In this document: positions 1-64,000 of the stretch, in pieces | Layout: every line of letters begins with the position of its first letter | How positions within the stretch are numbered: position 1 is the first letter of the stretch | Sequence record: OR532817.1 | Length of the DNA: 64,000 nucleotides | Direction: 5' to 3' (one strand) | Translations under genes and position numbers: made by a program | Notes under the pieces: generated by a model | The model's input: the letters and a program-made list of their open reading frames with translations, nothing else | Databases searched by the model: none | What the model was told of the DNA's origin: nothing

Positions 1-144
1 AAATCAGAAGATAATTTTTTTCAGGATTCACTAATTAATGATTACAATGATTTATCATTCGAAGATATTGACAAAATGATGAATATGTTCTATAATGTAA
101 AAAATACAAGTTTATCCCTATTTGGTGAAGATGATGAAATTTGA
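1..144 (+). CDS. partial ORF (5' end outside window), FQxS-motif paralog family
   Basis: Frame 1 reads KSEDNFFQDSLINDY...DEI*, carrying the family motif. Confidence 0.6.
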   Translation, partial: KSEDNFFQDSLINDYNDLSFEDIDKMMNMFYNVKNTSLSLFGEDDEI

Positions 145-571
145 TTTAGAAAAATTTCTGGATTTGGATTTAGATTCATTTTATATCAGAAAGTTTATTT
201 TTAAACCACACACAAATGTGGTTGATTATGCTGTGATTGAACTACATGAATCAGACTATACAATTTGGTACGATGTTGATGATTGTATTCAACTAAAGGA
301 ATGTGATGAATGTAAAGGTTATGTTCTGTTGTATGACCTCAATACAAATGAAATTACATTAAAAACTTCACATTATGATGAATACGGTATTATAACAAGG
401 CGTGAATGTATTGCATTTTCACATGATGATTATACAGAAGAATCATTTTTTATGATTAGTACCTTACATGATGTTGGGGAATTTACATTTGAAACTTTCG
501 ATAAATTTAATAAAATTTTGAAAAAGATTAAATCAATGATCAAGGAAATTGAAAATGAACAGTCCAAGTAA
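122..571 (+). CDS. hypothetical protein, FQxS-motif paralog family
   Basis: EESFFMISTLHD near C-terminus; likely start at ATG 131. Confidence 0.7.
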   Translation: MVKMMKFDLEKFLDLDLDSFYIRKFIFKPHTNVVDYAVIELHESDYTIWYDVDDCIQLKECDECKGYVLLYDLNTNEITLKTSHYDEYGIITRRECIAFSHDDYTEESFFMISTLHDVGEFTFETFDKFNKILKKIKSMIKEIENEQSK

Positions 572-968
572 ATGTTATATTGTTATTCGTAATGATTTGG
601 ATATGCCAGAAGGTAAATTTGGTGCACAAATCGGCCATGGCATCGACGCAGTATGGAAAGAGGTTTTGGTAGCCGGTACAATGGTGCGTGCTGCAAATAT
701 AGCCAATGAACAACCAAAAGAGCGTGATATCAAAATACAGGATGAAATTTCTAAATGGGTGAGTGACGGTAGTAGAAAGATTATTCTAAAAACAAAATCA
801 GAAGACGAATTACTGAAAATTTATAAAAAGGTATTGTCTGAAGGTTGTATTTGTACTAAAATTTATGATTATGGATTTAATTTTTTTGATGGTTTAACTT
901 TAACTGGTATTGTTGTACATCCATGTTCAGAAGAAATTAAAACATTAAAACGAGTACGCTTATGGTAA
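549..968 (+). CDS. peptidyl-tRNA hydrolase, PTH2 family
   Basis: YIVIRNDLDMPEGKFGAQIGH, W..DG.RKIILK..SEDELL, IYDYG and C-terminal RLW match the PTH2 pattern. Confidence 0.85.
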   Translation: MKMNSPSKCYIVIRNDLDMPEGKFGAQIGHGIDAVWKEVLVAGTMVRAANIANEQPKERDIKIQDEISKWVSDGSRKIILKTKSEDELLKIYKKVLSEGCICTKIYDYGFNFFDGLTLTGIVVHPCSEEIKTLKRVRLW

Positions 969-1336
969 ATGAACATTTAAAAGAATTATGTTCTTTATGG
1001 AAATCATCTGATGTAAGATTTGAACCTGTACCCAAAAATAAAGATAACTGGCATAATTCTATTGTTATGGGGTCTTGTGGTTTTTTTCTTTTACCTATGG
1101 TACTAAAAGATAAAAAAATAGGTATTGTTGTTTTATACAATGATCTTATATATTATTTTTTGTACGAAGATGAAATTCAGTACGTACATAATAATATGAC
1201 ACATACATACAAAAGAGATACCACACATGAAGAACTATTCCAACTAAGTACTTTATACGATGAAGTAATTCAGTACGAAAACTTAATAGAAGTTTTTAAC
1301 TTATATGATTCCGTAATGGAGGTAATTGAAAGATGA
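962..1336 (+). CDS. hypothetical protein, FQxS-motif family
   Basis: EELFQLSTLYD. Confidence 0.7.
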   Translation: MVNEHLKELCSLWKSSDVRFEPVPKNKDNWHNSIVMGSCGFFLLPMVLKDKKIGIVVLYNDLIYYFLYEDEIQYVHNNMTHTYKRDTTHEELFQLSTLYDEVIQYENLIEVFNLYDSVMEVIER

Positions 1337-1599
1337 TGAGTCATTGTAAATTCTGGCTTCCTGTTATGGTTGTTCTGTTTATTATTTTTACAGTAGTAAA
1401 CTATAAAATCCACAATTCTATCCCAAGACAGCCTACAGCAGAAGAATTAGCTATTCATCAAAATAGTGGTTTATATGCTGAAGTACTCAATAAAATCAAA
1501 AACAAATGTACTGGTATCAGTGATAATGAAAGGAATACATTCTATACATGTCAGGACGGTTCTAAAGTATCAGTGATTTACTGGAAAACGACAAGATAG
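1333..1599 (+). CDS. small protein with N-terminal membrane anchor
   Basis: FWLPVMVVLFIIFTVV; ATGA overlap with upstream gene. Confidence 0.6.
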   Translation: MMSHCKFWLPVMVVLFIIFTVVNYKIHNSIPRQPTAEELAIHQNSGLYAEVLNKIKNKCTGISDNERNTFYTCQDGSKVSVIYWKTTR

Positions 1600-1652
1600 A
1601 AGTGGGTATGTCACTCGTGATTTTGATAAAAATGGTAAATTAATTTCGATTT

Positions 1653-2117
1653 ATGGACACCCAGATGATATCTAAAGAACAACATAAATTTTTATTCAAA
1701 ATATTGAATTCTTATAAAGTTAATAAGTTCAGTACTAAACACGTTCACAATCCAAAAATTGTTATTAGCACAAGGCGATATATAGGAAATAACAATTTTG
1801 AAATATACTTATATAAAGGAACTATTTCATTAGAAATTCAAAGATATGGTATTATTTTATTATTAATTGAGTATAATCCAATTTCTGACAATATGACGTT
1901 ATTATTCAATGATAATGAACATTGTTCTGAAATCGTTTATCGTATAAACGATGTGTCGGAAATTCTTGAAGAAGATGGTTATTTTCAACAAAGTCTTGTA
2001 CAAAATCTTCCATTGGAATATAATGATTTTTGTAAAATGATGGATGATATCACAACCATCAAAAATTCAATGCTGGAACGTTTTGAGTTAACAGAGCAAG
2101 TGTGCGACAATGACTAA
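1653..2117 (+). CDS. hypothetical protein, FQxS-motif family
   Basis: EDGYFQQSLVQN. Confidence 0.65.
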   Translation: MDTQMISKEQHKFLFKILNSYKVNKFSTKHVHNPKIVISTRRYIGNNNFEIYLYKGTISLEIQRYGIILLLIEYNPISDNMTLLFNDNEHCSEIVYRINDVSEILEEDGYFQQSLVQNLPLEYNDFCKMMDDITTIKNSMLERFELTEQVCDND

Positions 2118-2425
2118 AGTAGTTAGAAAGCGTAGAGTACTTGATAATGATGAATTCAAATCATTAGAGATTCATCGTCAATTGTTTCACCGTCTTTGTG
2201 CTGGTGAGAAACAAATTGTAGTTACTGAAACATATGAAGAACCAGAAAATATTTTCGGTAACTATTTCCCTGTATTCAATTTGTATATTAAACGCGGTCT
2301 ATTGGAAGTAATTACAATAGATCAGTTACCGGAAGATGAACATGAATTTACTGTTATCAAATAAAGAACCATTAGATCGTGATGATGATTTTTATGATGA
2401 ACGTTATGGTGAATCGGAGGAATAA

Positions 2426-2980
2426 ATGGGATTAGATATCTATAAATGTAAAATTAGTTCTACTAAACAAGAACATGGTTTTATTACATGTTCACAAGAA
2501 GAGATTGATTCAAATAAATCAATTAAAGAACTATTCCAGAAATATAAAAATTATATCAATATCGGTACTGAAGAATACATTGATATTGAACAAAGTTTAA
2601 TCAAATTTAATCTTTCTGATGAATGGTTTTTATCTGGATATGAGTTCAATGAAGATGAGGATTCATATTATGCAGTATTTGATTGTACTCTACCATTGTT
2701 CGATTCCGTAAAAGTATTATATAATGAACTTATCACAAAAGATGAAAAAGTTTATACATTATATTACACAGAAATTGGCTATCAACGTAGAGATTATAAA
2801 CCTGGAATCTATGCTGATCTTTGGGGATGTGACCAGGACGATCATGACGGATATTACAGCTTAAATGTAGTAACAGATAATTCAGTACTTGAACTTGTTA
2901 AAATGTATGCGAATGAAAATTCTCCACTTAGTCAATGGGTACTAAACGATAATGATGAATTTATTATCTTCGATTATTGA
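2426..2980 (+). CDS. hypothetical phage protein (MGLD- N-terminus)
   Basis: GGAGG RBS upstream, 184-aa ORF. Confidence 0.7.
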   Translation: MGLDIYKCKISSTKQEHGFITCSQEEIDSNKSIKELFQKYKNYINIGTEEYIDIEQSLIKFNLSDEWFLSGYEFNEDEDSYYAVFDCTLPLFDSVKVLYNELITKDEKVYTLYYTEIGYQRRDYKPGIYADLWGCDQDDHDGYYSLNVVTDNSVLELVKMYANENSPLSQWVLNDNDEFIIFDY

Positions 2981-3010
2981 GATTTCTAAATAAAATAAAA
3001 CATAACAAGG

Positions 3011-3904
3011 ATGTTTATGAAACCTATTACAGTACTGTCATTATTCAATGGGATGAGTGTTGGGTATATGGCACTAAAGAATGCTGGAATTCCAGTACAG
3101 AAATATTACTCATCAGAAATTGATAAATTTGCTATTGCTGAATCACAAGCCAACTACCCTGATATTATTCAGTTAGGTGATATAACTAAATGGGAAGATT
3201 GGGATATCGACTGGGGTAGTATTGACCTACTTATTGGTGGAAGTCCTTGCACTGATGTAAGTTTTGCGGGAAAACAAGAGGGGTTAGTTAAACCAGATGA
3301 AAACGGTGATGGTGGAACACGAAGTGGTTTATTTTATATAATGATTGACATATTCAATCATATTAAATCGATAAATCCAGATTTAAATTTTTTATTTGAA
3401 AATGTCAAGATGAAAAAAGAACATCTTGAAGAATTTAATAATAATATAGGGGTTGATCCTGTTCTAATCAATTCTGAATTATATACTGCTCATTACAGAC
3501 AGAGATATTACTGGATTAGCTCAAATAAGCTAATTCTCAATCCCGCCTACAAAGCCCCAGTACTTCAAGATATTATTGTTAATGCATATGCTGACAGGAA
3601 TAAATCATATTGCATTGATGCCAATTACTGGAAAAAGGGGAATATCACACAGTACTTACGCAAATCAAGAAGACAGATTGTTTATCTAAGAGACGATCAT
3701 GATTTATTCAGTACTGAAGAAAAAATTAACACATTTAAACTCAATGTTGACTATAGACATTTAACAGTAGACGAAGTATGTTTATTACAGGGTGTACCTG
3801 TTGGATTTTTTAAAGTAAGTAGTGCAACACAAGCATACAAAATGCTAGGTAATGGATGGACATGTCCAGTTATTGAACATCTATTAAAGGAAATTTTCTT
3901 TTAA
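3011..3904 (+). CDS. DNA (cytosine-5) methyltransferase
   Basis: Motif I LSLFNG, catalytic GGSPC, FENV, RQRYYW, C-terminal LGNGW. Confidence 0.92.
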   Translation: MFMKPITVLSLFNGMSVGYMALKNAGIPVQKYYSSEIDKFAIAESQANYPDIIQLGDITKWEDWDIDWGSIDLLIGGSPCTDVSFAGKQEGLVKPDENGDGGTRSGLFYIMIDIFNHIKSINPDLNFLFENVKMKKEHLEEFNNNIGVDPVLINSELYTAHYRQRYYWISSNKLILNPAYKAPVLQDIIVNAYADRNKSYCIDANYWKKGNITQYLRKSRRQIVYLRDDHDLFSTEEKINTFKLNVDYRHLTVDEVCLLQGVPVGFFKVSSATQAYKMLGNGWTCPVIEHLLKEIFF

Positions 3905-4163
3905 TTAATAATTTAAAATGGAAAATAATATCAATGATTAGTAAAGTATACCTTGATGAAAATATTTCTAACGAAAAGACACAATATGCAGTTTATGATT
4001 CCTTGACTGATAAAGTACTAACAGAGAGTATTCATTCTTATAAAGCAGATGTTGAAGATTTTATGACACACAAATATGGTGCTGACTGGCGTACAACACA
4101 TGCATTATATAGTATTCGTGAAATTAAAATCGTAGTGTTATAAACATAAAAAATCCACCACAT

Positions 4164-4634
4164 GTGGATTTTTTTCTATTTGAGATTAAATTAAACATGC
4201 ACAATGAAGAAATAATTCATTTTCTTAAATTTTATTTAAAATGTATCAATGCTGTTCAAAAATTAATGGAATGTGAAATGATTAATGATTTTAATGATCA
4301 TTTTGGATATATAAGTACAGATTTATATCCCGTCCCTGTTCGTGTAAAATGGAATTATGATCAAGATGCATATGCAATGCAACTGGATTTTGATTTATTC
4401 GGACTTCCATCTAAATTTAATATAGGAACTATTTGTTTTGATAAAAATGATGGTTTGATTTTAATTTGTTATAACAATAAAACAGAAGTTGATTTAAAAT
4501 ACAGAGAATGGTTAACCGAAGAATCGTTTTTTCAGTCCTCGTTAATATATGATTTTGGTAGTACTGATTTACAGTACTGGAATAAATGCATTGATTTATT
4601 TGAAAAGATTGAAGGAGTAATGACAGGTGTTTAA
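4164..4634 (+). CDS. hypothetical protein, FQxS-motif family
   Basis: EESFFQSSLIYD followed by STDLQYWNKCI, shared with 14754..15263. Confidence 0.7.
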   Translation: MDFFLFEIKLNMHNEEIIHFLKFYLKCINAVQKLMECEMINDFNDHFGYISTDLYPVPVRVKWNYDQDAYAMQLDFDLFGLPSKFNIGTICFDKNDGLILICYNNKTEVDLKYREWLTEESFFQSSLIYDFGSTDLQYWNKCIDLFEKIEGVMTGV

Positions 4635-5998
4635 AATAAAACTAATTTATACCACTGGTAATACATTCGAAACATGTGAAGTAGAAAGATTTATTAATTG
4701 CGAATGGGATACAGAAGAGAAAGCTATTCATGAAATGAATAAAATCCGAGAGCACTGGATTTTCAATAAAAAAATTAGTTCTACTCGTGATAAAGACACA
4801 AAGAAGAAATTGGTATCACAAGCTATTATGCAATCATGGTATAAACCTGGTAATTCTGAATATACTATGTTGCTAGTTGATAATGATGGAAATTCTTTTG
4901 AAATGTATGCTGCATGGTTAGGGTATTTTGAAATTCTTCACAGTACTGAAGTAGTCAATGCAAACCAATTAGACAACTATATTGATTTCGATGAATTAAG
5001 ATCAAATATGGGATTGTGGTAATGGATGGTCCAACTGTACTAAAAATCCTTCGTAAATTTAAACACCCAATGTTGTTCGGACGTTGGAAATCGTTAAAAG
5101 AAAATAAAAATACCGACGATCAAAAAAATATCAATTATAGATGGTATTGGGATTATTCAAAAGATTATGGTGATTCACTTTGTATAAAAATTAAATTCAA
5201 TAATTATAATAAATGGTCTAGAGATAAAAAATACATATATTCATATGATATTCACTTATCAAAGGAACATGTATTTATTTTTCATAGAAGTTACAACAAA
5301 TTTTCATTGAAACATGATGTACTATTTTCTATAAATGAATTATATGAAGATTTAGAAAGTGTATTATTTCAGCAATCATTATTGACTTCTACTGGTATGG
5401 TGAGTACTCAAGAAATTGAAGTAATAAGAGAATTAAAAGATATATATTTTTCAAAGGAGAAATGATGGGTTACGGTATTCAATATAAATGTAATGATGGT
5501 AAGGACTATTATTGTACTAGTTCTTCATTTGTAACTTTTAGTGAAAATATTGAAAGTATAGCAGAATTTGCACAACAAAAAACTGCATTAAAAATAGCCA
5601 AAGGATTTACAAAATCAACTGATATGGAAGCTGAATTTGGTGAAGGTAAATTGTTTGTTATTAAAGTGGTGAAAGTTCCACTTCAAATAGAAGAAGTACA
5701 ATTAGTAAAATTAAAACCCGGCTACCGAATTTATTCTGAAGAGGAAGAAGAATATTACAAAGGTAGTAAAAAATCAACAAAACGTTTTGGATATCACAAT
5801 AATTTTGATGAATTACATTGCAGTACTGTGTTTAAAACAGAAAAAGAAGCACAAAAAACAATTGATGCAATTCTTGATGATTATCATAGTTATGCATATA
5901 AGTATGACCCTAGTGATAAACAGTATGAACAACATGTCAAATCTTATGAACCATATTATCTAATGGCAAAAAAATTAAAAATTGTTTATATTGAATAA
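4627..5998 (+). other. three translationally coupled hypothetical CDS (4627..5022, 5016..5465 FQxS family, 5462..5998)
   Basis: Overlapping start/stop codons; ESVLFQQSLL in the second. Confidence 0.65.
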
Positions 5999-5999
5999 A

Positions 6000-6035
6000 A
6001 AAAGCTTGACATATAAATTGACAATGATATAATAA
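6000..6035 (+). promoter_or_regulatory. sigma70-like promoter
   Basis: Tandem TTGACA hexamers followed by TGA-TATAAT. Confidence 0.7.
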
Positions 6036-6063
6036 TTGCAAATCAACCAAAGAGTAACTTTGT

Positions 6064-9990
<3,927 letters not shown>

Positions 9991-10000
9991 TATCAAATCC

Positions 10001-10024
10001 AGCCACTACATATATGTAGTGGCT
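10001..10024 (+). terminator. intrinsic terminator hairpin
   Basis: AGCCACTACA-TATA-TGTAGTGGCT then T-rich. Confidence 0.6.
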
Positions 10025-10069
10025 ATTATTTTAAGTACATGTTTAAGTACATTACAAAGGTGAATTATC

Positions 10070-10573
<504 letters not shown>

Positions 10574-10880
10574 TATTTTATAATAAAAAGGGATATTTTA
10601 TATGAATGAAAAAATTGTAAAACTAAACACTTTACTACAAGAAATTGTAGATCTAAGTTCTCACATGGATGATACACATATTCATATGGTTGAGGAATTA
10701 TGTTCATCTGTACTTGCAGTATTTGCTGATCATGATTATGTACCTATGGTACACGTAGAGGCACCTGAAGAAGACGGTGAAACTGAAATTTCTCCTGGTG
10801 TATTTGCTGTTCGCAAGGACAATAAAATTACGATTGTTAACAAATAATATTATGGAGACTACTAATAGTCTCCTTTATTT

Positions 10881-11779
<899 letters not shown>

Positions 11780-11998
11780 ATATGCATGTAAAAATTAACC
11801 CAGAAAAGAACTTTTATAATGAAGTATTCGGTTCTGAAGATTTAGTACGTCATTTTCCTGAATTAGAAACAACTGGCGTCGAAGTTTATTATGATGGTGA
11901 CTTGTATCATATCATTAAAGATGGTAAACTAGCTGGAGATTGCTGTTTCTTTGATGAAGAAGAAATGGAACATCTTACCATTCTATAAATAAAAAAAT

Positions 11999-12485
11999 GG
12001 AGGCGACTGTATTCAGTACTGAATCAATTGATCGTTGCGTAATCAGATTCAGTTAGCGTAGTATTAGCTGGGACGCGTACTTGTGAGCCGCAACCACAAT
12101 GTACTTAAAATCCAACGCGTGGAGGGTAAGCATTCTGTACTGAATAGCAGAAGGGCTACAAAAACTTATACTTCAAAAAGGTTCGGGAAGTATTCGTAAT
12201 AAACCGTTTAATCGTCTTATCAGTACTATGAACAACCAATATATTTGTGGTGGATATTATTGGACTCAAGTAGATGATATTATCTTTGTACGCTTTCTAA
12301 CCAAAAGGTCAGATAATAAAAATGTAAGAAAATTTCAGTACTGATAGCTGGAACCTTACTATAGCAAAAAGACCTGATATGACTCGCTTAGGTCTTTAAA
12401 TTATATAATGCGAGGGACGCTACGCCTTAGTTTAGGGCTAAATCGTAAGGATTGCGTACTAAACCGCCTTGAGAGTCCCAAGGCA
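11999..12485 (+). ncRNA. candidate ~490-nt structured ncRNA
   Basis: No ORF; about 10 helices (e.g. AAAGACCT/AGGTCTTT, CCAATA/TATTGG, ATACTTC/GAAGTAT, AGGCG/CGCCT). Confidence 0.55.
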
Positions 12486-12600
12486 ACTTTTAATTAAAAT
12501 AAATTTGGACAAAACACAAAAAGGTGATATAATGATTCTATCTGAAGAAGATTGGGGTGTTTATCCTAAAGACGAATTTGATGGATTTTAATAAAAAATC

Positions 12601-12630
12601 TTGAACAAAAACAAAATAATGTGATATAAT
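12601..12630 (+). promoter_or_regulatory. extended -10 promoter for ncRNA
   Basis: TTGAAC ... TG-A-TATAAT. Confidence 0.65.
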
Positions 12631-12634
12631 ATTA

Positions 12635-12772
12635 GTACTGAATGAGGATAGGTGCAGTTGGTGAGATACCGCATGAGAAATCATAGACACCATAGACACC
12701 GTAGAAAGCGAAGGGCTTGGTGAGCGACGGCAATAGACAAGCATAGTAGAGGCTTGAAGAACTCATTAGTAC
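12635..12772 (+). ncRNA. structured ncRNA, paralog A
   Basis: Closing stem GTACT(G)AATGAG/CTCATTAGTAC starts at the expected TSS and is followed by a T-run; core shared with 13373..13472. Confidence 0.65.
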
Positions 12773-12878
12773 TTTTTTTAATTTAAAGAATTATGCACTA
12801 GTTGTTTTAAATCAGTAAAACACCGAAGATGTAAGTACTATGTAGTATGTCAAAATCAAATACAATAAGAGTATACAT

Positions 12879-13352
12879 ATGAAAGTCGAATTGGGAAGTA
12901 CTATCAAAGCAGGTTATACTGTTTCAGTTACAACGTGGGAAAATGATGCAGATAATTATCAAACAAATGACATTGTAGGCTTATCTAAAGAAGATGCCAA
13001 AATGTTTATTGATACTTTACCCATTTTTAAATCCGTTTATAGTAAAAAGAAAGGTCTTGGAAACAAAGAACTTAATATTAACCAGTACTTGGGTAAGTTC
13101 GAAGACCTAATCAATAACAATATTATCACAGTGTCATTTGCTGAAAAATATTTTGGTTATATTAACCCAAATAGTGATTATGATGAAGATGAACAACAAG
13201 ACACGATTATTGAAGCATTGTCTGAAATTCTAGGATATCCAGTTGAATACGATTATGGTTTTATCAGAGTCGTTGAAAAAGTTCAAGTACTCTACTTCGA
13301 TGAAGATACTGTAATTCCTTCAGGTTCGAAAGTAGACACCAGTACTTTATAA
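12879..13352 (+). CDS. hypothetical phage protein
   Basis: 157-aa ORF, TWENDADNY motif. Confidence 0.65.
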   Translation: MKVELGSTIKAGYTVSVTTWENDADNYQTNDIVGLSKEDAKMFIDTLPIFKSVYSKKKGLGNKELNINQYLGKFEDLINNNIITVSFAEKYFGYINPNSDYDEDEQQDTIIEALSEILGYPVEYDYGFIRVVEKVQVLYFDEDTVIPSGSKVDTSTL

Positions 13353-13372
13353 CATATAAAATACAGAACAAA

Positions 13373-13472
13373 TACTGAATGAGGATAGGTCATTGTGACC
13401 GGATGAAGTGAAAGGCTTGGTGAGCGACGGCAAAACCCAACCGTAGTAGAAGCTCTAGGAACTCATTCAGTA
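13373..13472 (+). ncRNA. structured ncRNA, paralog B
   Basis: Perfect 11-bp closing stem TACTGAATGAG/CTCATTCAGTA; core GGCTTGGTGAGCGACGGCAA shared with paralog A. Confidence 0.65.
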
Positions 13473-13493
13473 CATTTTAATTTAAAGAATTAA

Positions 13494-13581
13494 GGCCGTA
13501 TGTCCAAATTGGTAAAGGAGACAGACTTAAAATCTGTTGGTGATATTCACCTTCTCGATTCGAGTTCGAGTGCGGCTACCA
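13494..13581 (+). tRNA. tRNA-Leu(UAA)
   Basis: Cloverleaf with long variable arm, ACAGA-CTTAAAA-TCTGT, TTCGAG T-loop, encoded CCA. Confidence 0.92.
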
Positions 13582-13610
13582 AATTTATAGTACTTCATTA
13601 GGTAAACAAT

Positions 13611-13934
13611 ATGTGTACTGAAGCAAGAAGATATGTTTATATTTTGGTTCGCAAAGATTTAGAACTAAAGGATATTATTGTTCAAACTGCTCATGCTTCA
13701 TATGAAAGTGCAAAAGAATTTAAAAATAATGCTGATAGAACATCTATTATAGTTTTAGAAGTCAAGGACTTATACAAACTAAATGATGCTAAAAGTTATT
13801 TAAATTCTAATGGCATTAATTGGACTGTGTATACTGAAAAATCTTTAGGATTTGGAGAAACTGCTATCAGTACTGAAGCACTCAATAACGAACAACGCAA
13901 AACTATGCGTAAGTTCCAATTATTGAAAATATAA
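13611..13934 (+). CDS. second PTH2-superfamily protein
   Basis: YILVRKDL..IIVQTAHASYE, IIVLEV, G.GETAIST, C-terminal FQLL. Confidence 0.7.
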   Translation: MCTEARRYVYILVRKDLELKDIIVQTAHASYESAKEFKNNADRTSIIVLEVKDLYKLNDAKSYLNSNGINWTVYTEKSLGFGETAISTEALNNEQRKTMRKFQLLKI

Positions 13935-13947
13935 ATATAATAACAAA

Positions 13948-14023
<76 letters not shown>

Positions 14024-14028
14024 AATTC

Positions 14029-14124
14029 AACAGGTAGTAACGCTCTTAGGTGTACATTAATATAGGAATAAGGGTTAACAGTACTGTACACAAACGAGTA
14101 ACCCCGAAAGACCCGAAACCTGTT
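14029..14124 (+). ncRNA. candidate pseudoknotted ncRNA
   Basis: AACAGG/CCTGTT closing stem, GTGTACA/TGTACAC stem, loop GGGTTA complementary to downstream TAACCC. Confidence 0.5.
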
Positions 14125-14134
14125 AAAGTTTTAC

Positions 14135-14184
14135 GGATGATTATAAATCTGAATTGACAGAAACAGCTAAAACTGTTATTATCC
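14135..14184 (+). ncRNA. 50-nt D-armless tRNA-like RNA, copy 1
   Basis: GGATGAT/ATTATCC; TCTG-AATTGA-CAGA; AACAG-CTAAAA-CTGTT. Confidence 0.7.
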
Positions 14185-14192
14185 TATTTTAT

Positions 14193-14377
14193 TCCACAAT
14201 CAGACGTATATGGTGTAAGTTACGTCGATGAAATCCAGAACAAGATCTCTGGTACTCTAGGAAGTGGTGAATGTTAACCTAGACGGGTTTGTTAATTGGA
14301 CGATAAGCAATTAATACTTGACTAGCAGGTTTAAACTAGAGGTGACTGTCCTTCACTAAACTGGAAAACCGGGTGGA
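14193..14377 (+). ncRNA. candidate ~185-nt multibranch ncRNA
   Basis: TCCAC/GTGGA closes six hairpins (GACGTA/TACGTC, CCAGA/TCTGG, CTAGG/CCTAG, TTAATTG/CAATTAA, CTAG/CTAG, GTGA/TCAC). Confidence 0.55.
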
Positions 14378-14395
14378 CTTTTAATTAAAAAAGTG

Positions 14396-14424
14396 TTGAA
14401 CAAAATGTTCAATAATGATATAAT
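14396..14424 (+). promoter_or_regulatory. repeated tRNA-island promoter with TTGAAC-N5-GTTCAA palindrome
   Basis: TTGAAC-17-TATAAT with TG extension; related copies at 15341, 15766, 15972, 16179. Confidence 0.7.
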
Positions 14425-14515
14425 AAGTATCAATGTAAGGCGTGGAACAATGTTTACAGAAGTTACTTAGTAGCCTGTACGCCCCACGTCAAGGTAGCCG
14501 AAAGGCAAGTTTAAT

Positions 14516-14565
14516 GGGTGGTTATAAATCTGAATTGACAGAGACTATTAAAACAGTCACCATCC
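14516..14565 (+). ncRNA. 50-nt D-armless tRNA-like RNA, copy 2
   Basis: GGGTGGT/ACCATCC; TCTG-AATTGA-CAGA; GACT-ATTAAAAC-AGTC. Confidence 0.7.
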
Positions 14566-14753
14566 AAATTTTAATTTAATAGTTTAGTATGAATAAAAAA
14601 CAAATACATAAACATTATGATGAAATTGCAGTGAAGGTTTTTCGTGGTGAATTAGGTTATAAACCATCTGTTAAATCTAAATATTCAAAATCTTCTTCAA
14701 TAAAGTTCAATCATAAAATAGAGTTTAAATAATACTGGACAATAATATATAAA

Positions 14754-15263
14754 ATGAATATCACTAATGTAAAAGATTTTTTAGAATATTTTATTAAGAA
14801 TACTCGTGCCCGTGATGAATTAGAAAAAAATGGATTCGTTGATGGTTACGATTGCACTAATTTCTTTTATACTATTGATAAACATGAATATTATGTCGAT
14901 GCAACTTTAAGTGATGATCCATATTATATAAAAGATGGGTATTGCATTGGATTTACGTTCGAAGATAAATCACTAGATGCACCAATAAACTTTTATACAT
15001 TATATTATAATAAAAAAGATAATATTTTGAAATTAGGATTTACTTGGGATGATGAAGAAGATGTTGTATTCAATTGTAATACATGGTTAGAACATGATTC
15101 ATTCTTTCAAAGTACATTAATTCATGACTTTATGACAACAGATTTAGAGTACTGGAAAAACTGCATAGAATTACTTAATGTAATTTATAATGAACAAGTT
15201 AAAAAATTTGACAATAGTTTACACAATGATGACATTTATAATAAAAACTTTATGGGACGATAA
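14754..15263 (+). CDS. hypothetical protein, FQxS-motif family
   Basis: HDSFFQSTLIHD..TTDLEYWKNCI. Confidence 0.7.
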   Translation: MNITNVKDFLEYFIKNTRARDELEKNGFVDGYDCTNFFYTIDKHEYYVDATLSDDPYYIKDGYCIGFTFEDKSLDAPINFYTLYYNKKDNILKLGFTWDDEEDVVFNCNTWLEHDSFFQSTLIHDFMTTDLEYWKNCIELLNVIYNEQVKKFDNSLHNDDIYNKNFMGR

Positions 15264-15371
15264 TCGTAGGACGGGTCAGCATTTGGTAGTATGTTCGGCT
15301 GAATAAAGTATAAACGTCATCACCAAATTTAAAAAAAGTGTTGAACAAAATCATCAATACTGATATAATAA

Positions 15372-15608
15372 ATGAAATTTTTTTTAAGGTCATATGATAT
15401 GTTGACAGATACTAATAAAAAGATGTTTATTCAAATAGGTTTTTTTACTCTTCAAGATATCATTGATAAGGCACATGAAAAATGGCCTAATGTAAAACTT
15501 GAAGATATTCATATTGAAATAGAATGTATAGAAGAAAATAATACTTCATATCATGGTCTGAAAAACGTAAAAGTTTGCACTGAATATTACGTATTAAGTA
15601 TTGAATAA
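15372..15608 (+). CDS. hypothetical protein
   Basis: ORF directly after promoter at 15341..15369. Confidence 0.55.
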   Translation: MKFFLRSYDMLTDTNKKMFIQIGFFTLQDIIDKAHEKWPNVKLEDIHIEIECIEENNTSYHGLKNVKVCTEYYVLSIE

Positions 15609-15635
15609 TTCAGTACTGTATAATTGACTTACTAC

Positions 15636-15709
15636 GTCCCCTTAGTTCAGTTGGATAGAACAACTGCCTTCTAAGCAGTAGGTCACTGGTTCGAGTCCAG
15701 TAGGGGATA
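15636..15709 (+). tRNA. tRNA-Arg(UCU)
   Basis: Cloverleaf, CTGC-CTTCTAA-GCAG, TTCGAG T-loop; ACCA lies 2 nt downstream rather than directly after the discriminator. Confidence 0.9.
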
Positions 15710-15858
15710 TACCATACAATATGGGAATAGTTAGAAGATATTCCCAATTTTAATTTAAAAAAGTGTTGAACAAAAAGTTCAATAATGATATAATGGTATT
15801 ATAAAAGGTTGTAATACTTAATATTAACTTTTAAGAAGATAATTAGTTATCATACACA

Positions 15859-15950
<92 letters not shown>

Positions 15951-16008
15951 TAAAATTCAATTAAAAAAGTGTTGAACAAAAAGTTCAATGCTGATATAAT
16001 AAAAGAAT

Positions 16009-16099
<91 letters not shown>

Positions 16100-16107
16100 G
16101 ATTTTAT

Positions 16108-16157
16108 GGATAGTTATAAAGTTGAATTAACAGCGACACTTAAAATTGTCACTATCC
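16108..16157 (+). ncRNA. 50-nt D-armless tRNA-like RNA, copy 3
   Basis: GGATAGT/ACTATCC; GTTG-AATTAA-CAGC; GACA-CTTAAAAT-TGTC. Confidence 0.7.
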
Positions 16158-16217
16158 AAATTTTAATTTAAATAGTACTTGACAAAAATGTTCAGTACTG
16201 ATACAATAAAGAATATT

Positions 16218-16528
16218 GGCCCCTTAGCTCACGCTTTGGTTAGAGCAGACGACTCATCGATAAATGGTGACTTTCACAAGTAATTGTGATTGAAAAACTG
16301 GATGAATTCAGGGAAACCTTAACACATAATGGTGATGGCAATCCTGAGCCAAGCCCAATAAGCGTATTGGGAAGGTGCAGAGACTAGGTGGTTCAGCACG
16401 ATCTTGCTGTGTAATACACCAATAGCGTCCGGCATCCTTATAGGATGATGATATAGTCCTTTCTATAATGAAAATTATAGGTAAAAAGAATCGTTTGGTA
16501 CTGTGTTCGACTCACAGAGGGGCCACCA
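16218..16528 (+). tRNA. tRNA-Ile2(CAU), intron-containing (exons 16218..16257 and 16489..16528)
   Basis: Joined exons give GGCCCCTTAGCTC...GACGA-CTCATAA-TCGTT...AGGGGCCACCA, closely resembling E. coli ileX. Confidence 0.9.
16258..16488 (+). mobile_element. group I intron (IC3-like), 231 nt, no ORF
   Basis: Core AATTCAGGGAAAC, AATCCTGAGCCAA, GTGCAGAGACT, GATATAGTCC; 5' exon ends in U, intron ends in G; GUGA can pair with exon UCAU giving the U.G splice-site wobble. Confidence 0.92.
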
Positions 16529-16532
16529 CACA

Positions 16533-16606
16533 TTGTACTCTTCTCCCGTAAGGAGAATGACAAAAAGCTATCCGAAAGATAGAAAGCCTGAATTAACAGG
16601 GTGCAA
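16533..16606 (+). ncRNA. candidate 74-nt four-way-junction RNA
   Basis: TTGTAC/GTGCAA closing; TTCTCC/GGAGAA, CTATC/GATAG and CCTG-AATTAA-CAGG hairpins. Confidence 0.55.
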
Positions 16607-16618
16607 TTAAAATACATT

Positions 16619-16693
16619 GGTTCGTTGGCCTATTGGTCGGCCAGCAAACTGTTAATTTGCCTCAAACTAGTTCAATTCTAGTACGAACCGCCA
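16619..16693 (+). tRNA. tRNA-Asn(GUU)
   Basis: GGTTCGT/ACGAACC, GCAAA-CTGTTAA-TTTGC, encoded CCA. Confidence 0.9.
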
Positions 16694-16737
16694 TTTTTAA
16701 TCCGAATGAACTGTAGTTCGATAAATAACATTAATAT

Positions 16738-17307
16738 ATGTTATTAAAGGACTACATTTTCATGGGAAGAAAACAATCAGAAGAAACAAAAAATAGAATT
16801 TCACAAGCTTTAAAAAATAAATCAATATCTCTTCCAGTCGAAGAAGTTATTGAAAAATATAAAAGTGGAATATCTATTGTAAAATTATCACAGTACTATA
16901 AATGCAGTAAGTCAAAAATAAGTTCTATACTAAACGATAATAATATAAAATCAAATAGAATTTTAAATAAGAACAAGTTATGTGATAAACATAACATTGA
17001 ACATATACAACAACCAAATGGCAAATGGGTATGTTCACAATGTAATACTGAAAGAGTTTCTGAAAGACGTAGACAATTAAAAATCTTGGCAGTAGAATAT
17101 AAAGGTGGATGTTGTGAAAAATGTGGATATAATAAATGCATAGCTGCGTTAGAATTTCATCACTTAGATCCTTCACAAAAAGATTTTTCTATTAGTAAAG
17201 AAGGAGTCACTCGTTCTTTTGATAAAATTAAAACAGAACTTGATAAATGTATTATGGTTTGTGCTAATTGTCATCGTGAAATTCATGATGATGAAAGAAA
17301 AGAATAA
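16738..17307 (+). CDS. HNH homing endonuclease with N-terminal NUMOD3-like/HTH segment
   Basis: RKQSEETKNRIS; CEKCG...LEFHHLDP...CANCHREIH. Confidence 0.85.
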   Translation: MLLKDYIFMGRKQSEETKNRISQALKNKSISLPVEEVIEKYKSGISIVKLSQYYKCSKSKISSILNDNNIKSNRILNKNKLCDKHNIEHIQQPNGKWVCSQCNTERVSERRRQLKILAVEYKGGCCEKCGYNKCIAALEFHHLDPSQKDFSISKEGVTRSFDKIKTELDKCIMVCANCHREIHDDERKE

Positions 17308-17308
17308 T

Positions 17309-17503
<195 letters not shown>

Positions 17504-17529
17504 AATTAATTTAAATGGAGTACTGAATA

Positions 17530-17935
17530 ATGTCCAAATATGTTAATCGACAAAAACGAAAAGCACGTTCCAAGGATGAAATTCTTCAATTGATTCAAGA
17601 AAATAAAAAAGATGTAGTGATTGATGAATATATTTTTCAGTATGGTAATCAACGAGGAATGGTACAAGAAAGTAATGGTAAGTATCATTCTGAGCATTAC
17701 GATCTTATTAAAAGAATTCTATTGAAATAAGGAGAATTACATGTTTTGGAATCTAGTTTGTTTATTTGGTCGTACATTTGTATTAGCTGTTATTCATTCT
17801 CCTGGTATTAAAAACTTTGTTTCATACGAATTCAAAGAATCGTATCACAATAATACTGAAAAGCGTTCAGTTCAAATGTGCAAAGACTTTGGCATTGAGA
17901 TGAAAGAGCCATTCAAAAAATATAGTGATGAATAA
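17530..17935 (+). other. two small hypothetical CDS (17530..17730, 17741..17935)
   Basis: GGAG RBS before each. Confidence 0.55.
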
Positions 17936-18097
17936 AGAAAGTAATCAATAATACCTATCATCTAATATCAGTACTGATGCGTATCAGCAGATGGCTTGAT
18001 GGGCAGTACTGACAGGATACATCGTTCGCCGGGTGCGGGTTCGGTGGATATACGTAAAGTCGTATTGGGTATGCCAAATATAATAATAAAAATATGT

Positions 18098-18176
18098 AAT
18101 AATGTGATAGCTCAAATAGGTAGAGCGGGAGGCCATAGTGCTGACTGGTTTGTGAGTTCAATTCTCACCCATTATT
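18098..18176 (+). pseudogene. degenerate tRNA (possible CAU anticodon)
   Basis: Intact D arm GCTC/GAGC and T arm GTGAG-TTCAATT-CTCAC; irregular acceptor and anticodon stems; no CCA. Confidence 0.55.
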
Positions 18177-18187
18177 AATAAAATTGT

Positions 18188-18218
18188 AAGCTACCCTGTT
18201 ATTTGGGTAGCTTTTTTC
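18188..18218 (+). terminator. intrinsic terminator at end of tRNA island
   Basis: AAGCTACCC/GGGTAGCTT + T-run. Confidence 0.7.
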
Positions 18219-18658
18219 TTTTTATAACAAGAGAGATTATCATGAGTAATGTTACTTTACTGAATATTTTACAAGAATGCTATGAAAAACTTGAAAATTC
18301 CAATCCAAGTGTCATATTCAACTCATCATTTGATAATTATTCTACTATAAATTATAGAGTAAAAATTTTAGTATATAATCACTTTGATTTATCATCATTA
18401 AGTGATTGTAGTAACATTTACTTGCACATTAGTGATTATGATGGTGTGGGTGAATATACTATGTCGATTGATATTTACAAAGGATATTTCTATTATAAAA
18501 ACAAAAAATTTGACAATTTTGAAAATTTATTCCCGTTGACTGAAGATACAATGTTTCAGTACTCAACTCTTTATGACACATCCTCCTTGACAATGGATGA
18601 GTTAAATTTTATAATGTCTATTAGTTTGGATATTCCAATTTATGAAGCAGCATTATAA
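18203..18658 (+). CDS. hypothetical protein, FQxS-motif family
   Basis: EDTMFQYSTLYD; probable start ATG 18242. Confidence 0.65.
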   Translation: MGSFFLFITREIIMSNVTLLNILQECYEKLENSNPSVIFNSSFDNYSTINYRVKILVYNHFDLSSLSDCSNIYLHISDYDGVGEYTMSIDIYKGYFYYKNKKFDNFENLFPLTEDTMFQYSTLYDTSSLTMDELNFIMSISLDIPIYEAAL

Positions 18659-18675
18659 AATCTTGGAGCATTTTT

Positions 18676-18834
18676 ATGAAAATTAAGTGTTGTGTATGTG
18701 ATTGTGAAATTGATGAAAAGCATGTATATGGCGAATGGGATGATTACTGCTCCGATTGCTGGGAATCTGAAGGACGTGATGCAGAACGATGGGAAGATGA
18801 GAGTGAGTGGGATGAGGATGAGGATGAAGAATAA
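18676..18834 (+). CDS. 52-aa very acidic Cys-rich microprotein (not in ORF track)
   Basis: GGAG RBS; MKIKCCVCDC...YCSDCW...WDEDEDEE; 23/52 Asp/Glu. Confidence 0.65.
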   Translation: MKIKCCVCDCEIDEKHVYGEWDDYCSDCWESEGRDAERWEDESEWDEDEDEE

Positions 18835-18930
18835 ACGTATGTTTAAAGTACTGTTTCTTCATGCGTTTTAATTTATAGAGGCTGATTCATTGAATCGGCC
18901 ATTTTCTTTGTTAAAAAAAGAGATAAAAAT

Positions 18931-20118
18931 ATGAAAAAATTTCTTTCAAAAGAACACGAAGAAAATATTCTTAATGCATTGAGTGTATTTCCAGAGAGTG
19001 TTATAAGTAATAATAAGAATTCTACATATTATTATGGTAAAGGTAATTGGTTTTATTTTAGCGACAGTTCATATATGTGTGTATTAAATCTATGTACTGA
19101 AGAATATTCTTATTGTTTGAGGATCGATCCTCGTTATAAATTAATCCTACTATGCGAAAAGAATGATGAATTTTATGAAAGTGAGATAGATGATACCGAT
19201 TCATATATTAGTAATTTTTATCTCGAAGAAGATGTTTATTTTATGGATAGTACTGTGAATGAAATTACTATTCCTTTTAGTATAATGAAACGTTCACATG
19301 AATTTCTAAAATACAGCAGAGAAAAATTTCATGACTGATATAAATGAAGTTATCGAGCATTTTTATAATTGGGTACTAACGGATCCAATAAAAACTGGAT
19401 TAATTGAAAAATATAACTGCTCTATGTATTCTTATTGTTCAAATAAAGCTACGATGTATAGTAAGGATGTTGATAATTATTTACTAATCTCTGACGATGT
19501 AGTTTATGATGTATTTGACAATGAAATTGTCATTGATGGTGGTGATGTTGATATTGTAAAATTACATGATATGGATTTCTCATGTACTGAATCAGCGGCG
19601 TTTCAATTAAGCACATTATATGATTTCCGATGCAGTACTGAAAGTATTGTATTATTATTGAAAATAGTACATATTTTAAGAAAAAAGAGAATGGTATTAT
19701 AATGGTGGAATTTAATGTTCAAGATTTTTATGATTTTGTAATGAAAGCCGAAAAGAATAATCGTACATATATTAAAACAATTGGGGATAATATACATGAA
19801 CACTTCTGTTATTCTTTAACGGAGGGAATGTCTGCATTTACAAATTCAACCATGGATAATGTATTATATAATTTATTAATGCATAATTGTCAGTATGTAT
19901 TTGATATTTACAGTGATCAAATAATTTATAAAATTATATTTTTTGATAAAAAACAAATTGAAAATACAATTAATTTGGATTGTTATGATTCTGAATCAAA
20001 AGAAGGATTTGCTTTTCAGTTATCAGTTTCATATGATTTCCCATTTAGTACTGAAGATTATATTTTAATGTTAAAGATTGTTGATAAATTAAGACTAAAC
20101 GAAAGGAATTTCAAATGA
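18931..20118 (+). other. three tandem FQxS-motif family CDS (18931..19338, 19331..19702, 19702..20118)
   Basis: EDVYFMDSTV; ESAAFQLSTLYD; EGFAFQLSVSYD. Confidence 0.65.
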
Positions 20119-21678
20119 ACATTACTAGTGTTAAACTAATTTTTGAAAACTGTGAAGCAATAGACATTCCTTTTAATGATGTATTGTTTTTGCATATAGG
20201 GAAAGAATACAAAAAAACACATAGAACTTTTAATTCTTTGTCTATAGAAACAGTTTTAAAAGAATTTGCTATTGCACTTAATAAGGATATTGAATGTAAT
20301 TTCTGGAATAACCAGAGCATCGAAGAAAGACTTGCTATGCGTGATATAACATGGGTAGAACTGTGCAATAATAATGAGAAAGTATCATATTATATTGAAT
20401 GGCCTGAATACGATGAACATTATAGTACTGCACAACGTTTGCAGTACACACCAGATGGTAATTTAATTTTCACCAGTTCTACTCAATCATTCATCAAAAT
20501 CGAAACTGATGATATCGATCATATTGCTAAATCAATTGGGATATACGGACATGAAAAATGATAACGATGGGGATTTTATAAAAATTCATTTAAAAAGAAC
20601 CTGGACAAATGTTTCATCAGGTGATATAATGAACGTAGAATATAGCACAGAAAAGATTTTAGTTAAAAACCAACTTAATGCAAATGATGAAGCAAATGAT
20701 TTCATTGAAAGAAATGTTGGCGTTTATGTTCTTGATGGAATAGAATATAAAACTGAACTCATCGAAAAAGATGTTATGCAAGATAAACAGGTCTTTTTAA
20801 CTAAAGAACAAATGTTCGATTTTATTCTCAATAATACCGTGACGATCATTCCAGATAACACCATCTGGACTGATGAAGATGGAAATAAAGTCAAAAAGAA
20901 ATATACGGTATCGATTAATTCAACATCAATGTGTGGGTTTGACTTAGAAGATGCTATTAATTACTACGTAAACAATAGGAGTTCAATGAAATGATATTCA
21001 TCATTGTAGCAGTTATTTGTTGTGTTACGGTTATTATCTGTAAATCAATTCAGGTAAAAAGTTATCATAAAGCACTGGAGATGGAAAAGAATTTATATAG
21101 TACTGAAATTCTTTGTGAAGACCCTAATGCGAAAAAATCACCATATTCACTAACAAGAGAACTCCATGTAGAATCAGAAACATGGGGATGGACTGTAAAC
21201 AGAAACGGTGAAAAAGTCAAAAGTTCAAATGGTTATTATCAAATTCTCAACTTAGATAAAGCACAAGAACTGATGAATACTATGGAAAAAATTGATGGAT
21301 ACAAAATAACCAAATTTTAATCCAGGAGAAAATATATATATGGATATTAGTAGTACTATAAAATTCTTGGCAGAGAATTTTGAAAAGATTATCACAAGGG
21401 GTGGTTTAATAGTTCACCCCAATACGAATATTATGTATCAAATTAGGTTTGACACTCAGTCTTACGATCAAGTACTTGTATTTTCCAAGTTCAATGATTA
21501 TAAAGAAGTAGTGATGTTTTGTTGTACAGAATTTGGTGTATATATCAAAGATACTGAAACTCAAACAATTTCCCATTACTTTTACCATACATTAATGGGC
21601 ACTGATTTATTTGGTCTTAAATTTAATGATTTGGCTAATTTGCATTACATGTTCAAACACTATCCACACACTAACTAA
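20115..21678 (+). other. four hypothetical CDS (20115..20561, ~20551..20994, 20991..21320, 21340..21678)
   Basis: Coupled same-strand ORFs. Confidence 0.55.
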
Positions 21679-21687
21679 GGAAGTACA

Positions 21688-22524
21688 ATGAAAAATATTA
21701 TTTTTAAAAACATTGCGTTTGTAAAAGATCTATACACTGGTGCATATGTATCTGGTAATAAACTAATTATCTCTGCTGGTAATGATTATGAAGTGCAATT
21801 TGAGTCCAGTGATAAGGCATTTGAAGGTTTAACTGAACTAGATAGTCTGTTGAATGCAGAAGAACATACCAAATCACCAAAAGCAAATACTGTTTCTGAT
21901 GAAATTACTTCTCTCTTGAACGGTATTAAAAACGGTTCAGTACTGAATACTATTAACGGCATTAATGATAAACTTCGTAATAAAGTAAGTTCATTTAAAA
22001 ACGATGCACAAGAAAAAGCAATGGAAATCGCATTTGAAAAACTATTTAAAGAAGGTTCACTTGCTATCGATAAAGCTATTTCTGATCTGGACAACGCTTT
22101 CAACGTTCTGTTCCCTGAAGATGAAACAGAAACACCAAAACAACAAAATACAACTAGCACAAAACCCACTGAAAGCACTGAAAGCACAGAAAATGTTAAA
22201 TCCAAAAAATTTAACATTGATGATATTTTTAGTACTCTAAATGTTGGTCAGGATCAAAGTGTACTAACTTTTGATAAAATCATGGCTTCTGATAAGATCA
22301 TTGATGATATGACAAGTACTGAACTTCGTCGTATTATTGAGATTTTCATTGATGAAATTGTGAATTCCGAAAAAGGTAAAGAGATGATTGATTCAATCAA
22401 AACCAATTTTGGTACAGCAGAAGTTGATGCCGCGATCCAGAAAATCAAAGATACTGCATATCAGGTTTGTATTGAAAATTCAAATCTAACATTTGCTGAT
22501 GTGATGCAAAAATACTTCTTTTAA
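21688..22524 (+). CDS. hypothetical helical protein with low-complexity linker
   Basis: 278 aa, followed by terminator AAAGCCTCC/GGAGGCTTT (22547..22572). Confidence 0.7.
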   Translation: MKNIIFKNIAFVKDLYTGAYVSGNKLIISAGNDYEVQFESSDKAFEGLTELDSLLNAEEHTKSPKANTVSDEITSLLNGIKNGSVLNTINGINDKLRNKVSSFKNDAQEKAMEIAFEKLFKEGSLAIDKAISDLDNAFNVLFPEDETETPKQQNTTSTKPTESTESTENVKSKKFNIDDIFSTLNVGQDQSVLTFDKIMASDKIIDDMTSTELRRIIEIFIDEIVNSEKGKEMIDSIKTNFGTAEVDAAIQKIKDTAYQVCIENSNLTFADVMQKYFF

Positions 22525-22662
22525 TGTATAAAATTTGATATAATAAAAGCCTCCCTTCGTGGAGGCTTTTTTCGTTCTTTTTTAATTTAAATTGAGTCTT
22601 GACAAATAATACATTTTTATGTATAATAATCCTAATAATTAGAAAAGTATCAGGTGTGATTT

Positions 22663-23247
22663 ATGTTAAGTACTTTTAAGCGAGTCTATTTAAGAAACAA
22701 CAAAATGCAAGTTCGTTTACACAAAGACGAAGCCGATTCGTTTATGGCTAAAGCTATTGTTAAATCTGAATTGTACAAACGCCTTTCACCAAAAGAAAGC
22801 TCGCCATATGGATTTAATCACCCGCACAGCCATTATGTTGGATTGGTGTGTGAACACGCTGCTTATGTGTTGTTCACGGAACTGGAAGAAATGACTGGCA
22901 TCAAATACGATATCGATCCAGCATTCCAGAATAGTAAAAGAGATGGTGAATGTGATTTAATTGTTAACAATCTACGTATAGAAGTGAAGGGTATTAAGTA
23001 CAAATCATGGACTAATTATGGTCCGTGTATCAGTACAAGACAATTAAAGAATATTGAGAAAAAAGCAGATATCATTCTGTGGGTTTTGTATAATGAAAAA
23101 CGTCATGAATTTTCGTTTGAAGGTTTTAATTATGTAAAAGATGTACATACTGTACCAGTTAAAATTACTGGTGCTAAAGGTAAACCACAAATTAAAAATC
23201 ATCCAGTTATTGATATTATTAAACCATTACAGGAATTACCAATATGA
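22663..23247 (+). CDS. putative PD-(D/E)XK nuclease
   Basis: GLVCEHAA ... CDLIVNNLRIEVKG; own promoter TTGACA..TATAAT at ~22599-22627. Confidence 0.6.
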   Translation: MLSTFKRVYLRNNKMQVRLHKDEADSFMAKAIVKSELYKRLSPKESSPYGFNHPHSHYVGLVCEHAAYVLFTELEEMTGIKYDIDPAFQNSKRDGECDLIVNNLRIEVKGIKYKSWTNYGPCISTRQLKNIEKKADIILWVLYNEKRHEFSFEGFNYVKDVHTVPVKITGAKGKPQIKNHPVIDIIKPLQELPI

Positions 23248-26200
23248 TCAAATGTAATATCGTAGTGTATAATTATGAGATTAATTCACGCGATGGAAGT
23301 GAAGAATTAGTGAATTCATATTTAGAATATGTAGTTAATTTTCCAGTACTGCCAGCGATTGGTTCTGAATTGAAAATTTATACATACAATGAAAAAGTAT
23401 ATGTAGTACTGGATATCGAATACAGAACACGTATTATGGACTGTCATAATGTTGACAATCCAAGTACTATGGAAATTAATATCATTGTTAAGGAAGTATA
23501 ATGAACCAACAATACATGATTAAAGTGGTTTTATACAAAAATGATAATCAGAGAACTAAAATTTGTTCTTCTTATGTTCAGTCATTACCAAGAACAGGAG
23601 AACTTATTACAGTACTTAATGATAAATTCATTGTTGAACAGATTGAACACACACTGTATCCAATTAGTACAACCGATACTGTTTCGTGGAATATGAATCA
23701 ACATTCTGAATCTGGTATTGCTATTATTTGTACAAAAACATAAGGTACCACATATGATGTATTTTATATTTCTGTACTTAATATGTCACCTTGTTATTGT
23801 TACTATTATGGACAGACATTCACACTTTGGATATAGTTATAAAGTTGCTAAGATTTATGGTTTTAAATCTTATTTTGTTGCACTATTTTATAGTTATATA
23901 CTCGATCCAAAGTATATGATATTGTCTCTTATACTACAAAAAGAAGCAAACATTGATACTATTTCTAAAATAGAATTCGTATGTAGACGATTTCTTAATT
24001 CAGATGATAAATGTTCAGTTAAATTTCATTCGGATAAAGTTATTTTTGTATATAACAACGTATTCACTTGTGGTATTGAATTAAATCAGGTATTAGGTAT
24101 AGTTGATATTTCATGGAATCATAACGTCATTATGCATCCAAGAACTATCAAGCTAATAGAAGCATGTAAAATAAAAGTTGACAGTGACACAAAGAGATGA
24201 TATTATATAGAATAAACATATTAAAGAGGTGTATATGGATGCTTTAGCTACTCTATTCAAACTGAATACTTCAGAAAAAGAAGGTTATTTGAGTATCAGT
24301 GATCTTGAAAATACAAGTGAATATATTTTCAAAAATACAATCAAAATTAAAGCGAATAAGGATAAAAGCAATACACATTTCACAAAATGGATTGCTTATT
24401 GGGAGGGTGTTGATTTCGCAGTTGAAATGACAGTTCTACCAAAAGTATTAAGTACCGGATTTGTTAAAGTTGTTATTATTGATAAAAATCTTCGACCAAT
24501 TTCAGAAATTGGTGAATACCCGGTTAAGGGTACTAAAGTTTTTGGTACAATGATCAATAATAAGTTCATGATCGAAAAAACAAAAACTCAATACATCAAT
24601 CAGGTTATTTCTGAATTCGAGAACAAACCTAAACCAAAAACTAAATCAGAAACCAATGAAGAATATGTTAATAAAATTAAAGAAGCATGGGGATTGAAAT
24701 AATGTTAACTTTAAAAAATCTAAAGTACTTAATTATGATTAGTATTATCCTATTCATCTCCAATGTACCTATGGATATTTTTAAATTTGGTGACACACGA
24801 TTGGGTGCATTCATTGGTGTATATAGTTTAATATTCTGCATCATAACATTTGTGGTTGCGTTTGTTATGTTCATTGAAGATATGTATGATGATAAAGACT
24901 TTTATTTCGAATTTCTCGGAAAAGATAGTTATTCATTTATCTGGACATTCTCTATTTTACCAGCATTAATTTATGCATTCTTTATCGCAGAGAATGGTAT
25001 CATTTATGGAGTTATGGGTATCTTCTTATTTCTCTTCTGGGAAAGAATCAGAACTATTCAAAACCGATATGCCCAAGAATATCGTGATGAAGAACTAAAA
25101 AATGAAGCAATGCGTAAGAACTATCCACCCGAAGAGGTAGAAATTAAATGAGTACTTATTTGAAAATTACACTATTTGTTTTTATTGTATTTCTTATTCA
25201 GTTATATGGTATTCTTGTACATAACTACAATTTACCTTCATTTCTGAATGAATCTTGGTATATTGGTTCTTTTTGGGTTGCTGGAGCATTGGGTGTACTT
25301 GGGGTAATTCTGTCAATTGCAATAATCAGTACTACAGATAACGATGCAGATAAAGAGACTACTATTAAAATGTTCGGATTTGATGAACTTAGTCCGTGGA
25401 TTTATAGTAGACCATTCCTTTTATTGGCTATCGTATTTGTACAGCTAGGTTCTCTATGGGTTGCTGTTTTCTGTTTTAGTGTGTGGTCTTACCAGACTCT
25501 TCAGATTGGTGAACACCGCGACTATTTGATTGAAAAGCTAACAAAAGAGGCAGAAAAAGGCACCAAAAATCATTAATCATTGACAAGCGTGCCTCACATG
25601 AGGTAATATCATTACCTCATTTTAATTCAAAAGAAGGAATGCAACCATGAAAGATATTCTCATTGCAGTTGATGGTAGTGCTAAAACAATATCAAAAGGT
25701 ATGCGTCTCTCCGTAGCCAAAACCCTTAGTAATGTATGCCCTGATTCTAAAATTTTATTTTGTCAAATTACAGACAAAAATATTATCGAATTAGATATTG
25801 ATTTATTCTTTAAGTATGATCATCTTTTGTGTGGCACAAAAGCAAATATTGATCTGATATATTTAATTGATGATTTTGATCATAAATTCCTTATCACAGA
25901 TAACAGTAATATTGAAAGTTCTGAAAACCTCAATGTAGTACTTTACTAATCAACTGGAGATGTATTATAATGCAAAAACTCAATGCATGGGTAGAGAATA
26001 CCAGGATTTATCCACCTTCTGAAATGTTTTATCAGGCTGATTCAAAACAAGCAAAGGCCGAGAAACGCATTGTAAGCATCTGTGAAGAGCTTTATGTTTT
26101 TACCTGTACTACCCTAAGCGATATGAGAGCGGCCTACACAGAGCTTTCTATGGCGGTTAAAATGGGTATTTCGGATATGCGTCAGGTTTATGTTGAAGAA

Positions 26201-26425
26201 ATTTGTGGAAAGACTGCATTTCATATTGATAATGCAGTAAAAGCATTAGACACTATGCATAAACGAGATCCACTTCTACAGGCTTATTATAAAGAATGGT
26301 CATGTAAATCAAAGGATTTAAAAGATGAAATTAAATCCACATTAATCAATGCTTTTCCTGATGTTGACAAATCTTTACTTTTATCAAACTTACAGTACTG
26401 GTACGATAAAGAGAGTGAAAAATGA
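23244..26425 (+). other. hypothetical CDS run incl. paralog pair 23244..23501/23501..23743 and membrane proteins 24702..25151, 25148..25576
   Basis: Shared LP..GE/S(L)I motif in the pair; multiple hydrophobic helices in the membrane proteins. Confidence 0.55.
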
Positions 26426-26934
26426 CAACTGTTTACATCGATAAACGTTGTGGATTAGCAATGACAGATTCAAGAGTTACATCTACAATAGAACGTGCTT
26501 TTCTTGGTATCTTTCCATTGCAATCAAAAAATCAATACAATAAAGTACTACAAAAATCAATGTACATCCACGACCGATTATTTTTAAGTTGTGGTACAGT
26601 ATCTGAGATTAACAAGGTACTAAGGTATTTGGTTGAACAAAAACCAATAGTACCAAGTAGAAAAGATGGATGCCACTGTCTTTTACTTGATAAAGAGTAT
26701 TGTATTAATTTTGTAATTCACAATGGTGTACTGAAAAAGTTTGTACAATTCATTGATAAAAATTATGTATTCAGTATGGGTAGTGGTTCTTCTCATATGA
26801 GAAATACCTTTAATGATATCGGTTCATTAAAATTAAATAATATGTCATTATCGGAATACGTTATTGATGAATTCAGTAAAGTATCAGAAAAAGATATATA
26901 TACTGATAATAATATTAATTTATACAAAATTTGA
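26422..26934 (+). CDS. HslV/proteasome-beta-like Ntn peptidase
   Basis: N-terminal (M)TT, A.TDSRVT, later SMGSGS. Confidence 0.6.
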   Translation: MTTVYIDKRCGLAMTDSRVTSTIERAFLGIFPLQSKNQYNKVLQKSMYIHDRLFLSCGTVSEINKVLRYLVEQKPIVPSRKDGCHCLLLDKEYCINFVIHNGVLKKFVQFIDKNYVFSMGSGSSHMRNTFNDIGSLKLNNMSLSEYVIDEFSKVSEKDIYTDNNINLYKI

Positions 26935-26996
26935 TTAATTTAAAGACCAAATTGAATTTGGTCTTTTTTGTTTTATTACTATAAAAAGGATGAATA

Positions 26997-27893
26997 ATGA
27001 AAGAAGTTGATCTAAATGAACTAAGTGCTGAAATCATGGAAACATTATTTGATGAATCTGATATTGAGCAATCAAAAAATATTAAGAGTACAAAAGATAA
27101 TATCAGTCTCAAACATCCAACTGGTGTTACAAATGAAATGCTGTTAAATGAAATACATAATGGTATTAATGTAAAACAAAATCGTGAATTACTTATCCGT
27201 TATAATTATCCACTAGCAGTCAGTATTGCTAAACGTTGTAAATGTTATATTCCAGAAGAAGATAAAATTTCTTATGCAGTAGAGGGTCTTTTGAATTCAA
27301 TTCATAATTTTGATGTTACAAAAGGTGTATTATTCAGTACTTATGCCAGTGCTTCCATTTACATGACAGTGATGAACATGAGTAATGAACATAATAATTT
27401 AGTTTATATCCCACGCCATGTAAGTGTACATAATGTTAATATTCGTAAATTTGCAAATGAATACGAAAAGAAACACGGCAAAAAATGCAAACCTGAACTT
27501 ATTTCAAAAGAACTCGGAATTAATGTTGATACTGTTGAGTTGTGTTTGTCTTTCCAGGAAACCACATCTCTTGATACTCCAACTTCTGATGATAGTACTG
27601 CACTAATTGATACCATTGCCAGTGATTGTAACGTAGAACAAAATGACGTTGATAGTATTGTTCTGGAATTGATGAATGAACTAGAACCAAAAGAAAAGGA
27701 AATCCTTTCCAGAATTTATGGTTTGAATGGATATGCACCAGAAACCTATGATAGCTTGATTAGTACTGGATTTTATGATAAAAAGGGTAAACGTATTACT
27801 GTTCGCGGAACTTTACATTACAAATTCAGTACTGCACTTGAGAAACTAAAGCGTTTGGTTCGTCTAAAAGGATTAACTGCCAAAGATGTTTAA
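26997..27893 (+). CDS. RNA polymerase sigma70-family factor (divergent)
   Basis: Region 2 EGLLNSIHNFDVTKGVLFSTYA, region 3 ELISKELG..SLDTP, region 4 ELEPKEKEILSRIYGL. Confidence 0.85.
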   Translation: MKEVDLNELSAEIMETLFDESDIEQSKNIKSTKDNISLKHPTGVTNEMLLNEIHNGINVKQNRELLIRYNYPLAVSIAKRCKCYIPEEDKISYAVEGLLNSIHNFDVTKGVLFSTYASASIYMTVMNMSNEHNNLVYIPRHVSVHNVNIRKFANEYEKKHGKKCKPELISKELGINVDTVELCLSFQETTSLDTPTSDDSTALIDTIASDCNVEQNDVDSIVLELMNELEPKEKEILSRIYGLNGYAPETYDSLISTGFYDKKGKRITVRGTLHYKFSTALEKLKRLVRLKGLTAKDV

Positions 27894-27919
27894 ATTGATA
27901 TTTTTTCTTTATTAAATAC

Positions 27920-27948
27920 TTGAACAAAATTTTTTACAGTGATATAAT
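27920..27948 (+). promoter_or_regulatory. extended -10 promoter driving large ncRNA
   Basis: TTGAAC-17-TATAAT with TG extension. Confidence 0.7.
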
Positions 27949-27957
27949 GTTTGTAAT

Positions 27958-28580
27958 ACATGGATGTTGGACATTCTTTTTGAAAAGAACGTATGGATAA
28001 AAACCCGATTAGCCGAAAATGTAACGCTACGGATGAGTATAACCAACATATACGAGATGCAGAGGATACCCGAAAGGCGAGACGGCATCTAAAAGGATAG
28101 GAAATAGCACTGCCTATCCCAAGCTTACATTAGGCTTGATAGATCGCAAATCTGGTTGAGTCCAGACAAATAAAGAGTGTAAGGGAGATTATTTTCTTTT
28201 AGATATTTTGGAAATAATCACAGTATTGAATTGCTTGAATAGTTCGGTACTGAAGTGCAAGTATGTTTAAACTTGTGACCGTTGCATGTGACTGCGATAG
28301 GACGAAACAGGGCAACCCGCGTTCGTGTACCAAAAGGTATAATTCGCAATTCAAGGAATTTCGACAGCTACGAGCTTCAAGGCTTAGCTTTTTTATTTCT
28401 CTTCCCCTCCCTGTGGGGGGATGAAAATATCTCGTGCAAACGCCTTCAAGTATTGAAATTCACGAAGTGAATTGAAATTACTTGTTCTGTAGTCGAACGA
28501 CAGTGAGACGTGAGAACAAGTAATTTCTGCATGTATCAACGAAGTGCAAACGGAGTTGATACATAGCACTTTAAAACATT
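27958..28580 (+). ncRNA. candidate ~620-nt ornate structured RNA
   Basis: No credible ORF; helices AGATGC/GCATCT, GGATAGG/CCTATCC, TCTGG/CCAGA, long-range TTGAATTGC/GCAATTCAA, AATTACTTGTTCT/AGAACAAGTAATT, TGTATCAAC/GTTGATACA. Confidence 0.65.
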
Positions 28581-28612
28581 ATTGAATTCAATAATTAATA
28601 TTATTATGGTTA

Positions 28613-31241
28613 TTGAAGAAATCAAATCGGAGTACTGAAATGAACACTATTATTTTTTTGATTATACTGAGTACTGGAACAACTACTACGGTAATTAAAG
28701 AAATGCCTTCTTTGGTACAATGTAAAGTAATTATGAATTCCGTTTATACACAACAAAAAGAAAAGCAAAAAGAAACAAGTAAAACGGATTACTATTGTTT
28801 GAATTCAACAACCAACACTAAGTACTATCCAGATGAGTGAGTTCACATTTCTTTGTACTTTTTATTATTATACTTCTGCTACTTCAAAGAAGTATGTAAA
28901 AGAAGAAATAAACGTATATACCAGTTCAGTACAAAAAGCTATTTGCGAGATACATTTGTACTTAGTTTGTTGTGAAGTAATTGATATAGAATACATACCG
29001 TACAGGAATAAATCTAATGACTTTAAGACTAATTACTGAAGTAGATAAATCAGTAAGTGAATTATCAACTGAAGAATTGAATAAGTTGGACTGGAGTTCA
29101 GTCCCAAAATCACAACTTCTTTCTATTTCAGATGATCGTTTGATGAAATGTCCCATCGACATTTTAACCCAAAGTTATTCTTGTGATAACTATAGCAATG
29201 ATTTGTGTTTATATATACTCACTTCTAAAATAAAGAAGTGCAAAGATTTTCGAAATGGTTATGCATTATATCATCTATTAAGTAATTTTTTTAATCCAGA
29301 TTTTATCAAGAATAATAAAAAAGAAATTCTTGAAATGTTAAAACGACATGAAGAGATTCATAGTACTGTTACGTTTCCATCAGTTATTCAATACTTGATG
29401 AAACATGGAATCATTTCATTTTTTGATTTAAATATGACATTTGAAACAATCAATGACACATGGGATGCCTTGGAATCCGATATTCCACAAGAAGATTGGA
29501 TTAAATTAATCACACGTACAAATTACCTGTACTCAACACTCACTGAACACCATTCAATACAGAATAATGTAATACCATTAAGTACTGAAAACTTATGGAA
29601 ATGTGGGATTAAAATTAATCCAGTTGTTGATCTGTCGTGGGTTAAAAATGGCACATATGAATGTGATGATGATTATGTAGACATTTTACTGGAAGATTTA
29701 ATAGAACAATTAAATTGTACTTCAATCACATGGGATGAAGTGCTAGAAAAATTCAATACATATAAACTTGATAGGGACAACAATCCCCCTTATGGTGTTA
29801 ATTTTATCAGTACTGTATGGGAACATCACATAATTGACACAAAGTTTGAATTGAACAGAGATGATTTTTTCAAGAAAAATTTACATCTTTACAAAACTAT
29901 TGGATAAAAAGTCTTGACATGGAGTACTATTTGAGTAATAATACTCCTATCTTAATTTAATGAGGAAACACTGATGAAAACTCTATTACTTATTGTAGTC
30001 GTGGCTTTTGGTGCATGGTGGTTTTCTGAAAATTTCAGTATAACTTCAAAAAATGAACCACAACCTGTTCCACAAGAAGTACATACAGATTCTATTGGAA
30101 CTAAGGTTGATAAAATAATTAAAGTAATCACGGAATAAATGTTATGGGATTAGATGTAACTGAAGCTCAAAGAATATTAGAAAACCTCAGAGAAATTAAT
30201 TCAAAATTTGAACGTAATAATCTCTGTACTGAATGGGATAAAAAACTACCCAATAGATTTAGTGAAATCACTAATGAAATTTTATTCAGTACTGGTTTAG
30301 TTTGGATTGAACATACTTCTCTGTATAATGTTACATATCGCCATGAAGGTTATGTTGTTGAATACAATGAATATCTAGATCAGGGTATGAAAGTACTCAA
30401 AATGTGGAGTACTGTTTATAACGAGCTAGTAATTATCTGGATTAATGACAGTAATGGTGTTGACTTTGGTGATTTAGAAGAAAGCACTACTAAGGTAGCA
30501 CCGATTTTCGTTGGTTTGTCTGATAATATCATGTAAGTATTAAAAGAAAGGTTTTGACAATGAATGAAAAATTGGCTTTAATTTGGAAAAGTGGTTATGA
30601 CTTTAAAGTAACACCAAAGGAACTTAGAGTATTTCGTACTGAATACTGTGAGTATCTTGATTTAGACCAGTATAATACCATTGTTCGTATTGAACACAAT
30701 GGTGATGTTGAAGGTCATATCAGTGAAGTACTTGATAAAGCTATTTCAATTATTGGGGTAAAATGATGATTAGTTTTTATTTGGCAGTGATACTTATTAA
30801 TGGTAATATCGAACGAACACTAGGAAATGGGTTTTATAAAACCCCTGAAGAATGCTATACGGCGACAAATTGGCCTCGTGATAGTGAAACTCGTGAAGAA
30901 TTCAAATGCATCAAAGCTACTGGTGATTTTGTAAATTTCAAAGTGATTGAGGTAAAAAAATGATTCTTTCAAAAGAAGAACGTGATATTGTACTACACGC
31001 TTTATATTTTCTTGAGAATGAAAGTATGCATACGGATGCTTCTATGGCGTTGATTGAACGTCTTCAGAAAGAAGAAATGCCAAAGATTTATCGTATCCGT
31101 TATCTTGATGGGGCTGGTGGTGATCGTATTGCCATTGCTGAATCACGAGAAGAAGCAGAACAAATCTTCACTGATAATTATTTGAATCCTTTTTTGATGG
31201 AAGAAGTTTGTGAAGTGAAAAATGGTACATTTATTGGTTGA
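28613..31241 (+). other. hypothetical CDS run (28631..28840, 28833..29039, 29017..29907, 29974..30138, 30144..30536, 30554..30766, 30763..30963, 30960..31241)
   Basis: Coupled ORFs; 29974..30138 is a small membrane protein missing from the track. Confidence 0.55.
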
Positions 31242-31274
31242 CAGATAATAAAAATACGGTATAATGTTTATATC

Positions 31275-31337
31275 AAGACAAGAATGGTTCTATGTGTATC
31301 TGTGAATAAGCGGCAGTTCGATTCCCCTTCTTGTCTT
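31275..31337 (+). ncRNA. candidate promoter-proximal hairpin sRNA
   Basis: After TTGACA..TATAAT; AAGACAAGAA/TTCTTGTCTT; contains GTTCGATTCC; T-run follows. Confidence 0.45.
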
Positions 31338-31687
31338 GTCCTTTTTTAATTTAACAAAGTAACTATGTTTACTCCACATAATCAATCAGTTGTTATTGAG
31401 GTGCAGAAATGATTCTTTCTAATGAAGAACGTAAAATTGTTTTGCAAGCAATGAGTCTTGTGCATTTAACTACTGAACAAGAGAGAGATTTGTTTGCTCG
31501 TCTTAAAGTCGGCAATGATTTAATTGAACGCAAAAAAGCCAGTGCTGCTCGCCATAGTCGTTTCAAAGAGCATATGCATACATTATATGGTCCTCTGTCA
31601 CATTTACATAATCATGAATATTATGATTTTTGTAAAAAGAATGAATTTTGAGTGATAGTACCGAATCATTGAGATAGAATCTGTATC

Positions 31688-31768
31688 AAGACGGTAGCTC
31701 AAGGGAGAGCAGCAGGCAATAACGATAAGTTCACCTGTCAGCGTGGATTAAAACACCACCCGTCGTCA
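31688..31768 (+). ncRNA. tRNA-like RNA with 17-nt anticodon loop
   Basis: GACGG/CCGTC, D arm GCTC-AAGGGA-GAGC, GCAGG/CCTGT, GTGG/CCAC T-like arm. Confidence 0.55.
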
Positions 31769-32241
31769 TTTAATTTAATGAGGTATATTATGTTTACTCC
31801 AAACACATCAAATGTAGGTAAGCGTGTAGTACTGTTAGAAGATGTATCAACACTTCGTGGGACTTTCAGTAAAGGTCACGAGATGACCATCATCGGAGAA
31901 ACGTCACGTGGTTGGGATCTCGAAGATGATGATGGTAATCGCATTTTAGAAGCTGGGATGTTTGGTCATAAAGAATTTAAACTACTTGACTAAATTATTC
32001 AGTACTGAAGTATAATTTTGTTGTCTTAACGTGAGGAAATAAAATATGATTAAAGCTGGTGTATTTGCACTCGGTGTTATGGTTGGTGGTTTTGCTCATA
32101 TGCTTTATGTTGATCATAAAGCACCTGAACCTGCACCATTTGTTGAAGTACAAAAGTGATCTGTCGGTAAATAAAAATTAAATCATCAAGGTAATATACA
32201 TAGTGATTGACAAATAATAGCAGTGCTGCTAATATAAGAAC

Positions 32242-32309
32242 AAGACGGGGTGATAAATTAACATTAACCTTAATCGATCAACAGGTGGCTGCGGTTATCA
32301 TCCCGTCTT
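32242..32309 (+). ncRNA. candidate promoter-proximal hairpin sRNA
   Basis: AAGACGGGGTGATAA/TTATCATCCCGTCTT, then CCTTTTT. Confidence 0.45.
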
Positions 32310-32528
32310 TCCTTTTTAACAATGAGGTTTATCATGAGTAAAGATGTTCACGTTCCAGTACAAAATGGTATGTCAGCATGTGGTAAACGCGTGGATTTAA
32401 CTGGTTGGGTACGTTCAATGATCACTTGCAAAAAATGCAAAAAATCTCAAGAATATCTTGAACTACCTAAGTAAGTGAAGTATAATGTTTAACAAGTGGT
32501 GAGCTTTAGTGATACATCTATTGACGAT

Positions 32529-32618
32529 GCGGGTGTGAGGGTGGCTACCTCAGCAGTGGTGAATTATGTAGCAACTGTGCTGAAAGATGCTAAGACAGTT
32601 CGATTCTGTCCACCCGCC
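32529..32618 (+). ncRNA. tRNA-like RNA with 16-nt anticodon loop
   Basis: GCGGGTG/CACCCGC acceptor, TGAGG/CCTCA D-like arm, GCAGT/ACTGT, T arm GACAG-TTCGATT-CTGTC. Confidence 0.6.
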
Positions 32619-33020
32619 GCACTAAAGGTAGGGTACTAAGTACCAGAAACTAACACGAGGCAGTCGGAATATACGCCTACACCACAATTACTTTTAATTT
32701 AATTGAGGAACAAAACATGTCAAAATCACTTGTAAATAAAAACTCTCAAGGATTTGTAATTATTGATCTGAATCTTAACAGCGGGAGAATGTTCCAAAGT
32801 ACTGATGCATGTATGCAATTTGACTTCCTCGGTTATGAAATTAGTGTTAGTACTGGTAGCTCGGTACTACAAGGCGGTTTGCTTCAGGAAATTATGGTTA
32901 CTGATCCAGAAGAACGTCCTCACTTCATTCAGGGTTCGGTGCAGGATGCTATTATGTTTGTTATTCAGCGTGAACAAAATAGAAACTTTAATGAATTTAC
33001 CAATGCAATGAGTACTAAGA

Positions 33021-34111
33021 TTGAAGAAGTTTAAAGTTTATGTTAAGTACTTCACATTCTATAGTTTAGATCCAAATGATTTTCATCCAGGCTTTTATGA
33101 ATGTACTCTAATCAGGGATAACGAATGTGAAGTATTATATTTTATATATAAAATGTATAACAGAATAACTGTTTACAATCAAAGAACAAGAAATAGATAT
33201 CCAGGAGAATCCTTTTATTTCAACCAAACAATTATTGACTCATACAGTATAATTTGTACTGGTGAATATGATGAATAATATGTATTATCATTTTGAATTG
33301 AAATATATACTTCCCATATCAGACGATGATACAGAATGTGTCGCATATATACAAACTTGGGCATGTAATCCAACAGACGCAGTAATTAAAATTATAGAAG
33401 CTAATATTTTACCATGTAAAAATTCAAATTTTATATTAATAACATCAATTAAGTTAACTTAAAAAAAATGTCAGATTGTAAAAAATATATCATATCTGGA
33501 ACATATTCAATAAATTTCAAAGGTCTAAAAGAACAACAACAACAAAAAACATTCAATGTCATATTTTGTTCAACTAATCCTATTGAAGCATTGAATCAAT
33601 TAATTACGCAATACTATCTATACAGTACTCCATTTTATATATATATTATTGAATCTTATAAAATTGTGGAAATATAAAAATGAATTATTATACTTTTGCA
33701 TTGAAATATATTTCGGCATATTCTCCTAGTGTAGAAGGTAAATGTATTATAAAAGCACAAGGAACTAACCCAATTGAAGCCATTATGAAAATAATATCTA
33801 CTAATTCATTCCCTGATAAAAATTCAACGTTTGTACTAATTACTTCAATTGTCATTCAATGATAATTTGGATATAGTATGAATATATATACAGTAACTGG
33901 AATTCATATGGCTCAATTTACAGGAACATTTCCATTGATTGGTGGTGTTCCTGTAAATACAATTCCTAAAAAATTTAAATTCCGAATTTCAGCAGATAAT
34001 GAAGTACATGCGTATTATAAAGTTATAGAAAAATATAATGTTTATAATACCTGCAATTCTTTTTATATGATTTATGATGTTAAAGTTGACATTCATTATG
34101 CCATAGGATAG
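33021..34111 (+). repeat. tandem array of five 60-85 aa paralogous CDS
   Basis: 33262..33462 and 33680..33862 clearly homologous (F.LKYI...NP.(D/E)A..KII..N..P.KNS.F.LITSI); others share NP/NE..A. Confidence 0.65.
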
Positions 34112-34150
34112 AATAACCTCATTATATCTTAATCTAAAAGAGAAAATAAA

Positions 34151-34819
34151 ATGCTTGCTAATCTGAAATACATGGTCAGTACTGAAGCACGTGATGAAAA
34201 AGGTTGCTACATTAAATCCGAAACCAAAACATTTGATGATCTTGGTATGAGTGGTGTTTTTCATGAATGTCATTTCGATCCATATCACCCATTTTGGTCT
34301 AAACATCAGGAACCAGAGAAAGTACAAAATACTCGAATTTTTTGTGCATTACAAACAAATACACCTGGCATCATTGCGTCGTATAATGCGGATGATGTAA
34401 TCGACCACATGACGAATTATGAAGTAATCGATGAGCACCCAATGATTAGTCCAAGGGGTGAAGTTTATACACATCAAGATTTCTATTCAATGTTTAATGA
34501 AATGGAGAGGATCATTCTTCCCAGTGGTAAACAACGACCTGAATATATGAACTTGGTTGATTCTTATGGTGTAGCCGATAACATTGAGCAAATTCTTCGT
34601 AAGTATAAATCATTGTTAAATAGTCCAGATGAAGTTGTATTAACTATCCATCCAGTACTGAAAAAGGATCAACCAGAAAGTGGTGGCTGGCGTTGGCATA
34701 AATGGGGGTCATATATCGGCAATCACAAGATTAAGTGTGAATATTTGTATGATGAAGTTGGCATTGATAAAGTTTTGTGTTATAATTGGATCTACGTAAA
34801 ACCCAAAAAAGGAATCTAA
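34151..34819 (+). CDS. hypothetical protein, GWRWHKWG family
   Basis: SYGVADNIEQI...GWRWHKWGSYIG; paralog 47307..47939. Confidence 0.75.
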   Translation: MLANLKYMVSTEARDEKGCYIKSETKTFDDLGMSGVFHECHFDPYHPFWSKHQEPEKVQNTRIFCALQTNTPGIIASYNADDVIDHMTNYEVIDEHPMISPRGEVYTHQDFYSMFNEMERIILPSGKQRPEYMNLVDSYGVADNIEQILRKYKSLLNSPDEVVLTIHPVLKKDQPESGGWRWHKWGSYIGNHKIKCEYLYDEVGIDKVLCYNWIYVKPKKGI

Positions 34820-35104
34820 AAATGATTAATGTATTAGCATTGGTACTTATTTTGCTCTTTATTATGTTACCAACACTTATTTCTGTTACACGCAATACAG
34901 TAGAAACTTCACTACGTGTATTTTTACTTAACTTTATGTTATTGGTTACTTCAATCATTGTTCCTTACAGTGAATCACTTATTGATGGTATCAGTAACAT
35001 TTTACTTGTTTGGTCTTATTTGATTATGTTATCTTATATTCCAGACGAATCAGATCCAAAAGATTTAAGAAATGTTGTAAGATACGTGTGATTAAGGATT
35101 AATT

Positions 35105-35365
35105 GTGGCAAGTGGGTTTGTTGATGATGATGGTATAAACAATACCATAGAAAGCACAGTACTTAATGCTATTGATTTTGCAAGAAGTAATTTATATTCA
35201 GGTGAATCATTTAAGTACTGTACTGACTGCGGTGATGAAATACCAGAAAAACGTCGGTCAGTTCTTAATGGTGTAAAACGTTGTGTGAAATGTCAATCTA
35301 AGGTAGACAATTCATATAAAGAGTATTATAATAGACGTGGGTCAAAAGATTCACAATTACGTTAA
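35105..35365 (+). CDS. ybiI: DksA/TraR family C4 zinc-finger protein, YbiI-like
   Basis: MASGF..DD, C..CGDEIPE.RR....GV.RC..CQ, C-terminal YNRRGSKDSQLR. Confidence 0.9.
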   Translation: MASGFVDDDGINNTIESTVLNAIDFARSNLYSGESFKYCTDCGDEIPEKRRSVLNGVKRCVKCQSKVDNSYKEYYNRRGSKDSQLR

Positions 35366-35376
35366 AAGGAAACAAA

Positions 35377-36835
35377 ATGATTGGATTAATTTCGGTTGTA
35401 CTTACTATCCCATATATTATTATTGTGTGGGCGATGGTTTGCAGTTTGTTACAGGAAAATGGTTCACTGAAGGGGAGTAGATTTAATTATAAAGAAGATT
35501 TTCTATTAGATTCTAATACAGTGTCCTTACTATACAAAATCGTTTGGATTTGGTTAGGAGCTACAGTACTGAACTTCTTTTTCCCTGTATTTGGAATTGT
35601 ACTATATATTATTAATATTGTTATTATTCTGGTATCATTGTATTGGTTGTACGAATGTTACAAAGCTGGAAAATTCAAAGTTTGGTTTAATAAAAAATAA
35701 AAATTATAAATACCTTTGTATACTACCTACAAAGGTATTTTCTTTTTAGAGGATTTATTATGCATATAATACTAAGTTTAGTACTTAGTACTATTTTGCT
35801 ATCCTTTCTACCTGCCAGTGTATCAGCTAACAATGGTTCATTGTGCTTGTCTAATGATGGTGAATGGTACGAAGTACGTTCCGATCCTGATAATCCAAAT
35901 AACCTCACCATTGATGGTGAAGTCTTTTACATTCTACAACAACAAACCCACCTTAATAAAAAAGTCTTGACATTTAAAAGTACCAGTGGTACACTGGCAT
36001 TGTTAGTTCTGGTTGGTAATCCAGAAACTAAAAAGGTTTCAATTGACATGTTCCTCACATCTGAGATAAAATCAGTTAAAATTCAATGTAAATAAGGTAT
36101 AACAATGCTAGACAAAATTTTTGATATTTTGTTTTTAATTCCAGTTGTATCAACTGCTATTGTAGTTTTTACAATGCTTAGTTCAGTACTGATTGGTATC
36201 CTTTGTTTGGTAATGGGTAGTGATTCTGTATTGAGATTTAGTTCTAAATATTTTGTTTGGGGAGACGTGCCAGCATTTAATGCTACATTCGTCTCCTTTT
36301 TTCTTTTTATTTGTTCTCTCATGTTACATGAATTTGAATTGCTGAGTTCGATTTATATCGTAAGCTTCTATTCAATTTTTAGTATGTGTTGTCTGTGGTA
36401 CATGATCTACAGTATTGATGTTTGGTATACAAATTATGTTGAATATAAACACAAAAAAATGAGAATAAAAATATGAAAACTATTATATTCTTTGTATTAA
36501 TGATGATTTGTAGTATCAGTGCACGTGCAGAACTTATTGTTGATATGGTATGTGTTAGTAATGATGGGGAATATCATACTTATAAGGTAGACAGAGATAA
36601 CTTATTAACAATATTAATTGATAACATTCCATATGATTATGAAAAAAATACAACTATTGGTGATACTGATATTTCGAAATACACAAATACGAATAATAAA
36701 TCCGAATTGGCTTATATTTCAGTTGATGTATATGAAGATATGCGTACTAAACAACAATTTCCAGAAATTAAATTAGTACTAATGGAAAATGGTGCTAAAG
36801 TTGCTAAATTTGGAGGATTATGTCATGATAATTAA
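35377..36835 (+). other. alternating membrane proteins (35377..35700, 36105..36476) and signal-peptide paralogs (35760..36095, 36473..36835)
   Basis: C(L/V)SNDGE(W/Y) shared by the two exported proteins. Confidence 0.6.
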
Positions 36836-37107
36836 TTTATCAATTATGTATGACTCTTTTAATTTAGGAAAAAGTACTGAAAACATTTATTATTCTGGTG
36901 GTGCACATTTATTTTTTGAAGATCATAAAATACCATATAAATTAATTGAAATTAATAATACTGATCGTATTCAATATCATGAAGATAATAGTAAAGTTTG
37001 TGTTGAAATTAATACATTAGAAGAATTAATTAAATTCATGAAAAAATATAATTGTACTATTGAATTAAAATTTGATTATGGTATAATTCATTTCAAGTGA
37101 GATCCAA

Positions 37108-37638
37108 ATGAAGCACTGGTCATATAAAAAAAGGTTAAAGAAGAATAAATGGTATCCAAGATATGAATATATACCGTGGGTATTGAGTTTTGCTAGATTA
37201 TCTGCTTTATCTAAAAAATGTACTATTAATAAATTTCAAGTAAGTGATATAAGTACTAAAGGCGTATATAAAGTAAAAGTTAATCCAAATGATGAAATTG
37301 GTATTTGTTTATTGAATTATAATGAATTTAGTATTAACTATATATCTTCTGCGGTGAAATATTTAAATATACTAAGTACTAATTATGAATTTTCAGATTT
37401 TTTTACTGGAGGCCGCCGACGTATAATTTGTACTAAATCTTACGAAACTATTTCTAATGATATAGATTTTTCAAATTTAACTGAAGAGGAATATTTTCAG
37501 TACAGTACGTTATATGATAATCTTGATGATTTAGTTAAACTTAATACATTGTTTAAATGTATTGAAGAAAAAACCAAAGACAAATTTACATTAATGAATT
37601 TTCTACGTGGAATTCAGAAATTTGAGGCTGAACAATGA
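37108..37638 (+). CDS. hypothetical protein, FQxS-motif family
   Basis: EEEYFQYSTLYD. Confidence 0.7.
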   Translation: MKHWSYKKRLKKNKWYPRYEYIPWVLSFARLSALSKKCTINKFQVSDISTKGVYKVKVNPNDEIGICLLNYNEFSINYISSAVKYLNILSTNYEFSDFFTGGRRRIICTKSYETISNDIDFSNLTEEEYFQYSTLYDNLDDLVKLNTLFKCIEEKTKDKFTLMNFLRGIQKFEAEQ

Positions 37639-39202
37639 AAACGGTACTCGTTTATCGAGTTGAACTGTGTTTTACTGCTATCAGTATTAGTGGTATGAAT
37701 TATGCTCAACAAGGACCATATACTACATATGATGCATGGATGAGTAAGGACAATGGATATACACCGTGTTTAGTTTCATATGATCCAATAAATCAGCCTG
37801 AACCTGAAAATGATGGATTAGAACATACATTTGCAGTAATTTATGGATTTCGTGATAAAAACCAAATGTTTGATTGGTTTTGTTGTGATATTGTCTCTTT
37901 ACATTATGCTGGATTTGTGTTAAGCGTATATGAAGTACCAATTGAAGATGTAAATTATGGTAGAAAACAGTTGAATTTTTATCCAAATGAGAGTAGACTT
38001 ATCTCTGTTGAATCGTTGTTGGACATTGCAGAGGATTATTAATGAAAACTGTGACAATCAAAGAAATCCAAAATAATTGGCAAGATTTAATTGAATTTAA
38101 TTATTCATATGATGATTTCAAAAAAGATACCGTAGTACGAAATGCTTTAAATTCAGCATTTGGTTGTAAGTTAAAAGCAGCATTTAGTACTGTATATCCT
38201 GCTGTGACAGTTGATAAAACAGGCATCGATTTTGGTGCAGCACGTATTATTTTCATTACAGAGAAAGGTGATGTAAGAATGATCTCTTCTTCTGAATGGG
38301 GTGGTATCAGTACTAAATTAAATTAAAGGTATATTCCCATGAAACCAAATAATGTTATTGTTAATGTTCCTGAATTCCATAATGTCGTTGTGCAAGGAAA
38401 GGATTATATGACATTGGGATGTTGTGGATATGAATTGTTTACAGTACTAAAAGACCATAAACAAGATGATCGTCATCATGTTATTGTACAAAATACTGGA
38501 TATCTTTGTACTATTGATAATAGTCCAAATATGCTAGCAGAGAATCCAACAACAATTCAAAAATACTTAATTGAAAATCATGGTAATGACGCTGGTTTAT
38601 TCTCTTTCAGTGACATGACCGAAGAAGAAGCAAATGACTTTATTCCCCTTGATAAAAATAAAAATACACCTGTAGTATTTTTATACGAAGATGATGCATT
38701 CATTTATCGTGACAAACTTTATATTCTCATCAATGGAGAAGAAAAGTCTTTTCATGAAATCAGTGCTGATAAGAAATATGTTTTTACTGTAGTACTCAAT
38801 CGTATTAATGAAGTACTGATGGATTGATATTAAAAATGGTTGACATAAAGTCAACCATTTTGTTATTATACGCAATTAAGTCAATAAGGATTTATTTTAA
38901 TGAAAAATAAATTAGTGCTTACTATCATTTTTTTAATTCCATCAATCCCTTCATATGCAGGTAAATTGAGTGAGCCAGTTTGTGAAGTACGAGTATGTAA
39001 TAAAATTTCTCGTTTTTCTTTAGATATTATGTCACATATTAAAGATAAAATGGGTGAGAAATGTGATACGGTATTATTACCTAAATCAGAATCATATGTT
39101 GGTAATGTATTATCATCGGAAAGTCGTTGGTATCAAGGTAGTTCGATCAATCCGACAAAGAAATCTGTGACGAAAGTTGTAGAAGTGCTTGAATGTCAAT
39201 GA
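37635..39202 (+). other. hypothetical CDS (37635..38042, 38042..38326, 38339..38827, 38900..39202 exported, Cys-containing)
   Basis: Coupled ORFs with RBS. Confidence 0.55.
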
Positions 39203-39246
39203 TTAATAATTAAAGCCATTAAAAAGGTTGACTTCGGTCAGCCTTT

Positions 39247-40677
39247 TTGCTATTGGTAAATATTAATGATAACAAAGAATCAAGGATGATTTTTATGGCA
39301 AAGAAAATTACACAGAAGGAAGCTGAAGAACGAGTAAAACAAAAGTGCTTGGAGAAAGGATATACGTGTGGAGAATTCGTTTATATTGGAAATGATAAAA
39401 CTTTTTTACCTCTAACGTGTGATAAAAATCATTTTTGGAATACCACACATTATAATAACTTTATGATGAAAAATAAAGGATTATGTCCAATATGTTTGGG
39501 TAGATATAAAACTACTGAAAGTTTTATTCAAGAAGCAAAACAAAAAAGAACTGATTTGAATTTTGATTATAGTAAAACTGAATATGTAGATAGTAAAACA
39601 AAAGTTTGTATAATAGATCCAGATTATGGTGAATTTTGGATTACTCCTGGTAATTTTTTATATGGTTATGGAAATAAACAAAGAGCTATAGATAGAGTTC
39701 ATGATAAACAACGTCACGGTACTGAAGATTTTTTAATTAAAGTTAAAGAAAAGAATTTCAATATTAATTATGATTTTAGTAAAACTGAATATGTTGATTC
39801 AAAAACTAAATTATGTATAATTGATCCTGAATATGGTGAATTTTGGATTACCCCGCATAGTTTTTTGAATGGCAATTGTCACAAAGAACGAGGTAAGCAA
39901 AAGAGTAGAGAACTATTTGCTTTTAGTACTGAAGAATTTATTATAAAAGCAAAAGAGAAATTTCCTGATATAGAATATAATTATAGTAAAGTTATATATA
40001 AAAATAACAGTACTAAAATTATAATTATAGATCCAGATTATGGTGAATTTAAAGTTACACCTGCCAGCTTTTTTAATGGTTCGTGCCATCCAATAAAAAG
40101 AAAAGAAATAAGAAGAAAAGCTAAGATTAAATCATCAGAACAGTTTATAAATGATTGTAAAAATAGATTTCCTGATATTAATTATGATTATAGTAAAGTT
40201 GATTACAAAACTGCAAGAACAAAAGTTACTATAATAGATCCAGAATACGGGGAATTCAATATTACTCCTAATAAATTTTTAAGTGGTCAAAAACATCCAA
40301 ATCATTCTATAACTGGATATAATCAATATTCATCTGGATATTTTTATATCAATAAGATCATATATGATAATAATATATATTATAAATTTGGTATAAGTAA
40401 TAATTATGAAAAAAGATTTAAACAATATAATACAAATTATTTAGAATCATTAAAATATAAATGTTTTTATCATGAAGATGGTTCTATTATTTTTAATATA
40501 GAATCAATTATTAAAAAGAACAAAAAGATAAAAAGAAAAGCTTTACCTAAAAATATTTTTAATGATGGTTATACTGAAACCATACATGAATCAAATTTAA
40601 ATGATATTCTTGATATTATAAAAAAATATTCATTAATAGAAGTACCAATATATGTTGACAATGAGAAATCTATATGA
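39247..40677 (+). CDS. putative free-standing homing endonuclease: four ~65-aa repeats plus C-terminal GIY-YIG/T5orf172-like domain
   Basis: Repeats DYSK.EY....TK..IIDP(D/E)YGEF.ITP; C-terminal YFYINK...YKFGISN..EKRF; probable start ATG 39295. Confidence 0.7.
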   Translation: MLLVNINDNKESRMIFMAKKITQKEAEERVKQKCLEKGYTCGEFVYIGNDKTFLPLTCDKNHFWNTTHYNNFMMKNKGLCPICLGRYKTTESFIQEAKQKRTDLNFDYSKTEYVDSKTKVCIIDPDYGEFWITPGNFLYGYGNKQRAIDRVHDKQRHGTEDFLIKVKEKNFNINYDFSKTEYVDSKTKLCIIDPEYGEFWITPHSFLNGNCHKERGKQKSRELFAFSTEEFIIKAKEKFPDIEYNYSKVIYKNNSTKIIIIDPDYGEFKVTPASFFNGSCHPIKRKEIRRKAKIKSSEQFINDCKNRFPDINYDYSKVDYKTARTKVTIIDPEYGEFNITPNKFLSGQKHPNHSITGYNQYSSGYFYINKIIYDNNIYYKFGISNNYEKRFKQYNTNYLESLKYKCFYHEDGSIIFNIESIIKKNKKIKRKALPKNIFNDGYTETIHESNLNDILDIIKKYSLIEVPIYVDNEKSI

Positions 40678-40719
40678 TATAAATATGTACATATAGATTA
40701 AACTATAAGGAATTTAGTA

Positions 40720-42390
40720 ATGCCAAATGATAATGGAGATATGAAACACAGGAATGGTGCATTAGTGCAGCATTCCAGTAAATGGGCTAATGATCGTAGA
40801 CCCAAAAATTCATACGCAGCAGGATCTGGAAGCAAAGCCAGTCGTAATCAGGGTTATGGTCAACAAGGTATTGATAATACAAAACCATCCGATGAAATAG
40901 ATACAACAAAAATGTCACCTGACCAAAAATTAAAGTATTTTCAAAAACTCGGCTTATTAAAACCCGATGAACCGAAGGAACAACCCAAACAAAACACACA
41001 ATCAGAACCAAAACAACCAGAAGTACAAGAACAACCTAAATCTAATCCAGTAAAAGAATTATCTGATAAATTGGGTAAAATTTTCGCTAATAAACCACAA
41101 TTAATTCAAGGTATCGTGAAAGCATTGCAATCTGTACCAAAAGAACAATTAAAAGACAAAGCACAAGCTGTACTGAAAGCTATGAATAACAATACCAGTA
41201 CTGAACCAACTGAAGTATTCAATACTGTAATGCAAGCAATTGAAGGTTCTCCTGAAAAGGATGAAGATGATATTGATTTCGATGAAAAAGAACCAGTTAA
41301 ATCTGAACCAGAAGAAGGTTCTATTGACTGGATTCGTAAAATACATAAGTTTGTTTTTGATAAGTATTTTAATCAAGACTTTGATAGTTATAAATCTTAT
41401 AGGGATTTACTAAAAAATAAACACGATGCTAATATTTTTCAGGATTATCTTGAAAAAATGGAAAAAAATCCAAAAATCAAACCATTGTATGATCTAGCTA
41501 TGCATAAATTAAATGACTTCGATCCAGAAGAAGGTGAAGATTCTAAATTCATTAACATTGGTGACGCAGTATTCAGTATCATCAAAGATGGTGAAAATGT
41601 ACAGCAAAGCTCCGGTACTGAAGAAAGTGATAAGTACGCTCAAGACTATGAAAGAGAAGAAGAAAAAAGTCGTGATCTAGAACGTCAGTACAGTACTATG
41701 TCAGAGAATGATTTTAGAAAAGATTTTCATTTCTTAGATAGTAAAGATGTAGAAGCATTAATTAAACAAGCTAAGCAATTCAAAAATTATCAATCAGCAC
41801 TATCAGCTATTGCTTCGGGTGTTGATAATAGTACAGATGGTGATAACAATGAAATTCTATCTTCCATGTATGCTATCGCTGATGATTTAGGTAGTATGGG
41901 TTTTGAATTGAAAGATAACGATAACAGTACTTCAAATAATAGTGAACACGGTTTTGTTATGTCTCCAGAAGAATTATCACCTACTGGAAAACATAGTTAC
42001 AATAATGATCCAGAAGTATATCAACAACCAACATTGGATGATGCCTTAGTACTTGCACGTAAACATGCAGCGGATGCACGTAAAGAAGATTTTGATAAAT
42101 TCTTGAAATATGTAGCTGATGGTATGAAAGAACAGGGTACTAAACCAGCAATTATTAACAGAACTCTTAGTCATTATATGCATGAACTAAAAAATAATGG
42201 TTTTAAATTCCAGTCTGCACTAAATTCTATGGTAGATAACGCCGAGGCTTATGATCCAGATGATGATTATGGTACTGAATTTGACCACAACATAGCTTCA
42301 TTTGAAGGTGGGATGGAAAACTACGATAAAGATCAATCAAAATATGAAGATCAAATAATTCACGTTTACAATCAATTACACGGAAAATAA
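40720..42390 (+). CDS. large acidic low-complexity hypothetical protein
   Basis: 556 aa, Q/P/E-rich linkers, D/E-rich. Confidence 0.75.
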   Translation: MPNDNGDMKHRNGALVQHSSKWANDRRPKNSYAAGSGSKASRNQGYGQQGIDNTKPSDEIDTTKMSPDQKLKYFQKLGLLKPDEPKEQPKQNTQSEPKQPEVQEQPKSNPVKELSDKLGKIFANKPQLIQGIVKALQSVPKEQLKDKAQAVLKAMNNNTSTEPTEVFNTVMQAIEGSPEKDEDDIDFDEKEPVKSEPEEGSIDWIRKIHKFVFDKYFNQDFDSYKSYRDLLKNKHDANIFQDYLEKMEKNPKIKPLYDLAMHKLNDFDPEEGEDSKFINIGDAVFSIIKDGENVQQSSGTEESDKYAQDYEREEEKSRDLERQYSTMSENDFRKDFHFLDSKDVEALIKQAKQFKNYQSALSAIASGVDNSTDGDNNEILSSMYAIADDLGSMGFELKDNDNSTSNNSEHGFVMSPEELSPTGKHSYNNDPEVYQQPTLDDALVLARKHAADARKEDFDKFLKYVADGMKEQGTKPAIINRTLSHYMHELKNNGFKFQSALNSMVDNAEAYDPDDDYGTEFDHNIASFEGGMENYDKDQSKYEDQIIHVYNQLHGK

Positions 42391-42458
42391 TAAAAAGGGT
42401 TGACTTCGGTCAGCCCTTTTGTTATTATATATACATCCAAACAAAATAGGAATACTAC

Positions 42459-45400
42459 AATGTCTTTAATTAAATTGGAAACTCATATCGCTGCTATCGA
42501 ATCCATGATGAAACAACTGGATGTTCTTGAACTGACAACTGATAGTCCAGTACTGAATCACTGTCTCAGCCTTGAAGATATGGGTGAATTGGGTAATGGT
42601 ATTGAAGCCATCCGCCGTAATCTGATTAATGCTAAAGAATGGGCTGTTGAGCAATATAATACACAAGTGTTACAATTATCATACACTACTAACAAAGGTG
42701 ATTTTGCTCGTTTCCACGGTACTAAAGATGAACTTCGTAAATTCTGGAATTCATCAAAAGATAATATGAAGTACGTTGAAATCTATTACAATTATTCTCG
42801 TGCTCCAATATGTGGTGATAAAGCTGTTGGAATATTTTTATCCACAAATTAATTAAAAAGGGTTGATTTCGGTCAGCCCTTTTGTTATCATATCAGTACT
42901 GAATAGTTAATTTAAAAGGATATCACATCATGATCGTATCTGTACAGCCATTTGTGCATGGAACTTTTGTTCTTAAAATTGAAAGTGGATACAAAATGGG
43001 TCAATTCGTTAGTAAACCAAAGCTTAAAGATACTGATATCGAATTTCCAGTAACATTCGGCACTGAAGCGTCTGCATTAAAATGGGCAATTGAAACTGGA
43101 TATCAAATTTTCAAATACCATGATGAAGTTCTTCCTACTGAAGAAAAGAAAAAACTAGATACTAATGATTATAAAATCTTACACGCCGCCTTACAAAAAA
43201 TAATGGAAGGCGAACGCAATGAAGATTATGGCATTTGTTATAATCTACAATCTAAAGTACTAAACTGTATTGAAAAACGATTCATTTATCAATTCCTCCA
43301 AGAATCACTAAAAAGTATTCTTGGTGGTAAATGTGGTCAATATCCAATTGAAGGGTCGTATGAAGATTTCAAACGAAACAATGAAAAATGGAATACATTT
43401 ACTGAATTCGGATTTAAGCGTTTAAATCTACTTAAATCAATGATTGAGCGTACTGAAAAACTTTCTTTGGGAGAAAAATAATGTCCAACTGTCCACATTG
43501 TAATACAGAATTAAAAATTGACTACTGTGTATATATGAATGTAGAGACTTATGGTAAATCCGCATTAGCAACATCTAAATGTTGTGGTCGTGCTGTGGTG
43601 GTTTCTCGTGTAGTCAACTTTGGTATTAGTGCTTATAATGGTGAACGAACTGAAGATGATTGGGGTAACTGTATTCTTCAAACAACTCCAGTATCACAAA
43701 GTTGTATCAATGATGAATTGGCTATTAATGTCACTGAACTTTTAAAAGCAGATAGACTATATGAAGCATTGGAAATTATTCGTGGTATTAAAAATCCACT
43801 GACTGCTGGTTGGTTAGTACAAGAAGTATTAAATGAATTAAATGTTCCAAGTCGTACACAAACAAAAAACTGGCTAATTAATGCTCTTTATAATGGTAAA
43901 TGATTATGTTTGAATTATACAGATTCGCTGGAATTGCTATTGTTTTATCTGGATTTGTGTATATTTTAATTTGTGGAATGCTTTTATTCTTTAAGCACAG
44001 TACATTATTAAATAAAATAACTCCAGAAATAGAAGATGAAGCATTTAAAGATACCTTTATTATCTTCTTTGTTGTTTTTGGAATTGGTGTATTAATACTT
44101 GATATTGGTATACCAACCGCATGTGCTAGTGCATTATTTTCTTCTATTATACTAGCCGCCGTAATTATGTGCAAAATAATTGATATACTAATTAAAATTC
44201 GTAATAAATTACCACAGAGGTAATATTTGACCAAATAGAACCTAAAAGTTCTATTTTTTATAAAAAGGACTATAATTTTATGCTTATTAAAGAAACTGGC
44301 AGTAAAGTTAATTTTATTGATGTAAACGATGTATACGTAGGATATGATATTAGTCAGTCCTGTTGTGAACACGCTGGTTGGTTTATTCATCCAATGCAAT
44401 GTGAATCACCATATATTGAGGAATATGGTGATTCATACAGTGGTATTGTTAATAAAGAATTTGATTTAAATGGATTTGTATTTGATACTAAGTTTGTTGA
44501 ATACTCAACCAAAGATACAGATTCTGGTGCAATGGTTATTTTCCGCATGGTGAAAGGTAATAATCAATTGTTTTTGCATCTATTCAATGTCCACAACGGT
44601 TACTATGGTCATGGTTTTGATACCAATCTTCCATGTGGTAATGGTTGTCTATGAAAAATAACAGCAATTTGTGAATTATCCGATCAAGATTGTGGTATTA
44701 AAGATGCACGCATCATTGATAATAGTACTGAATCAATGCAAACATATGAAGATGGGTGGGAATATAAAATGTGGGGATTTGGATATCGTATATACTTTTA
44801 TGACGCCATCTATCCTCGTCAAGATGAATATGAAGACAAACGTTATGCATATGATTGGATGAATTATAATAGAGATAAAGAAATTGATTATTTTGTCAAC
44901 CTTTTTACTATGATATATGTAATTTAATAGTACCTAAGATTGATGGATATGGGATTTCAAATTATCTAAATTAATTAATTGGAGTGGGTATAAAATGAAA
45001 TTAACATTAGCAGTATTGAAACATGTTGGGGCTTGTAAAAGTGGTATTGATTTTTTTGTTCGTAATAATTTGGAAGGTTTTCCAATTGATAAAATACATG
45101 AAGTTAAAGGTTCATATAGCAATTATCTCACTTGGATTAATGAAAAAATTGATGATATTATTTCTTCACAAAATGTAGAAAGTAATATTCAATATACACT
45201 TCTTCCACATAAGAAAAATTCAAAGAATTGTATCCGTGTATATGATTCACATGGGAACTGCACTAAATTTTCTTATACTGTCCCAGAAGAAAAAGAAGAT
45301 GAACATGGGAATATTACGATTGTTGAACGTACTTATATTGAAGAACGTGAATATACATATATCAATAATGTTCTCAGTACTATTAAAGATGCAGAAACAA

Positions 45401-47350
45401 ACGAAATACTTCTTAGCATTCCACAATTTTAATAAAAATAAGGGTTGACTTCGGTCAACCTTTTTGCTATTATGTAATTACAATTGTATACCGAGGTTAT
45501 TTAATATGTTCGCATTGCAAAATAAAAATACTAAACAGATAATGAAAGTATCTTATTATTTCACGAATAGTGATGCAGGGGTGGAATTTGATTCACATGG
45601 TGATTATTTTTATTTAGAAAATGATCGTGAAGAACTGGAAAAACTACTTGAATTCTATCGTGAAGAAGGTAAAATAACACAGTTTGATGATTATCCAGAA
45701 TGTGGGGTAGGAGAGTTGGATGGTTACGAAATAGTTGAAATTGAATTGGTAGTTAAATGAAAACACATTAGGAATTATATCATGAAAAACATCATCAAAA
45801 AAGATTCAGGCGGTTATTCTGTAGTATTGAATGGTATCGTTATTGGCGACGCAACAACTATGAAAGAAGCACGTAATATGATTGCTCAATACAAACGCAA
45901 TCTTAAACACTCAAATTTAGTTCATAAGTATACTAAATTTTCTAATGATTTTAAGTCGAAATAAAAATATGAAAATTCAATTAAGTACTACACTACAAGA
46001 CACAGAAAACAAAGATGATGTTGAGGTACAGGTTTCTGTTGATGTTACAAAACCAGATTCAGTACTGATTAATATTGATGGTAAAACTTTTAAGTTAACA
46101 GATATTGAACGTATCATTGATTGTGCTGATAAATTAGTCAATTTAAGTACTGAATTCAATGAAGAAAACAGTGAAGAAGTATCTGATTTAAAATATTTTG
46201 ATATTGATTTCTTTAATCAACAGGGTGAACACAATAAAGTAACACTTTTAGCAAAAGATCCAGCACAAGCTGTGATATCTTTCTATGGTTCTGCTCATGC
46301 GGAACTCCACCCAAACTCTACAATCGTCAGTGTAATGCTGAAAAAATATTGAAAGTGTGGTTTTCTTTTGCTATTATGTATACATGTTGAGTGAATAGAG
46401 GATTTAATCATGCATGGTGTATTGACTTCACAAAGTATGAAAGTTGTATTCAAAGGTGAAGATGAAATCAGTTTAGAATCTGAGATTGTTCAAGAATGTC
46501 GCAGCTTTTCTGAGTTTAAAGACTTAGACATTCATACGCATGGTGATTATTTTCATCACTATACAATTCAATACAATACTAAAAGCATTGAACCAAAAAA
46601 TTACGCACCACAAATTATGAAAGCAGCACTGTTATTGATTTCAATTGCAACAAAACGTGGATTGGTACTAGTTAATTTATAATAGTGTTTGACAAATCTT
46701 AATGACTGCGGTACTATATCTATGTACCGCAAAACAACAAATTTTAATCTAAGGATATAAACATGAACGTTACTTTCCATAAAACTGCTAACCACAAACA
46801 TGAAATCCACATCAATGGTTTTAAAGCTGGTCTTATTCAACTTCTATCACATCATCCTGATCATAAAGTTAATGATGAACAGCGTATGGATTGGCGTGTA
46901 TTCTTTTGGGGAAAATATCAACAATTCCAAATGAATTATCGTGCAGTAGGTATCTGGCCTCAGACTCGCGGTTGCAATAGTGATATCTCTCTAAATCAAA
47001 TGAAAAAAGATTTGGAATTTCTTTTGCAAAATAATATCGACATTGTGCTTCCTAAAAAGTATTTTGAAGATAAAGGATATGTATTCGCCCATTTCAATGA
47101 TGGTGATATCTATACTATTGATACTGAATATCAAGATAAATGGACAGAATATTTCCATATCGGAGGAAAACATCATTTGTTTGCATCTGAACAAGAACTG
47201 ACTGAACGCGTACAAAAACTGTTTGATTATGAAAAACGTAATTACGCTGGTAAAACCCACTTATTGAGTGAAAATAAAATCCTGGATATTGAATATCGTA
47301 TGGTAAATGCAATGTTCGATACTTCTTATTATAATAGCATTAAGGATTAA
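42459..47350 (+). other. cassettes of small hypothetical CDS (42459..42852, 42930..43481, 43481..43903 Zn-ribbon, 43900..44223 membrane, 44280..44654 CCE/HNGYYG, 44995..45432, 45506..45760, 45782..45964, 45969..46352, 46410..46682, 46763..47350)
   Basis: Each cassette starts at a sigma70-like promoter or hybrid repeat. Confidence 0.55.
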
Positions 47351-47939
47351 CATGTTAGTTAAACTACATTTTGATTTAGAAAAAATGAATGCTGAAGGTG
47401 TCAGAAATGGCACCTCTTATGAAGTAATCGATCACGATGGAAAGTATGCACATATTGTGAAAGTAGATTATTCTCATTCATTGTGGGATGGTTTCGATGC
47501 AGAAGGTGTACAGGATGTTGATTTCTTAATTGAACATCAACCTGGTGTATATGAAACTCTAAGTGCAAACTTTCATTTAGAGATCGAAGAAACACAAATG
47601 AAAATTTGTGATAAGGATAACATTACCACAAACGGTGAAGTACTTGGATACGATGAATATGAACCGTATAGTACTGAATTCTTACCAAGTTATGGTGTAT
47701 GTGATAACATCGAACAAGTATTAGAACTCTATAAACCTTGTATTGACCATAGTACTAATAAATTTGTTATTTCATTAACACCAATATATAAAAATACACA
47801 ACCAGAATTACATGGCTGGCGTTGGCATAAATGGGGTGAGTATATTGGTACTCAAGAAATTACAACCGAATACATTGCTGATGAACCACTAATTGAAATG
47901 GTATATTGCTTCCATATCTATTGTGTAGAAGAAAAATAA
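47351..47939 (+). CDS. hypothetical protein, GWRWHKWG family
   Basis: SYGVCDNIEQV...GWRWHKWGEYIG; probable start ATG ~47352. Confidence 0.7.
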
Positions 47940-48422
47940 TAAAAAGGGTTGACATAAGTCAACCCTTTTTGCTATAATAAAATCACATTAATTAAAAGTG
48001 ATAATCAATTATGTCAAAATATCGTTCAGTACTTAAAGTAAAGAAAGAAGAAATTAAACCAGAAATGTTTGAAAATAAGAAAAGTTATGAATACTTTATG
48101 ACTTTGTATTATGAATTTCGTTGGTTGGAATTATTACGTAAACAAGGTGCAATCATCTTTATGGATGGTGAACCTATGGATAAAAAAGAATTTTTCTCTT
48201 TCGGTATTGATGATGATGGAACTATGCCACGTCTTGGAACCAGTACTACTAATAATAGTATGACTGTGTATTGTGGTTTTACTTATGGTAACAAACCAAA
48301 TACAGTATTCGTTTATAAGAAAGAGATCAATGAAGCATTGAAAAATATCACTTACGTAGAAAAGAAAGATATTAAAAAATTCACTACACAAAAATATTCA
48401 TTTCAATAAAGGAATAGAAAAT

Positions 48423-48853
48423 ATGTTCCAAAAAGAAACAGTACTTAAAAAATTAGATGAATGTATTGATACTCTTCAATATCATATTTCTGAATCGAAC
48501 AGTAGTACTGAAATTTTAGATCATACTTCAATACTTAATAAAAAAAGAAAAAGAATTATAAATTGATTCTTTCTGCTCTTGAAGAAATTAAAAGTGGGAA
48601 CAGAAATGAACTTCATGGTATTTGTAACAACTTGTACTTTAAAGTGGACAATACCGATATGGTAGAGGAATTTATTAAGTATTATTTTAATAGCATTTAT
48701 GGAAGTAATCATGATTATCCAGTTGAGGGTTCTCGATTTCACTATCAAATGAATAAAAACAAATGGGACGAATCAACAGTACACGGTAAAAATCGATTAA
48801 ATCTTTTGGACTCGATGATTCAGTACTGTAAATGTCGATTGCTTTCTATTTAA
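48423..48853 (+). pseudogene. gene split by 1-nt frameshift in an A-run (paralog of C-terminal half of 42930..43481)
   Basis: RBS+ATG 48423; one extra A in A7 at 48540-48546 fuses the frames; GIC.NL, YP.EGS, RLNLL.SMI shared with paralog. Confidence 0.55.
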
Positions 48854-48914
48854 AAATATTAAAATATATGTATCCTCTTTAAATTCTAAATATATTAAAA
48901 AGGGGATACATTAA

Positions 48915-49595
48915 ATGGTTAAATTATTAAAAACATTAGTTCTTATTACAATATTTTATATTCCATTTGCATTTGGTGATATTAATTGCAGTGATAAGTT
49001 TCTTAATTCAACTATACCTGATGTTAAATACGATCAACAAGTTTGTTATACTAAATTTGCAGTACTATACAATTACAATTATAAAATCCCAATGGTGAGT
49101 GCTGAATACTTAACGCCAGATGATATCAACGCATCAAGTAAATTGAAGAGAAAAGATGCATTCCATTCAGATAAATCCATTCCACCAGAATTTAATCAAA
49201 CCGTGGCTATGTATAAAGGCACTGGATATGATAAAGGTCACATGACACCAGCAGGTGATATGGATAATGCTTTTGATCAATCAGAAAGTTTTAGCTTAGC
49301 AAATATGACTCCACAGACTAAAAAGTTAAATGAAATAGTATGGAGAGGAATTGAAGAAAAAGTACGAAATTCTATATTATCTGATGGTGCCGCCTATGTT
49401 ATTACTGGTAGTATAGTTCAGAATGGTTCAAATAGACTTAATACTATTGTCATACCAGATTATATCTATAAAGCAGTATACTTTGTTAATACAAAAAAAT
49501 CCATTGTATATGTAGCAAAAAATGATAATTCAGGTGCAGAAGAGGAATTATCAGAAAAGGATTTTGAAGTGAAATATAAAATTAAACTTTTTTAA
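48915..49595 (+). CDS. exported DNA/RNA non-specific endonuclease (NucA/Serratia nuclease family)
   Basis: Signal peptide; YDKGHMTPA, SFSLANMTPQ...LN..VWRGIE, IP..IYKAV. Confidence 0.88.
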   Translation: MVKLLKTLVLITIFYIPFAFGDINCSDKFLNSTIPDVKYDQQVCYTKFAVLYNYNYKIPMVSAEYLTPDDINASSKLKRKDAFHSDKSIPPEFNQTVAMYKGTGYDKGHMTPAGDMDNAFDQSESFSLANMTPQTKKLNEIVWRGIEEKVRNSILSDGAAYVITGSIVQNGSNRLNTIVIPDYIYKAVYFVNTKKSIVYVAKNDNSGAEEELSEKDFEVKYKIKLF

Positions 49596-49661
49596 TAAAA
49601 TGGGTTGACTTCGGTCAGCCCTTTTTGCTATAATCAATGAATCAATTAAAGGAGATACACA

Positions 49662-50105
49662 ATGACTCGTATTAATTTAGTACATGTTAAAGAACTCGCT
49701 GATCAACATTTGATGGCTGAATACAGAGAACTTCCTCGTGTGTTTGGTGCAGTTCGTAAACATGTACAAGATGGCAAACGTGTTTCTGATTTCAAAATCA
49801 ACCGTACTTACATCTTAGGTACAGGACATGTGACATTCTTCTATAACAAATTATTGTACTTGCAGAAGCGTCACATTGATATTGTAAATGAATGTTTACG
49901 CCGTGGAATGAAGATTCAAAACACCGACATAAACGACCTCAGTGGTATTCCTACAGCTTTCTGTAATGATTATAACCCATTACCTCATGAGATCGATGTA
50001 TCTCGTTCCAGATTGATTGAGAAGATTCAGATGAAGCCTACCTGGTATAAGTTTACCAATGTGGAGTTTCCATCTTATTATATTACTATGTTGGATAAGT
50101 ACTAA
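49662..50105 (+). CDS. denV: pyrimidine-dimer DNA glycosylase (endonuclease V)
   Basis: MTRINL...[18 protein letters not shown]...[10 protein letters not shown]...KPTWYK. Confidence 0.95.
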
Positions 50106-50145
50106 TATAGTGTTTGAATAAAATAAATTAGGTGGTTTTTATACT

Positions 50146-53100
50146 ATGAAATTTAAAAAATTTAATGGTACTGTCTATTCGTGTGACGATATATACTGTA
50201 ATCCGTCTTATCATGATGGATTTTTCATCAAAACAAAAGATCATGAAGTACTGAAAGTTTCCTTACAGTGGGAAGAGGGTAGAACAAATAACTATAGATT
50301 TGTTCGCGGTGATAAATTTTCATACACACCAAAGGATATAATTTGGCCGGATAGTGTAGTTGAAATAGAAATTAAATAAGGTGGAAATTATTATGCCATT
50401 TCTCTTTATGATACTGTACTATTTGATTGTTGTTCCATCTTATAAGATTGGTGATTTAGTAGAATCCAGATTTGGTAATAAAGTTGGTACCGAGATTAAA
50501 TGGATAGTAGTACATCTTATTGTTCATTTAATAATCTTTTCGTTATTCATCGCATTACCATTATGGTTGTTTGGTGTAAAAATATTAATAATTGCAATTA
50601 TTTTTTTAGTTCTGGAAGTAATATGTTTCTATCTTATTCATAAACATAATTCAAAAAAATGAAAAAAGGGTTGACGAAAGTCAGCCCTTTTGCTATTATA
50701 TATACATCCAAACGAAACAGGAATTTAATTTAATGAAACTTCAATTCGACGCAATCAGTGCTGGTTCTAAAACAATCACAATCAACTGTGGTTCTATGAC
50801 TCGTGAGTTTCTTGAAGAACATAATATCCCATATAAGATGCATTATGACGATATCAAACTTGATATCAATACAGAAGTAGAAGTTGATATTCGTTCTTTT
50901 GAAGATATCAAGCACTTCTGTAAAAAGTATTGTGCAAACATTACATTCGGTAATGGTACTCCTGATATCACATTCTATTCTTTACACGAAGAAGATCTAC
51001 CAGTGCATTGTGCATGGGATTATAAAGATATACCAGTTCAGCAATTACGTTCAATGTATGCTGCTTTTATTCAGGAATGCAGTGAAATCAATGGAAGTAC
51101 CGAAATGAATGAAGATGAAAAAGAACAAATGAAACTCTTCGAAGAAACCATTGAATGGGTAAAAGGTCGAAATAAATGAAAGATTCAGTACTGAAATGTT
51201 CAGAAGGTGCTGATTGGTTAGTTGACAGAATACCAAATGCAGAGTATAATGCAATGAAATCTGAGATTGAATTGTGCGTTCATGCTATCTTCCAGAAATA
51301 TGGATATGGTAAAGAATTGCAAGATGCATTCAATGAATCTATTCCAGTTAAATTAGAAAGAAGGAAATGACAATGAATAAGGCACAAGAACTGAAACTCT
51401 GTATTCAACAACTTTGTACACTTCGTTGTGAAAACCTTCGTGCTATCTATGAAGGGGTGAATACAATTGAATTGTCACGTTGTGAAACTGCAATCAAAGC
51501 AAAAGAATTTGAAGTCAACCGCTTAATTGATGAACTTTGTGGAGAAAAGAAATGAACGTATTTAAGTTAAAATTTTATGCAAATGATACCCGCCCATTAG
51601 GAAAGAAAGTAGATTACGATCTGTACTTTAATAGTACTGAACTGGCATTAGAATACCTCAATACTAAGATGCCAGGACACAAAGAAATCACAGAAGAAGT
51701 TGTTAAGCCGTGGTTCACTAATTACAATACTCGTACTTTTACATGGGAAGGTAAGCGTTATGATGAAAACGGTGAATGGGATTATCCAGTAGAATTCACG
51801 GTTGAACTCGACAAAATTGAAGTAATTCAAACATTAGAGGAATAGTATGTGGTTGCTAATTTTTCCTGTACTGACTGTTTTACTGACACTTTATTATTTT
51901 GTTCCACAATTAGCAGCAACGATATTTGTATTCGTTTTTTGTGGAACTATCTATAATATGTTGTTGGTACTATTATGGTTAATTGGTATTCATATTATAC
52001 CACAAAAATATGAAAACCATTTTGCTGTTGCAATAATTGCTTTATTTGTAGTACTGAATGGTGTATGGATCTGGGCTATCTGGTTTTAGTAAAAAAGTTC
52101 AGTTAAGAAATTACTTATCAAAGATAAGAAGAATATTTCTATCCAGATGTGTAATTTTTTTACTATATGACATAGGATAATATATAAAATGTATGTTACT
52201 GTTCAAACTAATGATAGAACTCAAGTGTATACTAAAGAGTTTTTAAATAAAGTGGGGATTGTTGAACTAACTCGTATAGCTTTTGAGCATTATAATGCAC
52301 AAGAACAATATGATAATGTTCCACAAAATTATAAGAAAAAAATCAACCTCTTTACTGGTCTTGTAGTAGGTGAAATAGTATGAAAGGAATCAAAGCTAAA
52401 AATAGTGTCTTATTTTCTTTGATTGATGGAAAATATACATATGAAGTAATGTATGGAACTACTAGATCTGTAGTATTATATATTGATGATGTATTATCAT
52501 TATCTATGAATAAAACTACTATGAATTGTATGACAAATCGTGCTGTTCCATTTTCAGTACTGGAACGTATGCAATCATTTGTCAATAAAGTATAGTCTAT
52601 TCTATTACATTAATATTTCTATTATGGAACTATAAATGTGGTGGTTACACCAGAAAAAGAACTGAAAAAAGGGTTGACGAAAGTCAGCCTTTTTGCTAAT
52701 ATAATAATCATCTGGAAAAACCATTTTAATTTGAGGTATATTATGTCACGTAAAGTTCTTATCAATCGTTTAGCTGAAGCCCTGAATTGCAAGCCGCATG
52801 AGATTCCTCATGTTAATGAACTGACCAGTAATCAAATATACTGGATGATTCAACATGAACGTATGCATAAACGCTATGGTGATTTATATCGTTCAAAATG
52901 ATCATATAAAAGGGTTGACTTTGGTCAACCCTTTTGCTATTATATTTGTATATTAAGTCAATGAGGTGTTGTATTATGATTCGTTATGCTCTGCGTCATA
53001 GAACTTCCAAACAGTACGTTGGATTTCGTACTGTTCAATGGGAATTCGGTACTGATGTTCATTTAGATTTCGATGAAGATGATATTTGGTTGAAAGCAGA

Positions 53101-54266
53101 TCGCACATTAATGGATACACTTATTGAAAATAGAAAGTCAAGTGATGCATCGTTACAATTGAGTGATTCAGTACTGAAGGCATTGAAAGATTATAAATTA
53201 GAAGTGATGGAAATTAATTTCCCAGATACTGATTGGTGGGATGATTATTGATTGTGAAAATACAATCTTAATTTTATGAACTAAATTATCTAAAGGTGAA
53301 ATAATGCAATACTCTATCTATGCTCGTATGGGAGTTGATTATGAATGGAACAGACTTCGTACAGTTTACAATGAAGAGAAAGCAATTGAACTGAAAGAGT
53401 ATTACGAACAAACATGGCGTGTCGTTGAAATTCGCAATGAAAGCAAATAAGTGTTGACAACATATATCAGTACTGTATAATATAATACAATCTTAATTGA
53501 AAAGGTAAAAACATAAATGAAAGTTACTCTGACTGGTGGTACAATTAATGTAGCAACAATCAAATCAGTACTGGAAAATAATAGTCAAGTATATATTTCA
53601 CTTCCGATTAATGATGTTTGTGAAATTTTAGTGACTCGTTCGGCATCGCATTTTAACGGGTATATTAAACAAGATAGTATTGAAGTTAAATACGCCGAAC
53701 GAGATTGTGGTGAAATCCAGTGCATGGCAACAGAATACTTCAACATCAATATGATGGAAAAAGCTGCAATGGCTGCCGTTGAGCGATATAATTCAGAAGA
53801 TCCATGTGAATTTTCTAATTATTCAGTGGCGTTTGAAAATACATTTATTAAAGAATAATAAAATAAAGTCATACCTTTTCCTATAATATAGTATTAATAA
53901 AATAGAGAATATTGTATGAAACTTGATTATGAATTAATAAGCAAAACGTTTAAATTAATATATTTTATTTTTGGTTATAGTAAAAATTCTAATTTTTTTC
54001 CAATATTATTTGACCTTGATGAAAATGATATTCACCAAGAATACAATAAAATATTGAATAGAGAGTTACATTTATCAATTAAAGAATTAGTAATTAATAA
54101 GTATATTCATTATAAAAATAAAAATTTTGATGGATATTTGCGAATTATTGGATATGATTTTGATACATCGAAATTAATAGTAAAGGCACCCAATAATACA
54201 GGAATTTTCCAAATAACTTGGGTGAATTTAAAAATTTTTGACAGTATACCATCAAAAAAGGGTTGA
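50146..54266 (+). other. cassettes of small hypothetical CDS (about 14 ORFs, several membrane)
   Basis: Coupled ORFs after hybrid repeats at 50662, 52665, 52908 and promoter 53455..53482. Confidence 0.5.
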
Positions 54267-54320
54267 CGAAAGTCAGCCTTTTTTGCTATAATGTGTTTAT
54301 TAAGAAAGGAGAAATAAAAA

Positions 54321-55091
54321 ATGCATCCTCGTTTAGTTAGAAGTCAGAAAATCCAGAAAAACTTCGATTCGATGCTCGCAGTACTGGAAAGTATGCTTAA
54401 ACCAAATAGCCCTATTAATAGCATGATTGTAAGTGGTGCTCCGGGTATTGGTAAAACATACTCACTCTCTAACCGACTCAATAAAGCACATTCTAATGCT
54501 GAATGTAATGTAACTACCGTTAGCGGTAAAATGACTACCCTAGCACTCTTCGAAGTACTGTACAAAAACCGGTTCAGTACTAATATCATTGTACTTGATG
54601 ATATGGACAGTATTTTTGATTCAGAAGATGGTATGAATCTGCTCAAAGCAGTACTTGATACTTCAAAACGTACAGTATCATATATGTCATCTTCTAAGTA
54701 CTTAAAAGATAATGGTATCCCAAGTACTTTTGATTTTTTTGGTAAAATTGTATTCATTACAAATAAAGATTTAACACGTATTGCTGCATCTAAAAGCAAA
54801 CAAGCACCACATTGTCAAGCATTGATTTCTCGTTCAGTGTATATTGATCTTGAAATTCAAAGCAAAGAAGATATCATGATCCATATCGAAAATGTTATGC
54901 TCAGTACTAACATTCTAGAAAAATACAATGTGAATCAAAATGGTAGTAACATGATTCTTAATTGGATGCTGAAACACCAGGAACGTCTACAGTCTCCATC
55001 ATTACGTACACCTGTGCTTATTAGTGCTCTGTATAATTCCAATCCATATGATTGGGAAGAAATTTGCGAAAATGTTTATCTGGAGAAATAA
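54321..55091 (+). CDS. AAA+ ATPase
   Basis: Walker A GAPGIGKT, Walker B IIVLDD, IVFITN sensor, SRS arginine finger. Confidence 0.85.
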   Translation: MHPRLVRSQKIQKNFDSMLAVLESMLKPNSPINSMIVSGAPGIGKTYSLSNRLNKAHSNAECNVTTVSGKMTTLALFEVLYKNRFSTNIIVLDDMDSIFDSEDGMNLLKAVLDTSKRTVSYMSSSKYLKDNGIPSTFDFFGKIVFITNKDLTRIAASKSKQAPHCQALISRSVYIDLEIQSKEDIMIHIENVMLSTNILEKYNVNQNGSNMILNWMLKHQERLQSPSLRTPVLISALYNSNPYDWEEICENVYLEK

Positions 55092-55405
55092 TGAAATACA
55101 AATGTACGGTGTATAAAGAAGGAATTGTATTCATTGAAGTCTATGTAGATGATGATATTTGGTTTGAAGTTGATGAATGTTTTGATACAAATGTATACGT
55201 ATCAAAAAATGGATATATCTATGAATATAATTTAAATAACGATTTTGGTTCAATGCAAGATGATGAATTATTTCAATTGAGTACTGTAAGTCCGATTCCT
55301 TTTGACTTAAAAATCATTAGAGAAGCCCATAAACAATTCAGTACTATTATAAAAGAAAATTCATCATTATTGTATCATTATATATTAGTAACAGAGGACG
55401 AATAA
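55090..55405 (+). CDS. hypothetical protein, FQxS-motif family
   Basis: DDELFQLSTVSP. Confidence 0.6.
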
Positions 55406-55535
55406 TGAAACCAGAACAATGGATCATCGATGATATGCGTGCTATGCGTAAGATTGAAAATAAATCATACGAAGAACAAGCATACTTAGATCTTCTTCAA
55501 TGGTATGTTAAAGTAATCCAATCAAAGGAATAATT

Positions 55536-58311
55536 ATGTTAGACTTTATGCTAAAAAGTGAACTATCTCATACTATTGGATATAGTATTGCAGTACTGAT
55601 CGTATTCAGCTTTCTGTTTGAAAAAATCAATTGGCTATTCAAAACCAATATCTATAAAAAATGTTATAAAGTTAAAAGTTTTGACAGACAATTCTTTTTG
55701 GGTGTAATGTATACATTAACATTATATTGTAGTGTATTTGAAATTGGATTTGTACTGGCTGATTCACCATTAACATTATATCTTTCATTGTATACACTTT
55801 TTGTTATACCATTTTCTTTGTATATTTTTTGTACTAAAGTGTTCGATAAAATTATTGAATTCCGAAATAAACTACCAGACTGATATGGAGTAATATAAAT
55901 GATTGAGTTTATATTCAAAAGTGATTTCGCATATAGTGTTGGGTATTGTATCTTTATTGCTATTATTTTTAATTACTTATTTGAGAAAATTAACCATTAT
56001 TTTAAGACAAATATTTACAAAAAGTATTATCTAAACAAGAGCAGTAAAAGAAAAAACATTGAATTCACTCTGTATATTAGTACTATATATCTGGTAGCAA
56101 TTGAACTTCCTTCAGTACTAACTGATAAAAATGTAACAATGCTATTTTGTGTATATAGTGCAGTGATTATCTTCTTTTGGGTATATTATACAATCAAAGC
56201 ATTGAATCAAAAATTAACTGAATTCCATAATAAACTACCGGATTAATTAAAAATGAATGAATTTCTACGAAGTGAACTATTGTGCTCAGTACTACAATGC
56301 TTTTTGTTGTTATTCATTGTGTACCATTTGTATATTTTAGTACTATGGTACTTTAAACGTAAATCGTATTTGACATTATGGCAAAACAATAAGTTAGCAG
56401 TTCCATTTCTTACTACTACAACAATAGCTTATGCTCTTTCCGGGATTTTCCTGTTTCCGGTAGATGATCCTGTAATGCAAGAAAGTGGGATAGCAATTGC
56501 TAATCTTATTAGATCACTGTTCATTAGTGCATGGTTTTTCTTTGTATTAATCAGGTACTTAGTGCGTTTACGTACTAAAATCGAAGGGGCATTCTAAAAT
56601 GCTGGAGTACATTAATCTGTTTGATACATCATTTGTTATAGTTAGTACTTATTATATTTGTAGTACTATATTCTACTTTCTGATGTGGTTCTTTAAACGT
56701 AAACTGGATAACTTCATTAAGCAATATTCGTTACAACTGGCATTACAATTGTATTACTGGATTGGATTTGGTTTAATGTATTTGCATTACTATTTTGTAT
56801 TATATAATATCCGTGAAAATGGTACATTTATGCTTTATATGCTACAAATTATCGGTACTACAATCTATGTAGGTTATCTAATGTCGATTGTATTGTCAAA
56901 GTTAAGAAACAAAATCCCTGATATGAGGAATTAAAAAAATGACATATATTTTTATTGCATTAGCAATGTATTACTGGATTTCGTGGACTGGATATCTCTT
57001 TGCATTAAAATCTTTTGATTATTTCAGTGCTTCCTGTAAAGAAAGTTGGGGATGGCATGTAATGGCAACTTCGTCAGTAACATACTGTGCTTATGAAAGC
57101 ATCACTGATAAGACATTCAATGATATTGTATTGAGTACAGTACTGATGTATTTGTGGGGTTTTGCATTTATTGTTCATATTTCACCTTTAATTATAGATA
57201 AAATTGTAAAATTTCATAATAAACAAAAGGAAAAACGTACATGATCCTTACATTAAATTTACTGACATTTTTTAGTGTATTAACGTGTTTAATCTTTATT
57301 GGAAAATTCTTTTGTGTTAAAATAGCAGAAAAGATTTATGATTCATGGGAAAACGAAATGTCTTTATGGGTTCCTATATTCTGGACTGTTAGTAATGTAT
57401 TTTTAATTCCAGCCTGGATTGGTGCAACAAAGGAAATCTTCCCACTTTTTTTATTCAGTGCAATGTTCAGTGCTGGTTTTTGTTTTATGTATATGGCATT
57501 TGAATTGATTGTTGTACTAAATGCTGTATTAGTACCTGCATTAAAGAATGTGCATGTAAAAATTAAACTCAAGAAATCACAGGGCAAATTATGACTTACA
57601 GAGATTATTTTTGTATATTCGAAGTACTGGTTTTCACTTCAGGTAGTTTAGTATTGTTATTGCATTATTTTTGTGTTGAGCCTTTTTACAAATTATTAAA
57701 ACCAAAAACCGAAATGGGTGTATTTTGTTTATTTCAGTTTTTGTATTACTATTTTCTGTCTATTCTTTCTGTTGTTGTAGAAGTAATTTTCGGAGGATTT
57801 GTTAATGCAGACAAAATGCCGTCATACGAGTTGTTTACAATCTTCAATGTACTTATGATTGCGTTAATAGTGTTCGTTTCAATTCTTGCTGGAATTTACA
57901 AATTTTTCGTATTCCTTGGTAACAAACACAATGATATAGTACTAAAACGAAAAGGAACCCTGACAAATGAGCGTAATTGAAATAATTGTAATTGCATACC
58001 ACATTTTAGCTGGACTTCTTGTTTTATCTGTTCTTGTGGATTATGCATTAGGATTTGATAAACTTAAATTTATCTATCAGTACTTTGATGATAATTTCGA
58101 TAGTGATAATCCAGTACACGTATTTCTTGGATTAGAATTTATGTGCTTAATTCTTGTACTGTTTATTCCCATTATCGGTACTGGAACATCTCTTTTCTTC
58201 ATTACTGCAATTACATTATTGTACTTCGTAGTAATAGTTCTTATTTTAGTACTATATTCTGTTGCATATGGAATAGAAAAAATTAGAAATAAACGCCTAA
58301 CAAAAAAATAA
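55536..58311 (+). repeat. tandem array of eight ~100-130 aa multi-TM membrane CDS
   Basis: First two share LFEKIN..FKTNIYKK and EF.NKLPD; others end in RTKI, RNKIPD, FHNKQ, IRNKR. Confidence 0.75.
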
Positions 58312-58384
58312 AAAAATAGTTCCTGAACTTGACAATGCTGGAATTATTATATATAATAACATAATAAAATAAAAGAGGCACAAA

Positions 58385-58972
58385 ATGAAACGCATAACTC
58401 GCAGCAAAAATGTGATCAGGGATAGATTTCGCAAGGTAAACATTATTAAGTACAGTACTATTGCATTAGCATTAAGTACTACATTTGTACTCACTGCATG
58501 TGATGAACCAACAAATGTAGACGTATACAAATCATTAGAACAATGCAAAACTTCTGGAAAAAATCCAGCACAATGCGAAGAAGATTACAAAAATGCACTA
58601 AAGCAAAGTGTCAGTACTGCACCGCATTATAAATCACAAAGCGAATGCTACGCAGACTTTGATACAGTATGTCAGGAAGGACATTACAGTACTGGTGGTA
58701 TGTTCTTCTATCCTATGATGACCGGATTCCATAGTTCAGGACAAGGATATCATTCACAACCTTTATATAGTCATAAAGGTAATTACGTTGATGCTGGTGG
58801 AAATAATTACGGATCAACTTACAGTACCACTACTAACAGAACTGTACCAAGATCCGGTCTGACACAAAAAGCACCAACCAGTACTATAACCAGAAGTGGA
58901 TTTGGTAGTACTGTTTCAAGTCGCAGCTTTTCAAGTTCTCATAGTTCATCAAGCCATTCATTTGGTGGTTAA
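58385..58972 (+). CDS. DUF1190 (YgiB-like) lipoprotein
   Basis: Lipobox FVLTAC; VY.S...C...C...Y..AL...AP.Y.S..EC.A.F; Ser/Thr-rich tail ending FGG. Confidence 0.8.
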   Translation: MKRITRSKNVIRDRFRKVNIIKYSTIALALSTTFVLTACDEPTNVDVYKSLEQCKTSGKNPAQCEEDYKNALKQSVSTAPHYKSQSECYADFDTVCQEGHYSTGGMFFYPMMTGFHSSGQGYHSQPLYSHKGNYVDAGGNNYGSTYSTTTNRTVPRSGLTQKAPTSTITRSGFGSTVSSRSFSSSHSSSSHSFGG

Positions 58973-58989
58973 ACAATAAAGGAAAATAA

Positions 58990-59622
58990 ATGAAATATTC
59001 AAGCCTGAATCTTTATAATAATCCAGCAGTCGCTACTCATGCAATCACTGGTAGTATCAATGATTCTTCTTATAAAGAATTCCGTGAGTTCATCAAGGCA
59101 GTACTGGAAAATAATCAGAAAATCTCCGACGAAGAACGTATCCATAAAGAGAAAGAAGAATTCAATAAAATTCATAACCCAGAAGCTAAACCAGAATTCT
59201 TTAGCCCTAAAACTAAAGTACAACGTATTAATCTTATCGTAGATTCATATGGCGGTCAATGTTCTTCTATGACCAGTATTGTTGCACTAATGAATAGTTC
59301 TCCTATTCCTATTGATACATATTGCTTCGGTGCTGCCATGTCAGCAGGATTTATGATTTTTATTCATGGAAAAAATCGTTATGTAGGTAATGCAGCAGAC
59401 CTTATGATGCATAGTTTAAGTACTGGTGTATATGATCACGCACCTGGTATTAAATCAAAAGCCGAACACCTGCTGAAAATTAATACAGTCTATCAACAAA
59501 TGGTAGCAAATAAAACTGGTCTTACAATGGAATGGCTTAAAGAGCACGAAGAAAAGGATATGCACTTCCTTGCAGATGATTGTATTGAATACAAAATTGC
59601 AGATGCAATCATTGAGGAATAA
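58990..59622 (+). CDS. clpP: ClpP-family protease subunit
   Basis: IVDSYGG, TYCFGAAMSAG (Ser), LMMH (His), DMHFLA (Asp), IADAII. Confidence 0.85.
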   Translation: MKYSSLNLYNNPAVATHAITGSINDSSYKEFREFIKAVLENNQKISDEERIHKEKEEFNKIHNPEAKPEFFSPKTKVQRINLIVDSYGGQCSSMTSIVALMNSSPIPIDTYCFGAAMSAGFMIFIHGKNRYVGNAADLMMHSLSTGVYDHAPGIKSKAEHLLKINTVYQQMVANKTGLTMEWLKEHEEKDMHFLADDCIEYKIADAIIEE

Positions 59623-59841
59623 TATATGACAATATTATTCAGTACTAAAGATCCGGTAGGCGATTCTAGTAATGTAGTTAGTAACTTCTACAATCATGTT
59701 CGTCGTAAGACACATCATGGTTCATGGGGTGCTGATAAACATGCACGTAAGCTATTCCCGAGGGGAAAGGCGTATGATCGTCTGTTTGAATTACAATTGG
59801 ATTGTTGGAAAAACCGCTACGATTATTTCTAAGAGAATACT

Positions 59842-60231
59842 ATGACTACACAACTAACCGATGATGGTCCGATTACTGTACAAGTACTGTTTTCTTTTGT
59901 ACAAGCTACCAAAGATGAACTACCAGCACTCTTTGTTTGCACTGCGGAGTACTTAGAAGCTAACGAAGAGACTGACAATGACATTACGCCAGATCAATTC
60001 CCTGATATCTTTGAAGCTGGTGAACCAAAAGATGAAGATGATTGCATCTTCTACTACGTCAAAGGTTCTACACGCTTCCGCTTCTATGACATGGGCTATG
60101 GTACATGGGGAATTGAAGAATTGAAAGATGGTGAGTATGATTGTGTAGGTGCGGTTGATGAGAAAGCATTGATGGCTCTACTCGGACAAGCTGGCCTCGT
60201 AAAAGATGATTCATTGATCCAGTACTTCTAA
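59842..60231 (+). CDS. acidic hypothetical protein
   Basis: 129 aa, strongly D/E-rich. Confidence 0.65.
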   Translation: MTTQLTDDGPITVQVLFSFVQATKDELPALFVCTAEYLEANEETDNDITPDQFPDIFEAGEPKDEDDCIFYYVKGSTRFRFYDMGYGTWGIEELKDGEYDCVGAVDEKALMALLGQAGLVKDDSLIQYF

Positions 60232-60300
60232 AATAAAGGGTTGACTTCGGTCAGCCTTTTTTGTTATTATATCAGTACTATATCAAAGAGGTAATTAATA

Positions 60301-60900
60301 ATGAAAAAAGTCAAAAAATTATACAAAGATTGGTACAACAAAATTAAACAACAACATTTAAAAGAAAAACGCAACCCGCAATCTACTTATGTGTTTAGAT
60401 GGACTTTCAAATCTTCAGATAGTATGAAAAAGATTAAACCGGGTGCTACATTTAAAATTGCTAAAGTACTAAAAATATTTCTCAGAGCTAATAATATCCA
60501 TCTCAATGAAGTAGGGTGGAATAATAGAGGGAAAATTACTTGTACTAATAAAATTAAATCAGCAACCTTTGATGTATATATCAAAAATATTCCATGCTCA
60601 ATTATGGTATCCGCCACAGGAGCATTTATACTCACCAATTATCATAAACATAAAAAAAATAATACATTAGAAAATTGCATTGTATATAATTCACATAATG
60701 ATCTCTTTCTTCAGGGTCGTCAAATACTTGAAGAATTAAACATCGATTACAATAACTTAACAGAAGAAGAAATATTTCAACTAAGTACTATATTCGATGT
60801 GTATTTCTATAAAACCGTCAAAAATATAGGAATAGAATTACACAATACCAAAAACCTAAACTGTAATAAACTCGTAGCAGTACTAAACAAATACAAATAA
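60301..60900 (+). CDS. hypothetical protein, FQxS-motif family
   Basis: EEEIFQLSTIFD. Confidence 0.65.
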   Translation: MKKVKKLYKDWYNKIKQQHLKEKRNPQSTYVFRWTFKSSDSMKKIKPGATFKIAKVLKIFLRANNIHLNEVGWNNRGKITCTNKIKSATFDVYIKNIPCSIMVSATGAFILTNYHKHKKNNTLENCIVYNSHNDLFLQGRQILEELNIDYNNLTEEEIFQLSTIFDVYFYKTVKNIGIELHNTKNLNCNKLVAVLNKYK

Positions 60901-60922
60901 AACCAATGAAGGATTTAAGTAA

Positions 60923-61456
60923 ATGATCATCCAAATCAATAGCTATAAAACAAAAGAAGAACTGACCACCCTTATTATTAAAGCTATTCAAAAAGGGGAA
61001 AGTTATATCAAAATTCCATTAGATAAAACAAGCAATCGTAATATGGTTATTTCCCAAATTGATAAAGATTTTGATATCAATATATGCTATATGGAAGAAA
61101 CCAGTACAGATATCATCTACTCAGGTACTGAATCATTTAATCCAGACCAAATCGTTACAGCAGCGGATAATTGCGTCCAACGTTATTTCAGTACTGAACC
61201 AAATAAAACAATCAGAGAACAACAAAAAGTAGAAAAACATAGCAAAAACTTCCCCGGTGGTATGACCGTTAAAGAACTAAAAGAATTAATTAAAGATTGG
61301 CCTGAAACCAATCAGTACGGAGAAGATACTTTAGTATATATCAGTACTGAATCAGATACGGATTGTACTGTACATTCTTCGTGGTGTTCATCAGTAAGAA
61401 CTAATGATAATGGTACACTTGTGTATGACTTGACTCTTGATACAGAACAAAGATAA
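60923..61456 (+). CDS. hypothetical protein
   Basis: 177 aa; followed by terminator-like ACTCCCCGTA/TACGGGGAGT. Confidence 0.65.
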   Translation: MIIQINSYKTKEELTTLIIKAIQKGESYIKIPLDKTSNRNMVISQIDKDFDINICYMEETSTDIIYSGTESFNPDQIVTAADNCVQRYFSTEPNKTIREQQKVEKHSKNFPGGMTVKELKELIKDWPETNQYGEDTLVYISTESDTDCTVHSSWCSSVRTNDNGTLVYDLTLDTEQR

Positions 61457-61959
61457 TTAAAAAGACTCCCCGTAAAACTCGATCAAACGGATTCTACGGG
61501 GAGTATACTATATTGGACGATATGGTCATTATAGTAGACAATTTAATGGATATAGGTGATTCAGTACTGATAATAATGAATATAAATGAATAAGAATAGT
61601 ATAGTACTAATAATAATGAATAGGAATTGATAAGAATGATTCAGTACTATTAAGAATGATTAAGTACTATTCAGTACTATTCAGTACTGATATGCCACTA
61701 AGTCCGTTTATAAAGTCGCACCCAGTGGGCTACATTTGTAACTATTCAGTACTTAATAATTCAACTCATCAATTATTACAAACCTAACTATTTCAAATCT
61801 AATTACCCCATTAACTAAATCCCCAAATTATATATTAGCAAAAATCCCAGTACTAAATCAAGAAAAATCTGGATTGTCGATGAGAAAAAATCTGGATTTT
61901 AAAAATTTTGAAATGTCGTTCATAGTTCAGGAAAAAAATGAAATCATAACAAGAAAAGT

Positions 61960-61990
61960 GTTGACACGGACATACTGCCATTATATAATG
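61960..61990 (+). promoter_or_regulatory. sigma70-like promoter upstream of ~500 bp of non-coding DNA
   Basis: GTGTTGACA...TATAAT; no ORF downstream. Confidence 0.6.
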
Positions 61991-63228
61991 TAATCCTCAA
62001 GACGAGAGAATGTTCTCTCATAGAAATGCGAAGAAGCCGAGTTTATCTGTCCCTGCGTGAGTGGGCTAACATTTGAATAGGACAATACGTAGATGAATGA
62101 AAAAGGTTTAAAGGGAAGTATTTGATTCCCTGTAGTATAGTTAATGAGTTAGTACTGATTTAGATGTAATCATTGAGTAGTACTACTGTCGCAAAGGGAA
62201 ACCTTTGGCTTCCATGGGGAGTGATGACAGAAGGGCATTATCCTCCATATAGAGTTACTGCTAATAACTCCGTAAGTTGGGTTGTGGCAAACCTCCTAAA
62301 ATAAGTAATAACAGTACTACTGCTTGATGGATTTGTTACCCGTAGGTAGTACTGATTTTAATTTAAAGAATACCCTCCGCCAAGAAAGGTGCATGTAACT
62401 TGAACATGTGAACTACGGGAACAGTACTGAACCATTCAGTACTGATTCCTCTCCAAATTTTGGATACAATAATGCTAGGCTTCAGTTAGTACTGAGTGAG
62501 AATGATAATGATTCTCATTTGAATTGGATGAGAACGATTCTCATTTACTATTGCAAATGATAATAGATTGCATTTACGAATGGTTCTCATTCGCAGATGA
62601 TAATGATTCTTATTCAAAATTGATTTTTCCGATTTTTTCCATTAGTCCCCCTTCAGCGTAGGGTTAATTTTTCCCCTGCCGAATCGGTTTTATATTTTCA
62701 AAATCTGGATTAATCATATCAGTACTAACCCAGATAAACAATACCCCTTTACAAATCTTTACAAAAAGATTCTAAATGCGAATACAAATGATAATGATTC
62801 TCATTTACAGTACTGAATACTTTTCCCCACGCTCTGGCGTCTCCGGTTCCTCCCGTCTATATAAACATTATACAGTACTGAAATATTAAGTCAATACTAT
62901 TTTTTCAAAAAGATTAAAATAAAATACTTGCAATCCTGATATTATTATATTATAATGTTTACAGTACTGAGAAAGTGCTTTTGCCCGCTAGGGTGCGGGG
63001 GAGTATGCGTTAAATGAGAATGATAATCATTTACAGTACTGGACGGATTTTCCCACCCTCGGGGGTCTCTTTTTGTCTATGTGGTAATTATACAGTACTG
63101 GAATACTATATCAAGTCTCTTTACAAATCTTTACAATCCACCCGGGGAGATTTATCTTTACAATAAAAGTACTTGCATAATTCTTTCAGTACTGCTATTA
63201 TATATTCATACCAAACAGGAGAACTACC

Positions 63229-63399
63229 ATGAAATACGCGTACTCTTATTTTATTGTAAACGGTGAACGTTTGACCATCGGCCAGGCAGCGGTAAAGCAT
63301 GAAATCATTTGCGATGATCTGGCAAAGATGCTACCAGGTGAAACGCAAGAGTTTTACAAGGGCTTTCAGAAAGTCACTGTAACACGTTGTGAAGATTGA
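63229..63399 (+). CDS. 56-aa early hypothetical protein (not in ORF track)
   Basis: Own promoter, AGGAG RBS, MKYAYSYF...RCED. Confidence 0.6.
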   Translation: MKYAYSYFIVNGERLTIGQAAVKHEIICDDLAKMLPGETQEFYKGFQKVTVTRCED

Positions 63400-63464
63400 T
63401 CCAGTATTAGGGGTAGGAATACCCCTAAAACGTCCTGTAACGCATTATAAGAGGTTTTTATAAT

Positions 63465-63692
63465 ATGGCTATAGAAGTTAACGCTGGGGATATAAAGGCG
63501 GCTGTACTGCGTACCCTGAAAGCATACGGCAGAAAGCTGAATGATCGCAACGTTCCCTATTATTTCCTTGCTGCTACTCATAAAATGGCAATCGCTGAGG
63601 CTCGCGGGTGGCTGAATGATCGCAGTACTGTAAAGAGTACCAGAACAAGAAACGCAATTGAGCGATGGATAAAAGAATTAAATCATTTCTAA
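63465..63692 (+). CDS. 75-aa hypothetical protein
   Basis: GAGG RBS, higher-GC coding sequence. Confidence 0.6.
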   Translation: MAIEVNAGDIKAAVLRTLKAYGRKLNDRNVPYYFLAATHKMAIAEARGWLNDRSTVKSTRTRNAIERWIKELNHF

Positions 63693-64000
63693 TAGTTCAG
63701 TTATGGAATCAGTACTGATTCCCTGTTTAGTACTGAAATTATAAGGGGAGTTAATTAATTCCCCTTTACAAATCTTTACAAAAGAATGGTTGACATAGTA
63801 TCCCAGTACTGGTATTATGTATTCATAGACAGAACAAGTCTTTGGCCCACCGGGTGCGGAGGAGTATCTATTAGATTGAATGATAATGATAATGATTCTC
63901 ATTTACTGTACTGAATATATTTCCGCACCCTTTTGGGCTTTTCGATTACTTTCTACTTGTTAATAAGTATACCATAATCAGTACTGAATGCAATGGTCTT

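Follow-up and report, generated by a model that had tools for sequence, protein, structure and literature searches.

HIP1 (GCGATCGC), the highly iterated palindrome of cyanobacteria, is a well-described case of a short word repeated throughout a genome (PMC5861425, PMC4390886). Like AGTACT in the phage genome analysed here, HIP1 and the alternate HIPs are short, hyper-abundant palindromes that occur in all reading frames and in intergenic DNA and act at the level of DNA. Both HIP1 and AGTACT are shared within a clade, absent or replaced in relatives, and accompanied by orphan methyltransferases encoded in the genome. Unlike HIP1, AGTACT is viral and AT-rich, consists of a 6-bp core with graded flanks, takes fixed positions in promoters and forms a cluster at the genome terminus, and its cognate methyltransferase is only putative. 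Furthermore, HIP1 is conserved site by site and spaced periodically, whereas the scattered AGTACT sites turn over and are placed in a Poisson-like manner.

The SlmA-binding sequence GTGAGTACTCAC, a 12-bp palindrome of E. coli nucleoid occlusion, is scattered over the chromosome and read by a dimeric helix-turn-helix protein (PMC3020112). Its AGTACT centre is identical to the phage motif, but SlmA requires G, T and a purine at positions 1-3, where the phage prefers T, T and C; there is one full SlmA-type site in 350 kb, and no SlmA homolog was found in the phage.

Regarding phage proteins, the abundant SPO1 TF1 and phi29 p6 bind DNA and preferentially cover the phage genome; they occupy its early promoters and ends and keep early transcription repressed. 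What TF1 reads is hydroxymethyluracil DNA, and what p6 reads is DNA shape; unlike AGTACT, their targets are not an iterated word, and the counterpart protein for AGTACT is hypothetical. Operators of the lambda/434 OR1/OR2 type, together with extended -10 promoters, resemble the paired AGTACT sites described below: the core elements are flanked by a pair of sites of dyad symmetry that lie on one face of the helix, and the TG of the downstream copy is the extended -10. Unlike the lambda/434 operators, AGTACT recurs about 900 more times outside promoters, and its regulator is putative. Phage P1 pac has clustered methylatable hexamers beside the cut, and AGTACT also forms a cluster of identical short words adjoining the genome terminus; however, this cluster lies outside the terminal repeat, the cut junction is another sequence and methylation dependence would be hypothetical. 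Chi and the DNA uptake sequences are over-represented, asymmetric short words read by known machines, which share with AGTACT a genome-wide excess under weak selection. We found no published account of AGTACT iteration.

Abundance of AGTACT and its effect on proteins

The window, that is the whole stretch of 64,000 nucleotides analysed, corresponds to positions 62001-126000 of Klebsiella phage RCIP0023, a RaK2-like jumbo phage. It contains 210 copies of AGTACT, against 14.4 +/- 3.6 in dinucleotide-preserving shuffles (shuffle maximum 23) and 21.3 expected per 64 kb from base composition; the whole genome contains 954 against 118 expected, around 8 times chance. An earlier note on this DNA had called the palindrome heavily over-represented. 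The excess is stronger than it stated, its expectation of about 0.3 per kb was correct, and its local counts (28 copies in 61.5-64 kb and 9 in 54.3-55.4 kb) were exact. AGTACT ranks first among the 6-mers of the window, the runner-up palindrome having an observed/expected ratio (O/E) of just 1.9, and CAGTACTG occurs 61 times in the window against 0.47 expected and 248 times in the whole genome against 3. This excess runs counter to a strong avoidance of other palindromes in the RCIP0023 genome, ten of which stand at zero copies (e.g. CTTAAG, 0 against 118).

Up to 61.4 kb of the window the density is around 3 per kb, in coding and non-coding DNA alike. About 90% of the copies are scattered and Poisson-like; these roughly 900 copies (2.7 per kb) reach some 11 times the density of a 50-kb sample of host DNA, where AGTACT is at expectation (12 against 13.3). 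The lowest densities are those of the tail-fibre/depolymerase genes. The idea that the motif is sparser in homing endonucleases, as recent arrivals, has no statistical support, since no ORF is significantly depleted after correction for 141 tests; the only intron endonuclease annotated, which lies beyond the window, has 0 copies against 1.9 expected. The mapping over the whole genome and in relatives that the earlier note had proposed places the motif genome-wide, and finds it enriched in RaK2-like relatives from Klebsiella, E. coli, Salmonella and Yersinia and depleted in those from Pseudomonas and Agrobacterium.

All three reading frames carry the motif, as had been noticed by eye (81 AGT-ACT, 66 xxA-GTA-CTx and 19 xAG-TAC-Txx). 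A codon-preserving control had also been proposed, and the excess persists under it: the ORFs hold 166 copies, against 47.7 +/- 6.1 in a synonymous-codon shuffle with the proteins fixed and 20.0 +/- 4.3 when codons are permuted. Ser-Thr and Val-Leu are the top dipeptides, at about 2-fold, whereas the reversed Thr-Ser and Leu-Val are not enriched, and 81 of the 140 Ser-Thr pairs are encoded AGT-ACT (21 expected). Both the shuffles and the dipeptides support the proposal that selection, or a drive, acts on the DNA and not on the peptides. The AGTACT excess has thus reshaped the phage proteins, which are enriched in Ser-Thr and Val-Leu.

Copies in promoters and beside the genome terminus

A hot zone of around 7 AGTACT copies per kb includes 61701-64000 and extends past the window to about 144.5 kb of the record. 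The promoter examples listed in the earlier note at 16179, 53455, 63168 and 63787 were all confirmed, within a few bases of these positions (Table 1). In 41 hot-zone promoters the motif is fixed at -8/-7 in 22 cases and at -28/-27 in 11, and 20 pairs of copies lie 20 bp apart, where about 2.6 would be expected. The terminal TG of the downstream copy does serve as the extended -10 in many early promoters, as had been suggested. Matching motif architecture is found in the promoters of E. coli phage fEgEco12. Terminal-repeat copies are conserved (37/39, 10/10 and 92/100, against a background of 78%), and so are the -10 hexamers there (35/39). Nevertheless, only about 60-80 of the 954 copies are in promoter context, and no preferred distance to gene starts was found.

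Table 1. Features of the window (coordinates are window positions)
Feature	Position	Strand	Details
Dispersed AGTACT copies, n=210	1..64000		consensus ~TTCAGTACTGAA; spacing Poisson-like outside the hot zone
C5 cytosine DNA methyltransferase	3017..3904	+	Pfam PF00145, E 1.7e-30
Early-type sigma70 promoter, AGTACT pair 20 bp apart	16174..16207	+	AGTACT 16174-16179 abuts -35 TTGACA (16179-16184); AGTACT 16194-16199 ends in extended -10 TG; -10 at 16202-16207
Basic protein, 194 aa, predicted PD-(D/E)XK restriction-endonuclease-like fold	22663..23247	+	undescribed family
Phage sigma-70-family factor, regions 2 and 3	26997..27893	+	annotated sigma factor in RaK2, 121Q, KP13-7
Consensus sigma70 promoter	53454..53481	+	TTGACA 53454-53459, TATAAT 53476-53481, spacer AGTACT 53469-53474
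AGTACT cluster, seven copies	61563..61700		spacings 40, 40, 20, 10, 10 bp; unit TATTCAGTACT
Direct terminal repeat (~20 kb), first 2.3 kb	61701..64000	+	22 AGTACT, 21/22 non-coding
Paired-copy promoter	63168..63207	+	AGTACT 63168-63173 abuts TTGCAT; AGTACT 63188-63193 precedes TATTAT; upstream of first terminal-repeat gene (63229-63399)
Promoter TTGACA-N17-TATTAT	63790..63818	+	TTGACA 63790-63795, TATTAT 63813-63818, AGTACT 63805-63810; TGn of extended -10 comes from CAGTACTG

In phage Muenster, the 20,030-bp terminal repeat has a left end, given by PhageTerm, that maps to window position 61701, so the enrichment noted in the terminal region was rightly placed. The seven-copy cluster stops 13 bp short of this boundary, and the junction, which is not itself AGTACT, reads ...GATATGCCACTA up to 61700 and AGTCCG from 61701. 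The 10-bp-phased tandem noticed at 61641-61690 is real, with AGTACT at 61643, 61663, 61673 and 61683. Both the cluster and the junction sequence are also kept in phage fEgEco12, and therefore in two genera; the genome termini of fEgEco12 were confirmed experimentally (PMC13070987).

Flanks, turnover and candidate readers

The flank preference of AGTACT is symmetric and graded (T-3, C-1 / G+6, A+8), and one-off variants at the outer positions are 2.4-3-fold enriched, a pattern that would be typical of a protein-binding weight matrix and less so of a strict enzyme site. RCIP0023 and 121Q share the preference (P 0.9), whereas Salmonella phage Munch departs from 121Q (P 3e-4), which favours a preference following the phage lineage and not the host. 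Regarding turnover, gains exceed expectation (11 observed, 2.5 expected; P 6e-5; rank 2 of 833 hexamers) and losses are near neutral (13 observed, 15.9 expected), both counts being small. The gained sites arose by change at all six positions, not just at C or G. The position is common with 121Q at 7 of 40 sites only, and the density is nevertheless maintained. In close relatives, 108 of 122 scattered copies are conserved against 104.9 expected, not measurably above background, which leaves room for a non-selective drive on the scattered copies.

The earlier note had proposed a genome-wide self tag, such as a protein site or a modification mark. We favour, with moderate confidence, the reading that AGTACT is the recognition site of a dimeric DNA-binding factor specific to the phage lineage, because of the graded symmetric flanks, the 10- and 20-bp phasing, the lineage-tracking flanks and the roughly elevenfold density over the host sample; the reader protein itself was not found. 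We infer that a protein dimer reads the motif, that the phage encodes it and that binding has the effects proposed below. A Pfam search of the 20 most conserved window ORFs found nothing, and the small terminal-repeat proteins showed no recognisable DNA-binding family, one H-NS-like protein excepted. The sigma factor at 26997-27893 would provide the transcription-programme context for the candidate sites.

A possible, although rather doubtful, alternative is that a DNA methyltransferase of the phage targets AGTACT or its GTAC core. All three contexts would then work via methylation state, and incoming, fully methylated DNA would behave differently from freshly replicated DNA. There are precedents for each context in the HIP1 orphan methyltransferases, the Dam-sensitive promoters and the methylation-gated P1 pac. 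The C5 enzyme of the window, an ortholog of RaK2 ORF194 and 121Q gp91 with further orthologs in Alcyoneus-, Asterius-, GAP32-, CBB- and Erwinia-type members, might modify AGTACT; the genome also encodes a Dam-family enzyme, and HIP-type palindromes correlate with cognate methyltransferases (PMC4390886). However, the Dam family is spread over many unrelated phages, motif-rich Munch has no close ortholog of the C5 enzyme (by organism name, E<=1e-60), and none was seen for motif-rich Yen9-04 among the matches listed. Moreover, the RaK2 paper reports methylated CpG by bisulfite (data not shown; the only published bisulfite statement for RaK2), whereas AGTACT contains no CpG. Graded flanks and enriched variants also suit a binding protein better than a methyltransferase with a strict site.

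It is unlikely that the reader is a conserved Enterobacterales host protein (a nucleoid-associated protein, a division regulator or a transcription factor) recruited or titrated by the phage. Enrichment only in the Enterobacterales-infecting relatives would fit such a protein, and so would the SlmA site with its AGTACT centre; but the flanks differ between the E. coli phage 121Q and the Salmonella phage Munch, and the DNA-binding proteins of E. coli and Salmonella are nearly identical. SlmA was rejected as the reader: beyond its single full site, only 11 of 954 copies are half SlmA-type sites, and G at -1 is depleted to 5.9%. We know of no further host operator that matches the motif.

It also seems improbable that a restriction-endonuclease-like enzyme of the phage has AGTACT as its site, e.g. 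the 22663-23247 protein, which would nick or cut for recombination-dependent replication, for concatemer processing at the terminal repeat or for degradation of host DNA with the phage sites protected. This basic protein is strongly conserved (57-72% identity across the enterobacterial genera listed) and clade-restricted, with no match from PA5oct or Atu_ph07; it has a D...E-x-K motif whose E/D/K constellation is invariant and a confident AF2 model (pLDDT 94) with weak structural similarity to the blunt cutter HincII, its top Foldseek match, and the terminus adjoins the motif cluster. Nevertheless, the Foldseek matches are weak and non-significant, a Vibrio phage has a homolog and no AGTACT enrichment, the terminus junction is another sequence and a phage would hardly be expected to enrich the site at which its own enzyme cuts. 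Little weight can be put on the clade match, since every core gene specific to the clade would show such a distribution. The protein is only a lead, as a candidate reader or processor; against the binding reading, its predicted fold is that of a nuclease rather than of a classical repressor.

We consider it very unlikely that there is no reader and that biased mutation or repair (short-patch repair, biased gene conversion) keeps recreating AGTACT, even though the above-expectation gains, the near-neutral losses and the background-level conservation of scattered sites would be compatible with it. The terminal-repeat copies are conserved at fixed promoter positions, the flanks are co-selected symmetrically, and such a drive would itself require a sequence-specific enzyme. 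Short-patch repair bias was rejected, because AGTATT/AATACT, the deamination neighbours, show no depletion (O/E 1.09) and the gains involve every position. Finally, that AGTACT is a mere RNA polymerase promoter element (extended -10 plus -35 extension) or an RNA-level signal is hardly credible, since, although many early promoters take their TG from it and have it adjoining the -35, a pure promoter role is contradicted by the great number of scattered copies and was rejected, there is no favoured distance to gene starts, the density is alike over much of the genome, opposite-strand genes included, symmetric flanks are unexpected for polymerase contacts or an RNA signal, and the leader has no Rfam family match.

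Proposed uses of the motif

According to the favoured reading of a dimeric binding factor, the protein would bind double-stranded DNA sequence-specifically as a symmetric dimer, the Klebsiella and E. coli lineages having TTCAGTACTGAA as the optimal site. It would most probably be phage-encoded and specific to the enterobacterial RaK2-like lineage. Three uses can be proposed:

i) Paired operators on one face of the helix, 20 bp apart, of which one adjoins the -35 and the other ends in the extended -10 TG. About half of the sigma70-type pre-early promoters in the 20-kb terminal repeat carry them, and there the factor would control, and most likely shut off, the first transcription wave.

ii) A helically phased cluster just beyond the left terminal-repeat boundary, which could help to form or protect the genome terminus.

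iii) The roughly 900 scattered copies, which would load the factor across the entire phage chromosome. Singly these copies may be almost dispensable, their density being held by weak per-site selection: new copies are fixed four to five times as often as neutrality predicts, and old ones are lost at a near-neutral rate. Such pressure for AGTACT would suffice to raise the Ser-Thr and Val-Leu content of the proteins.

Thus, the excess of AGTACT in the genes, in the earliest promoters and beside the genome end points to a putative reader protein, for which this word would be the mark of phage DNA.

Genome-wide excess of AGTACT and its distribution

The Klebsiella phage RCIP0023 (OR532817.1) belongs to the RaK2-like jumbo phages (Alcyoneusvirus); its genome is 350 kb long, with a G+C content of about 31%. 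The window is 100% identical to its positions 62001-126000, and in the annotation every gene of the window lies on the + strand and nearly all are labelled 'hypothetical'. The palindrome AGTACT occurs 210 times in the window against 14.4 +/- 3.6 in dinucleotide-preserving shuffles, and its octamer form CAGTACTG occurs 61 times against 0.47 expected. AGTACT was the most deviant 6-mer of the window, with an observed/expected ratio (O/E) of 9.9, the runner-up palindrome having an O/E of 1.9. The motif map of the complete RCIP0023 record gave 954 copies of AGTACT against 118 expected (8-fold) and 248 copies of CAGTACTG against 2.95 (84-fold). The 10-kb bins hold 14-35 copies each, those with structural genes on the opposite strand included, and the density reaches about 7 per kb in one hot zone. 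The heavy over-representation noticed in the earlier note is real and its local counts (28 and 9) were exact on recount. Its suggestion that the motif is sparser in the homing endonucleases was not confirmed: depletion there, or in any single ORF, was not significant.

Phages are known to avoid short palindromes. Ten 6-bp palindromes are wholly absent from RCIP0023, namely CTTAAG (0 vs 118 expected) and AGCGCT, AGGCCT, CAGCTG, CCTAGG, CGATCG, CGTACG, CTGCAG, GAGCTC and GCATGC (0 vs 25 each), which is extreme restriction-site avoidance. Therefore, AGTACT is the sole exception to a strong avoidance of palindromes, and the idea of a ScaI-type restriction-modification target shunned by the genome is contradicted by its 8-fold enrichment.

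Regarding local densities, no coding stretch of the window is richer in AGTACT than an AAA-ATPase-like gene with 7 copies in 771 bp (9 per kb), a density that was not significant after multiple testing. The lowest densities were found in the tail-fibre/depolymerase genes (e.g. a single copy over 2247 bp, or 3 copies over 3573 bp), which would fit a more recent horizontal acquisition of these genes. Chi (GCTGGTGG) is a second over-represented and strand-biased word in RCIP0023, with 16 copies on the + and 5 on the - strand where 0.8 would be expected on either, and this excess may protect against RecBCD.

When the density was mapped in relatives, as the earlier note had proposed together with the genome-wide map, the excess turned out to be common to the enterobacterial relatives sampled: 142 copies against 16.8 in 50 kb of Escherichia coli phage 121Q, 138 against 7.0 in the terminal repeat of E. 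coli phage fEgEco12, 71 against 13.2 in Salmonella phage Munch and 76 against 13.2 in Yersinia phage fHe-Yen9-04. AGTACT ranked first among the 6-mers in all three 40-50 kb samples (121Q, Munch and fHe-Yen9-04), and the excess is common to genera with less than 30% nucleotide identity. In the distant relatives PA5oct (Pseudomonas) and Atu_ph07 (Agrobacterium) the motif is depleted (1 vs 10 each), a Vibrio jumbo phage showed no enrichment (7 vs 13), and E. coli K-12 DNA, sampled over 50 kb, was at expectation (12 vs 13.3). In PA5oct, CTGCAG, a word that RCIP0023 lacks, is 6-fold enriched at 100-130 kb (14 vs 2.3), often as tCTGCAGa. This may be a different iterated palindrome of that lineage in a small sample; as a claim of an 'alternate palindrome' it was set aside as too weak.

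Coding effects, flanks and turnover of the scattered copies

The earlier note had named the loss of the excess under a codon-usage control as the result that would speak against it. The ORFs hold 166 copies against 47.7 +/- 6.1 in a shuffle that fixes each protein and its codon usage, and since the excess outlasts this shuffle, that test does not refute it. Permuting the codons gave 20.0 +/- 4.3, and because the two controls differ, the proteins have been adapted too. The most over-represented dipeptides are Val-Leu (1.96x) and Ser-Thr (2.07x), whereas the reversed Leu-Val and Thr-Ser are not over-represented, and AGT-ACT encodes 81 of the 140 Ser-Thr pairs against 21 expected. AGTACT has flanks with a symmetric, graded preference for T at -3 and C at -1 on one side and for G at +6 and A at +8 on the other, giving approximately TTCAGTACTGAA, and variants differing once at an outer position are 2.4-3x enriched. 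The flank preference of RCIP0023 equals that of 121Q, whereas 121Q and Munch differ (P 3e-4).

More than 90% of all copies are scattered. Their distance to start codons has no preferred value. Even or periodic spacing at short range was rejected, because the intervals between copies are Poisson-like (CV 0.94-0.97) and the largest gaps match random placement. They are not significantly conserved between close relatives either: 108 of 122 are shared with RaK2, against 104.9 expected. Gains and losses were estimated on the terminal branches of a four-genome comparison (42.6 kb aligned) under a context-free substitution model. There were 11 gains against 2.5 expected (P 6e-5), the second rank among 833 testable hexamers after the overlapping GTACTG, and 13 losses against 15.9. 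From this contrast we infer that each site carries a weak scaled advantage of about 1.7 and that the excess would settle at about 5-fold at equilibrium, close to the excess observed. Across genera, orthologous genes hold about 3 copies per kb, and 7 of 40 copies occupy the same aligned position against 0.13 by chance. A drive by short-patch repair is not supported, as its signature is absent (AGTATT/AATACT have an O/E of 1.09, that is, no depletion of deamination neighbours) and the gains fall at all six positions.

Copies in and beside the terminal repeat: promoters and genome end

The hot zone coincides with the direct terminal repeat of about 20 kb predicted for phage Muenster (1-20030); in fEgEco12, direct terminal repeats have been experimentally confirmed (PMC13070987). 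Among 41 sigma70-like promoters of the hot zone, 22 have an AGTACT that begins 8 or 7 bases ahead of the -10 hexamer and thereby supplies the TG of an extended -10 element, as the earlier note had proposed. In 11 promoters a second AGTACT shares its last T with TTGACA, which begins on that base, and the paired copies are exactly 20 bp apart. The whole genome has 20 pairs with this spacing, about 2.6 being expected, and 19 of these pairs fall within the hot zone. The same architecture was found in fEgEco12 (18/40 promoters for the extended -10 element and 10/40 for the second copy). Copies of the promoter type are only about 7% of the total. Between RCIP0023 and Muenster, 37/39, 10/10 and 92/100 terminal-repeat copies are kept (139/149 together), the yardsticks in the same comparison being 78% for background hexamers and 35/39 for -10 hexamers. 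AGTACT combines dyad symmetry, a fixed promoter position, helical phasing and conservation, which are the features looked for in the operator of a dimeric repressor or activator.

At the left end, the phased tandem described in the earlier note was borne out: seven copies lie upstream of the position to which the first base of Muenster maps, at spacings that are multiples of 10 bp, the last of them 13 bp before it. In fEgEco12, three copies of (G/T)ATTCAGTACTG lie in the 100 bp that border its confirmed left end on the outside, and the junctions are nearly identical (GATATCCCACTA|AGT in fEgEco12 and GATATGCCACTA|AGT here). Repeated words beside a mapped end and conserved in relatives are characteristic of pac/cos-type recognition clusters, and the left-end cluster, which shows both features, would be a putative one. 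Outside the right boundary there is an array of variant copies restricted to Alcyoneusvirus and not conserved.

The terminal repeat has further features. Its first 1.5 kb has no annotated gene and contains promoters, GC-rich hairpins and repeated modules, and an Rfam search of this non-coding leader gave no family match. Repeats resembling Fur boxes (2-3 mismatches to GATAATGATAATCATTATC) cluster in it, several directly adjoining CAGTACTG; such resemblance hints at iron or Fur-linked control, or at Fur titration. A second class of early promoters is without AGTACT and has the -35 TTGAC within a GC-rich hairpin, with a T-run after it (GGGGTTGACTTCGGTCGACCCCTTTTGCTATTAT); terminator and promoter overlap at these places.

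Coordinates of features in the window and in the whole-genome record
Feature	Coordinates	Strand	Remarks
C5 methyltransferase	window 3017-3904	+	
PD-(D/E)XK-fold protein	window 22663-23247	+	194 aa, basic; lead only
460-aa protein	window 39295-40677	+	weak papain-like peptidase matches (C39, C58); RaK2 counterpart annotated 'endonuclease'
Serratia-type non-specific DNA/RNA endonuclease	window 48915-49595	+	PF01223, E 1e-36
T4 endonuclease V homolog	window 49662-50105	+	adjoins the Serratia-type endonuclease gene
AAA-ATPase-like gene	window 54321-55091	+	
First base of Muenster	window 61701		
Non-coding terminal-repeat leader	window 61701-63228		
Fur-box-like repeats	window 62498-62620, 62784-62810, 63016-63034, 63882-63906		
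Hot zone	record 123.5-144.5 kb		
H-NS-like protein gene	record 129553-130053		early, within the terminal repeat
Second early promoter class	record 132717, 134564, 138229, 140872, 143023		
Tail-fibre/depolymerase genes	record 224-240 kb	-	

Candidate readers, rival explanations and meaning

The dyad symmetry with graded flanks, the helical phasing and the operator-like positions in promoters point to a dimeric DNA-binding protein as the predicted reader of AGTACT. A search of about 50 proteins (Pfam, PHROGs, PADLOC, PDB) found only an H-NS-like protein and ORFans, with no classical DNA-binding domain among them, and no helix-turn-helix family in 40+ ORFs scanned. At its N-terminus the H-NS-like protein has the H-NS oligomerisation domain (Pfam E 4e-6), and its C-terminal DNA-binding part is divergent. 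It may modulate how host H-NS silences the AT-rich phage DNA.

The PD-(D/E)XK-fold protein is a candidate reader as a lead only. It has 57-72% identity across the enterobacterial genera listed, with no match from PA5oct or Atu_ph07, and an invariant E/D/K constellation. The confidently predicted model (pLDDT 94) has restriction endonucleases such as HincII as best structural neighbours, although these matches are weak and non-significant. Its agreement with the clade is weak evidence, since every core gene specific to the clade would be distributed in that way, and it stays a lead because the Vibrio phage has a homolog without enrichment of the motif. The 'type II restriction endonuclease' of Munch was discarded, as it is a generic MGME1-like PD-(D/E)XK exonuclease.

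One rival explanation is that AGTACT is a methylation target. RCIP0023 encodes C5 and Dam-family methyltransferases, the former in the window, which are candidates for a cognate enzyme. However, the bisulfite statement in the RaK2 paper concerns CpG methylation, and no close C5 ortholog was found in Munch (checked by organism name) or, among the matches listed, in fHe-Yen9-04. No tracking of the motif by the C5 or Dam-family methyltransferase emerged. A conserved host factor as reader is unlikely, because the flanks required by SlmA are absent and the flank preference follows the phage lineage. The core does match SlmA but the flanks do not: the half-site (G, T, purine, A, G at 1-5) gives 1 full site in 350 kb, a matching 5' flank is present in 11 of 954 copies (G at -1 in 5.9%), and the phage has no SlmA homolog. 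LexA was dismissed because the two half-site words that the octamer contains, CAGTA and TACTG, are wrongly arranged, and copies at the 18-bp distance needed for a LexA box are at background frequency.

Among known phenomena, cyanobacterial HIP1 comes nearest, and AGTACT shares with it a many-fold genome-wide excess, in coding sequence in all frames and in non-coding sequence. Unlike HIP1, the phage word shows site turnover, no short-range periodicity, and promoter and terminus roles. As for site conservation between related genomes, scattered copies stay near expectation and terminal-repeat copies exceed the background. Full-text literature searches found no published link between AGTACT and these phages, and the word is unmentioned in the RaK2, fEgEco12, Sharanji, PA5oct and comparative jumbo-phage papers. 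We rate AGTACT among the iterated genome words, an already known kind, and there is a real chance that it stands for a new way in which a virus marks itself by sequence.

We consider it possible, if somewhat short of probable, that the RaK2-like jumbo phages of enterobacteria rely on sequence, and not on base modification, to mark their own chromosome, through a dedicated reader that tells phage from host DNA. Such a phage protein would read the iterated palindrome, present at about 11 times the host density, and would coat or organise the 350-kb genome, shut down the pre-early promoters in the terminal repeat and help to define the genome end, co-evolving with the flanks across genera.

A palindrome pushed 8-fold, and 84-fold as octamer, against the palindrome avoidance of RCIP0023 is a strong, unexplained signal, old enough to alter protein sequences and to span genera. 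RaK2-like phages are in use in Klebsiella and E. coli phage work, and for annotation in the clade the paired-copy architecture offers a practical means to predict where pre-early promoters and the genome terminus lie. HIP1 has been an open problem for about 30 years, and the phage word is a much smaller, genetically tractable parallel. If the self-marking reading is true, AGTACT would be a counterpart, in a virus, of genome words of the HIP1, uptake-sequence or Chi type.

Follow-up and report, generated by a model that had tools for sequence, protein, structure and literature searches.

The species 1 and 2 RNAs of phage T4 are small stable RNAs encoded beside the phage tRNA genes. In the jumbo phage PA5oct, RNA-seq has defined four orphan transcribed regions without ORFs, ncRNA001-004, which measure 236-619 nt and two of which are highly expressed (PMC7318152). 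ROOL, GOLLD, OLE and raiA are ORF-free RNAs that are widespread and rich in covariation, and ROOL and GOLLD are phage-associated (PMC5737381; PMC12286853). Here we describe a gene-free interval, hereafter the gap, in Klebsiella jumbo phage RCIP0023 (OR532817.1), a member of the RaK2/K64-1 group (Alcyoneusvirus). The analysed DNA, a 64,000-nt stretch of this genome, is referred to as the window, and a window position equals the position in the RCIP0023 record minus 62000.

By analogy, the nearest precedent for the gap would be the ORF-free transcribed regions of the distantly related PA5oct. The phages that carry them fall in one broad clade, the RaK2-like jumbo phages, and in each case the DNA is free of genes over a few hundred bases and without similarity beyond close kin; the PA5oct regions were defined by RNA-seq, whereas transcription of the gap is a prediction from its sequence (PMC7318152). 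The gap shares its size class and the lack of an ORF with ROOL, GOLLD, OLE and raiA, but unlike these widespread, covariation-rich RNAs it is a single-genus orphan with no supported long-range fold. Two further comparisons come from the same phage. A large RNA at 27958-28580 is similar in length, also occupies an ORF-free gap and also has raised G+C, but it has a sigma-70-type promoter of its own and occurs in each genome as several diverged copies, whereas the gap is single-copy. The small RNAs at 12635-12772 and ~13375-13472 resemble the small stable RNAs found beside the tRNAs of T4, and the gap resembles all of these in its place at the head of a tRNA cluster, its RNA-gene-like G+C, the size of its modules (130-140 nt) and a closing stem that contains AGUACU. 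Unlike the two neighbouring small RNAs, which have their own early promoters, the gap modules lack such promoters, and the only sequence that they share with these RNAs is AGTACT.

The flagged stretch and its flanks match RCIP0023 with 100% identity, and the interval from 11989 to 12485 is confirmed as a real gap without a credible gene. No ORF of at least 40 aa with an ATG, GTG or TTG start is present on either strand between 11999 and 12468, and the deposited RCIP0023 record carries no annotation from 11989 to 12878, which bears out the description of the region as ORF-free in the original prediction. The longest stop-free frame within the gap has 66 codons and the largest ATG ORF has 38 (12228-12344). 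Neighbouring genes lie on the + strand throughout. Upstream are tightly packed small early genes, the last of which encodes a 68-aa protein (11782-11988), and downstream is an island in which tRNAs, small RNAs and promoter cassettes lie together with a group I intron. The gap adjoins the early-gene block on one side and the tRNA and small-RNA island on the other, at the head of the tRNA cluster.

The gap sequence is narrowly distributed. In a blastn search of 50,697 phage records, a collection that we assume to include PA5oct, it is confined to nine near-identical Alcyoneusvirus records, all jumbo phages of 346-358 kb; the few other matches in this collection lie in the flanks, none in the flagged region. 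The stretch with its flanks is 94-98% identical to K64-1, KP13-7, Muenster, phiKp_21, RaK2 and another assembly. IMG/VR contains the gap sequence only in RaK2, and it was not found in E. coli genomes or in an exact pattern scan of 185,579 prokaryote genomes. Compared by BLAST with 7t3, XbC2 and Kaldavass over their entire records, the gap gave only short matches of the AGTACT type, plus a 43-nt match within a Mimasvirus CDS that is put down to chance. When the 5' part of the gap was searched for with a covariance model (R2, built on the 5' module described below), neither a further copy in the phage nor a counterpart in 7t3, XbC2 or Kaldavass emerged; the gap is present as a single copy.

Known RNA families do not account for the gap. 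At gathering thresholds, Rfam 15, which should include ROOL, GOLLD, OLE, raiA, tmRNA, RNase P, group I and II introns, 6S and Y RNA-like families, recognises only five tRNAs and the group I intron (16232-16480) in the window, and a permissive scan of 11700-13000 (E<=10) adds only four chance matches to snoRNA models (E 1-7.6). The cmsearch against Rfam that had been suggested as a check was therefore run with no known family matched, even at E<=10. The original prediction had also seen neither an RNase P motif nor tRNA-like ends of a tmRNA; the Rfam scan is empty for RNase P at E<=10, and a search for tmRNA in the gap is empty in both ARAGORN (tmRNA mode at default, 90% and 80% thresholds) and Rfam. 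Paralogy with the large RNA at 27958-28580 was considered and rejected. This family of jumbo enterobacterial phages comprises eight copies in three phages, with a core of ~77 positions and 33 invariant columns; a core model (R1) scores 92.4 bits at 28253-28329, as opposed to 5.6 bits (E 9.6, filters off) at 11957-12020, and the invariant core words of the family are absent from the gap. The gap was likewise rejected as a copy of the small RNAs at 12635-12772 and ~13375-13472, for which the best alignments at the sequence level consist of a 9-nt AGTACT match with flanks.

Plausible predicted transcription signals bound the gap on both sides, a late-promoter-like word at the 5' end and a terminator-like hairpin at the 3' end. 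From the promoter-like word TATAAATA we infer a late start at ~11997-11999, a position that coincides with the start given in the original prediction. TATAAATA is strongly avoided in the window, with 4 copies observed and 18.6 +/- 4.1 expected; all four are on the + strand, just 5' of a gene or RNA, and the whole RCIP0023 genome contains only 24. The core of the word, ATAAATA, is likewise strongly avoided; it occurs six times on the + strand of the window (11776, 11984, 13930, 16721, 35705 and 40678), each time just 5' of a gene or RNA, with a single copy on the - strand. In the related phages CBB and GAP32, ATAAATA is reported to stand before late genes (PMC5259590). Another TATAAATA precedes tRNA-Gly (13948) by 11 nt, and this tRNA may therefore be transcribed in the late phase. 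Among the seven aligned genomes, six have ATAAATA at a distance of 16-25 nt from the conserved block of the gap, on its 5' side, and OU509535 is without the promoter word at the gap 5' end. For annotators, ATAAATA offers a rare and well-placed mark of probable late promoters in these genomes.

At the 3' end, the seven genomes show no variation in the terminator-like hairpin; the terminator scan as a whole found three elements, with 2.6 expected in shuffles, and so shows no enrichment. A strong extended -10 promoter of the early type follows 3' of the hairpin, at 12506-12533. A 19-codon ORF (12532-12591) sits between two promoters of the early type. Its Shine-Dalgarno match is 6 nt long (AGGTGA), and its codon use is very gene-like (score 0.59). 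The ORF falls under K64-1 gp261, is without annotation in the other records examined, and could be either a genuine micro-gene or a leader peptide.

The composition of the gap divides it into modules. With a G+C content of 39.0%, at the 97.6th percentile of 487-nt windows, it is richer than the window (31%), as had been claimed in comparison with its flanks, but the excess is unevenly spread: 43.4% at 12008-12150, 30.1% at 12216-12348 and 43.1% at 12349-12485. Both ends are RNA-gene-like in G+C, and the middle third is closer to coding or background DNA. The equally G+C-rich windows include known RNA genes, namely the group I intron and tRNA area, the large RNA at 27958-28580 and, at 32.2-33.0 kb, another RNA area; windows at 59.6-60.3 kb and 62.0-63.9 kb are equally rich. 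The last ~2.5 kb of the window (61457-64000) has no ORF longer than 75 codons, a G+C content raised to 39-42% and the densest cluster of AGTACTGA in the window, at roughly 35 strand-matches. The features of the gap are listed in Table 1.

Table 1. Features of the gene-free gap, and the corresponding locus in Mimasvirus-type phages (window positions unless a record is named)
Feature	Position	Strand	Basis or remark
T4-type late-promoter-like word, TATAAATA	11984-11991	+	overlaps the stop codon of the 68-aa gene
Variable leader, GGAGGCGAC (5' pairing arm of the original prediction)	11997-12007	+	replaced in phiKp_21 and OU509535
61-nt block, identical in 7 of 7 aligned genomes	12008-12068	+	alignment
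5' G+C-rich module, best candidate for a folded RNA element	12008-12150	+	43.4% G+C
Hairpin H-a: 9 bp, one bulged base, 9-nt loop	12077-12104	+	predicted; pair change in two relatives
Hairpin H-b: 4 bp, 5-nt loop	12111-12123	+	predicted; in the MFE fold of every allele and in RNAalifold
Linker hairpin: 7-bp stem, 12-nt loop	12168-12193	+	predicted by RNAalifold
A+T-rich middle, ~30% G+C, with 66-codon stop-free frame	12144-12344	+	coding-like codon use
3' G+C-rich module, predicted hairpins 12368-12397 and 12430-12464	12349-12465	+	RNAalifold
Terminator-like hairpin with short T-run	hairpin 12466-12484, element to 12490	+	6-bp stem with 4 G-C pairs, 7-nt loop
68-aa homologue, then conserved 100-aa gene and tRNA	L009 3174-3560; L010 3174-3559; L037/L038 2715-3101		Mimasvirus-type phages and two metagenome contigs

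The neighbourhood of the gap is mosaic and 96-100% identical among relatives. Plain identity is uninformative for this reason, and the gap was compared only with silent sites, with divergence measured from RCIP0023 after masking of mosaic patches. Against RaK2, divergence is 0.59%, 0.42% and 3.57% at the first, second and third codon positions, 0% in tRNAs and 0.83% in the gap (4/481). The gap thus diverges four-fold more slowly than third codon positions (Fisher p = 7e-4). Silent divergence as low is seen in only 2% of coding windows of 481 nt, and three of the four differences fall outside the small ORF. This slow divergence makes it probable that the gap is functional, and it speaks against an inert spacer. 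Against phiKp_21, the codon positions differ by 0.38%, 0.38% and 2.99%, tRNAs by 0.53% and the gap by 1.29% (4/311 unmasked); against OU509535, the corresponding values are 0.71%, 0.31%, 2.45%, 0% and 1.29% (4/311 unmasked). The unmasked gap does not differ significantly from third positions in its rate in either case (p = 0.09 for phiKp_21, 0.30 for OU509535), and with the mosaic patch included it is not slower than silent sites at all. Within this patch, both genomes differ by 33-40% at 11960-12007 and by 19-21% at 12069-12126, with zero differences at 12008-12068. An identical 61-nt block inside a diverged patch would reflect either strong constraint or two separate conversion tracts.

Mosaicism extends beyond the gap. 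Further patches of 59-90% identity are found at 8400-8900, 10400-10800, 14800-15400 and 16200-17300. RaK2 and OU509535 are without the segment at ~12795-13390, which holds a 157-aa gene (12879-13352) and the second small-RNA copy and which is present in phiKp_21 and RCIP0023.

The diverged patch at 12069-12126 provides the changes that bear on folding of the 5' module. In phiKp_21 and OU509535, the G12077-C12104 pair of hairpin H-a becomes A-U while its single bulge shifts from 12100 to 12098, and the U12111-A12123 pair of hairpin H-b becomes C-G. Among close relatives, the bulged base of H-a is T or C, and the change in Muenster falls within the loop. Of the 11-12 substitutions in the patch, six preserve the two hairpins and the other five or six lie outside any supportable helix. 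Both compensatory events come from one lineage, and random substitution of the same number of sites in the patch yields at least two compensated pairs in some shared stem in 13.7% of cases (p ~0.14). RNAalifold on seven genomes gives a covariation term of -0.36 kcal/mol, in which one pair is compensated, five carry a conservative change on one side and five are broken. The two compensatory pairs and the moved bulge are therefore suggestive of a folded 5' module, and are neither significant nor proof of one. Elsewhere, the predicted linker hairpin carries two point changes and a 1-nt insertion in or beside its loop. The 3' module is nearly invariant and for this reason yields no covariation information; two changes there, C/A at 12455 and an additional A that OU509535 carries after 12438 (placed by the alignment, in which the reference shows a gap), map to predicted internal loops. 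A pseudoknot between the loop of H-a and 12034-12039 was rejected as sterically implausible, as the two 3' strands would be left with no linker between them.

Folding energy does not set the gap apart from its background. On the + strand, the 487-nt MFE is -122.7 kcal/mol, as compared with -112 +/- 6.1 for dinucleotide shuffles (z -1.75), and 6 of 100 shuffles fold as well; on the - strand, z is -2.88. A 150-nt window scan gives z values of +0.07 to -1.68 in the gap and -2.5 to -4.5 in tRNAs, but the group I intron of the same window scores only about -0.65 to -2, so that the energy test is low-powered and is compatible with structure. The MFE fold of the + strand does draw the approximately ten helices of the original prediction, but at ordinary energy. 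Three of the helices are built from the genome-wide palindrome AGTACT, the commonest hexamer of the window with 210 copies, often as TTCAGTACTGAA. Each kb of coding DNA holds 3.0 copies on average and each kb of non-coding DNA 4.3, all codon phases are represented, and AGTACTGA is found 115 times with 1.9 expected. A 15-bp stem (12010-12024/12132-12146) and a 10-bp stem (12218-12227/12337-12346) consist of AGTACT copies with their usual flanks; any two such copies are complementary, and these stems consequently pair by construction. Annotators of these genomes should discount helices that contain AGTACT, which creates spurious long-range stems in RNA folds. The probable pairing of the 5' and 3' ends through AGGCG and CGCCT, which had been proposed earlier, was also rejected. 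It fails because the 5' arm varies, GGAGGCGAC being replaced by AGAGATGGA in phiKp_21 and OU509535, while its partner CGCCT is invariant and forms half of the terminator-like hairpin.

Taken with these observations, the reading that we tentatively favour, at somewhat less than even confidence, is that a genus-specific non-coding RNA is transcribed late from the gap, modular in build and folded in its two G+C-rich ends. The putative transcription unit of ~490 nt would be reached by read-through from the upstream early operon, probably together with a late start from the promoter-like word, and its transcript would end at the terminator-like hairpin. It would be modular rather than one ornate fold, with a G+C-rich 5' module carrying the two predicted hairpins H-a and H-b, a middle rich in A+T, and a G+C-rich 3' module leading into the terminator-like hairpin. 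The G+C-rich ends could be released as small stable RNAs, like the neighbouring small RNAs and tRNAs, although such processing is conjecture.

The most serious alternative, which we consider rather unlikely, is an inert or structural spacer, namely a long 3' untranslated tail of the upstream early operon that holds the remains of a lost gene and ends at the terminator, with helices that arise by chance and from AGTACT. The background-level folding energy, the non-significant covariation and the mosaic nature of the island are all consistent with this reading. The 66-codon frame at 12144-12344 is also gene-like in codon use, scoring 0.17-0.31 per codon with a gene mean of 0.26, but it has no usable start before codon 29. 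In phiKp_21 a 1-nt insertion breaks it upstream of the ATG. Gene content turns over at this locus: next to the 68-aa homologue, Mimasvirus phages (XbC2 and Kaldavass) and two metagenome contigs carry a gene for a 100-aa protein and then a tRNA. In record L038, ARAGORN reads a 4-base anticodon (ttag) in the tRNA after the 100-aa gene. Remnants of this alternative gene content are not evident in the gap, in which tblastn finds no trace of the Mimasvirus 100-aa protein. A decayed tRNA, including one within the 3' module, was rejected as well; ARAGORN matches appear only at 70%, where four in 0.95 kb equal the background (137 per 40 kb of coding DNA). A spacer would also be at odds with the four-fold reduced divergence from RaK2, which extends outside the small ORF, with the invariance of the 61-nt block, and with the G+C of the two ends, which is that of RNA genes and not of background.

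A second alternative, unlikely in our judgement, is that the gap is the messenger for a 38-residue micro-protein, with the G+C-rich ends as structured untranslated regions. The candidate is the 38-codon ORF at 12228-12344, bracketed by two AGTACT palindromes and annotated as gp260 in the K64-1 RefSeq record only, leaving it unannotated in eight of nine records. It is intact in all nine, with a single substitution, a conservative Ile/Val change, and no indel inside. Its gene-like codon-use score of 0.149 exceeds that of 97% of antisense ORFs of 30-60 aa and falls in the lower 18% of real gene windows; some 20 small frames were inspected, so this 3% tail is weak evidence. Other features argue against translation. 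No Shine-Dalgarno-like word precedes the ORF, a lack seen in only 7 of 69 annotated genes, and RNAalifold places the start codon inside a predicted long hairpin. Neither the 38-codon ORF nor the 66-codon frame has a relative beyond the genus in phage genomes (tblastn), PHROGs, Pfam or a word-indexed set of 5.8 billion proteins, and a protein atlas look-up of the 38-aa ORF gave no usable match and a low recognition score. A micro-protein would moreover leave the constraint on the other 370 nt unexplained.

A different coding call, the 38-aa CDS CPT_Muenster_456 of phage Muenster (12083-12199), was rejected and is very likely false, given its codon-use score of -0.03, changes at 8 of 43 residues of its frame in OU509535 and a frameshift in phiKp_21. 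The indels that separate relatives across the gap measure 1, 1, 2 and 1 nt, none of them a multiple of three. The gap is non-coding by every test except one weak one, and of the public CDS calls inside it, Muenster 456 is wrong and K64-1 gp260 doubtful.

Two further alternatives are improbable. The gap might act at the DNA level, either by binding a protein, be it as an operator or as the target of a putative reader of AGTACT, or as part of a replication origin. The invariant 61-nt block, which closely follows the late-promoter-like word, does hold two adjacent perfect palindromes within 12011-12032, an AGTACT palindrome (12011-12024) and ATCAATTGAT (12023-12032), and AGTACT is a genome-wide DNA signal independent of reading frame; against this, ATCAATTGAT is not enriched (9 near-matches in the window, 12.4 expected), the density of AGTACT in the gap is near the non-coding average, G-C skew makes no turn along the gap, and such an element would account for 60 nt, not 490. 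Least probable of all is one large ornate multi-helix RNA of the ROOL and GOLLD size class, as put forward in the original prediction: a length of ~490 nt, the phage setting, the missing ORF and a different large structured RNA in the same phage (27958-28580) fit the idea, but the likeness to ornate phage RNAs comes down to length, there is no Rfam match at E<=10, no energy excess, no significant covariation and no closing helix between the ends, one third of the gap has background composition and coding-like codon use, and it is a single copy in one genus where known ornate classes are widespread.

On present evidence, the gap is a plausible but unproven orphan element and not a new class of ornate RNA. 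In a fuller form of the favoured reading, to which we give slightly less credence, it would encode a new Alcyoneusvirus-specific ncRNA of ~490 nt, transcribed from a late T4-type promoter, perhaps cut into two small stable RNAs (12008-12150 and 12349-12485), and part of an island of RNA genes adjacent to tRNAs. If the gap does give rise to a late stable RNA, the 61-nt invariant block together with the two predicted hairpins would offer a short, testable target. Many RNA genes are coming to light next to the tRNAs of giant phages in this clade, and such an RNA would be an orphan, genus-specific addition to them.

Follow-up and report, generated by a model that had tools for sequence, protein, structure and literature searches.

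Bacteriophage T4 encodes two stable RNAs of 139 and 119 nt, RNAC and RNAD (species 1 and 2 RNAs), that lie as a pair inside its tRNA cluster, are co-transcribed with the tRNAs and have a role that is still not established (PMC3014915; PMC9697503). These T4 RNAs offer the closest analogy to the paired RNAs of a Klebsiella phage described here, copies A and B, with which they share the tRNA-cluster setting, the pairing and similar sizes. The tRNA-cluster location recurs in all six phage lineages in which we encountered the RNA, presumably with co-transcription as well. At the level of sequence and structure there is no similarity: none of the covariance models built from the phage RNA (R1-R3) matches the 66-76 kb tRNA region of T4, and the 3' end of T4 rnaC is a tRNA-like T-arm with acceptor (GGGTTCGAATCCC), whereas the Klebsiella-phage RNA has no T-arm-like GGTTCGAATCC.

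The window analyzed is a 64-kb stretch (64,000 nt) of Klebsiella phage RCIP0023 (OR532817.1; window position equals record position minus 62000), a 350-kb RaK2-like jumbo myovirus (Alcyoneusvirus) of approximately 31% G+C. The two copies open the tRNA region, partly within and partly beyond an 890-nt stretch (11989-12878) without an annotated gene. On their 3' side follow tRNA-Leu, a gene for a PTH2 peptidyl-tRNA hydrolase, tRNA-Gly, tRNA-Arg and two tRNA-Ser, and the same array continues with an intron-split tRNA-Met and then tRNA-Asn. The features of the locus, all on the plus strand, are:

12601-12630, plus strand: predicted sigma-70-type promoter of copy A (TTGAAC, 18-nt spacer, TATAAT, TG extension)
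12636-12771, plus strand: copy A (A-type RNA), 136 nt; covariance-model scores 66-96 bits (alignment A7)
12636-12646 with 12762-12771, plus strand: copy A, stem P1
12647-12650, plus strand: copy A, junction strand J1/2 (GATA)
12651-12654 with 12697-12700, plus strand: copy A, stem P2, enclosing a 42-nt insertion at 12655-12696
12701-12714, plus strand: copy A, junction strand J2/3
12715-12720 with 12737-12742, plus strand: copy A, stem P3, with the P3 loop at 12721-12736
12743-12761, plus strand: copy A, junction strand J3/1
12772-12779, plus strand: C and seven T directly after P1 of copy A
12879-13352, plus strand: open reading frame of 157 aa between copies A and B, PHROG 2290, no assigned function
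13333-13362, plus strand: weaker promoter-like site (TAGACA, 18-nt spacer, TAAAAT), ending 10 nt ahead of copy B
13373-13472, plus strand: copy B (B-type RNA), 100 nt; covariance-model scores 114-132 bits (alignment A7)
13373-13383 with 13462-13472, plus strand: copy B, stem P1
13384-13387, 13401-13414 and 13443-13461, plus strand: copy B, junction strands J1/2, J2/3 and J3/1
13388-13392 with 13396-13400, plus strand: copy B, stem P2
13415-13420 with 13437-13442, plus strand: copy B, stem P3, with the P3 loop at 13421-13436
13494-13581, plus strand: tRNA-Leu(UAA), starting 21 nt past copy B

Copies A and B are diverged paralogues. The 17-nt 5' motif TACTGAATGAGGATAGG occurs exactly twice in the 64-kb window, at 12636 and 13373, as does the 20-nt motif GGCTTGGTGAGCGACGGCAA, at 12714 and 13414 (0.00 expected in shuffles), and both copies end in TAGTAGA(G/A)GCT..GAACTCATT(C)AGTA. 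The original prediction had placed two paralogous copies with these motifs at these positions, and both the exact motif counts and the covariance-model boundaries agree with it. Its lengths of 138 and 100 nt hold for copy B; the covariance-model boundaries give 136 nt for copy A, which reaches 138 nt if the two bases ahead of the T-run are counted. The copies differ by the 42-nt insertion in the P2 loop of copy A, within which RCIP0023 carries a 9-nt tandem duplication that is not present in K64-1, Muenster and RaK2. Contrary to the earlier statement that only peripheral hairpins differ, a standard C-G pair in the P3 of copy A corresponds to a C-C mismatch in copy B, three of the six bases that pair with the shared GCTTGG strand are not the same, and approximately 11 junction bases differ as well.

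A search with BLAST, pattern scans and three rounds of covariance models, of the kind the original prediction had proposed for phage and metagenome data, returned homologues in six lineages of RaK2-related jumbo phages: the Klebsiella A-type and B-type, the RaK2 hybrid, Salmonella 7t3, two uncultured contigs and Erwinia phage Kaldavass. The A-type RNA occurs in RCIP0023, K64-1, Muenster and KP13-7; the B-type occurs in the same four phages and, as the sole copy, in Logan contig L046, where it lies directly behind the 'A' promoter. RaK2 carries one copy only, a hybrid that resembles the A-type 5' of the shared P3 region and the B-type 3' of it. One copy each is present in the Salmonella phages 7t3 and SE_PL, in the 360-kb uncultured contig L007 (the same phage as L020), and in Erwinia phage Kaldavass and the near-identical IMG/VR contig L058; in Logan contig L045 the RNA was reached via a 62%-identical PTH2 homologue. 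Some of these phages have DNA around the RNA that is only about 70% identical or unalignable. The open reading frame at 12879-13352 is missing from RaK2 and from L046, each of which has a single RNA copy. Gene order thus suggests that the B-type copy beside tRNA-Leu is ancestral in Alcyoneusvirus, that the A-type copy and the open reading frame were later inserted between the promoter and the B-type copy, and that RaK2 afterwards recombined A with B within the shared P3 region. We also considered the PHROG 2290 open reading frame as a carrier of the RNA elsewhere and rejected it; its sole distant homologue sits in a non-tRNA context with no RNA match.

Outside these phages the searches returned only chance matches or nothing. 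Against Rfam 15 (4227 models), neither copy matched at the gathering threshold or at E<=10, in line with the earlier failure to assign a known family, and the L045, 7t3 and L058 homologues gave unrelated chance matches, differing each time, or no match at all. A pattern combining the P3 loop and J3/1 recovered only RaK2 and L007 among viral contigs, the rest being high-GC chance matches; among metagenome contigs it gave one true match, the same phage as L007, and in 185,579 bacterial and archaeal genomes it gave nine chance matches, none of which fits the model. Two further junction patterns yielded chance matches in coding sequence, L058 excepted, and blastn against E. coli genomes yielded none. 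A weak match in contig L057 (20.8 bits) lies inside a 1353-aa open reading frame and was rejected. Phage PA5oct gave no match either, whether in ncRNA001 and ncRNA002, which RNA-seq had defined, or in the first 40 kb of its genome, and our literature search found no RNA-seq study of an Alcyoneusvirus. On these comparisons, the RNA constitutes a new, previously undescribed family of narrow distribution, and as such is a candidate for Rfam.

Every member fits a single three-way junction. The two ends of the molecule pair in P1, a stem of 8-11 bp, and the two hairpins, P2 and P3, vary freely in sequence and length. P2 is short, starts with GG(U/C) and tolerates the 42-nt insertion in the A-type; P3 has 5-6 bp and a loop of 15-16 nt. 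In alignment A7, which comprises 11 distinct sequences from the six lineages, two-sided (compensatory) changes occur in 16 of the 22 base pairs scored (P1 8/11, P2 2/5, P3 6/6). Standard pairs fill 93.6% of the cells as against 75% in shuffles, none of 500 shuffles reaching the observed value, although A7 was fitted to the model, which favours structure. Sliding the partner strand by 1-3 columns reduces pairing to 22-35%, and RNAalifold on its own predicts the same P1, P2 and P3. The sequences of P1 and P3 are entirely different between lineages, P3 appearing as GCUUG/CAAGC, GUGUG/CACAU, UCACU/AGUGA and UUAUA/UAUAA. Single-sequence folding energies are unimpressive (z-scores of -1.4 for copy A and -2.3 for copy B), so the case for an RNA gene rests on covariation and not on folding energy.

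The folded strand can be assigned. Five pair positions in A7 contain G-U or U-G pairs, which on the opposite strand would give A-C mismatches, so the plus strand is the one that folds. All plus-strand frames contain stops and no minus-strand frame is open in every lineage; coding on the minus strand was therefore rejected, and the small coding sequences annotated over the RNA in K64-1, 7t3, PHA46 and Kaldavass are almost certainly spurious, several GenBank records thus carrying 'hypothetical proteins' in its place. Taken together, the comparative evidence identifies the RNA as a real structured non-coding RNA gene on the plus strand. Further pairings were considered and set aside: a P4 helix (AAGC/GCUU) and a pseudoknot between the P3 loop and J3/1 show no two-sided change, and P2-P3 loop-loop kissing has no consistent register.

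The alignment also redefines the conserved core. In A7, 33 columns are invariant family-wide, nearly all of them in junction strands, although with six lineages only, part of this conservation may reflect shared ancestry. The core that is conserved across all lineages is three purine-rich junction strands: GGA(U/A)A between P1 and P2, CCGnAnnAAGn(G/U)AA between P2 and P3, and AGUAGA(G/A)GCUnnA(G/A)GAAC between P3 and P1. The variable parts are the P3 loop and the P2 loop with its insertion. The P3 loop, UGAGCGACGGCAA(U/A)A(G/C/A), is nearly invariant in the enterobacterial lineages, where only its last three bases vary, and is replaced by GAGAAUGCAAAACUU in L045 and by UUCAUCUAUAGGGAAC in Kaldavass/L058. 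GAA and AGUA, both invariant and lying on either side of P3, match a loop-E/bulged-G (sarcin-ricin type) module in sequence, but the pairs flanking this S-turn show no two-sided change and are broken by the L045 sequence, so that the module is at most putative in this RNA. The original prediction is thus partly supported: a structured non-coding RNA with a purine-rich conserved core and variable stems is borne out by covariation and by RNAalifold, whereas the core was misplaced. One half of what had been proposed as the invariant core, GGCTTGGTGAGCGACGGCAA, consists of the P3 helix with its apical loop of 16 nt; the core conserved family-wide is the three junction strands.

Transcription of copy A appears to start at its first nucleotides. 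The RNA begins 5-6 nt downstream of the extended -10 promoter at 12601-12630, so placed that the predicted start coincides with the first bases of P1, and the run of seven T at 12772-12779 directly follows the stem, both as originally described. The same promoter arrangement (TGTGATATAAT-ATTAG/ATTAT) precedes the RNA in RaK2, L046, L045, 7t3 and L007, and the promoter-to-RNA distance is fixed in five lineages. The T-run is likely the intrinsic termination point of copy A, with P1 serving as the terminator stem; a simple terminator scan misses it, since the fold closed by P1 is multibranched. In copy A, copy B and 7t3, P1 is followed by U-runs of 4-7, but only that of copy A is strong. Copy B, behind the weaker site at 13333-13362, may be transcribed by read-through from upstream as well.

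The link to tRNA genes is equally regular. The 3' end of the RNA lies 21 nt upstream of tRNA-Leu in RCIP0023 (copy B), RaK2, Muenster and L046. In L045 a gap of 8 nt separates it from tRNA-Tyr, and in 7t3 and L007 one of approximately 8 nt separates it from a conserved tRNA-like RNA, with tRNA-Leu next in line. In Kaldavass/L058 the RNA directly abuts the 3' end of tRNA-Ser(UGA) and thus stands between tRNAs. Copy A is the sole copy with no tRNA following it, and has the T-run instead. We read a tRNA after the other copies and a T-run after copy A as two routes to a defined 3' end, in favour of a discrete trans-acting molecule and against a regulator of the downstream element.

Close relatives have lost the RNA. 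Munch, PHA46 and fENko-Kae01, which are close to 7t3, have the same promoter with the RNA core deleted; what remains of P1 is a hairpin of 24-26 nt with 8 bp and compensated wobble pairs. XbC2 is approximately 94% identical to the Kaldavass/L058 region but is missing both the RNA and one tRNA-like gene, with similar tRNA 3' ends on both sides of the indel. In CBB, GAP32 and fHe-Yen9-04 the homologous array does not contain the RNA. Given these absences, the RNA is dispensable and is often lost in the manner of accessory genes, and its function would be accessory and not essential. Since the 5' hairpin of the Munch-type phages outlasts the core, P1 at least may also act purely in cis, as a protective 5' stem-loop of the tRNA transcript.

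The reading we favour, tentatively and while stopping just short of calling it probable, is that of an accessory, stable, trans-acting RNA, released by tRNA processing (for copy A, by termination), whose junction binds a protein or a small ligand. Host RNA polymerase would transcribe it from its own strong extended -10 promoter or within a tRNA transcript. Gene order suggests that the tRNA machinery would then make its ends, through RNase P at the downstream tRNA and 3' trimming upstream; cleavage at the 5' end of tRNA-Leu would release copy B with a short trailer, and copy A would instead end by termination at the T-run after P1. The released RNA would act in trans as a discrete folded molecule, with the conserved junction as a binding surface or pocket for the protein or ligand, probably in an accessory role in translation or tRNA biology or in phage-host conflict.

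Several other readings must be weighed against an accessory trans-acting RNA. The RNA could be a cis leader of the tRNA operon, a 5' structure that stabilizes the precursor or guides or paces its processing and is functionless once released. Such a leader would always adjoin tRNA or tRNA-like genes, as this RNA does, and would begin exactly at the transcription start, as predicted in five lineages; the compensated 8-bp hairpin kept at the same place in Munch-type phages, with the core gone, also speaks for it. Yet a T-run and an open reading frame separate copy A from the tRNA, the Kaldavass/L058 RNA is not 5'-terminal, relatives express the same tRNAs without it, and a simple protective hairpin has no need of some 33 invariant junction nucleotides, so that we consider a cis leader unlikely. 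We regard as quite unlikely a base-pairing regulatory RNA in which the 16-nt GC-rich P3 loop UGAGCGACGGCAAUAG is the seed for a host or phage RNA and the rest is scaffold. The loop is identical in Klebsiella A and B, 7t3 and L007 although the P3 stem covaries, its GAGCGACGGCAA segment is host-like in composition (GC 8/12) in a phage of 31% GC, and the 3' end of copy A, a stem followed by a U-run, resembles that of an Hfq-dependent sRNA. Against a seed function, the loop was exchanged in L045 and Kaldavass/L058 while the junction strands were kept, no loop-complementary site with <=3 mismatches exists elsewhere in the 64-kb window, and the loop itself has no complementarity of >=9 nt to E. coli rRNA or tRNA-Glu; the lone antisense 9-mer touching the loop, in 7t3, straddles the border between P3 stem and loop and is no more than chance would give.

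A riboswitch-like aptamer, in which the junction binds a metabolite or signalling nucleotide and P1 with its U-run forms a ligand-stabilized terminator controlling read-through, would account for the aptamer-typical layout, in which P1 closes a junction with conserved unpaired purines, the peripheral stems vary and the whole lies 5'-terminally in a transcript, and for the U-runs after P1 in three of the copies. We judge it improbable nonetheless: the downstream elements are mixed and mostly RNA genes (tRNA-Leu, tRNA-Tyr, a tRNA-like RNA and one uncharacterized open reading frame), an alternative antiterminator pairing is not evident, the RNA is internal to the tRNA array in Kaldavass/L058, and not even a weak score came from any Rfam riboswitch model. 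Small ribozymes have a known reservoir in phage genomes, and a small three-way junction with a conserved core, sitting in transcripts that need to be cut, invites the idea of a new class of self-cleaving ribozyme that excises itself from the polycistronic tRNA transcript. That idea is very doubtful given that RNase P and the tRNA 3' processing enzymes would already account for the RNA ends and that models of hammerhead, twister, twister-sister, pistol, hatchet and HDV-like ribozymes do not match. The hammerhead core (CUGANGA / GAA / cleavage-site UH) has strands of approximately 7, 3 and 1 nt, which the junction strands of 4, 14 and 19 nt do not fit; in addition, the CUGAAUGA of P1 in the Klebsiella sequences is paired, and neither 7t3 nor L007 has it. 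Least credible of all is a passenger of the tRNA arrays, decaying or selfish, that recombination between tRNA genes spreads and removes and that has no function for the phage. The patchy distribution, the joint loss in XbC2 of the RNA and a tRNA-like gene between similar tRNA 3' ends, and the recombination between copies in RaK2 are what a passenger would produce, but compensatory changes maintain the helices, the promoter distance is kept, and the junction is conserved in surroundings that have otherwise diverged.

Among better-known RNAs, phi29 pRNA likewise is a phage-encoded three-way junction of approximately 120 nt, has a terminal stem to which both ends contribute, and is transcribed early. 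The likeness ends there, as the P2 and P3 loops show no consistent complementarity for ring formation and the Rfam pRNA model matches neither copy. These myoviruses use a terminase and not a pRNA motor. A second likeness is to 5S rRNA, which also is a three-way junction of ~100-120 nt with a closing stem from its 5' and 3' ends; one arm of the phage RNA contains GAA and AGUA strands as candidates for a loop-E/bulged-G module. The junction strands of the phage RNA are, however, much longer than loop A of 5S rRNA, the 5S model RF00001 has no match at E<=10 in either copy or in the L045, 7t3 and L058 homologues, and the single shared 9-mer (E. coli rrfB) involves copy B only and is at chance level. 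Mimicry of or antisense pairing to rRNA was rejected in general, shared 9-10-mers being at chance level, with the exception of a two-block resemblance to the L1 stalk of 23S rRNA.

E. coli 23S rRNA reads UAGGAUAGGUGGGAGGCUUUGAAG at 2113-2136, and the phage RNA resembles positions 2115-2136 in carrying GGAUAGGU(G) at J1/2-P2 and GAGGCUUGAAG in J3/1. The AGGAUA of this resemblance is exactly T-loop 1 of the L1 stalk, extra U included, and that loop belongs to a double T-loop module that docks the tRNA elbow and is defined by six near-invariant residues in unpaired strands, AGNNA ... UGNNA (PMC3664808). L1-stalk and T-loop modules are tRNA-associated, as is this RNA. The two blocks are contiguous in 23S rRNA but lie approximately 70 nt apart in the phage RNA, and GGCUU pairs in the opposite direction in 23S helix 78. 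The A of AGGAUA falls in a covarying P1 pair (A-U 8, G-C 3), which leaves the candidate without the closing A that is conserved at the 5' side of T-loop 1, and the second motif in copy B is UAGGA and not UGNNA (A for G at position 2). An alternative T-loop in J2/3, AGAAA, becomes AUGAA in copy B and AAUAA in L045. The AGNNA ... UGNNA residues are therefore not conserved, membership in the double T-loop family was rejected, and the L1-stalk resemblance is retained as a lead only. We hold it highly improbable that the junction is a tRNA-docking or uL1-binding module convergent with the L1 stalk (GGAUAGGU... GAGGCUUGAAG). If it were, a free-standing phage RNA would grip tRNA elbows or sequester uL1, and could shield or sort phage tRNAs or tune host translation. 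Equally, the RNA could be a 'sponge' aptamer for a defence signalling nucleotide.

The T4 species 1 and 2 RNAs are unexplained after fifty years, and the Klebsiella-phage RNA now provides an unrelated second example. It brings a clean fold supported by covariation, a conserved junction predicted to resemble a binding site, a natural paralogue pair, and natural knock-outs in sister phages (Munch versus 7t3, XbC2 versus Kaldavass). With these advantages, the role of RNAs encoded in phage tRNA clusters becomes testable in Klebsiella, Salmonella and Erwinia systems.

Around the three-way-junction RNA of Klebsiella phage RCIP0023, and at the corresponding loci of its relatives, we find a set of small RNA, tRNA and protein-coding features, located as follows.

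Features at and around the RNA locus (window coordinates; where a phage or contig is named, those of the locus examined)
12410-12492, +: candidate for a third small RNA, sharing an intergenic region with the three-way-junction RNA
13611-13934, +: short ORF, PTH2-type peptidyl-tRNA hydrolase (Pfam PF01981)
16218-16528, +: intron-split tRNA-Met(CAU), with an Rfam intron match
~31692-31768, +: tRNA-like RNA; also in Salmonella phage 7t3 (~5084-5165), the 360-kb uncultured contig L007, and phages Munch, fENko-Kae01 and PHA46
Munch ~1517-1542, also fENko-Kae01 and PHA46: short hairpin remnant
K64-1 2959-3045 and 3168-3239; 7t3 4931-5128; PHA46 1464-1595; Kaldavass 1102-1380: 'hypothetical protein' CDSs over the RNA
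Kaldavass 1237-1358; near-identical IMG/VR contig L058 ~640-760, -: 'tRNA-Lys' with insertion, 122 nt
7t3 ~5160-5225; Logan contig L045 6140-6195; also L007 and L058: long hairpin GGAATCCAACAGCAAT ... ATGGATTCC

In phages Munch, fENko-Kae01 and PHA46, the same promoter is followed, precisely where the RNA would be, only by a short hairpin, TATCAGGAC(A/G)GTAAGATATTCTGGTA, the loop of which is 2 nt shorter in PHA46. This hairpin is a deletion derivative of the three-way-junction RNA in which the paired 5' stem has been kept. The GenBank and RefSeq CDSs annotated as hypothetical proteins in K64-1, 7t3, PHA46 and Erwinia phage Kaldavass run across or against the RNA, and not one of their reading frames is conserved. 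Upstream of copy A, the stretch listed as a possible third small RNA comprises about 80 nt of G+C-rich sequence after a TATAAT and is conserved in RaK2 and in Logan contig L046. It ends in a terminator-like hairpin (12466-12484) with a T-run, the sole one called on the + strand; it has no match in Rfam and an MFE z-score of just -0.4.

The tRNA-like RNA has an acceptor-like stem (GACGG/CCGTC) and a D-arm-like element (TAGCTCAAGGGAGAGC); its anticodon-like loop is enlarged and its T-arm atypical. It is called neither by ARAGORN nor by Rfam. Its sequence is 94-95% identical between the Klebsiella phages and L007, where it lies between the three-way-junction RNA and tRNA-Leu, and its end stem covaries (GTTGAG/CTCAAC). 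Elsewhere in the window, the anticodon loop of tRNA-Met(CAU) is split after CAT by a group I intron about 230 nt in length; Rfam Intron_gpI matches at 16232-16480 with 104 bits, ARAGORN makes no call of the split gene, and orthologues that lack the intron are present in RaK2 (5554-5631) and L046. Another unusual tRNA gene of these phage arrays is the 'tRNA-Lys' found in Kaldavass and in XbC2, a relative without the three-way-junction RNA; downstream of its anticodon-stem region, this 122-nt gene carries about 45 inserted nt. The PTH2-type ORF (26.9 bits versus a cut-off of 23) immediately follows tRNA-Leu, and an HNH endonuclease gene occupies its position in Muenster and Munch.

In several of the phages, the long conserved hairpin, variants of which use AGAATC, adjoins tRNA genes; it may be a tRNA-array signal for processing or termination. 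The repeats of TTGACTTCGGTCA, found five times on the + strand of the window (39228, 42400, 45445, 49605 and 60241), are probably a common UUCG-loop terminator hairpin.

The 64-kb window contains 210 copies of the palindrome AGTACT, roughly 10 times the expectation; for other 6-mer palindromes rich in A+T the count is 5-40. CAGTACTG is found 61 times (116 times the expectation) and GTACTGAA 100 times against 2.2 expected; the sites lie on both strands (58/42) and also within ORFs. The motif opens P1 of the three-way-junction RNA in the Klebsiella-phage copies but not in those of 7t3 or L007. Because the same enrichment is present in 7t3, L007, CBB and GAP32, it is a clade-wide signal at the level of DNA.

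Follow-up and report, generated by a model that had tools for sequence, protein, structure and literature searches.

A tRNA(CAU) gene resembling ileX in a Klebsiella jumbo phage, probably split behind its anticodon by a group I intron

The presence of a group I intron in the anticodon loop of a phage tRNA gene raises the questions of which tRNA is interrupted, to which class of ribozymes the intron belongs and how it reached this site. Despite the many tRNA genes carried by phages, none was known to contain an intron in 2014, when all known phage introns were located in protein-coding genes (PMC3984707), and a later report of such an intron was not found in a full-text literature search. The window analysed here, 64,000 nucleotides of the sequence record OR532817.1, belongs to a RaK2-like Klebsiella jumbo phage, and the locus at 16218-16528 is 100% identical to the one of phage RCIP0023. 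An earlier note, which was written from the sequence and which had also placed phage introns mostly in protein genes, described this locus as a tRNA-Ile2(CAU) gene with an IC3-type intron directly after the anticodon. We consider it highly probable, on the evidence of sequence comparison, that the locus is an ileX-like phage tRNA(CAU) gene, split between positions 36 and 37 by a mobile group I intron of 231 nt without an open reading frame, and that it would be spliced by the route proposed below.

The intron was confirmed by a search with the Rfam group I intron covariance model RF00028 (gathering score 50), which gave a single match in the 64 kb window, located on the plus strand at 16232-16480, with 104.1 bits, an E value of 6.4e-26 and the full model covered (1-253). 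When all T/G splice combinations around the core were tried, a tRNA, with the anticodon CAT, was obtained only from the cut after T16257 at the 5' and after G16488 at the 3' splice site. With slashes for the splice junctions, the order of the locus is GGCCCC...GACGACTCAT / CGATAAATGGTGAC ... GGTAAAAAG / AATCGTTTGG...GGGGCCACCA (Table 1). Excision restores the anticodon loop CTCATAA, as had been predicted, and the U.G pair and terminal G, which had been read correctly, were assigned to U36.G10 and G231. The same restored loop, U-1.G pair and terminal G recur in four further phage variants and at least ten bacterial tRNA(CAU) variants. An intron-encoded homing endonuclease is not present, since no open reading frame of at least 40 aa was found on the plus strand of the 231 nt. 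The promoter-like site upstream of the gene is the best one in the region 15500-17500, with agreement in 11 of 12 positions plus the TG. Similar promoter-like sites also precede the two tRNA-Ser genes.

Table 1. Features of the split tRNA(CAU) locus and its surroundings (window positions)
Feature	Position	Strand	Description
Sigma-70-type promoter	16179..16207	+	TTGACA-17-TACAAT, TG extended -10; ends 10 nt before tRNA 5' end
5' exon	16218..16257	+	Acceptor 5' strand GGCCCCT, D arm, anticodon stem GACGA, CUCAU (positions 32-36)
P1	16254..16270	+	Exon UCAU and intron CG with intron UG and GUGA; read from sequence
Group I intron	16258..16488	+	231 nt, no ORF, omega-G at 16488
P2 hairpin	16274..16289	+	UCACAA-GUAA-UUGUGA, GNRA loop; double changes in 6/6 pairs
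P3 5' strand	16298..16304	+	CUGGAUG, partner 16426-16432; 99% paired, U-A/C-G covariation
P4 and P5/P5a	16308..16347	+	P4 is 16308-16313 with 16342-16347; P5/P5a inside, 16317-16338
P6/P6a hairpin	16348..16376	+	P6a: double changes in 7/7 pairs, 98% paired
P7 5' strand	16380..16386	+	G(A)GACUA, bulged A; partner 16454-16459 (UAGUCC); 99% paired
P7.1/P7.1a hairpin	16387..16420	+	34 nt, between P7 and P3'; double changes in 9/9 pairs
P3 3' strand	16426..16432	+	CGUCCGG
P8	16433-16447	+	
J8/7	16448-16453	+	AUGAUA
P7 3' strand	16454-16459	+	
P9 hairpin	16463..16480	+	CUAUAAU-GAAA-AUUAUAG; double changes in every pair
3' exon	16489..16528	+	A37 A38, anticodon stem UCGUU, variable loop, T arm, acceptor 3' strand
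3' exon end	within 16489..16528	+	Discriminator A, encoded CCA
tRNA-Asn(GUU), neighbour	16619..16693	+	ARAGORN
HNH endonuclease gene, free-standing	16762..17307	+	N-terminal NUMOD3 motif; phrog_2255, E 2e-31

The spliced product comprises 77 nt plus CCA, with CUCAUAA as anticodon loop, and the cloverleaf was identified as the minimum free energy fold of the joined exons (-29.6 kcal/mol, z -2.97). Atypical features are the D loop of 12 nt and an odd 15:48 combination. The earlier note had expected standard tRNA scans to miss the gene, and ARAGORN at default settings indeed detected neither the split gene nor the spliced product. The default miss is due to the 12-nt D loop; the spliced product was recovered at -ps90 or with one D-loop base deleted. 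The intron mode of ARAGORN did not recover the split gene. In total, the gene was missed by tRNA finders and by the depositors' annotations in seven GenBank phage records.

The fold of the intron was evaluated on an alignment of 44 relatives, with sliding of the pairing partner as control. In this alignment, 88.8% of the cells are paired, compared to 33-42% with a slid partner; double changes were identified in 49 of 68 pairs, and the covariation score was 0.448, compared to 0.097 or less in the control. Among the phage variants, compensatory changes are present in P1, P2, P5, P7.1, P7.1a, P8 and P9. In Turkey5 they were found in P2, in P5 (C-G to U-A) and twice in P7.1/P7.1a, while in OU509535 the C1-G9 pair of the P1 extension is replaced by G1-C7. 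The hallmarks of group I introns are present, namely the U.G wobble of P1, the omega-G and a pseudoknotted P3-P8 core with P7. U36.G10 forms the 5' splice-site pair, for which 28 of the 37 rows counted have UG, and GUGA serves as the guide sequence. The 5' string of P7, the guanosine-binding helix, is identical in the Azoarcus reference row, and GATGATATAGTC, located in the P8-J8/7-P7 region (16433..16459), is invariant in all 44 sequences. A canonical P10 consistent across the variants was not found by eye.

Two rival readings concern the identity and the state of the tRNA gene. The exons might encode an elongator tRNA-Met, so that the intron would split a Met tRNA and not tRNA-Ile2: the anticodon by itself does not tell the isotype, the exon alleles are diverse, and CAU tRNAs are labelled 'Met' by ARAGORN and by depositors. 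However, the top match of the spliced tRNA was the tRNA-Ile gene adjoining mug (ileX) in 5,426 of 5,426 E. coli genomes, with 82.9% identity over the full length in BLAST and 84% in a global alignment, as the resemblance to ileX noted earlier had implied, and the spliced tRNA does not differ from ileX in the acceptor stem (GGCCCCT) or the D stem. The pairs C4:G69, C5:G68 and C29:G41, which we take from work on E. coli to be the determinants for TilS, are all contained in the spliced sequence; in the OU509535 allele, the first of them is A4:U69. Moreover, AUA is frequent in the phage (1.69% of the codons and 20% of the Ile codons), and the other tRNAs of the window, as called by ARAGORN, serve the A/T-rich codons UUA, GGA, AGA and UCA. 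The tRNA-Met reading is thus regarded as improbable, and the tRNA(CAU), judged from these features, is most likely a lysidine-dependent decoder of AUA. Even less probable is that the locus represents a decaying relic, with a splicing-dead intron inside a tRNA pseudogene, as the odd D loop, the lack of a clear P10, the missing annotation and the phages which get by without the intron might suggest. A relic is at odds with the intact state of all core elements, with differences among phage variants that come as compensatory pairs, with the U-1, its pairing G and the omega-G kept in every variant, with the near-consensus promoter upstream and with the retention of the locus at 98.9-100% identity in four phage isolates (RCIP0023, KP13-7, Muenster and phiKp_21), in none of which it is annotated.

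In addition to these four phages, the intron is present in OU509535, TH47 and Turkey5. Alleles without the intron, which the earlier note had proposed to look for in relatives, were found for K64-1, RaK2 and 121Q, where an uninterrupted tRNA(CAU) with this promoter in front of it takes up the corresponding slot; therefore, the intron is or was mobile. Compared over four phage tRNA(CAU) alleles, identity is 87-94% for the intron and 62-87% for the exons, with 91-94% for the intron where the exons share 62-69%. In the explanation considered highly probable, the intron would be a selfish element which has moved between divergent tRNA(CAU) alleles in jumbo phages of the RaK2-like and 121Q-like kinds. 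It may have travelled by homing, with the aid of an HNH endonuclease encoded by a free-standing gene, or simply by recombination between co-infecting phages.

Relatives of the intron were identified in several other genes. By sequence, it is of the same ribozyme family as the phage terminase and psbA introns, the introns of chromosomal ileX in Gammaproteobacteria and the tmRNA introns of viral contigs. The introns in the gene for the large terminase subunit of a Vibrio phage, intron 2 of psbA in cyanophage S-CBWM1 and the introns of Staphylococcus Twortvirinae can be aligned with it over the full length, and outside the tRNA setting, phage protein-gene introns are the closest sequences. P7.1, supported by compensatory changes, is found in them as well, and so is the invariant GAUGAUAUAGUC. 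However, they split mRNAs, whereas the phage tRNA intron splits an anticodon loop, with a guide fitted to the anticodon, and the Staphylococcus phage introns contain separate P7.1 and P7.2 hairpins instead of P7.1/P7.1a. The P7.1-bearing bacterial tRNA introns have the location in the anticodon loop, P7.1, the P3' strand AGCGYCC and the J8/7 string AUGAKAUAGUCC in common with the phage intron. Members of the family were located after CAU in a tRNA(CAU) in 17 of 17 metagenome matches and in one MAG, mostly by dnaG-rpoD, and a sister clade occupies the identical site in ileX of Gammaproteobacteria; unlike the phage intron, its members are chromosomal, and they are about 70% identical to it and form a clade of their own at 99/97. 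In IMG/VR, the family core was identified in 54 contigs, none of which carries it in a tRNA anticodon loop, and at least eight viral contigs contain members in tmRNA T loops. The T loop of tmRNA genes has been described before as a site of group I introns (Williams; PMC11915505). Like the phage intron, these introns split the gene of a structured tRNA-like RNA, but they reside in the T loop and in a tmRNA gene. A scan of viral contigs for CTCAT-N(5-12)-GTGACTTTCA was discarded as too loose, since it gave 119 chance matches, with a group I core in none of them.

For the assignment to IC3, the five IC3 reference rows of Williams's alignment served as comparison set. A known IC3 intron at the same site is the Azoarcus pre-tRNA-Ile(CAU) intron, which is inserted after U36 (PMC2709566), in the site class 'Ile2.5Ug' (Williams 2020), and the identity of the insertion sites stated in the earlier note thus holds. 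In addition to gene kind and site, the phage intron shares with it the GUG guide core to CAU, the U.G pair, the compact size, the lack of an open reading frame, GNRA loops on P2 and P9 and the P4-P7 core strings, with CAAUCCUGAGCCAAG and GGUGCAGAGACUA in P4-P6-P7 being common to the phage intron and the IC3 rows. The Azoarcus intron differs in its bacterial host, in the absence of P7.1/P7.1a and in J3/4 and J8/7. None of the five IC3 rows has an insert between P7 and P3', where the phage intron carries its covarying 34-nt hairpin. Location in a tRNA anticodon loop agrees with IC3, a helix between P7 and P3' does not, and an extra P7.1 pairing at this place is a feature of subgroup IA, whose P7.1-bearing introns are typical for phages; P7.1 and P7.2 are among the class-defining peripheral elements (PMC3984707). 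The P7.1/P7.1a hairpin is common to the phage intron and the terL and psbA introns, and J3/4 (GAAUU) and J8/7 (AUGAUAUAGUCC) match the P7.1-bearing class. Pairwise scores were 32-72 for IC3, compared to 102-186 for phage introns; with a score of 32, Azoarcus is among the most distant, while the phage terL and psbA introns are the closest. The terL intron of the Vibrio phage scored 186, and the relative located at this site in bacteria scored 134. Phylogeny against the bacterial tRNA introns gave a divided answer. In the free maximum likelihood tree, IC3, including Azoarcus, forms a separate clade (support 99/96), but in the AU test one clade of phage tRNA introns and IC3 obtained p 0.67, with a higher likelihood for the constrained tree, and a clade of phage and bacterial CAU introns was also not rejected (p 0.23). 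The tree was therefore dropped as proof against an IC3 ancestry, and the case against IC3 is carried by structure and pairwise similarity only. Hence, from the description as IC3-type, the shared core strings of P4-P7 stand, but the label 'IC3' is not supported by the structure of P7.1/P7.1a, J3/4 and J8/7.

Free-standing homing endonucleases are known from phage tRNA regions, like SegB of T4, and in collaborative homing an ORF-less intron is combined with a neighbouring free-standing endonuclease, as for cyanophage psbA and the DNA polymerase of T7-like phages. The phage locus resembles these systems in the HNH genes which flank the tRNA(CAU) slot and in the intron-containing and intron-less alleles of related phages; it differs in that homing is a candidate process here and that the HNH of the window appears to be tied to tRNA-Asn. 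For the family of this HNH (16762-17307), a tRNA was located within 400 nt in 52 of 71 viral homologue loci and tRNA-Asn, as in the window, in 38 of 71, while a group I core was found in none of the 71 viral loci. A role as homing partner of the intron had been considered because an HNH protein with 42-46% identity adjoins intron-bearing ileX in bacteria, but it is unsupported by these counts; several viral homologues are nearer to the 16762-17307 protein than the bacterial HNHs are. In related phages, three unrelated free-standing HNH genes directly flank the tRNA(CAU) slot; their types are those of the window gene (16762-17307), of Turkey5/K64-1 and of OU509535. One of them, of the phrog_14913 type, lies directly 3' of tRNA(CAU) in Turkey5 and TH47, which contain the intron, and in RaK2, K64-1 and CBB, which do not. 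For the HNH of the Turkey5 type, relatives were not found in IMG/VR; in the phage GenBank set, full-length relatives occur only in Turkey5, TH47, RaK2 and K64-1, and half-length (N-terminal) ones in CBB and Yersinia jumbo phages. In bacteria, an HNH gene is the neighbour of an ileX gene with the intron at L185 and at three of those metagenome loci whose flanking sequence is long enough (L192, L193, L199).

These observations bear on why the intron is kept and from where it came. It might be an IC3 tRNA-Ile intron of the Azoarcus type that was taken over from a tRNA-Ile2 gene of a bacterium and gained the P7.1 insertion later. Gene type, site, the strings CAAUCCUGAGCCAAG and GGUGCAGAGACUA, the GNRA loops L2 and L9, the similar compact size and the AU test with its likelier constrained tree agree with such an ancestry; the hairpin shared with terL and psbA introns and missing from all five IC3 references, the low Azoarcus score, J3/4 and J8/7 of the P7.1-bearing type and the separate position of IC3 in the free tree make it unlikely. 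If it were true, the class given in the earlier note would be right in ancestry and wrong in present structure. Somewhat less unlikely, though still doubtful, is that the intron is kept as protection, either by breaking a tRNA(CAU) site recognised by HNH homing endonucleases of rival jumbo phages, a form of defensive or collaborative homing, or by shielding the anticodon loop against anticodon nucleases. That a homing-nuclease site would be blocked is plausible in view of the HNH genes on the flanks of the tRNA slot, three of them unrelated, with the phrog_14913 type beside alleles of both kinds and a bacterial HNH beside intron-bearing ileX. However, an HNH cleavage site in tRNA(CAU) is hypothetical, the family of the window HNH is associated with tRNA-Asn and in no case with a group I core, and the same HNH is kept beside an intron-less tRNA in K64-1, RaK2 and CBB. 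Hiding the loop would give little protection, since anticodon nucleases have access to the mature tRNA after splicing. A wider contest of jumbo phages over tRNA(CAU) can also be imagined, with a likelihood that we set as low as that of an IC3 ancestry: the HNHs of the slot would cut intron-less tRNA-Ile2, perhaps including host ileX, and the anticodon intron would immunise its carrier and be copied into the cut allele, a collaborative homing that shuttles between phage and bacterial ileX. In this case, AUA decoding of the phage would hang on a GTP-dependent ribozyme step.

For the preferred reading of an ileX-like tRNA(CAU) split by a mobile group I intron, the following route is proposed. Host RNA polymerase would transcribe the gene from the near-consensus sigma-70 promoter 10 nt upstream, and the intron would fold as P1-P9 with the additional P7.1/P7.1a hairpin. 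The guide GUGA would pair with UCAU of the exon, with U36.G at the splice site, and the anticodon stem of the exons probably assists their alignment. Exogenous guanosine is predicted to attack after U36, and the freed 3'-OH of U36 would then attack after the omega-G at 16488, so that ligation of CUCAU to AAUCG restores the anticodon loop of 7 nt. Host TilS would convert C34 to lysidine, by which the tRNA would read AUA; splicing activity and lysidine modification are both what we infer from the features described above.

The locus fills a gap, as its group I intron splits a tRNA gene of a phage. It links two pools of introns, with one ribozyme family that extends over phage terminase and psbA mRNAs, phage tRNA(CAU), the chromosomal ileX of Gammaproteobacteria and the tmRNA genes of viral contigs. 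Since the gene was missed in seven records, the AUA-decoding capacity of Klebsiella and E. coli jumbo phages which are candidates for therapy is under-counted. Related phages which carry or lack the intron, and which differ in their HNH neighbours, represent a natural system for the spread of an intron that has no endonuclease of its own.

A group I intron of 231 nt was identified in the tRNA(CAU) gene of the window, inserted between positions 36 and 37 and flanked by GGCCCCTTAGCTCACGCTTTGGTTAGAGCAGACGACTCAT on the 5' side and AATCGTTTGGTACTGTGTTCGACTCACAGAGGGGCCACCA on the 3' side. The Rfam group I intron model RF00028, proposed for this check in the earlier note, gave a full-length match of 104.1 bits (E 6.4e-26; gathering score 50), the sole group I intron match within the window. 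Exon joining was tried for each T upstream of the core with each G downstream of it, and 16257|16488 was the only junction that yielded a tRNA, with the anticodon CAT; the cloverleaf was the minimum-free-energy structure of the joined exons (-29.6 kcal/mol, z -2.97). The coordinates, intron length, U.G pair, terminal G and restored loop CTCATAA given in the earlier note were all correct, and so was its statement that standard tRNA scans would miss or miscall the gene. ARAGORN identified six tRNAs in the window, the split gene not among them, and at default stringency it also rejected the spliced sequence because of a D loop of 12 nt; the sequence was accepted at -ps90 or with one D-loop base deleted. 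The spliced tRNA has this D loop (ACGCTTTGGTTA) together with C15 and A48, compared to G15 and C48 in E. coli ileX, and the D loop of the Turkey5 allele has 10 nt. The window derives from a RaK2-like Klebsiella jumbo phage. Its region 16150-16600 shows 100% identity with Klebsiella phage RCIP0023 and 98.9-99.8% with KP13-7, Muenster and phiKp_21, and in all four records the split locus is unannotated.

Positions of the features discussed (window unless a contig is named)
Feature	Position	Remark
ORF of 107 aa	13611-13934 (+)	between tRNA-Leu and tRNA-Gly
Sigma-70-type promoters	15766-15794, 15972-16000, 16179-16207	TG-extended
Split tRNA(CAU) gene	16218-16528	exons 16218-16257 and 16489-16528
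D loop region	16230-16243	
RF00028 match	16232-16480 (+)	
Intron	16258-16488 (+)	
P7.1/P7.1a hairpin	16387-16420	between P7 and P3'
Spacer	16529-16618	90 nt, tRNA-Ile2 3' end to tRNA-Asn
tRNA-Asn(GUU)	16619-16693	called by ARAGORN
HNH gene, phrog_2255 type	16762-17307 (+)	N-terminal NUMOD3 motif; downstream of tRNA-Asn
Sister-clade intron, identical site, ileX-type tRNA(CAU)	L185 4368-5140	also L192, L193, L199; L187, L188, L191, L194-L198, L200-L202
RaK2-like exon variant	L190 about 2435-2745	metagenome contig
tmRNA T-loop intron	L140 7788-8036	also L131, L141, L151, L158, L163, L165, L180; viral-classed
phrog_14913-type HNH or relative beside tRNA(CAU)	L002 1569-2373, L006 2505-3532, L275 1098-1605	

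The restored tRNA was described earlier as close to ileX, and this was borne out by 82.9% identity over the full length to a 76-nt feature annotated as tRNA-Ile in every one of 5,426 complete E. coli genomes (BLAST) and by 84% global identity to ileX, with the acceptor stem (GGCCCCT) and the D stem identical; in the one example inspected, the E. coli gene adjoins mug and so occupies the ileX position. The spliced tRNA has the pairs C4:G69, C5:G68 and C29:G41, which we take from E. coli work to be TilS determinants. The other tRNAs of the window read UUA, GGA, AGA, AGY, UCA and AAY, the G+C content is 31%, and AUA accounts for 1.69% of the codons and 20% of the Ile codons in 61 long ORFs; an AUA-decoding tRNA-Ile2 would fit this tRNA set and codon usage. 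The top sigma-70-type site of the region, TTGACA-17-TACAAT with 11 of 12 positions matched and a TG extension, lies 10 nt upstream of the tRNA start. Three tRNA genes in a row each have a near-identical promoter of the form TTGAAC/TTGACA-17-TATAAT/TACAAT in front of them, which suggests that each gene is transcribed separately by host RNA polymerase.

Several further features were identified in the tRNA cluster. The spacer behind tRNA-Ile2 contains two small hairpins, CTCTTCTCCCGTAAGGAGAATGA and GCTATCCGAAAGATAGAAAGC, and is kept in 121Q, K64-1, OU509535 and the metagenome contig L190 despite differing neighbour genes; a role as a processing signal or as a small RNA is possible. The window tRNA-Asn falls below the gathering threshold of the Rfam tRNA model in the whole-window scan, while its 121Q orthologue scores 54 bits. 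The 107-aa ORF, annotated as 'hypothetical' in RCIP0023, gave a Pfam match to PTH2 (peptidyl-tRNA hydrolase; 26.9 bits with a cut-off of 23, E 6e-6).

The helices P1-P9 were derived from the window sequence and then tested on an alignment of 44 sequences, consisting of phage tRNA variants, a bacterial relative, the phage terL and psbA introns and 35 IMG/VR members. Standard pairs were present in 88.8% of the cells, compared to 33-42% with the 3' partners slid by 1-3 columns, and both-sided changes were found in 49 of the 68 pairs. The covariation score of 0.448 was reached by none of 500 shuffles (<=0.149; slid controls <=0.097). Every helix was supported, including the P7.1/P7.1a hairpin, in which all nine pairs covary. 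The four phage variants alone show compensatory-pair differences in P2, P5, P7.1, P7.1a, P8, P9 and the P1 extension, a pattern that we read as the mark of selection on a functional ribozyme. The P1 helix is short, with exon UCAU and intron CG paired to UG and GUGA and the splice site marked by U36.G, and thereby follows the same CAU/GUG logic as described for the Azoarcus intron (PMC2709566). GNRA loops are present in L2 (GUAA) and L9 (GAAA). A convincing P10 was looked for in the window intron and none was found; by analogy to other introns of tRNA precursors, it is probably the anticodon stem of the exons (GACGA/UCGUU) that brings them into alignment.

Four classical types of bacterial tRNA introns have been described, Leu.3Ug, Arg.5Ug, fMet.2Ug and Ile2.5Ug, all of them IC3 (Williams 2020 preprint). 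The window insertion site is exactly the Ile2.5Ug site, and the match to the Azoarcus tRNA-Ile intron site proposed earlier therefore stands. The IC3-type assignment was not supported by structure. IC3 introns have the same P4-P7 core strings, which makes the initial impression understandable. However, in all five IC3 rows of the curated alignment in the Williams 2020 preprint, including Azoarcus, P7 (GAGACUA) runs directly into P3', whereas in the window intron the 34-nt P7.1/P7.1a hairpin lies in between. Moreover, J3/4 (GAAUU), P3' (AGCGUCCGG) and J8/7 (AUGAUAUAGUCC) agree with the non-classical P7.1-bearing rows Lys.2Ug, Asn.4Ug, Phe.2Ug and Leu.1Ug. In pairwise local alignments, the window intron scored 186 with Vibrio phage terL intron 2, 134 with the bacterial same-site relative L185, 132 with cyanophage psbA intron 2, 89-104 with Staphylococcus phage introns and 32-72 with the IC3 references (Azoarcus, 32). 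The terL and psbA introns align over the full length and also show compensatory changes in P7.1. By structure and nearest relatives, we conclude that the window intron is not IC3 and belongs to the class with P7.1 that is typical of phages. A maximum-likelihood tree separates three clades: tRNA introns of the jumbo phages (94/96), bacterial introns in tRNA(CAU) (99/97) and classical IC3 introns (99/96). However, AU tests reject neither a phage plus IC3 clade (p 0.67) nor a phage plus bacterial-CAU clade (p 0.23). The terminase large-subunit gene contains four group I introns in Vibrio phage vB_VpaM_R16F (L007) and three in 1.193.O (L008); it is annotated as five and four separate CDSs, respectively, and the introns themselves are unannotated.

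The split gene is present in seven GenBank phage records (RCIP0023, KP13-7, Muenster, phiKp_21, OU509535, TH47 and Turkey5), and a fourth intron-bearing exon variant was identified on L190. The spliced tRNA(CAU) of L190 has a non-canonical T loop (GGCAGAA), is negative in ARAGORN and may be a degenerate allele. In K64-1, RaK2 and 121Q, the same slot contains an intron-less tRNA(CAU), located behind the same promoter sequence as the window gene in K64-1 and RaK2 and between tRNA-Ser and tRNA-Asn in 121Q. Between the window and OU509535 the introns are 91% and the exons 62% identical, and between the window and L190 the values are 94% and 69%. The introns are thus far more alike than the exons carrying them, which implies that either the intron travelled among divergent alleles of tRNA(CAU) or the exons were swapped around it. 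Spread could have occurred by homing with a trans-acting endonuclease, by co-conversion with neighbouring endonuclease cassettes or by plain recombination in mixed infections.

No ORF was found in the window intron. Three unrelated types of free-standing HNH genes lie beside the tRNA(CAU) slot in different phages, including an HNH_3-type gene in OU509535. The window HNH was initially suspected to be the intron partner, since HNH proteins with 42-46% identity are encoded beside intron-bearing ileX in four bacterial loci. This was not borne out: at 71 viral loci encoding its homologues, a tRNA lies within 400 nt in 52 and tRNA-Asn(GUU), as in the window, in 38, and a group I core was found at none. 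The window HNH is of a family that resides in tRNA clusters; its target is probably the tRNA-Asn region, for which it is a candidate homing endonuclease. As an endonuclease directed at tRNA(CAU), the phrog_14913 type is the better candidate. Full-length relatives of this type occur only directly 3' of tRNA(CAU), 20-30 nt downstream, both with the intron (Turkey5, TH47) and without it (K64-1, RaK2), and its N-terminal HNH half matches CBB_420, a shorter HNH gene directly 3' of tRNA-Met(CAT) in phage CBB; the window phage lacks this type. In bacteria, only L185, L192, L193 and L199 have a 120-aa HNH gene in the interval from rpoD to the tRNA, a presence and absence pattern as would be expected of a homing endonuclease gene.

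The family core pattern was identified in 2 of about 185,000 species genomes, compared to 54 IMG/VR viral contigs. One of the two genomes is a Gammaproteobacteria MAG (L185), in which the intron follows the CAU of a tRNA(CAU) gene; this gene lies directly behind dnaG-rpoD, in the neighbourhood of ileX. When metagenomes were scanned for CTCAT correctly spaced from the core, 17 matches were obtained, all of them tRNA(CAU) genes split at the same site as in the window; 14 represent the gammaproteobacterial type, and where the flank of these was long enough, they adjoin rpoD. A sister lineage therefore holds the identical site in bacterial chromosomes. Among the 54 IMG/VR contigs, placement in a tRNA anticodon loop was found in none. 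On at least eight IMG/VR contigs, family members split tmRNA genes in the T loop, with GGGTT before and CGAGTCCC after the intron, and the exon-joined tmRNAs are called by ARAGORN with tags such as ANMETLGLLKGSEVAVA*. T-arm flanks split in the same way were seen on many more contigs (L132-L135, L139, L160, L162, L167, L173, L183; also L142, L145, L148, L172, L179). Group I introns in the tmRNA T loop are known from bacteria (PMC11915505).

Two functions were suggested for the intron in the earlier note. Nothing supports the hiding of the anticodon loop from anticodon nucleases, since the mature tRNA is exposed after splicing, while the blocking of a homing-endonuclease site is plausible, because HNH genes neighbour the tRNA(CAU) slot. 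A 2014 review placed every phage intron known at that time in a protein-coding gene (PMC3984707). The survey of Williams 2020 covered bacterial and archaeal genomes only, and a full-text literature search, in which few subscription journals were covered, revealed no phage tRNA gene reported to contain a group I intron. The mechanism, which is classical, and the insertion site are already known; new are the phage as the host genome, the structural class of an intron in this position and the connection between the intron pools of phages and bacteria.

Follow-up and report, generated by a model that had tools for sequence, protein, structure and literature searches.

The question raised by this locus is whether the stretch of about 620 nt at 27958-28580, which the initial annotation had described as an ornate noncoding RNA (ncRNA), indeed specifies a folded transcript and, if so, to which family of RNAs this transcript belongs. 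The window, that is, the whole 64-kb stretch of DNA that was analyzed, matches Klebsiella phage RCIP0023 with 100% identity and phages K64-1 and RaK2 with 99-100%, all three being Alcyoneusvirus jumbo phages with genomes of ~346-358 kb. It is probable that the + strand from 27955 to ~28567 is a free-standing ncRNA gene of ~610 nt, transcribed by the host sigma-70 polymerase, whose product acts in trans as a folded RNA. The positions of all features are collected in Table 1.

The locus is noncoding. Its longest ORF, with both strands considered, comprises 62 aa, in agreement with the earlier claim that no credible ORF is present, and no ORF keeps a constant position or strand across the 42 non-redundant homologues, one of which lacks any ORF of at least 40 aa. 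Existing GenBank/RefSeq records either leave the locus blank or place a tiny hypothetical CDS on it, with mixed strands; in the RefSeq entry of K64-1 (NC_027399), four small CDS, gp305-gp308, are called across it. The interpretation as small-protein genes, which follows this annotation and could draw on the ORFs of 35-62 aa found on both strands, retains almost no probability in view of the missing conservation of any ORF in place or strand, of length differences among homologues that are not multiples of three, and of helix substitutions that are compensatory. The present finding corrects the database annotation in this respect, the small CDS called across the locus being spurious. The G+C content amounts to 0.39-0.41 at the locus compared with ~0.30 in its flanks.

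The promoter is located 27 nt 3′ of the stop codon of a 298-aa ORF (26997-27893), and A27955/A27956 is the likely transcription start. The arrangement TGRRAC-N17-TGnTATAAT/TATACT is found at the same place upstream of nearly all 42 non-redundant homologues, prophage copies included, so that the promoter postulated earlier proves to be a property of the family. From this conserved promoter, and from the alternation of G-U with A-U pairs in the helices, we infer transcription from the + strand; G-U alternating with A-U or G-C at several pairs points to an RNA of this strand rather than to a DNA element or a product of the opposite strand. The 298-aa ORF shows Sigma70_r2 and Sigma70_r3 domain matches and is annotated in K64-1 as RNA polymerase sigma factor. 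The location directly downstream of a sigma gene, as initially described, is therefore correct as a position. A functional link to this gene was considered and rejected, because other copies of the RNA have other neighbors; the gene preceding the paralogue encodes a protein without relationship to this sigma factor.

Homologues were collected by scanning viral, genome and metagenome collections for a sequence pattern, and the true members were sorted by nhmmer together with a covariance model. With the loose pattern used, most raw matches are chance matches in G+C-rich genomes, and the taxonomic range reported here is a lower bound. Pattern scans and nhmmer yield at least 83 matches, at least 66 of them essentially full length and at least 44 non-redundant at 95% identity. 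Within the phage collection, the family is confined to jumbo phages of 320-386 kb, where it occupies 163 places in 62 records with at most five per genome. Every Rak2-like jumbo phage examined carries two to five copies, the hosts of these phages being Escherichia, Salmonella, Yersinia, Erwinia, Pectobacterium, Cronobacter, Serratia and Xanthomonas, and one metagenomic jumbo genome contains four. Partial blastn matches are found in Asteriusvirus (121Q, PBECO4 and many E. coli/Salmonella phages), Mimasvirus (CBB, XbC2) and Eneladusvirus (fHe-Yen9-04), as well as in Erwinia, Cronobacter and Serratia phages; no Pseudomonas phage is matched by blastn. Each jumbo-phage match lies inside a gene-free gap of 620-840 nt, and the aligned gaps conserve the whole RNA together with its promoter.

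Inside the 64-kb window, blastn detects no repeat of the RNA. The phage genome contains a second copy, ~80% identical, at a distance of ~88 kb and outside the window, and a paralogue is present in every Alcyoneusvirus genome. In the comparison of the two copies, the promoter is conserved, the first ~220 nt are ~65-70% identical with whole hairpins swapped for others, and the segments 28181-28300 and 28340-28607 are essentially identical, with identity ending at ~28607; the two hairpins in between differ through compensatory changes. That the Klebsiella-phage paralogues have identical 3′ halves may be due to gene conversion and not to function.

The chromosomal copies are single and reside inside integrase-bearing elements or islands of Enterobacterales, usually directly 3′ of the integrase and facing a cI-type repressor. 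In Citrobacter amalonaticus, Enterobacter chinensis and several metagenomic contigs, host pilin/hofB genes come first, then a large serine recombinase and, in the same orientation, the RNA; beyond it lie a convergent cI (HTH + Peptidase_S24), a cro-like HTH_35 gene in divergent orientation and additional genes, while in an Enterobacteriaceae isolate a tyrosine integrase replaces the serine recombinase beside the RNA. In Serratia fonticola, an element encoding a serine recombinase and two ParB-like proteins has the RNA at its extreme edge, adjoining host rof and tilS. Only two of 5,426 complete E. coli genomes carry the RNA, in an island beside ffs and within a 1.4-kb stretch devoid of PGAP annotation. 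As judged from these sequence comparisons, the RNA belongs to a family with two to five diverged copies per Rak2-like jumbo phage examined and one per integrated element.

Table 1. Features of the RNA locus, numbered from the first nucleotide of the window
Feature	Position	Strand	Details
Promoter	27920..27948	+	-35-like TTGAAC (27920-25), 17-nt spacer, extended -10 TGaTATAAT (27940-48); found by consensus scan
RNA gene	27955 to ~28567	+	Conserved span, ~610 nt
5′ domain, part 1	27964..28049	+	P1 (27964-70/28043-49) around hairpins P1a and P2
P1a hairpin	27974-79/27984-89	+	Inside P1; complementarity checked
P2 hairpin	28005-07/28030-32 plus 28010-13/28026-29	+	Inside P1; near-invariant loop CGAAAA.GUA
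P3 and P4	28056..28089	+	P3 (GAUGC/GCAUC) encloses P4 (28070-71/28076-77)
P5 to P6a	28095..28166	+	P5 (28095-101/28113-19), P5a, conserved GAUAGA, P6 (28141-44/28150-53), P6a
UAAGGGAG junction	28180..28187	+	AAGGGAG invariant or nearly so across aligned homologues
P7 hairpin	28187..28219	+	10 bp here; 3 bp to ~90 nt in relatives
P8 hairpin	28221..28252	+	12 bp; 7 nt of the 8-nt loop (28233-40) form the pseudoknot strand
Pseudoknot helix	28234..28355	+	CUUGAAU (28234-40) with AUUCAAG (28349-55)
Core junction	28257..28348	+	P10, GACCGUUGCA, 3-bp helix, P11, P12, P13
P10	28257-62/28271-76	+	Core junction
Invariant GACCGUUGCA	28277-86	+	Core junction, just upstream of P11/P12
3-bp helix	28281-83/28290-92	+	Core junction
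P11	28293-97/28344-48	+	Covaries (UA:22 CG:13 AU:10 GU:8)
P12	28300-04/28320-24	+	Covaries (GC:27 AU:25); around invariant loop GAAAC.G.GCAACCCGC
P13	28327-31/28336-40	+	Hairpin of variable length
P14 hairpin	28363..28399	+	28363-69/28373-78, one bulged C
Highly conserved block	28404..28448	+	Polypyrimidine run, CCCC/GGGG hairpin, GAUGAAAAU, UGAA/UUCA-closed loop
CCCC/GGGG hairpin	28407-11/28416-20	+	40-42 of 42 canonical
UGAA/UUCA closing pairs	28422-25/28445-48	+	Close the loop of the conserved block
3′ domain	28457..28567	+	Hairpin 28457-63/28467-73, 15-bp stem, final hairpin 28529-40/28555-67
A+U palindrome with U-rich tail	28578..28607	+	28578-84/28589-95

Folding of the 623-nt stretch as the + strand gives -188.5 kcal/mol, compared with -144.6 ± 5.0 kcal/mol for its dinucleotide-shuffled versions, which corresponds to z -8.84; z is -7.13 for the opposite strand. 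This stability, combined with the strong covariation described below, upholds the initial proposal of a large ornate RNA; the conserved RNA spans ~27955-28567, which is consistent with the limits given initially (27958-28580). More than a dozen helices had been proposed, and more than 20 are found, their complementarity being confirmed base by base; among them are stems of 15 bp (28474-88/28513-27), 12 bp (28221-32/28241-52) and 10 bp (28187-96/28210-19 and 28531-40/28555-64). RNAalifold applied to the whole length of one MAFFT alignment gives a noisy result, and five sub-regions were analyzed separately. The architecture that emerges from the aligned sequences is conserved: a P1-closed 5′ domain, a pseudoknot-locked multi-helix core and a 3′ domain. 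Many unpaired nucleotides are invariant and the peripheral hairpins are free in length. GNRA-type loops, which had also been pointed out in the window copy, do not turn out to be a conserved feature of the family.

In the 5′ domain, P1 covaries, with variant P1 sequences seen among homologues, and covariation is likewise observed for P2 (AU:27 CG:11; CG:32 UA:7). The first part of this domain is followed by the conserved junction GAUGAG. The pairs of P3 are canonical in 41-42 of the 42 sequences despite exchanges such as AU:21/UA:18 and UA:29/AU:13, and P4 closes, in most relatives, an extra inserted hairpin that is absent from the Klebsiella copies. P5 covaries as well (GC:30 CG:6 AU:3; AU:23 GC:14), and P6 appears among the homologues as UAAGG/CCUUA, UAGGA/UCCUA or AGAU/AUCU; the P5a hairpin is specific to the window copy, and P6a is lineage-specific. 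The UAAGGGAG junction preceding P7 resembles a Shine-Dalgarno sequence and is complementary to the 3′ end of 16S rRNA, yet neither a conserved start codon nor a conserved ORF follows it.

The core contains the most conspicuous element, a 7-bp helix that forms a pseudoknot with hairpin P8. P8 is formed in all 42 homologues, counted sequence by sequence, in spite of their differing sequences, and its residue-level counts covary (for example UA:21 AU:18 GC:12 CG:6). The loop of P8 pairs with a strand located ~110 nt downstream, and in relatives the two strands of this helix read GUCGAAU/AUUCGAC, AUUGUAU/AUACAAU or UUCAUGU/ACAUGAA. Compensatory changes affect seven of its seven pairs, with none broken among the 42 sequences, and 58 distinct sequences show complete (100%) pairing of the helix. 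Because P8 and the helix between its loop and the distant strand both covary, the pseudoknot is genuine. A long-range pairing had been recognized beforehand as TTGAATTGC/GCAATTCAA; its existence is confirmed, but its register is not, the conserved helix being CUUGAAU/AUUCAAG, a displacement that arises from the presence of UUGAAU twice in a row.

The secondary structure of the core (28218-28362) was derived with RNAalifold from an independent MAFFT alignment of 42 sequences, in which 26 pairs are predicted and 20 of them display compensatory double changes. A covariance model, R1, was then built from the core, and the pair statistics were taken from its alignment (164 positions). Within the window, this model matches once (28218-28361; 115.2 bits, E 7.5e-29); among the collected loci it detects 59 copies, and in ten chance-match control loci none. 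In the R1 alignment, 99.1% of the core cells are in standard pairs, against 81.0 ± 0.5% with shuffled partners (0 of 500 shuffles reach the observed value) and 37-48% when the partners are slid by 1-3 columns. Changes on both sides are seen in 21 of the 26 pairs, compared with 13.6 ± 1.5 after shuffling (0 of 500) and 3-7 after sliding, and the covariation score falls from 0.572 to 0.227 upon shuffling. An alignment fitted by a model leans towards the structure on which that model is based; the independent MAFFT alignment gives the same picture. The covariation of homologues, which had been named as a check of the original proposal, consequently speaks in its favor.

Downstream of the core, the block at 28404..28448 is among the most conserved parts of the RNA and contains twice a CGUCAG-like motif, which reads CUUCAAG in the window copy. 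Its CCCC/GGGG hairpin displays little covariation, since the sequence is nearly invariant. The 3′ domain is too poorly alignable for a consensus and was judged sequence by sequence: its 15-bp stem is capped by the conserved motif GAACGA.AGUGA, which is enclosed by at least four pairs of differing sequence in 34 of the 42 homologues. An outer stem, the inner stem below this motif, whose sequence varies, and a last hairpin are retained. The A+U palindrome that follows may act as a weak 3′ end; outside Alcyoneusvirus it is not conserved. The next ORF begins at 28613/28641, and read-through into it is possible, as no canonical terminator precedes it in the window copy. A separate G+C hairpin followed by a run of six or seven U residues is present about two thirds along the RNA in most relatives, so that a shorter main product is also possible. 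In the window copy, P14 and an alternative hairpin (28366-28389) are mutually exclusive, and the alternative is followed by U6AU3, in a terminator-like manner.

These features could suggest that the RNA is a cis-acting leader or attenuator, which senses a signal and chooses between the internal terminator-like hairpin and read-through. Such a mechanism would account for the hairpin and U-run of most homologues, for the competition between P14 and its alternative, for the absence of a strong terminator ahead of the downstream ORF, and for the occurrence of the GAYGA and CGUCAG motifs twice each, by which alternative pairings become possible. It is nevertheless unlikely. From copy to copy, the downstream genes show no relationship, and a convergent gene comes next in the 121Q/JNE01 group, as does a convergent cI in the prophages. 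Moreover, the hairpin with its U-run, a separate element in relatives, is missing from four loci (L009, L015, L024 and L027), conservation is among the highest in the sequence 3′ of it and extends to the 3′ domain, and no riboswitch family matches the RNA in Rfam at E≤10. The differing neighbors and the convergent downstream genes point instead to a trans-acting unit.

A further explanation is that the transcript primes replication or forms an R-loop at an origin, as do ColE1 RNA II and, in T4, promoter-dependent origins; each of the several copies in a jumbo phage would then be an origin. RNA II is also a structured RNA of ~550 nt with its own sigma-70 promoter in a mobile element; a length of ~550-650 nt, the several copies per jumbo genome, the G-run/C-run and polypyrimidine tracts at 28399-28420, and the residence in mobile elements all fit this role. 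Unlike RNA II, however, the RNA is absent from the plasmids searched (0 of 72,556), and no sign of an origin is seen at the locus, where the cumulative GC skew takes no turn and the genes run in the same direction on both sides. The small integrated elements examined carry no linked replication initiator, and a covarying pseudoknot with invariant unpaired loops is typical of RNAs which act as folded molecules. A function in priming is thus very unlikely.

With respect to known families, a scan of the whole window at the Rfam 15 gathering thresholds returns five tRNAs and a group I intron (16232-16480), and nothing at the RNA locus. At E≤10, 27850-28680 and a divergent prophage copy give chance matches only (CRISPR repeat, microRNAs, mitochondrial tmRNA), and no Rfam family is matched at the chromosomal-element loci examined. 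The suspicion that the family might be new is thereby borne out, and no description of this RNA was found in the literature. Being absent from Rfam, unannotated and undescribed in the literature found, the RNA is best filed as a new family of large ornate phage-borne ncRNAs.

The likeness to ROOL and GOLLD noted at the outset is valid as regards size (~610 nt) and phage/prophage context. ROOL is likewise an ncRNA of ~600 nt with many helices and pseudoknots, phage- or prophage-borne and expressed as an independent unit; GOLLD is a large ornate phage/prophage RNA whose peripheral and 5′ parts are more variable than the remainder. Membership of the present RNA in one of these families, as a very divergent representative, could be argued from the same size class, the multiple pseudoknots, the shared phage/prophage home, and the constant 3′ and variable 5′ parts of the paralogues, a pattern described for GOLLD (bioRxiv 10.1101/2024.12.08.627333). 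Within one genome, the two paralogues follow this pattern; family-wide, both halves keep conserved blocks and helices, and the 5′ domain is also conserved, which differs from GOLLD. In addition, neither the ROOL (RF03087) nor the GOLLD (RF01998) covariance model matches the window copy or the prophage copy at E≤10. ROOL often stands beside tRNA islands in phages and prophages, whereas of these two traits the new RNA shares the phage/prophage home: of 25 loci, 23 have flanks free of tRNA, and the tRNA closest to the RNA within the window ends at 16693, 11 kb upstream. A linked tRNA, as in GOLLD, is likewise missing. The hosts of ROOL are Firmicutes or rumen organisms, while the new RNA is found in phages of Enterobacterales, its hosts being Gammaproteobacteria, with several diverged copies per genome. 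GOLLD often exceeds 800 nt, compared with 610-800 nt here. Taking these differences into account, membership in either family is highly improbable.

The idea of a ribozyme, either self-processing or acting on another substrate, deserves a small but appreciable probability. A large pseudoknotted core with invariant unpaired GACCGUUGCA, GAAAC.G.GCAACCCGC and UAAGGGAG constitutes a pattern typical of catalytic RNAs. On the other hand, no ribozyme or intron family matches the RNA at E≤10, although the same approach does recover a true group I intron in another part of the window, and no known processing-site signature is present. Splicing is unlikely, as the RNA lies between complete genes and interrupts none.

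Large ncRNAs have a precedent in a related jumbo phage of the same broad clade, PA5oct, for which RNA-seq revealed abundant ORF-less transcripts of 236-619 nt (PMC7318152), indicating that jumbo phages of such a clade do make large ncRNAs. The core model R1 has no match in PA5oct 1-50 kb, the region of ncRNA001 and ncRNA002, and identity with these two transcripts was rejected on this basis.

Returning to the preferred explanation, a trans-acting folded RNA from a gene of its own, the following mechanism can be proposed. The host sigma-70 polymerase would transcribe the RNA from its extended -10 promoter, in the early phase of lytic infection and, in lysogens, constitutively. The unit would represent a "moron", an independent promoter-to-hairpin cassette set between unrelated genes. 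By analogy with other large RNAs, the product would act in trans as a compactly folded particle, whose core and invariant loops may bind a conserved partner, either a host or phage macromolecule or, as in ROOL and GOLLD, further copies of the RNA; ROOL and GOLLD RNAs do associate with further copies of themselves (bioRxiv 10.1101/2024.12.08.627333). As for the variable hairpins, they would either be decoration that is tolerated or serve to adjust the specificity between paralogues.

It is also conceivable, and is put forward here tentatively, that the RNA represents a new large-RNA class common to virulent jumbo phages and temperate integrase elements and endowed with an activity of its own, namely multimeric self-assembly or catalysis. 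ROOL, for comparison, self-assembles into an RNA-only octameric cage. An RNA of this kind might engage the host translation apparatus, a contact suggested by the ability of the conserved UAAGGGAG to pair with the 3′ end of 16S rRNA. If this were true, the diverged paralogues in one genome would have different specificities.

OLE, ROOL, GOLLD and raiA are among the least understood functional RNAs of bacteria and phages; two of them, ROOL and GOLLD, assemble into cages of RNA alone and come from hosts that are not easily handled. The RNA described here adds a family as complex as these four: its members measure ~610-800 nt, their core is pseudoknotted, and invariant bases outside helices number in the dozens. 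Its presence in both lytic and temperate elements, in two to five diverged copies per jumbo genome and at the integrase/immunity region of the integrated ones, suggests a general benefit to mobile elements. Carriers of the family include phages infecting Klebsiella, Salmonella and E. coli as well as a small number of E. coli chromosomes, and in these hosts genetics, RNA-seq, pull-downs and phage engineering are routine. With such tractable hosts, the role of large phage RNAs could become directly testable.

The anticodon loop of a candidate tRNA gene with anticodon CAU appears, from its sequence, to be interrupted by a group I intron, which is matched by Rfam at 104 bits. On visual reading, the 5' half terminates in GACGA CUCAU, and the 3' half restarts with AA UCGUU and continues through a T arm and the acceptor strand AGGGGCC to ACCA. 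The promoter TTGACA-17-GATACAAT lies immediately upstream of the candidate gene. This candidate tRNA is missing from the ARAGORN list, which contains six other tRNAs in window 13494-16693.

Regarding the large structured RNA, four tiny CDS (gp305-gp308, 23-58 aa) overlie it in RefSeq K64-1, and other records have different small ORFs or none at this locus; these small CDS calls are almost certainly spurious. Just 3' of the RNA, the perfect A+U palindrome AUUAUUG-AAUU-CAAUAAU, with its U-rich tail, may correspond to a weak bidirectional terminator. The mir-451 matches observed on both strands are spurious and arise from this palindrome.

Copies of the RNA in Mimasvirus and Eneladusvirus are followed directly by a gene for a predicted ADP-ribosylglycohydrolase (XbC2_348 annotation and N-terminal GDALG motif). 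Another gene of the RNA-bearing temperate elements, lying two genes past the cro-like gene, codes for an LprI-like (lysozyme inhibitor) protein. An island of roughly 10 kb lies between ffs and ybaA in E. coli LR-29-1. It contains the RNA within a 1.4-kb gap without annotation, a tyrosine recombinase disrupted by IS3, and further genes that code for DUF4326, DUF488 and a protein with dual OB domains.

Coordinates of the features (L-numbers denote loci carrying copies of the RNA family; L001, RefSeq K64-1; L003, paralogue)
Feature	Position	Remarks
Candidate split tRNA gene (CAU)	window 16217-16527	by eye and Rfam intron match
Group I intron	window 16232-16480	Rfam
Small CDS calls over the RNA	window 27912-28569; L001 5991-6670	mixed strands; RefSeq K64-1
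A+U palindrome	window 28578-28595	
Near-identical 3' part of the paralogues	window 28181-28607; L003 about 2790-3230	
Predicted ADP-ribosylglycohydrolase gene	L005 3109-4035; L013, L028, L045	just after the RNA
LprI-like protein gene	L190 11035-11451 and equivalents	temperate elements
LR-29-1 island	L286 7791-18341	

The two paralogues of the phage are essentially identical over their 3' 430 nt, and this identity extends about 40 nt past the last conserved hairpin, whereas it falls to only about 65-70% across two internal hairpins and the 220 nt at the 5' end. This pattern suggests either that gene conversion has been patchy or that constraint is unusually strong.

Follow-up and report, generated by a model that had tools for sequence, protein, structure and literature searches.

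Two families of conserved, tRNA-related RNA genes, predicted to be non-decoding, in a satellite cluster of a Klebsiella jumbo phage

The window, by which we mean the whole 64-kb stretch of record OR532817.1 analyzed here, derives from a Klebsiella jumbo phage of the RaK2/K64-1 type. The part from 31400 to 32900 is 100% identical to Klebsiella phage RCIP0023, 98 to 99% identical to phages K64-1, Muenster, and KP13-7, and 95% identical to RaK2 across 60% of its length. All five of these relatives are Alcyoneusvirus jumbo phages with genomes of ∼350 kb. ARAGORN and Rfam located the main tRNA island at 13.5 to 16.7 kb, where six tRNAs lie together with a group I intron that interrupts one of them. 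The cluster described here sits 15 kb from that island as a small satellite group, and nothing was called in it when the same two resources were applied to the window. It holds four structured elements (Table 1), each of which begins 7 to 10 nt past a −10 box and is followed, within 20 to 70 nt on its 3′ side, by a ribosome-binding site and a small open reading frame (ORF). A 5′-terminal helix, AAGAC.../...GUCUU, is common to three unrelated modules. A first-pass annotation of the sequence had singled out two of the elements as tRNA-shaped RNAs in which 16 to 17 nt replace the 7-nt anticodon loop, and had treated them as two copies bearing the same alteration. The reading of one shared alteration did not hold up, as the two elements belong to two unrelated RNA families, which we call R2 (the 80-nt RNA) and R1 (the 192-nt RNA).

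Table 1. Positions of RNA elements, their parts, and neighboring signals in the satellite cluster, numbered from the start of the window
Feature	Position	Strand	Basis or remark
E1	31275-31337		D-armless copy of RaK2 pseudo-tRNA gt007
Weak sigma-70-like promoter, GTGATA/17-nt spacer/TAGAAT	31652..31680	+	9/12 matches; ends 7 nt before 80-nt RNA
80-nt RNA (family R2), first flagged element	31688-31767	+	Fold, homologues, covariation
End motif UUUAAUUUAA	31769..31778	+	Directly 3′ of 80-nt RNA
E3	32242-32309		15-bp hairpin
Promoter-like site, TTGAAC/17-nt spacer/TATAAT	32458..32486	+	10/12 matches; ends 9 nt before 192-nt RNA
192-nt RNA (family R1), encloses second flagged element	32495-32686	+	Model R1, covariation, fold
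192-nt RNA: terminal helix, 7 bp	32495-32501 with 32680-32686	+	
192-nt RNA: helix P0, 8 bp	32504-32511 with 32620-32627	+	
192-nt RNA: small hairpin	∼32515-32528	+	
192-nt RNA: tRNA-like arm, second flagged element	32529-32618	+	Acceptor and T arm conserved; D arm and 16-nt-loop stem lineage specific
192-nt RNA: hairpin 1	32632-32644	+	
192-nt RNA: invariant strand	32645-32658	+	
192-nt RNA: hairpin 2	32659-32677	+	
End motif UUUAAUUUAA	32693..32702	+	6 nt 3′ of 192-nt RNA

The minimum-energy fold of the 80-nt RNA is a cloverleaf (z = −2.1 for the single sequence). Its 7-bp acceptor stem includes one A·G mismatch, its D arm pairs GCUC with GAGC, a loop of 17 nt caps the 5-bp stem at the anticodon position, and the loop on the 4-bp T-like stem is noncanonical. 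The consensus fold of five homologues is the same cloverleaf, with compensatory changes at 10 of its 20 pairs. The canonical D arm (GCTC/GAGC in the DNA) and the oversized loop, both of which had been read directly from the sequence at 31688, were thereby borne out by the single-sequence and the consensus folds alike. Searches with blastn recovered the core of this RNA at 91 to 92% identity in Salmonella phages Munch, 7t3, SE_PL, and PHA46, as well as in Klebsiella phage fENko-Kae01. In each of the three genomes inspected (Munch, 7t3, and fENko-Kae01), a tRNA-Leu gene lies ∼70 nt 3′ of the RNA. The flanks in the Munch group are unrelated, and the acceptor stem has been wholly swapped, GUUGAG/CUCAAC versus GACGG/CCGUC. 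In RaK2, gt006 is syntenic with the 80-nt RNA and lies between 95%-identical flanks, yet it is far more diverged, while retaining all four arms and a 19-nt loop. Loop length across the family is 17 to 19 nt.

A model of this family, R2, found one copy per genome in RCIP0023 (89.9 bits), Munch (102 bits), and RaK2 (70.7 bits), and the cloverleaf, the GUAGCUYAA...AGAGCAGC D-arm region, and the loop of 17 to 19 nt were all present. Because the model was built from the same sequences, these scores follow by construction, and it is the covariation that constitutes independent evidence. The model gave nothing significant on the genomes of Yen9-04 and CBB, and an exact-pattern scan of viral contigs returned no further relatives; the family has only three independent lineages. 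The core from two other relatives is present in one metatranscriptome, which shows presence only; the public RNA runs consist of wastewater contigs at a depth of 2 to 7, give no ends or strands, and are possibly DNA. The D arm (GUAGCUCAA..GAGAGCA) points to tRNA ancestry, and the T loop is without the tRNA consensus. A link that had been drawn from its T-like loop, ATTAAAAC, to a 50-nt element dissolved on counting, with 12 occurrences against 11.1 expected by chance. Overall, the comparisons indicate that the 80-nt RNA is an autonomous cloverleaf whose structure is under selection.

Around the second flagged element, conservation is strongest in the T arm and the 65 nt 3′ of it and does not follow a tRNA shape. 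The conserved unit is a 192-nt RNA with a plan common to its relatives. On the 5′ side, a 7-nt strand that pairs with the last 7 nt of the RNA is followed by AG and by the 8-nt strand of helix P0, and the 5′ consensus reads ..GAGAGC... The 3′ part consists of the P0 partner, G(U/G)AGC, hairpin 1, an invariant strand, hairpin 2 (GGCG...CGCC), and UA. The invariant strand is 14 nt long and reads AG(C/A)AA(C/A)UAACACGA. Between its two halves P0 encloses a variable domain of 57 to 185 nt, and whole members of the family measure 135 to 269 nt. By eye, an 8-nt complementarity between the core and 16S rRNA was at chance level, and boxA-like words at some 3′ ends of the family were explained by pairing with the 5′ end.

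Covariation supports this architecture throughout. P0 pairs at 7 or 8 of its 8 positions in 32 of 35 distinct sequences, with many different sequences, and hairpin 1 occurs with 22 different stems, mostly with GNRA loops. In an alignment of 25 sequences, 97.2% of cells were paired, compared to 73.8% in shuffles, and the covariation score was 0.578, compared to 0.123 in shuffles; none of 500 shuffles attained the observed score, slid controls gave at most 0.083, and 12 pairs were changed on both sides. The covarying helices are strictly nested, and the minimum-energy fold of the single sequence agrees with the comparative model. Model R1 matched the window over its full length with all pairs present (111.1 bits, E 4e-29, 32495-32686), and no second copy was found in the window, the tRNA island included. 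Full members scored 76 to 138 bits; RCIP0023, Yen9-04, and CBB have one copy each, the Munch and T4 genomes gave none, and the remaining members scored 76 to 112 bits. The family is organized around an invariant four-way-junction core that carries two hairpins and the 14-nt strand.

The tRNA-like portion of the 192-nt RNA is conserved only in part. Its perfect 7-bp acceptor stem and its T arm (GUUCGAUUC) covary among relatives and, apart from the small hairpin adjacent to the acceptor, nothing else in the insert is conserved and covarying. The window phage, where the arm has the normal order, also allows a D arm and a 16-nt loop on a 5-bp stem to be drawn, but they are not conserved in relatives, in which the D and anticodon parts vary in length, in sequence, and even in order. 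The loops of five relatives measure 6, 10, 10, 15, and 16 nt, the smallest members have one extra hairpin only, and a single member, L027, shows the permuted order T arm, acceptor hairpin, D arm. Because relatives have anywhere from 6 to 16 nt in this loop region, with equally free sequence, the 16-nt loop is unconstrained and not, as had been supposed, designed. The acceptor stem of the arm is enclosed by two further helices and is without a free CCA end. An ACCA-ended hairpin that had been listed as a separate element likewise disappears into the larger structure: its ACCA belongs to CACCAC, which pairs with GUGGUG as the 3′ side of the covarying terminal helix, and is not conserved, since CACUUAU or CUCGUUU replaces that strand in other members. 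Thus, of the tRNA-shaped pair in the first-pass annotation, the cloverleaf at 31688 is real, whereas at 32529 the acceptor and T arm stand and the stand-alone unit with a conserved D arm and 16-nt loop does not. The element at 32529-32618 is best regarded, on these comparisons, as a variable arm of the 192-nt RNA and not as a free-standing tRNA mimic.

Searches for known RNA classes agreed with this picture. The first-pass annotation had proposed tRNA callers as a check, and these returned neither element: ARAGORN called no tRNA at either, and the Rfam tRNA model (RF00005) at E ≤ 10 had no match over 31300-33000. Rfam 15, at gathering and at permissive thresholds, had no family for either RNA, and relatives of the arm scored 23 to 31 bits with RF00005, for which the gathering threshold is 29. 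Neither family has an anticodon loop of 7 nt that contains U33 and an anticodon, no conserved U33 frame was seen, and no CCA is encoded 3′ of either acceptor stem. A complete cloverleaf is present in the 80-nt RNA; in the 192-nt RNA, D and anticodon arms occur in some lineages only.

These results bear directly on whether the elements are decayed tRNA genes. One could suppose that they are pseudogenes whose anticodon loops have received random insertions, as annotated in RaK2. The syntenic RaK2 elements are called pseudo-tRNAs in both the record and the paper, which describes a pseudo-tRNA-His and a pseudo-tRNA-Val in a separate cluster of ∼1 kb (PMC3622015), tRNA finders reject both elements, and the region does turn over, as seen in the D-armless copy E1 and in the clean loss of one element. 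However, every stem is kept across lineages by compensatory changes, the core of the 80-nt RNA remains 91 to 92% identical between distant phage groups whose flanks are unrelated, and in more than 30 phages the second element is embedded in an invariant core that is not of tRNA type. RaK2 gt006 is itself the member of the 80-nt family at the same place, and gt007 is the full-length form of E1; both were published as nonfunctional pseudogenes, whereas the comparison made here shows maintained structure. In favoring design over decay, in the form of non-decoding mimics, the first-pass annotation was upheld by the retention of both RNAs across distant phage groups with compensatory changes, and the relatives are without the normal 7-nt loops for which it had proposed to look among orthologs. 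Covariation already largely refutes decay, which we consider very improbable.

It is scarcely credible, in our view, that the two are decoding tRNAs whose long loop contains a short intron, excised by a phage pathway of RNA ligase and kinase. Genes for an RNA ligase, a polynucleotide kinase, and a CCA-adding enzyme are indeed present in phages of the RaK2 type (PMC3622015), and there is a true group I intron in one tRNA of the main island. Nonetheless, the loops have no conserved frame of U33, anticodon, and purine; their lengths vary (17 to 19 nt in the 80-nt family, 6 to 16 nt in the 192-nt family); the T-loop consensus is missing from the 80-nt RNA; and the acceptor of the 192-nt arm is buried inside two further helices, with no free CCA end. 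Decay and splicing, even when combined, retain only a small share of the probability. A use of the loops as guides had also been suggested. The reverse complements of the loops match nothing else in the 64-kb window at up to three mismatches, and with no complementary target of either loop there, that suggestion is without support. We conclude from the comparative evidence that both elements are most readily understood as non-decoding RNA genes that are genuine and conserved and that fall into two separate families.

The 192-nt family proved to be widespread. Beyond the close relatives of the window, blastn with 32495-32700 matched Yersinia phage fHe-Yen9-04, Pectobacterium phage CBB, Yersinia phage P778, Klebsiella and Citrobacter phages of ∼145 kb (Stephanstirmvirinae), and one Serratia phage of the Vequintavirinae, in or beside tRNA genes and at sites without an RNA annotation. 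Hypothetical proteins have been called across the RNA in several deposited genomes. With the 17-nt core as query, a scan of viral contigs gave 39 loci, 33 of them true relatives, and more than 30 sequences from phages and prophages of diverse kinds represent the family. Its carriers include lytic jumbo phages, myoviruses of 90 to 150 kb (P778, Stephanstirmvirinae, and Vequintavirinae), P22-like and other temperate phages, and GC-rich uncultivated phages; phage CUS-3 has a degenerate copy only (44.5 bits). When prokaryote genomes were scanned for the exact 17-mer, 38 of the 40 matches listed were due to chance and two were real prophage copies. These two, in Bosea and Limoniibacter, lie in prophages just 5′ of tRNAs, HNH, and terminase genes. 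Within that bacterial order, 1 of 151 genomes carried a copy, namely, the seed genome, and the family is therefore a phage RNA and not a host gene.

No constant protein neighbor accompanies the 192-nt RNA, which occurs next to terminase, portal, integrase, or HNH genes or tRNAs. At many loci the unit ends 1 to 15 nt from flanking tRNAs, with gaps of 3 to 11 nt to upstream tRNAs, as expected of an RNA released by tRNA processing. It lies directly 3′ of a CUA suppressor tRNA in three jumbo phages, and some members reside in phages without a nearby tRNA. Both RNAs described here belong to the repertoire of small RNAs found among the tRNA genes of large phages. The 192-nt family is missing from Rfam and is apparently undescribed. 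Elsewhere, 10,006 anonymous candidates for phage RNAs have been catalogued (PMC10690425).

Its position beside tRNAs invites the idea that the 192-nt family helps to mature phage tRNA arrays, either as a self-cleaving ribozyme of a new type or as a new ligand sensor, in a role comparable to that of the HDV-like theta ribozymes. Invariant junction strands combined with freely varying helices typify catalytic or ligand-binding cores, the unit abuts tRNAs within 1 to 15 nt on either side and follows a CUA suppressor tRNA directly in the three jumbo phages, and there is precedent for ribozymes adjoining phage tRNAs (PMC10879173). Yet the structure is a plain nested four-way junction and not an HDV double pseudoknot, inspection by eye showed no hammerhead core sequence, no ribozyme or riboswitch family in Rfam matches, and some members occur in phages where no tRNA is near. 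We judge this to be quite unlikely.

Signals around the two RNAs in the window suggested how they might be made. Each is preceded by a promoter-like site (Table 1). Across the scanned A/T-rich region as a whole, such sites were not enriched over shuffles, so the promoter call upstream of the 80-nt RNA rests on position only. In RaK2, a pseudo-tRNA intervenes between the equivalent of the second site and the 192-nt RNA. On the 3′ side of both RNAs there is an end motif, which in the form TTTAATTTAA occurs 13 times in the window, compared to 2.6 expected. Eight of the 13 copies stand just 3′ of RNA elements: five are in the tRNA island, and the three outside it follow E1, the 80-nt RNA, and the 192-nt RNA. 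Because the motif comes after RNA elements in both places, the cluster resembles the tRNA island in its build, as a satellite group in which RNA genes alternate with small ORFs.

The same layout would also suit cis-acting modules in the 5′ leaders of early mRNAs, which could stabilize the transcript, direct its processing, or cause antitermination (like put RNA) on behalf of the downstream ORFs. All four elements start 7 to 10 nt past a −10 box and lead within 20 to 70 nt to a ribosome-binding site and ORF, three unrelated modules have the AAGAC.../...GUCUU 5′-terminal helix in common, and in prophages the 192-nt family heads the late operon, before terminase. In other phages, however, both families are followed by tRNA genes and not by ORFs, the 192-nt RNA of RaK2 is not at a transcript start, and a simple stabilizer would not be expected to keep its core invariant among phages whose hosts are unrelated. 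A leader function is, in our estimate, unlikely, though it deserves to be kept in view.

The explanation that we prefer, to which we assign a probability of roughly 0.55 as a whole, with production and role included, is that both elements are tRNA-derived, selectively maintained, non-decoding RNA genes whose products mimic the top half of tRNA. Each RNA would be transcribed from a host-type promoter ending 7 to 10 nt upstream and would be separated from the downstream sequence at the A/U-rich UUUAAUUUAA motif; in other phages, release may occur through the processing of neighboring tRNAs. The product would be a compact RNA with closed ends. Both RNAs could then serve as stable, trans-acting mimics of the tRNA top half that engage tRNA-binding proteins of the host or the phage, and the invariant junction of the 192-nt RNA may form a specific binding module for a highly conserved partner, as in bacterial Y RNAs. 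Taken on its own, the predicted trans-acting mimicry by both RNAs is a possibility that we advance tentatively. Several observations weigh against the account as a whole. Promoter-like sites are not enriched over shuffles in this A/T-rich region, the five carrier phages examined have no Ro60 gene, and the 80-nt family has just three independent lineages. The position of both RNAs in the window phage, immediately 3′ of a promoter and 5′ of a small ORF, also fits a cis-acting leader, and the invariant junction would equally suit a ribozyme or a ligand-binding RNA.

The core of R1 is the same, letter for letter, all the way from jumbo phages of enterobacteria to alphaproteobacterial prophages. 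Such invariance across hosts with little in common beyond the machinery of translation and transcription argues for a universal target, and pull-downs, ribozyme assays, and ligand tests could take the core as a clean handle. We speculate, while regarding it as doubtful, that the 192-nt RNA stands for a functional class of phage RNA that is both new and widespread. Its core would be a catalytic center, would bind a ligand in a pocket, or would dock onto a cell component conserved universally, and the RNA would display an exchangeable tRNA top-half module; with it, lytic jumbo phages and temperate phages of many bacterial phyla would manipulate tRNA processing, translation, or tRNA-targeting defense. 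At a practical level, two kinds of annotation need correction, namely, the hypothetical proteins laid over the 192-nt RNA and the RaK2 neighbors entered as pseudogenes.

Stable RNAs of unknown function, such as species 1 and 2 of T4, have been recognized in phage tRNA clusters for 50 years, and two more such candidates are defined here with comparative proof of structure. In behavior, their nearest known counterparts are T4 rnaC and rnaD, bacterial Y RNAs, tmRNA, and the theta ribozymes beside tRNAs, each of which differs in a defining trait. The T4 RNAs rnaC and rnaD are small stable RNAs of 119 to 139 nt, located in the phage tRNA cluster and cotranscribed with tRNAs; rnaC ends in a T-arm-like hairpin, and the function of both is still unknown, all of which recalls the two RNAs described here. 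They differ in that R1 has no match in T4 and that they have neither the invariant four-way-junction core nor any shared core sequence. GOLLD and ROOL are likewise phage or prophage RNAs of unknown function that adjoin tRNA genes, GOLLD sometimes containing tRNAs, but they are 3 to 5 times larger and have no Rfam match in the window. With tmRNA, the 192-nt RNA shares an acceptor/T-arm domain that has no anticodon and is joined to a second domain, and the insert of one R1 member gave a weak match to tmRNA (18 bits, gathering threshold 47). In contrast to tmRNA, its acceptor stem is internal and not formed from the RNA ends, and it has no CCA, tag reading frame, or ARAGORN call.

Theta ribozymes are also structured RNAs abutting phage tRNA genes, often those of suppressor tRNAs, but they are nested double pseudoknots of ∼60 nt that cleave at their own 5′ end, within 5 nt of a tRNA 3′ end (PMC10879173), whereas members of the 192-nt family span 135 to 269 nt and form a nested four-way junction. 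The bacterial Y RNA YrlA differs from the 192-nt family in several respects: it adjoins a Ro60 gene, whereas Ro60 (PF05731) was absent from the five R1-carrying phage genomes examined, in a search that detected its positive controls; its tRNA-like domain is always permuted, whereas the 192-nt family mostly has the normal order; and its motif GNCGAAN(0-1)G and conserved D and T sequences are not seen in the 192-nt RNA, which has no Rfam match. The two are alike in design, in that YrlA is a modular noncoding RNA, also found in phages, which combines a tRNA-like domain with a protein-binding module (PMC4201824), and the R1 member L027 shares with it the permuted order of T arm, acceptor hairpin, and D arm.

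The sequence TTTAATTTAA is present in 13 copies, compared with an expectation of 2.6. It marks RNA genes on their 3′ side, in the tRNA island as well as in the satellite cluster of RNA elements. It may be where RNase E cleaves or processing otherwise takes place, or it may form a piece of the upstream element of the next promoter. Within the main island, one tRNA gene is interrupted by a group I intron (16232-16480, 104 bits).

Coordinates of promoter, RNA elements and the recurrent sequence (L-numbers denote loci from other phage or contig records, in their own coordinates)
Feature	Position	Description
Promoter	window 31238-31265	Perfect TTGACA, 16-nt spacer, TATAAT; directly 5′ of the 63-nt element
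63-nt copy of gt007 lacking the D arm	window 31275-31337	Directly 3′ of promoter 31238-31265
68-nt hairpin	window 32242-32309	15-bp stem (AAGACGGGGUGAUAA...), 38-nt loop
TTTAATTTAA at RNA-gene 3′ sides	window 12777, 13476, 14570, 15749, 16162, 31345, 31769, 32693	
Acceptor-less tRNA-like elements	L034:6091-6223, L041:891-950, L044:2378-2436	tRNA model match

Unrelated leader modules of the window's phage group all have in common an AAGAC(A/G)(A/G)G start and a C(Y)(Y)GUCUU end (window 31275, 31688, and 32242; L001:1402 and 2289), and thus the sequence of their 5′-terminal helix. The 80-nt RNA, the tRNA-derived cloverleaf at 31688, has a different acceptor helix in its Munch-group copy. Apart from gaps of 2 to 3 nt, the long loop of this RNA, both in the window (GGCAAUAACGA, 31712-31724) and in its RaK2 form (GCAAACACAG), resembles the strand AGCAA(A/C)UAACACGA (32645-32658) that is invariant in the widespread phage family of the 192-nt RNA; this likeness could reflect a common binding motif, or chance.

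The 63-nt element is a copy of the RaK2 pseudo-tRNA gene gt007 from which the D arm (∼19 nt) is missing, while the 10-bp terminal helix, the 11-nt loop, and the T loop GUUCGAUUCC are kept. The 68-nt hairpin is identical in RaK2 and is flanked directly 5′ by a TG-extended promoter (32207-32235) and 3′ by a 46-amino-acid open reading frame. In RaK2 and Muenster, gt007 itself separates the promoter from the 192-nt RNA (L001:2275-2385), whereas the window phage cleanly lacks it at 32487-32495, so that its 192-nt RNA is the first element of the transcript. A CUA (amber suppressor) tRNA occupies the place of gt007 in Yen9-04, CBB, and contig L026.

The 192-nt RNA is overlapped by a 47-amino-acid frame in the window (32496-32639) and by coding sequences called as hypothetical proteins in the Muenster and phi1_175008 records (L002:2316-2414 and L008:500-607); a hypothetical protein is also listed under the match in K64-1 (RefSeq) and KP13-7. 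These are probably false gene calls, because the region contains indels and its stems covary.

The P22-like coliphage CUS-3 carries a degenerate relative of the 192-nt family core (44.5 bits, L096:2475-2559) between Q and the holin gene, in the late-operon leader; in lambdoid phages, the Q-to-holin interval often bears tRNAs. Near the family RNA in three uncultivated phages are elements of ∼55 to 60 nt that match tRNA model positions 8 to 63 (26 to 33 bits), that is, a tRNA without its acceptor stem. Finally, in the family member at L027:4615-4787 the tRNA-like insert is circularly permuted: the T arm comes first, followed by an acceptor-like hairpin and then the D arm, as is known for the YrlA Y RNAs.
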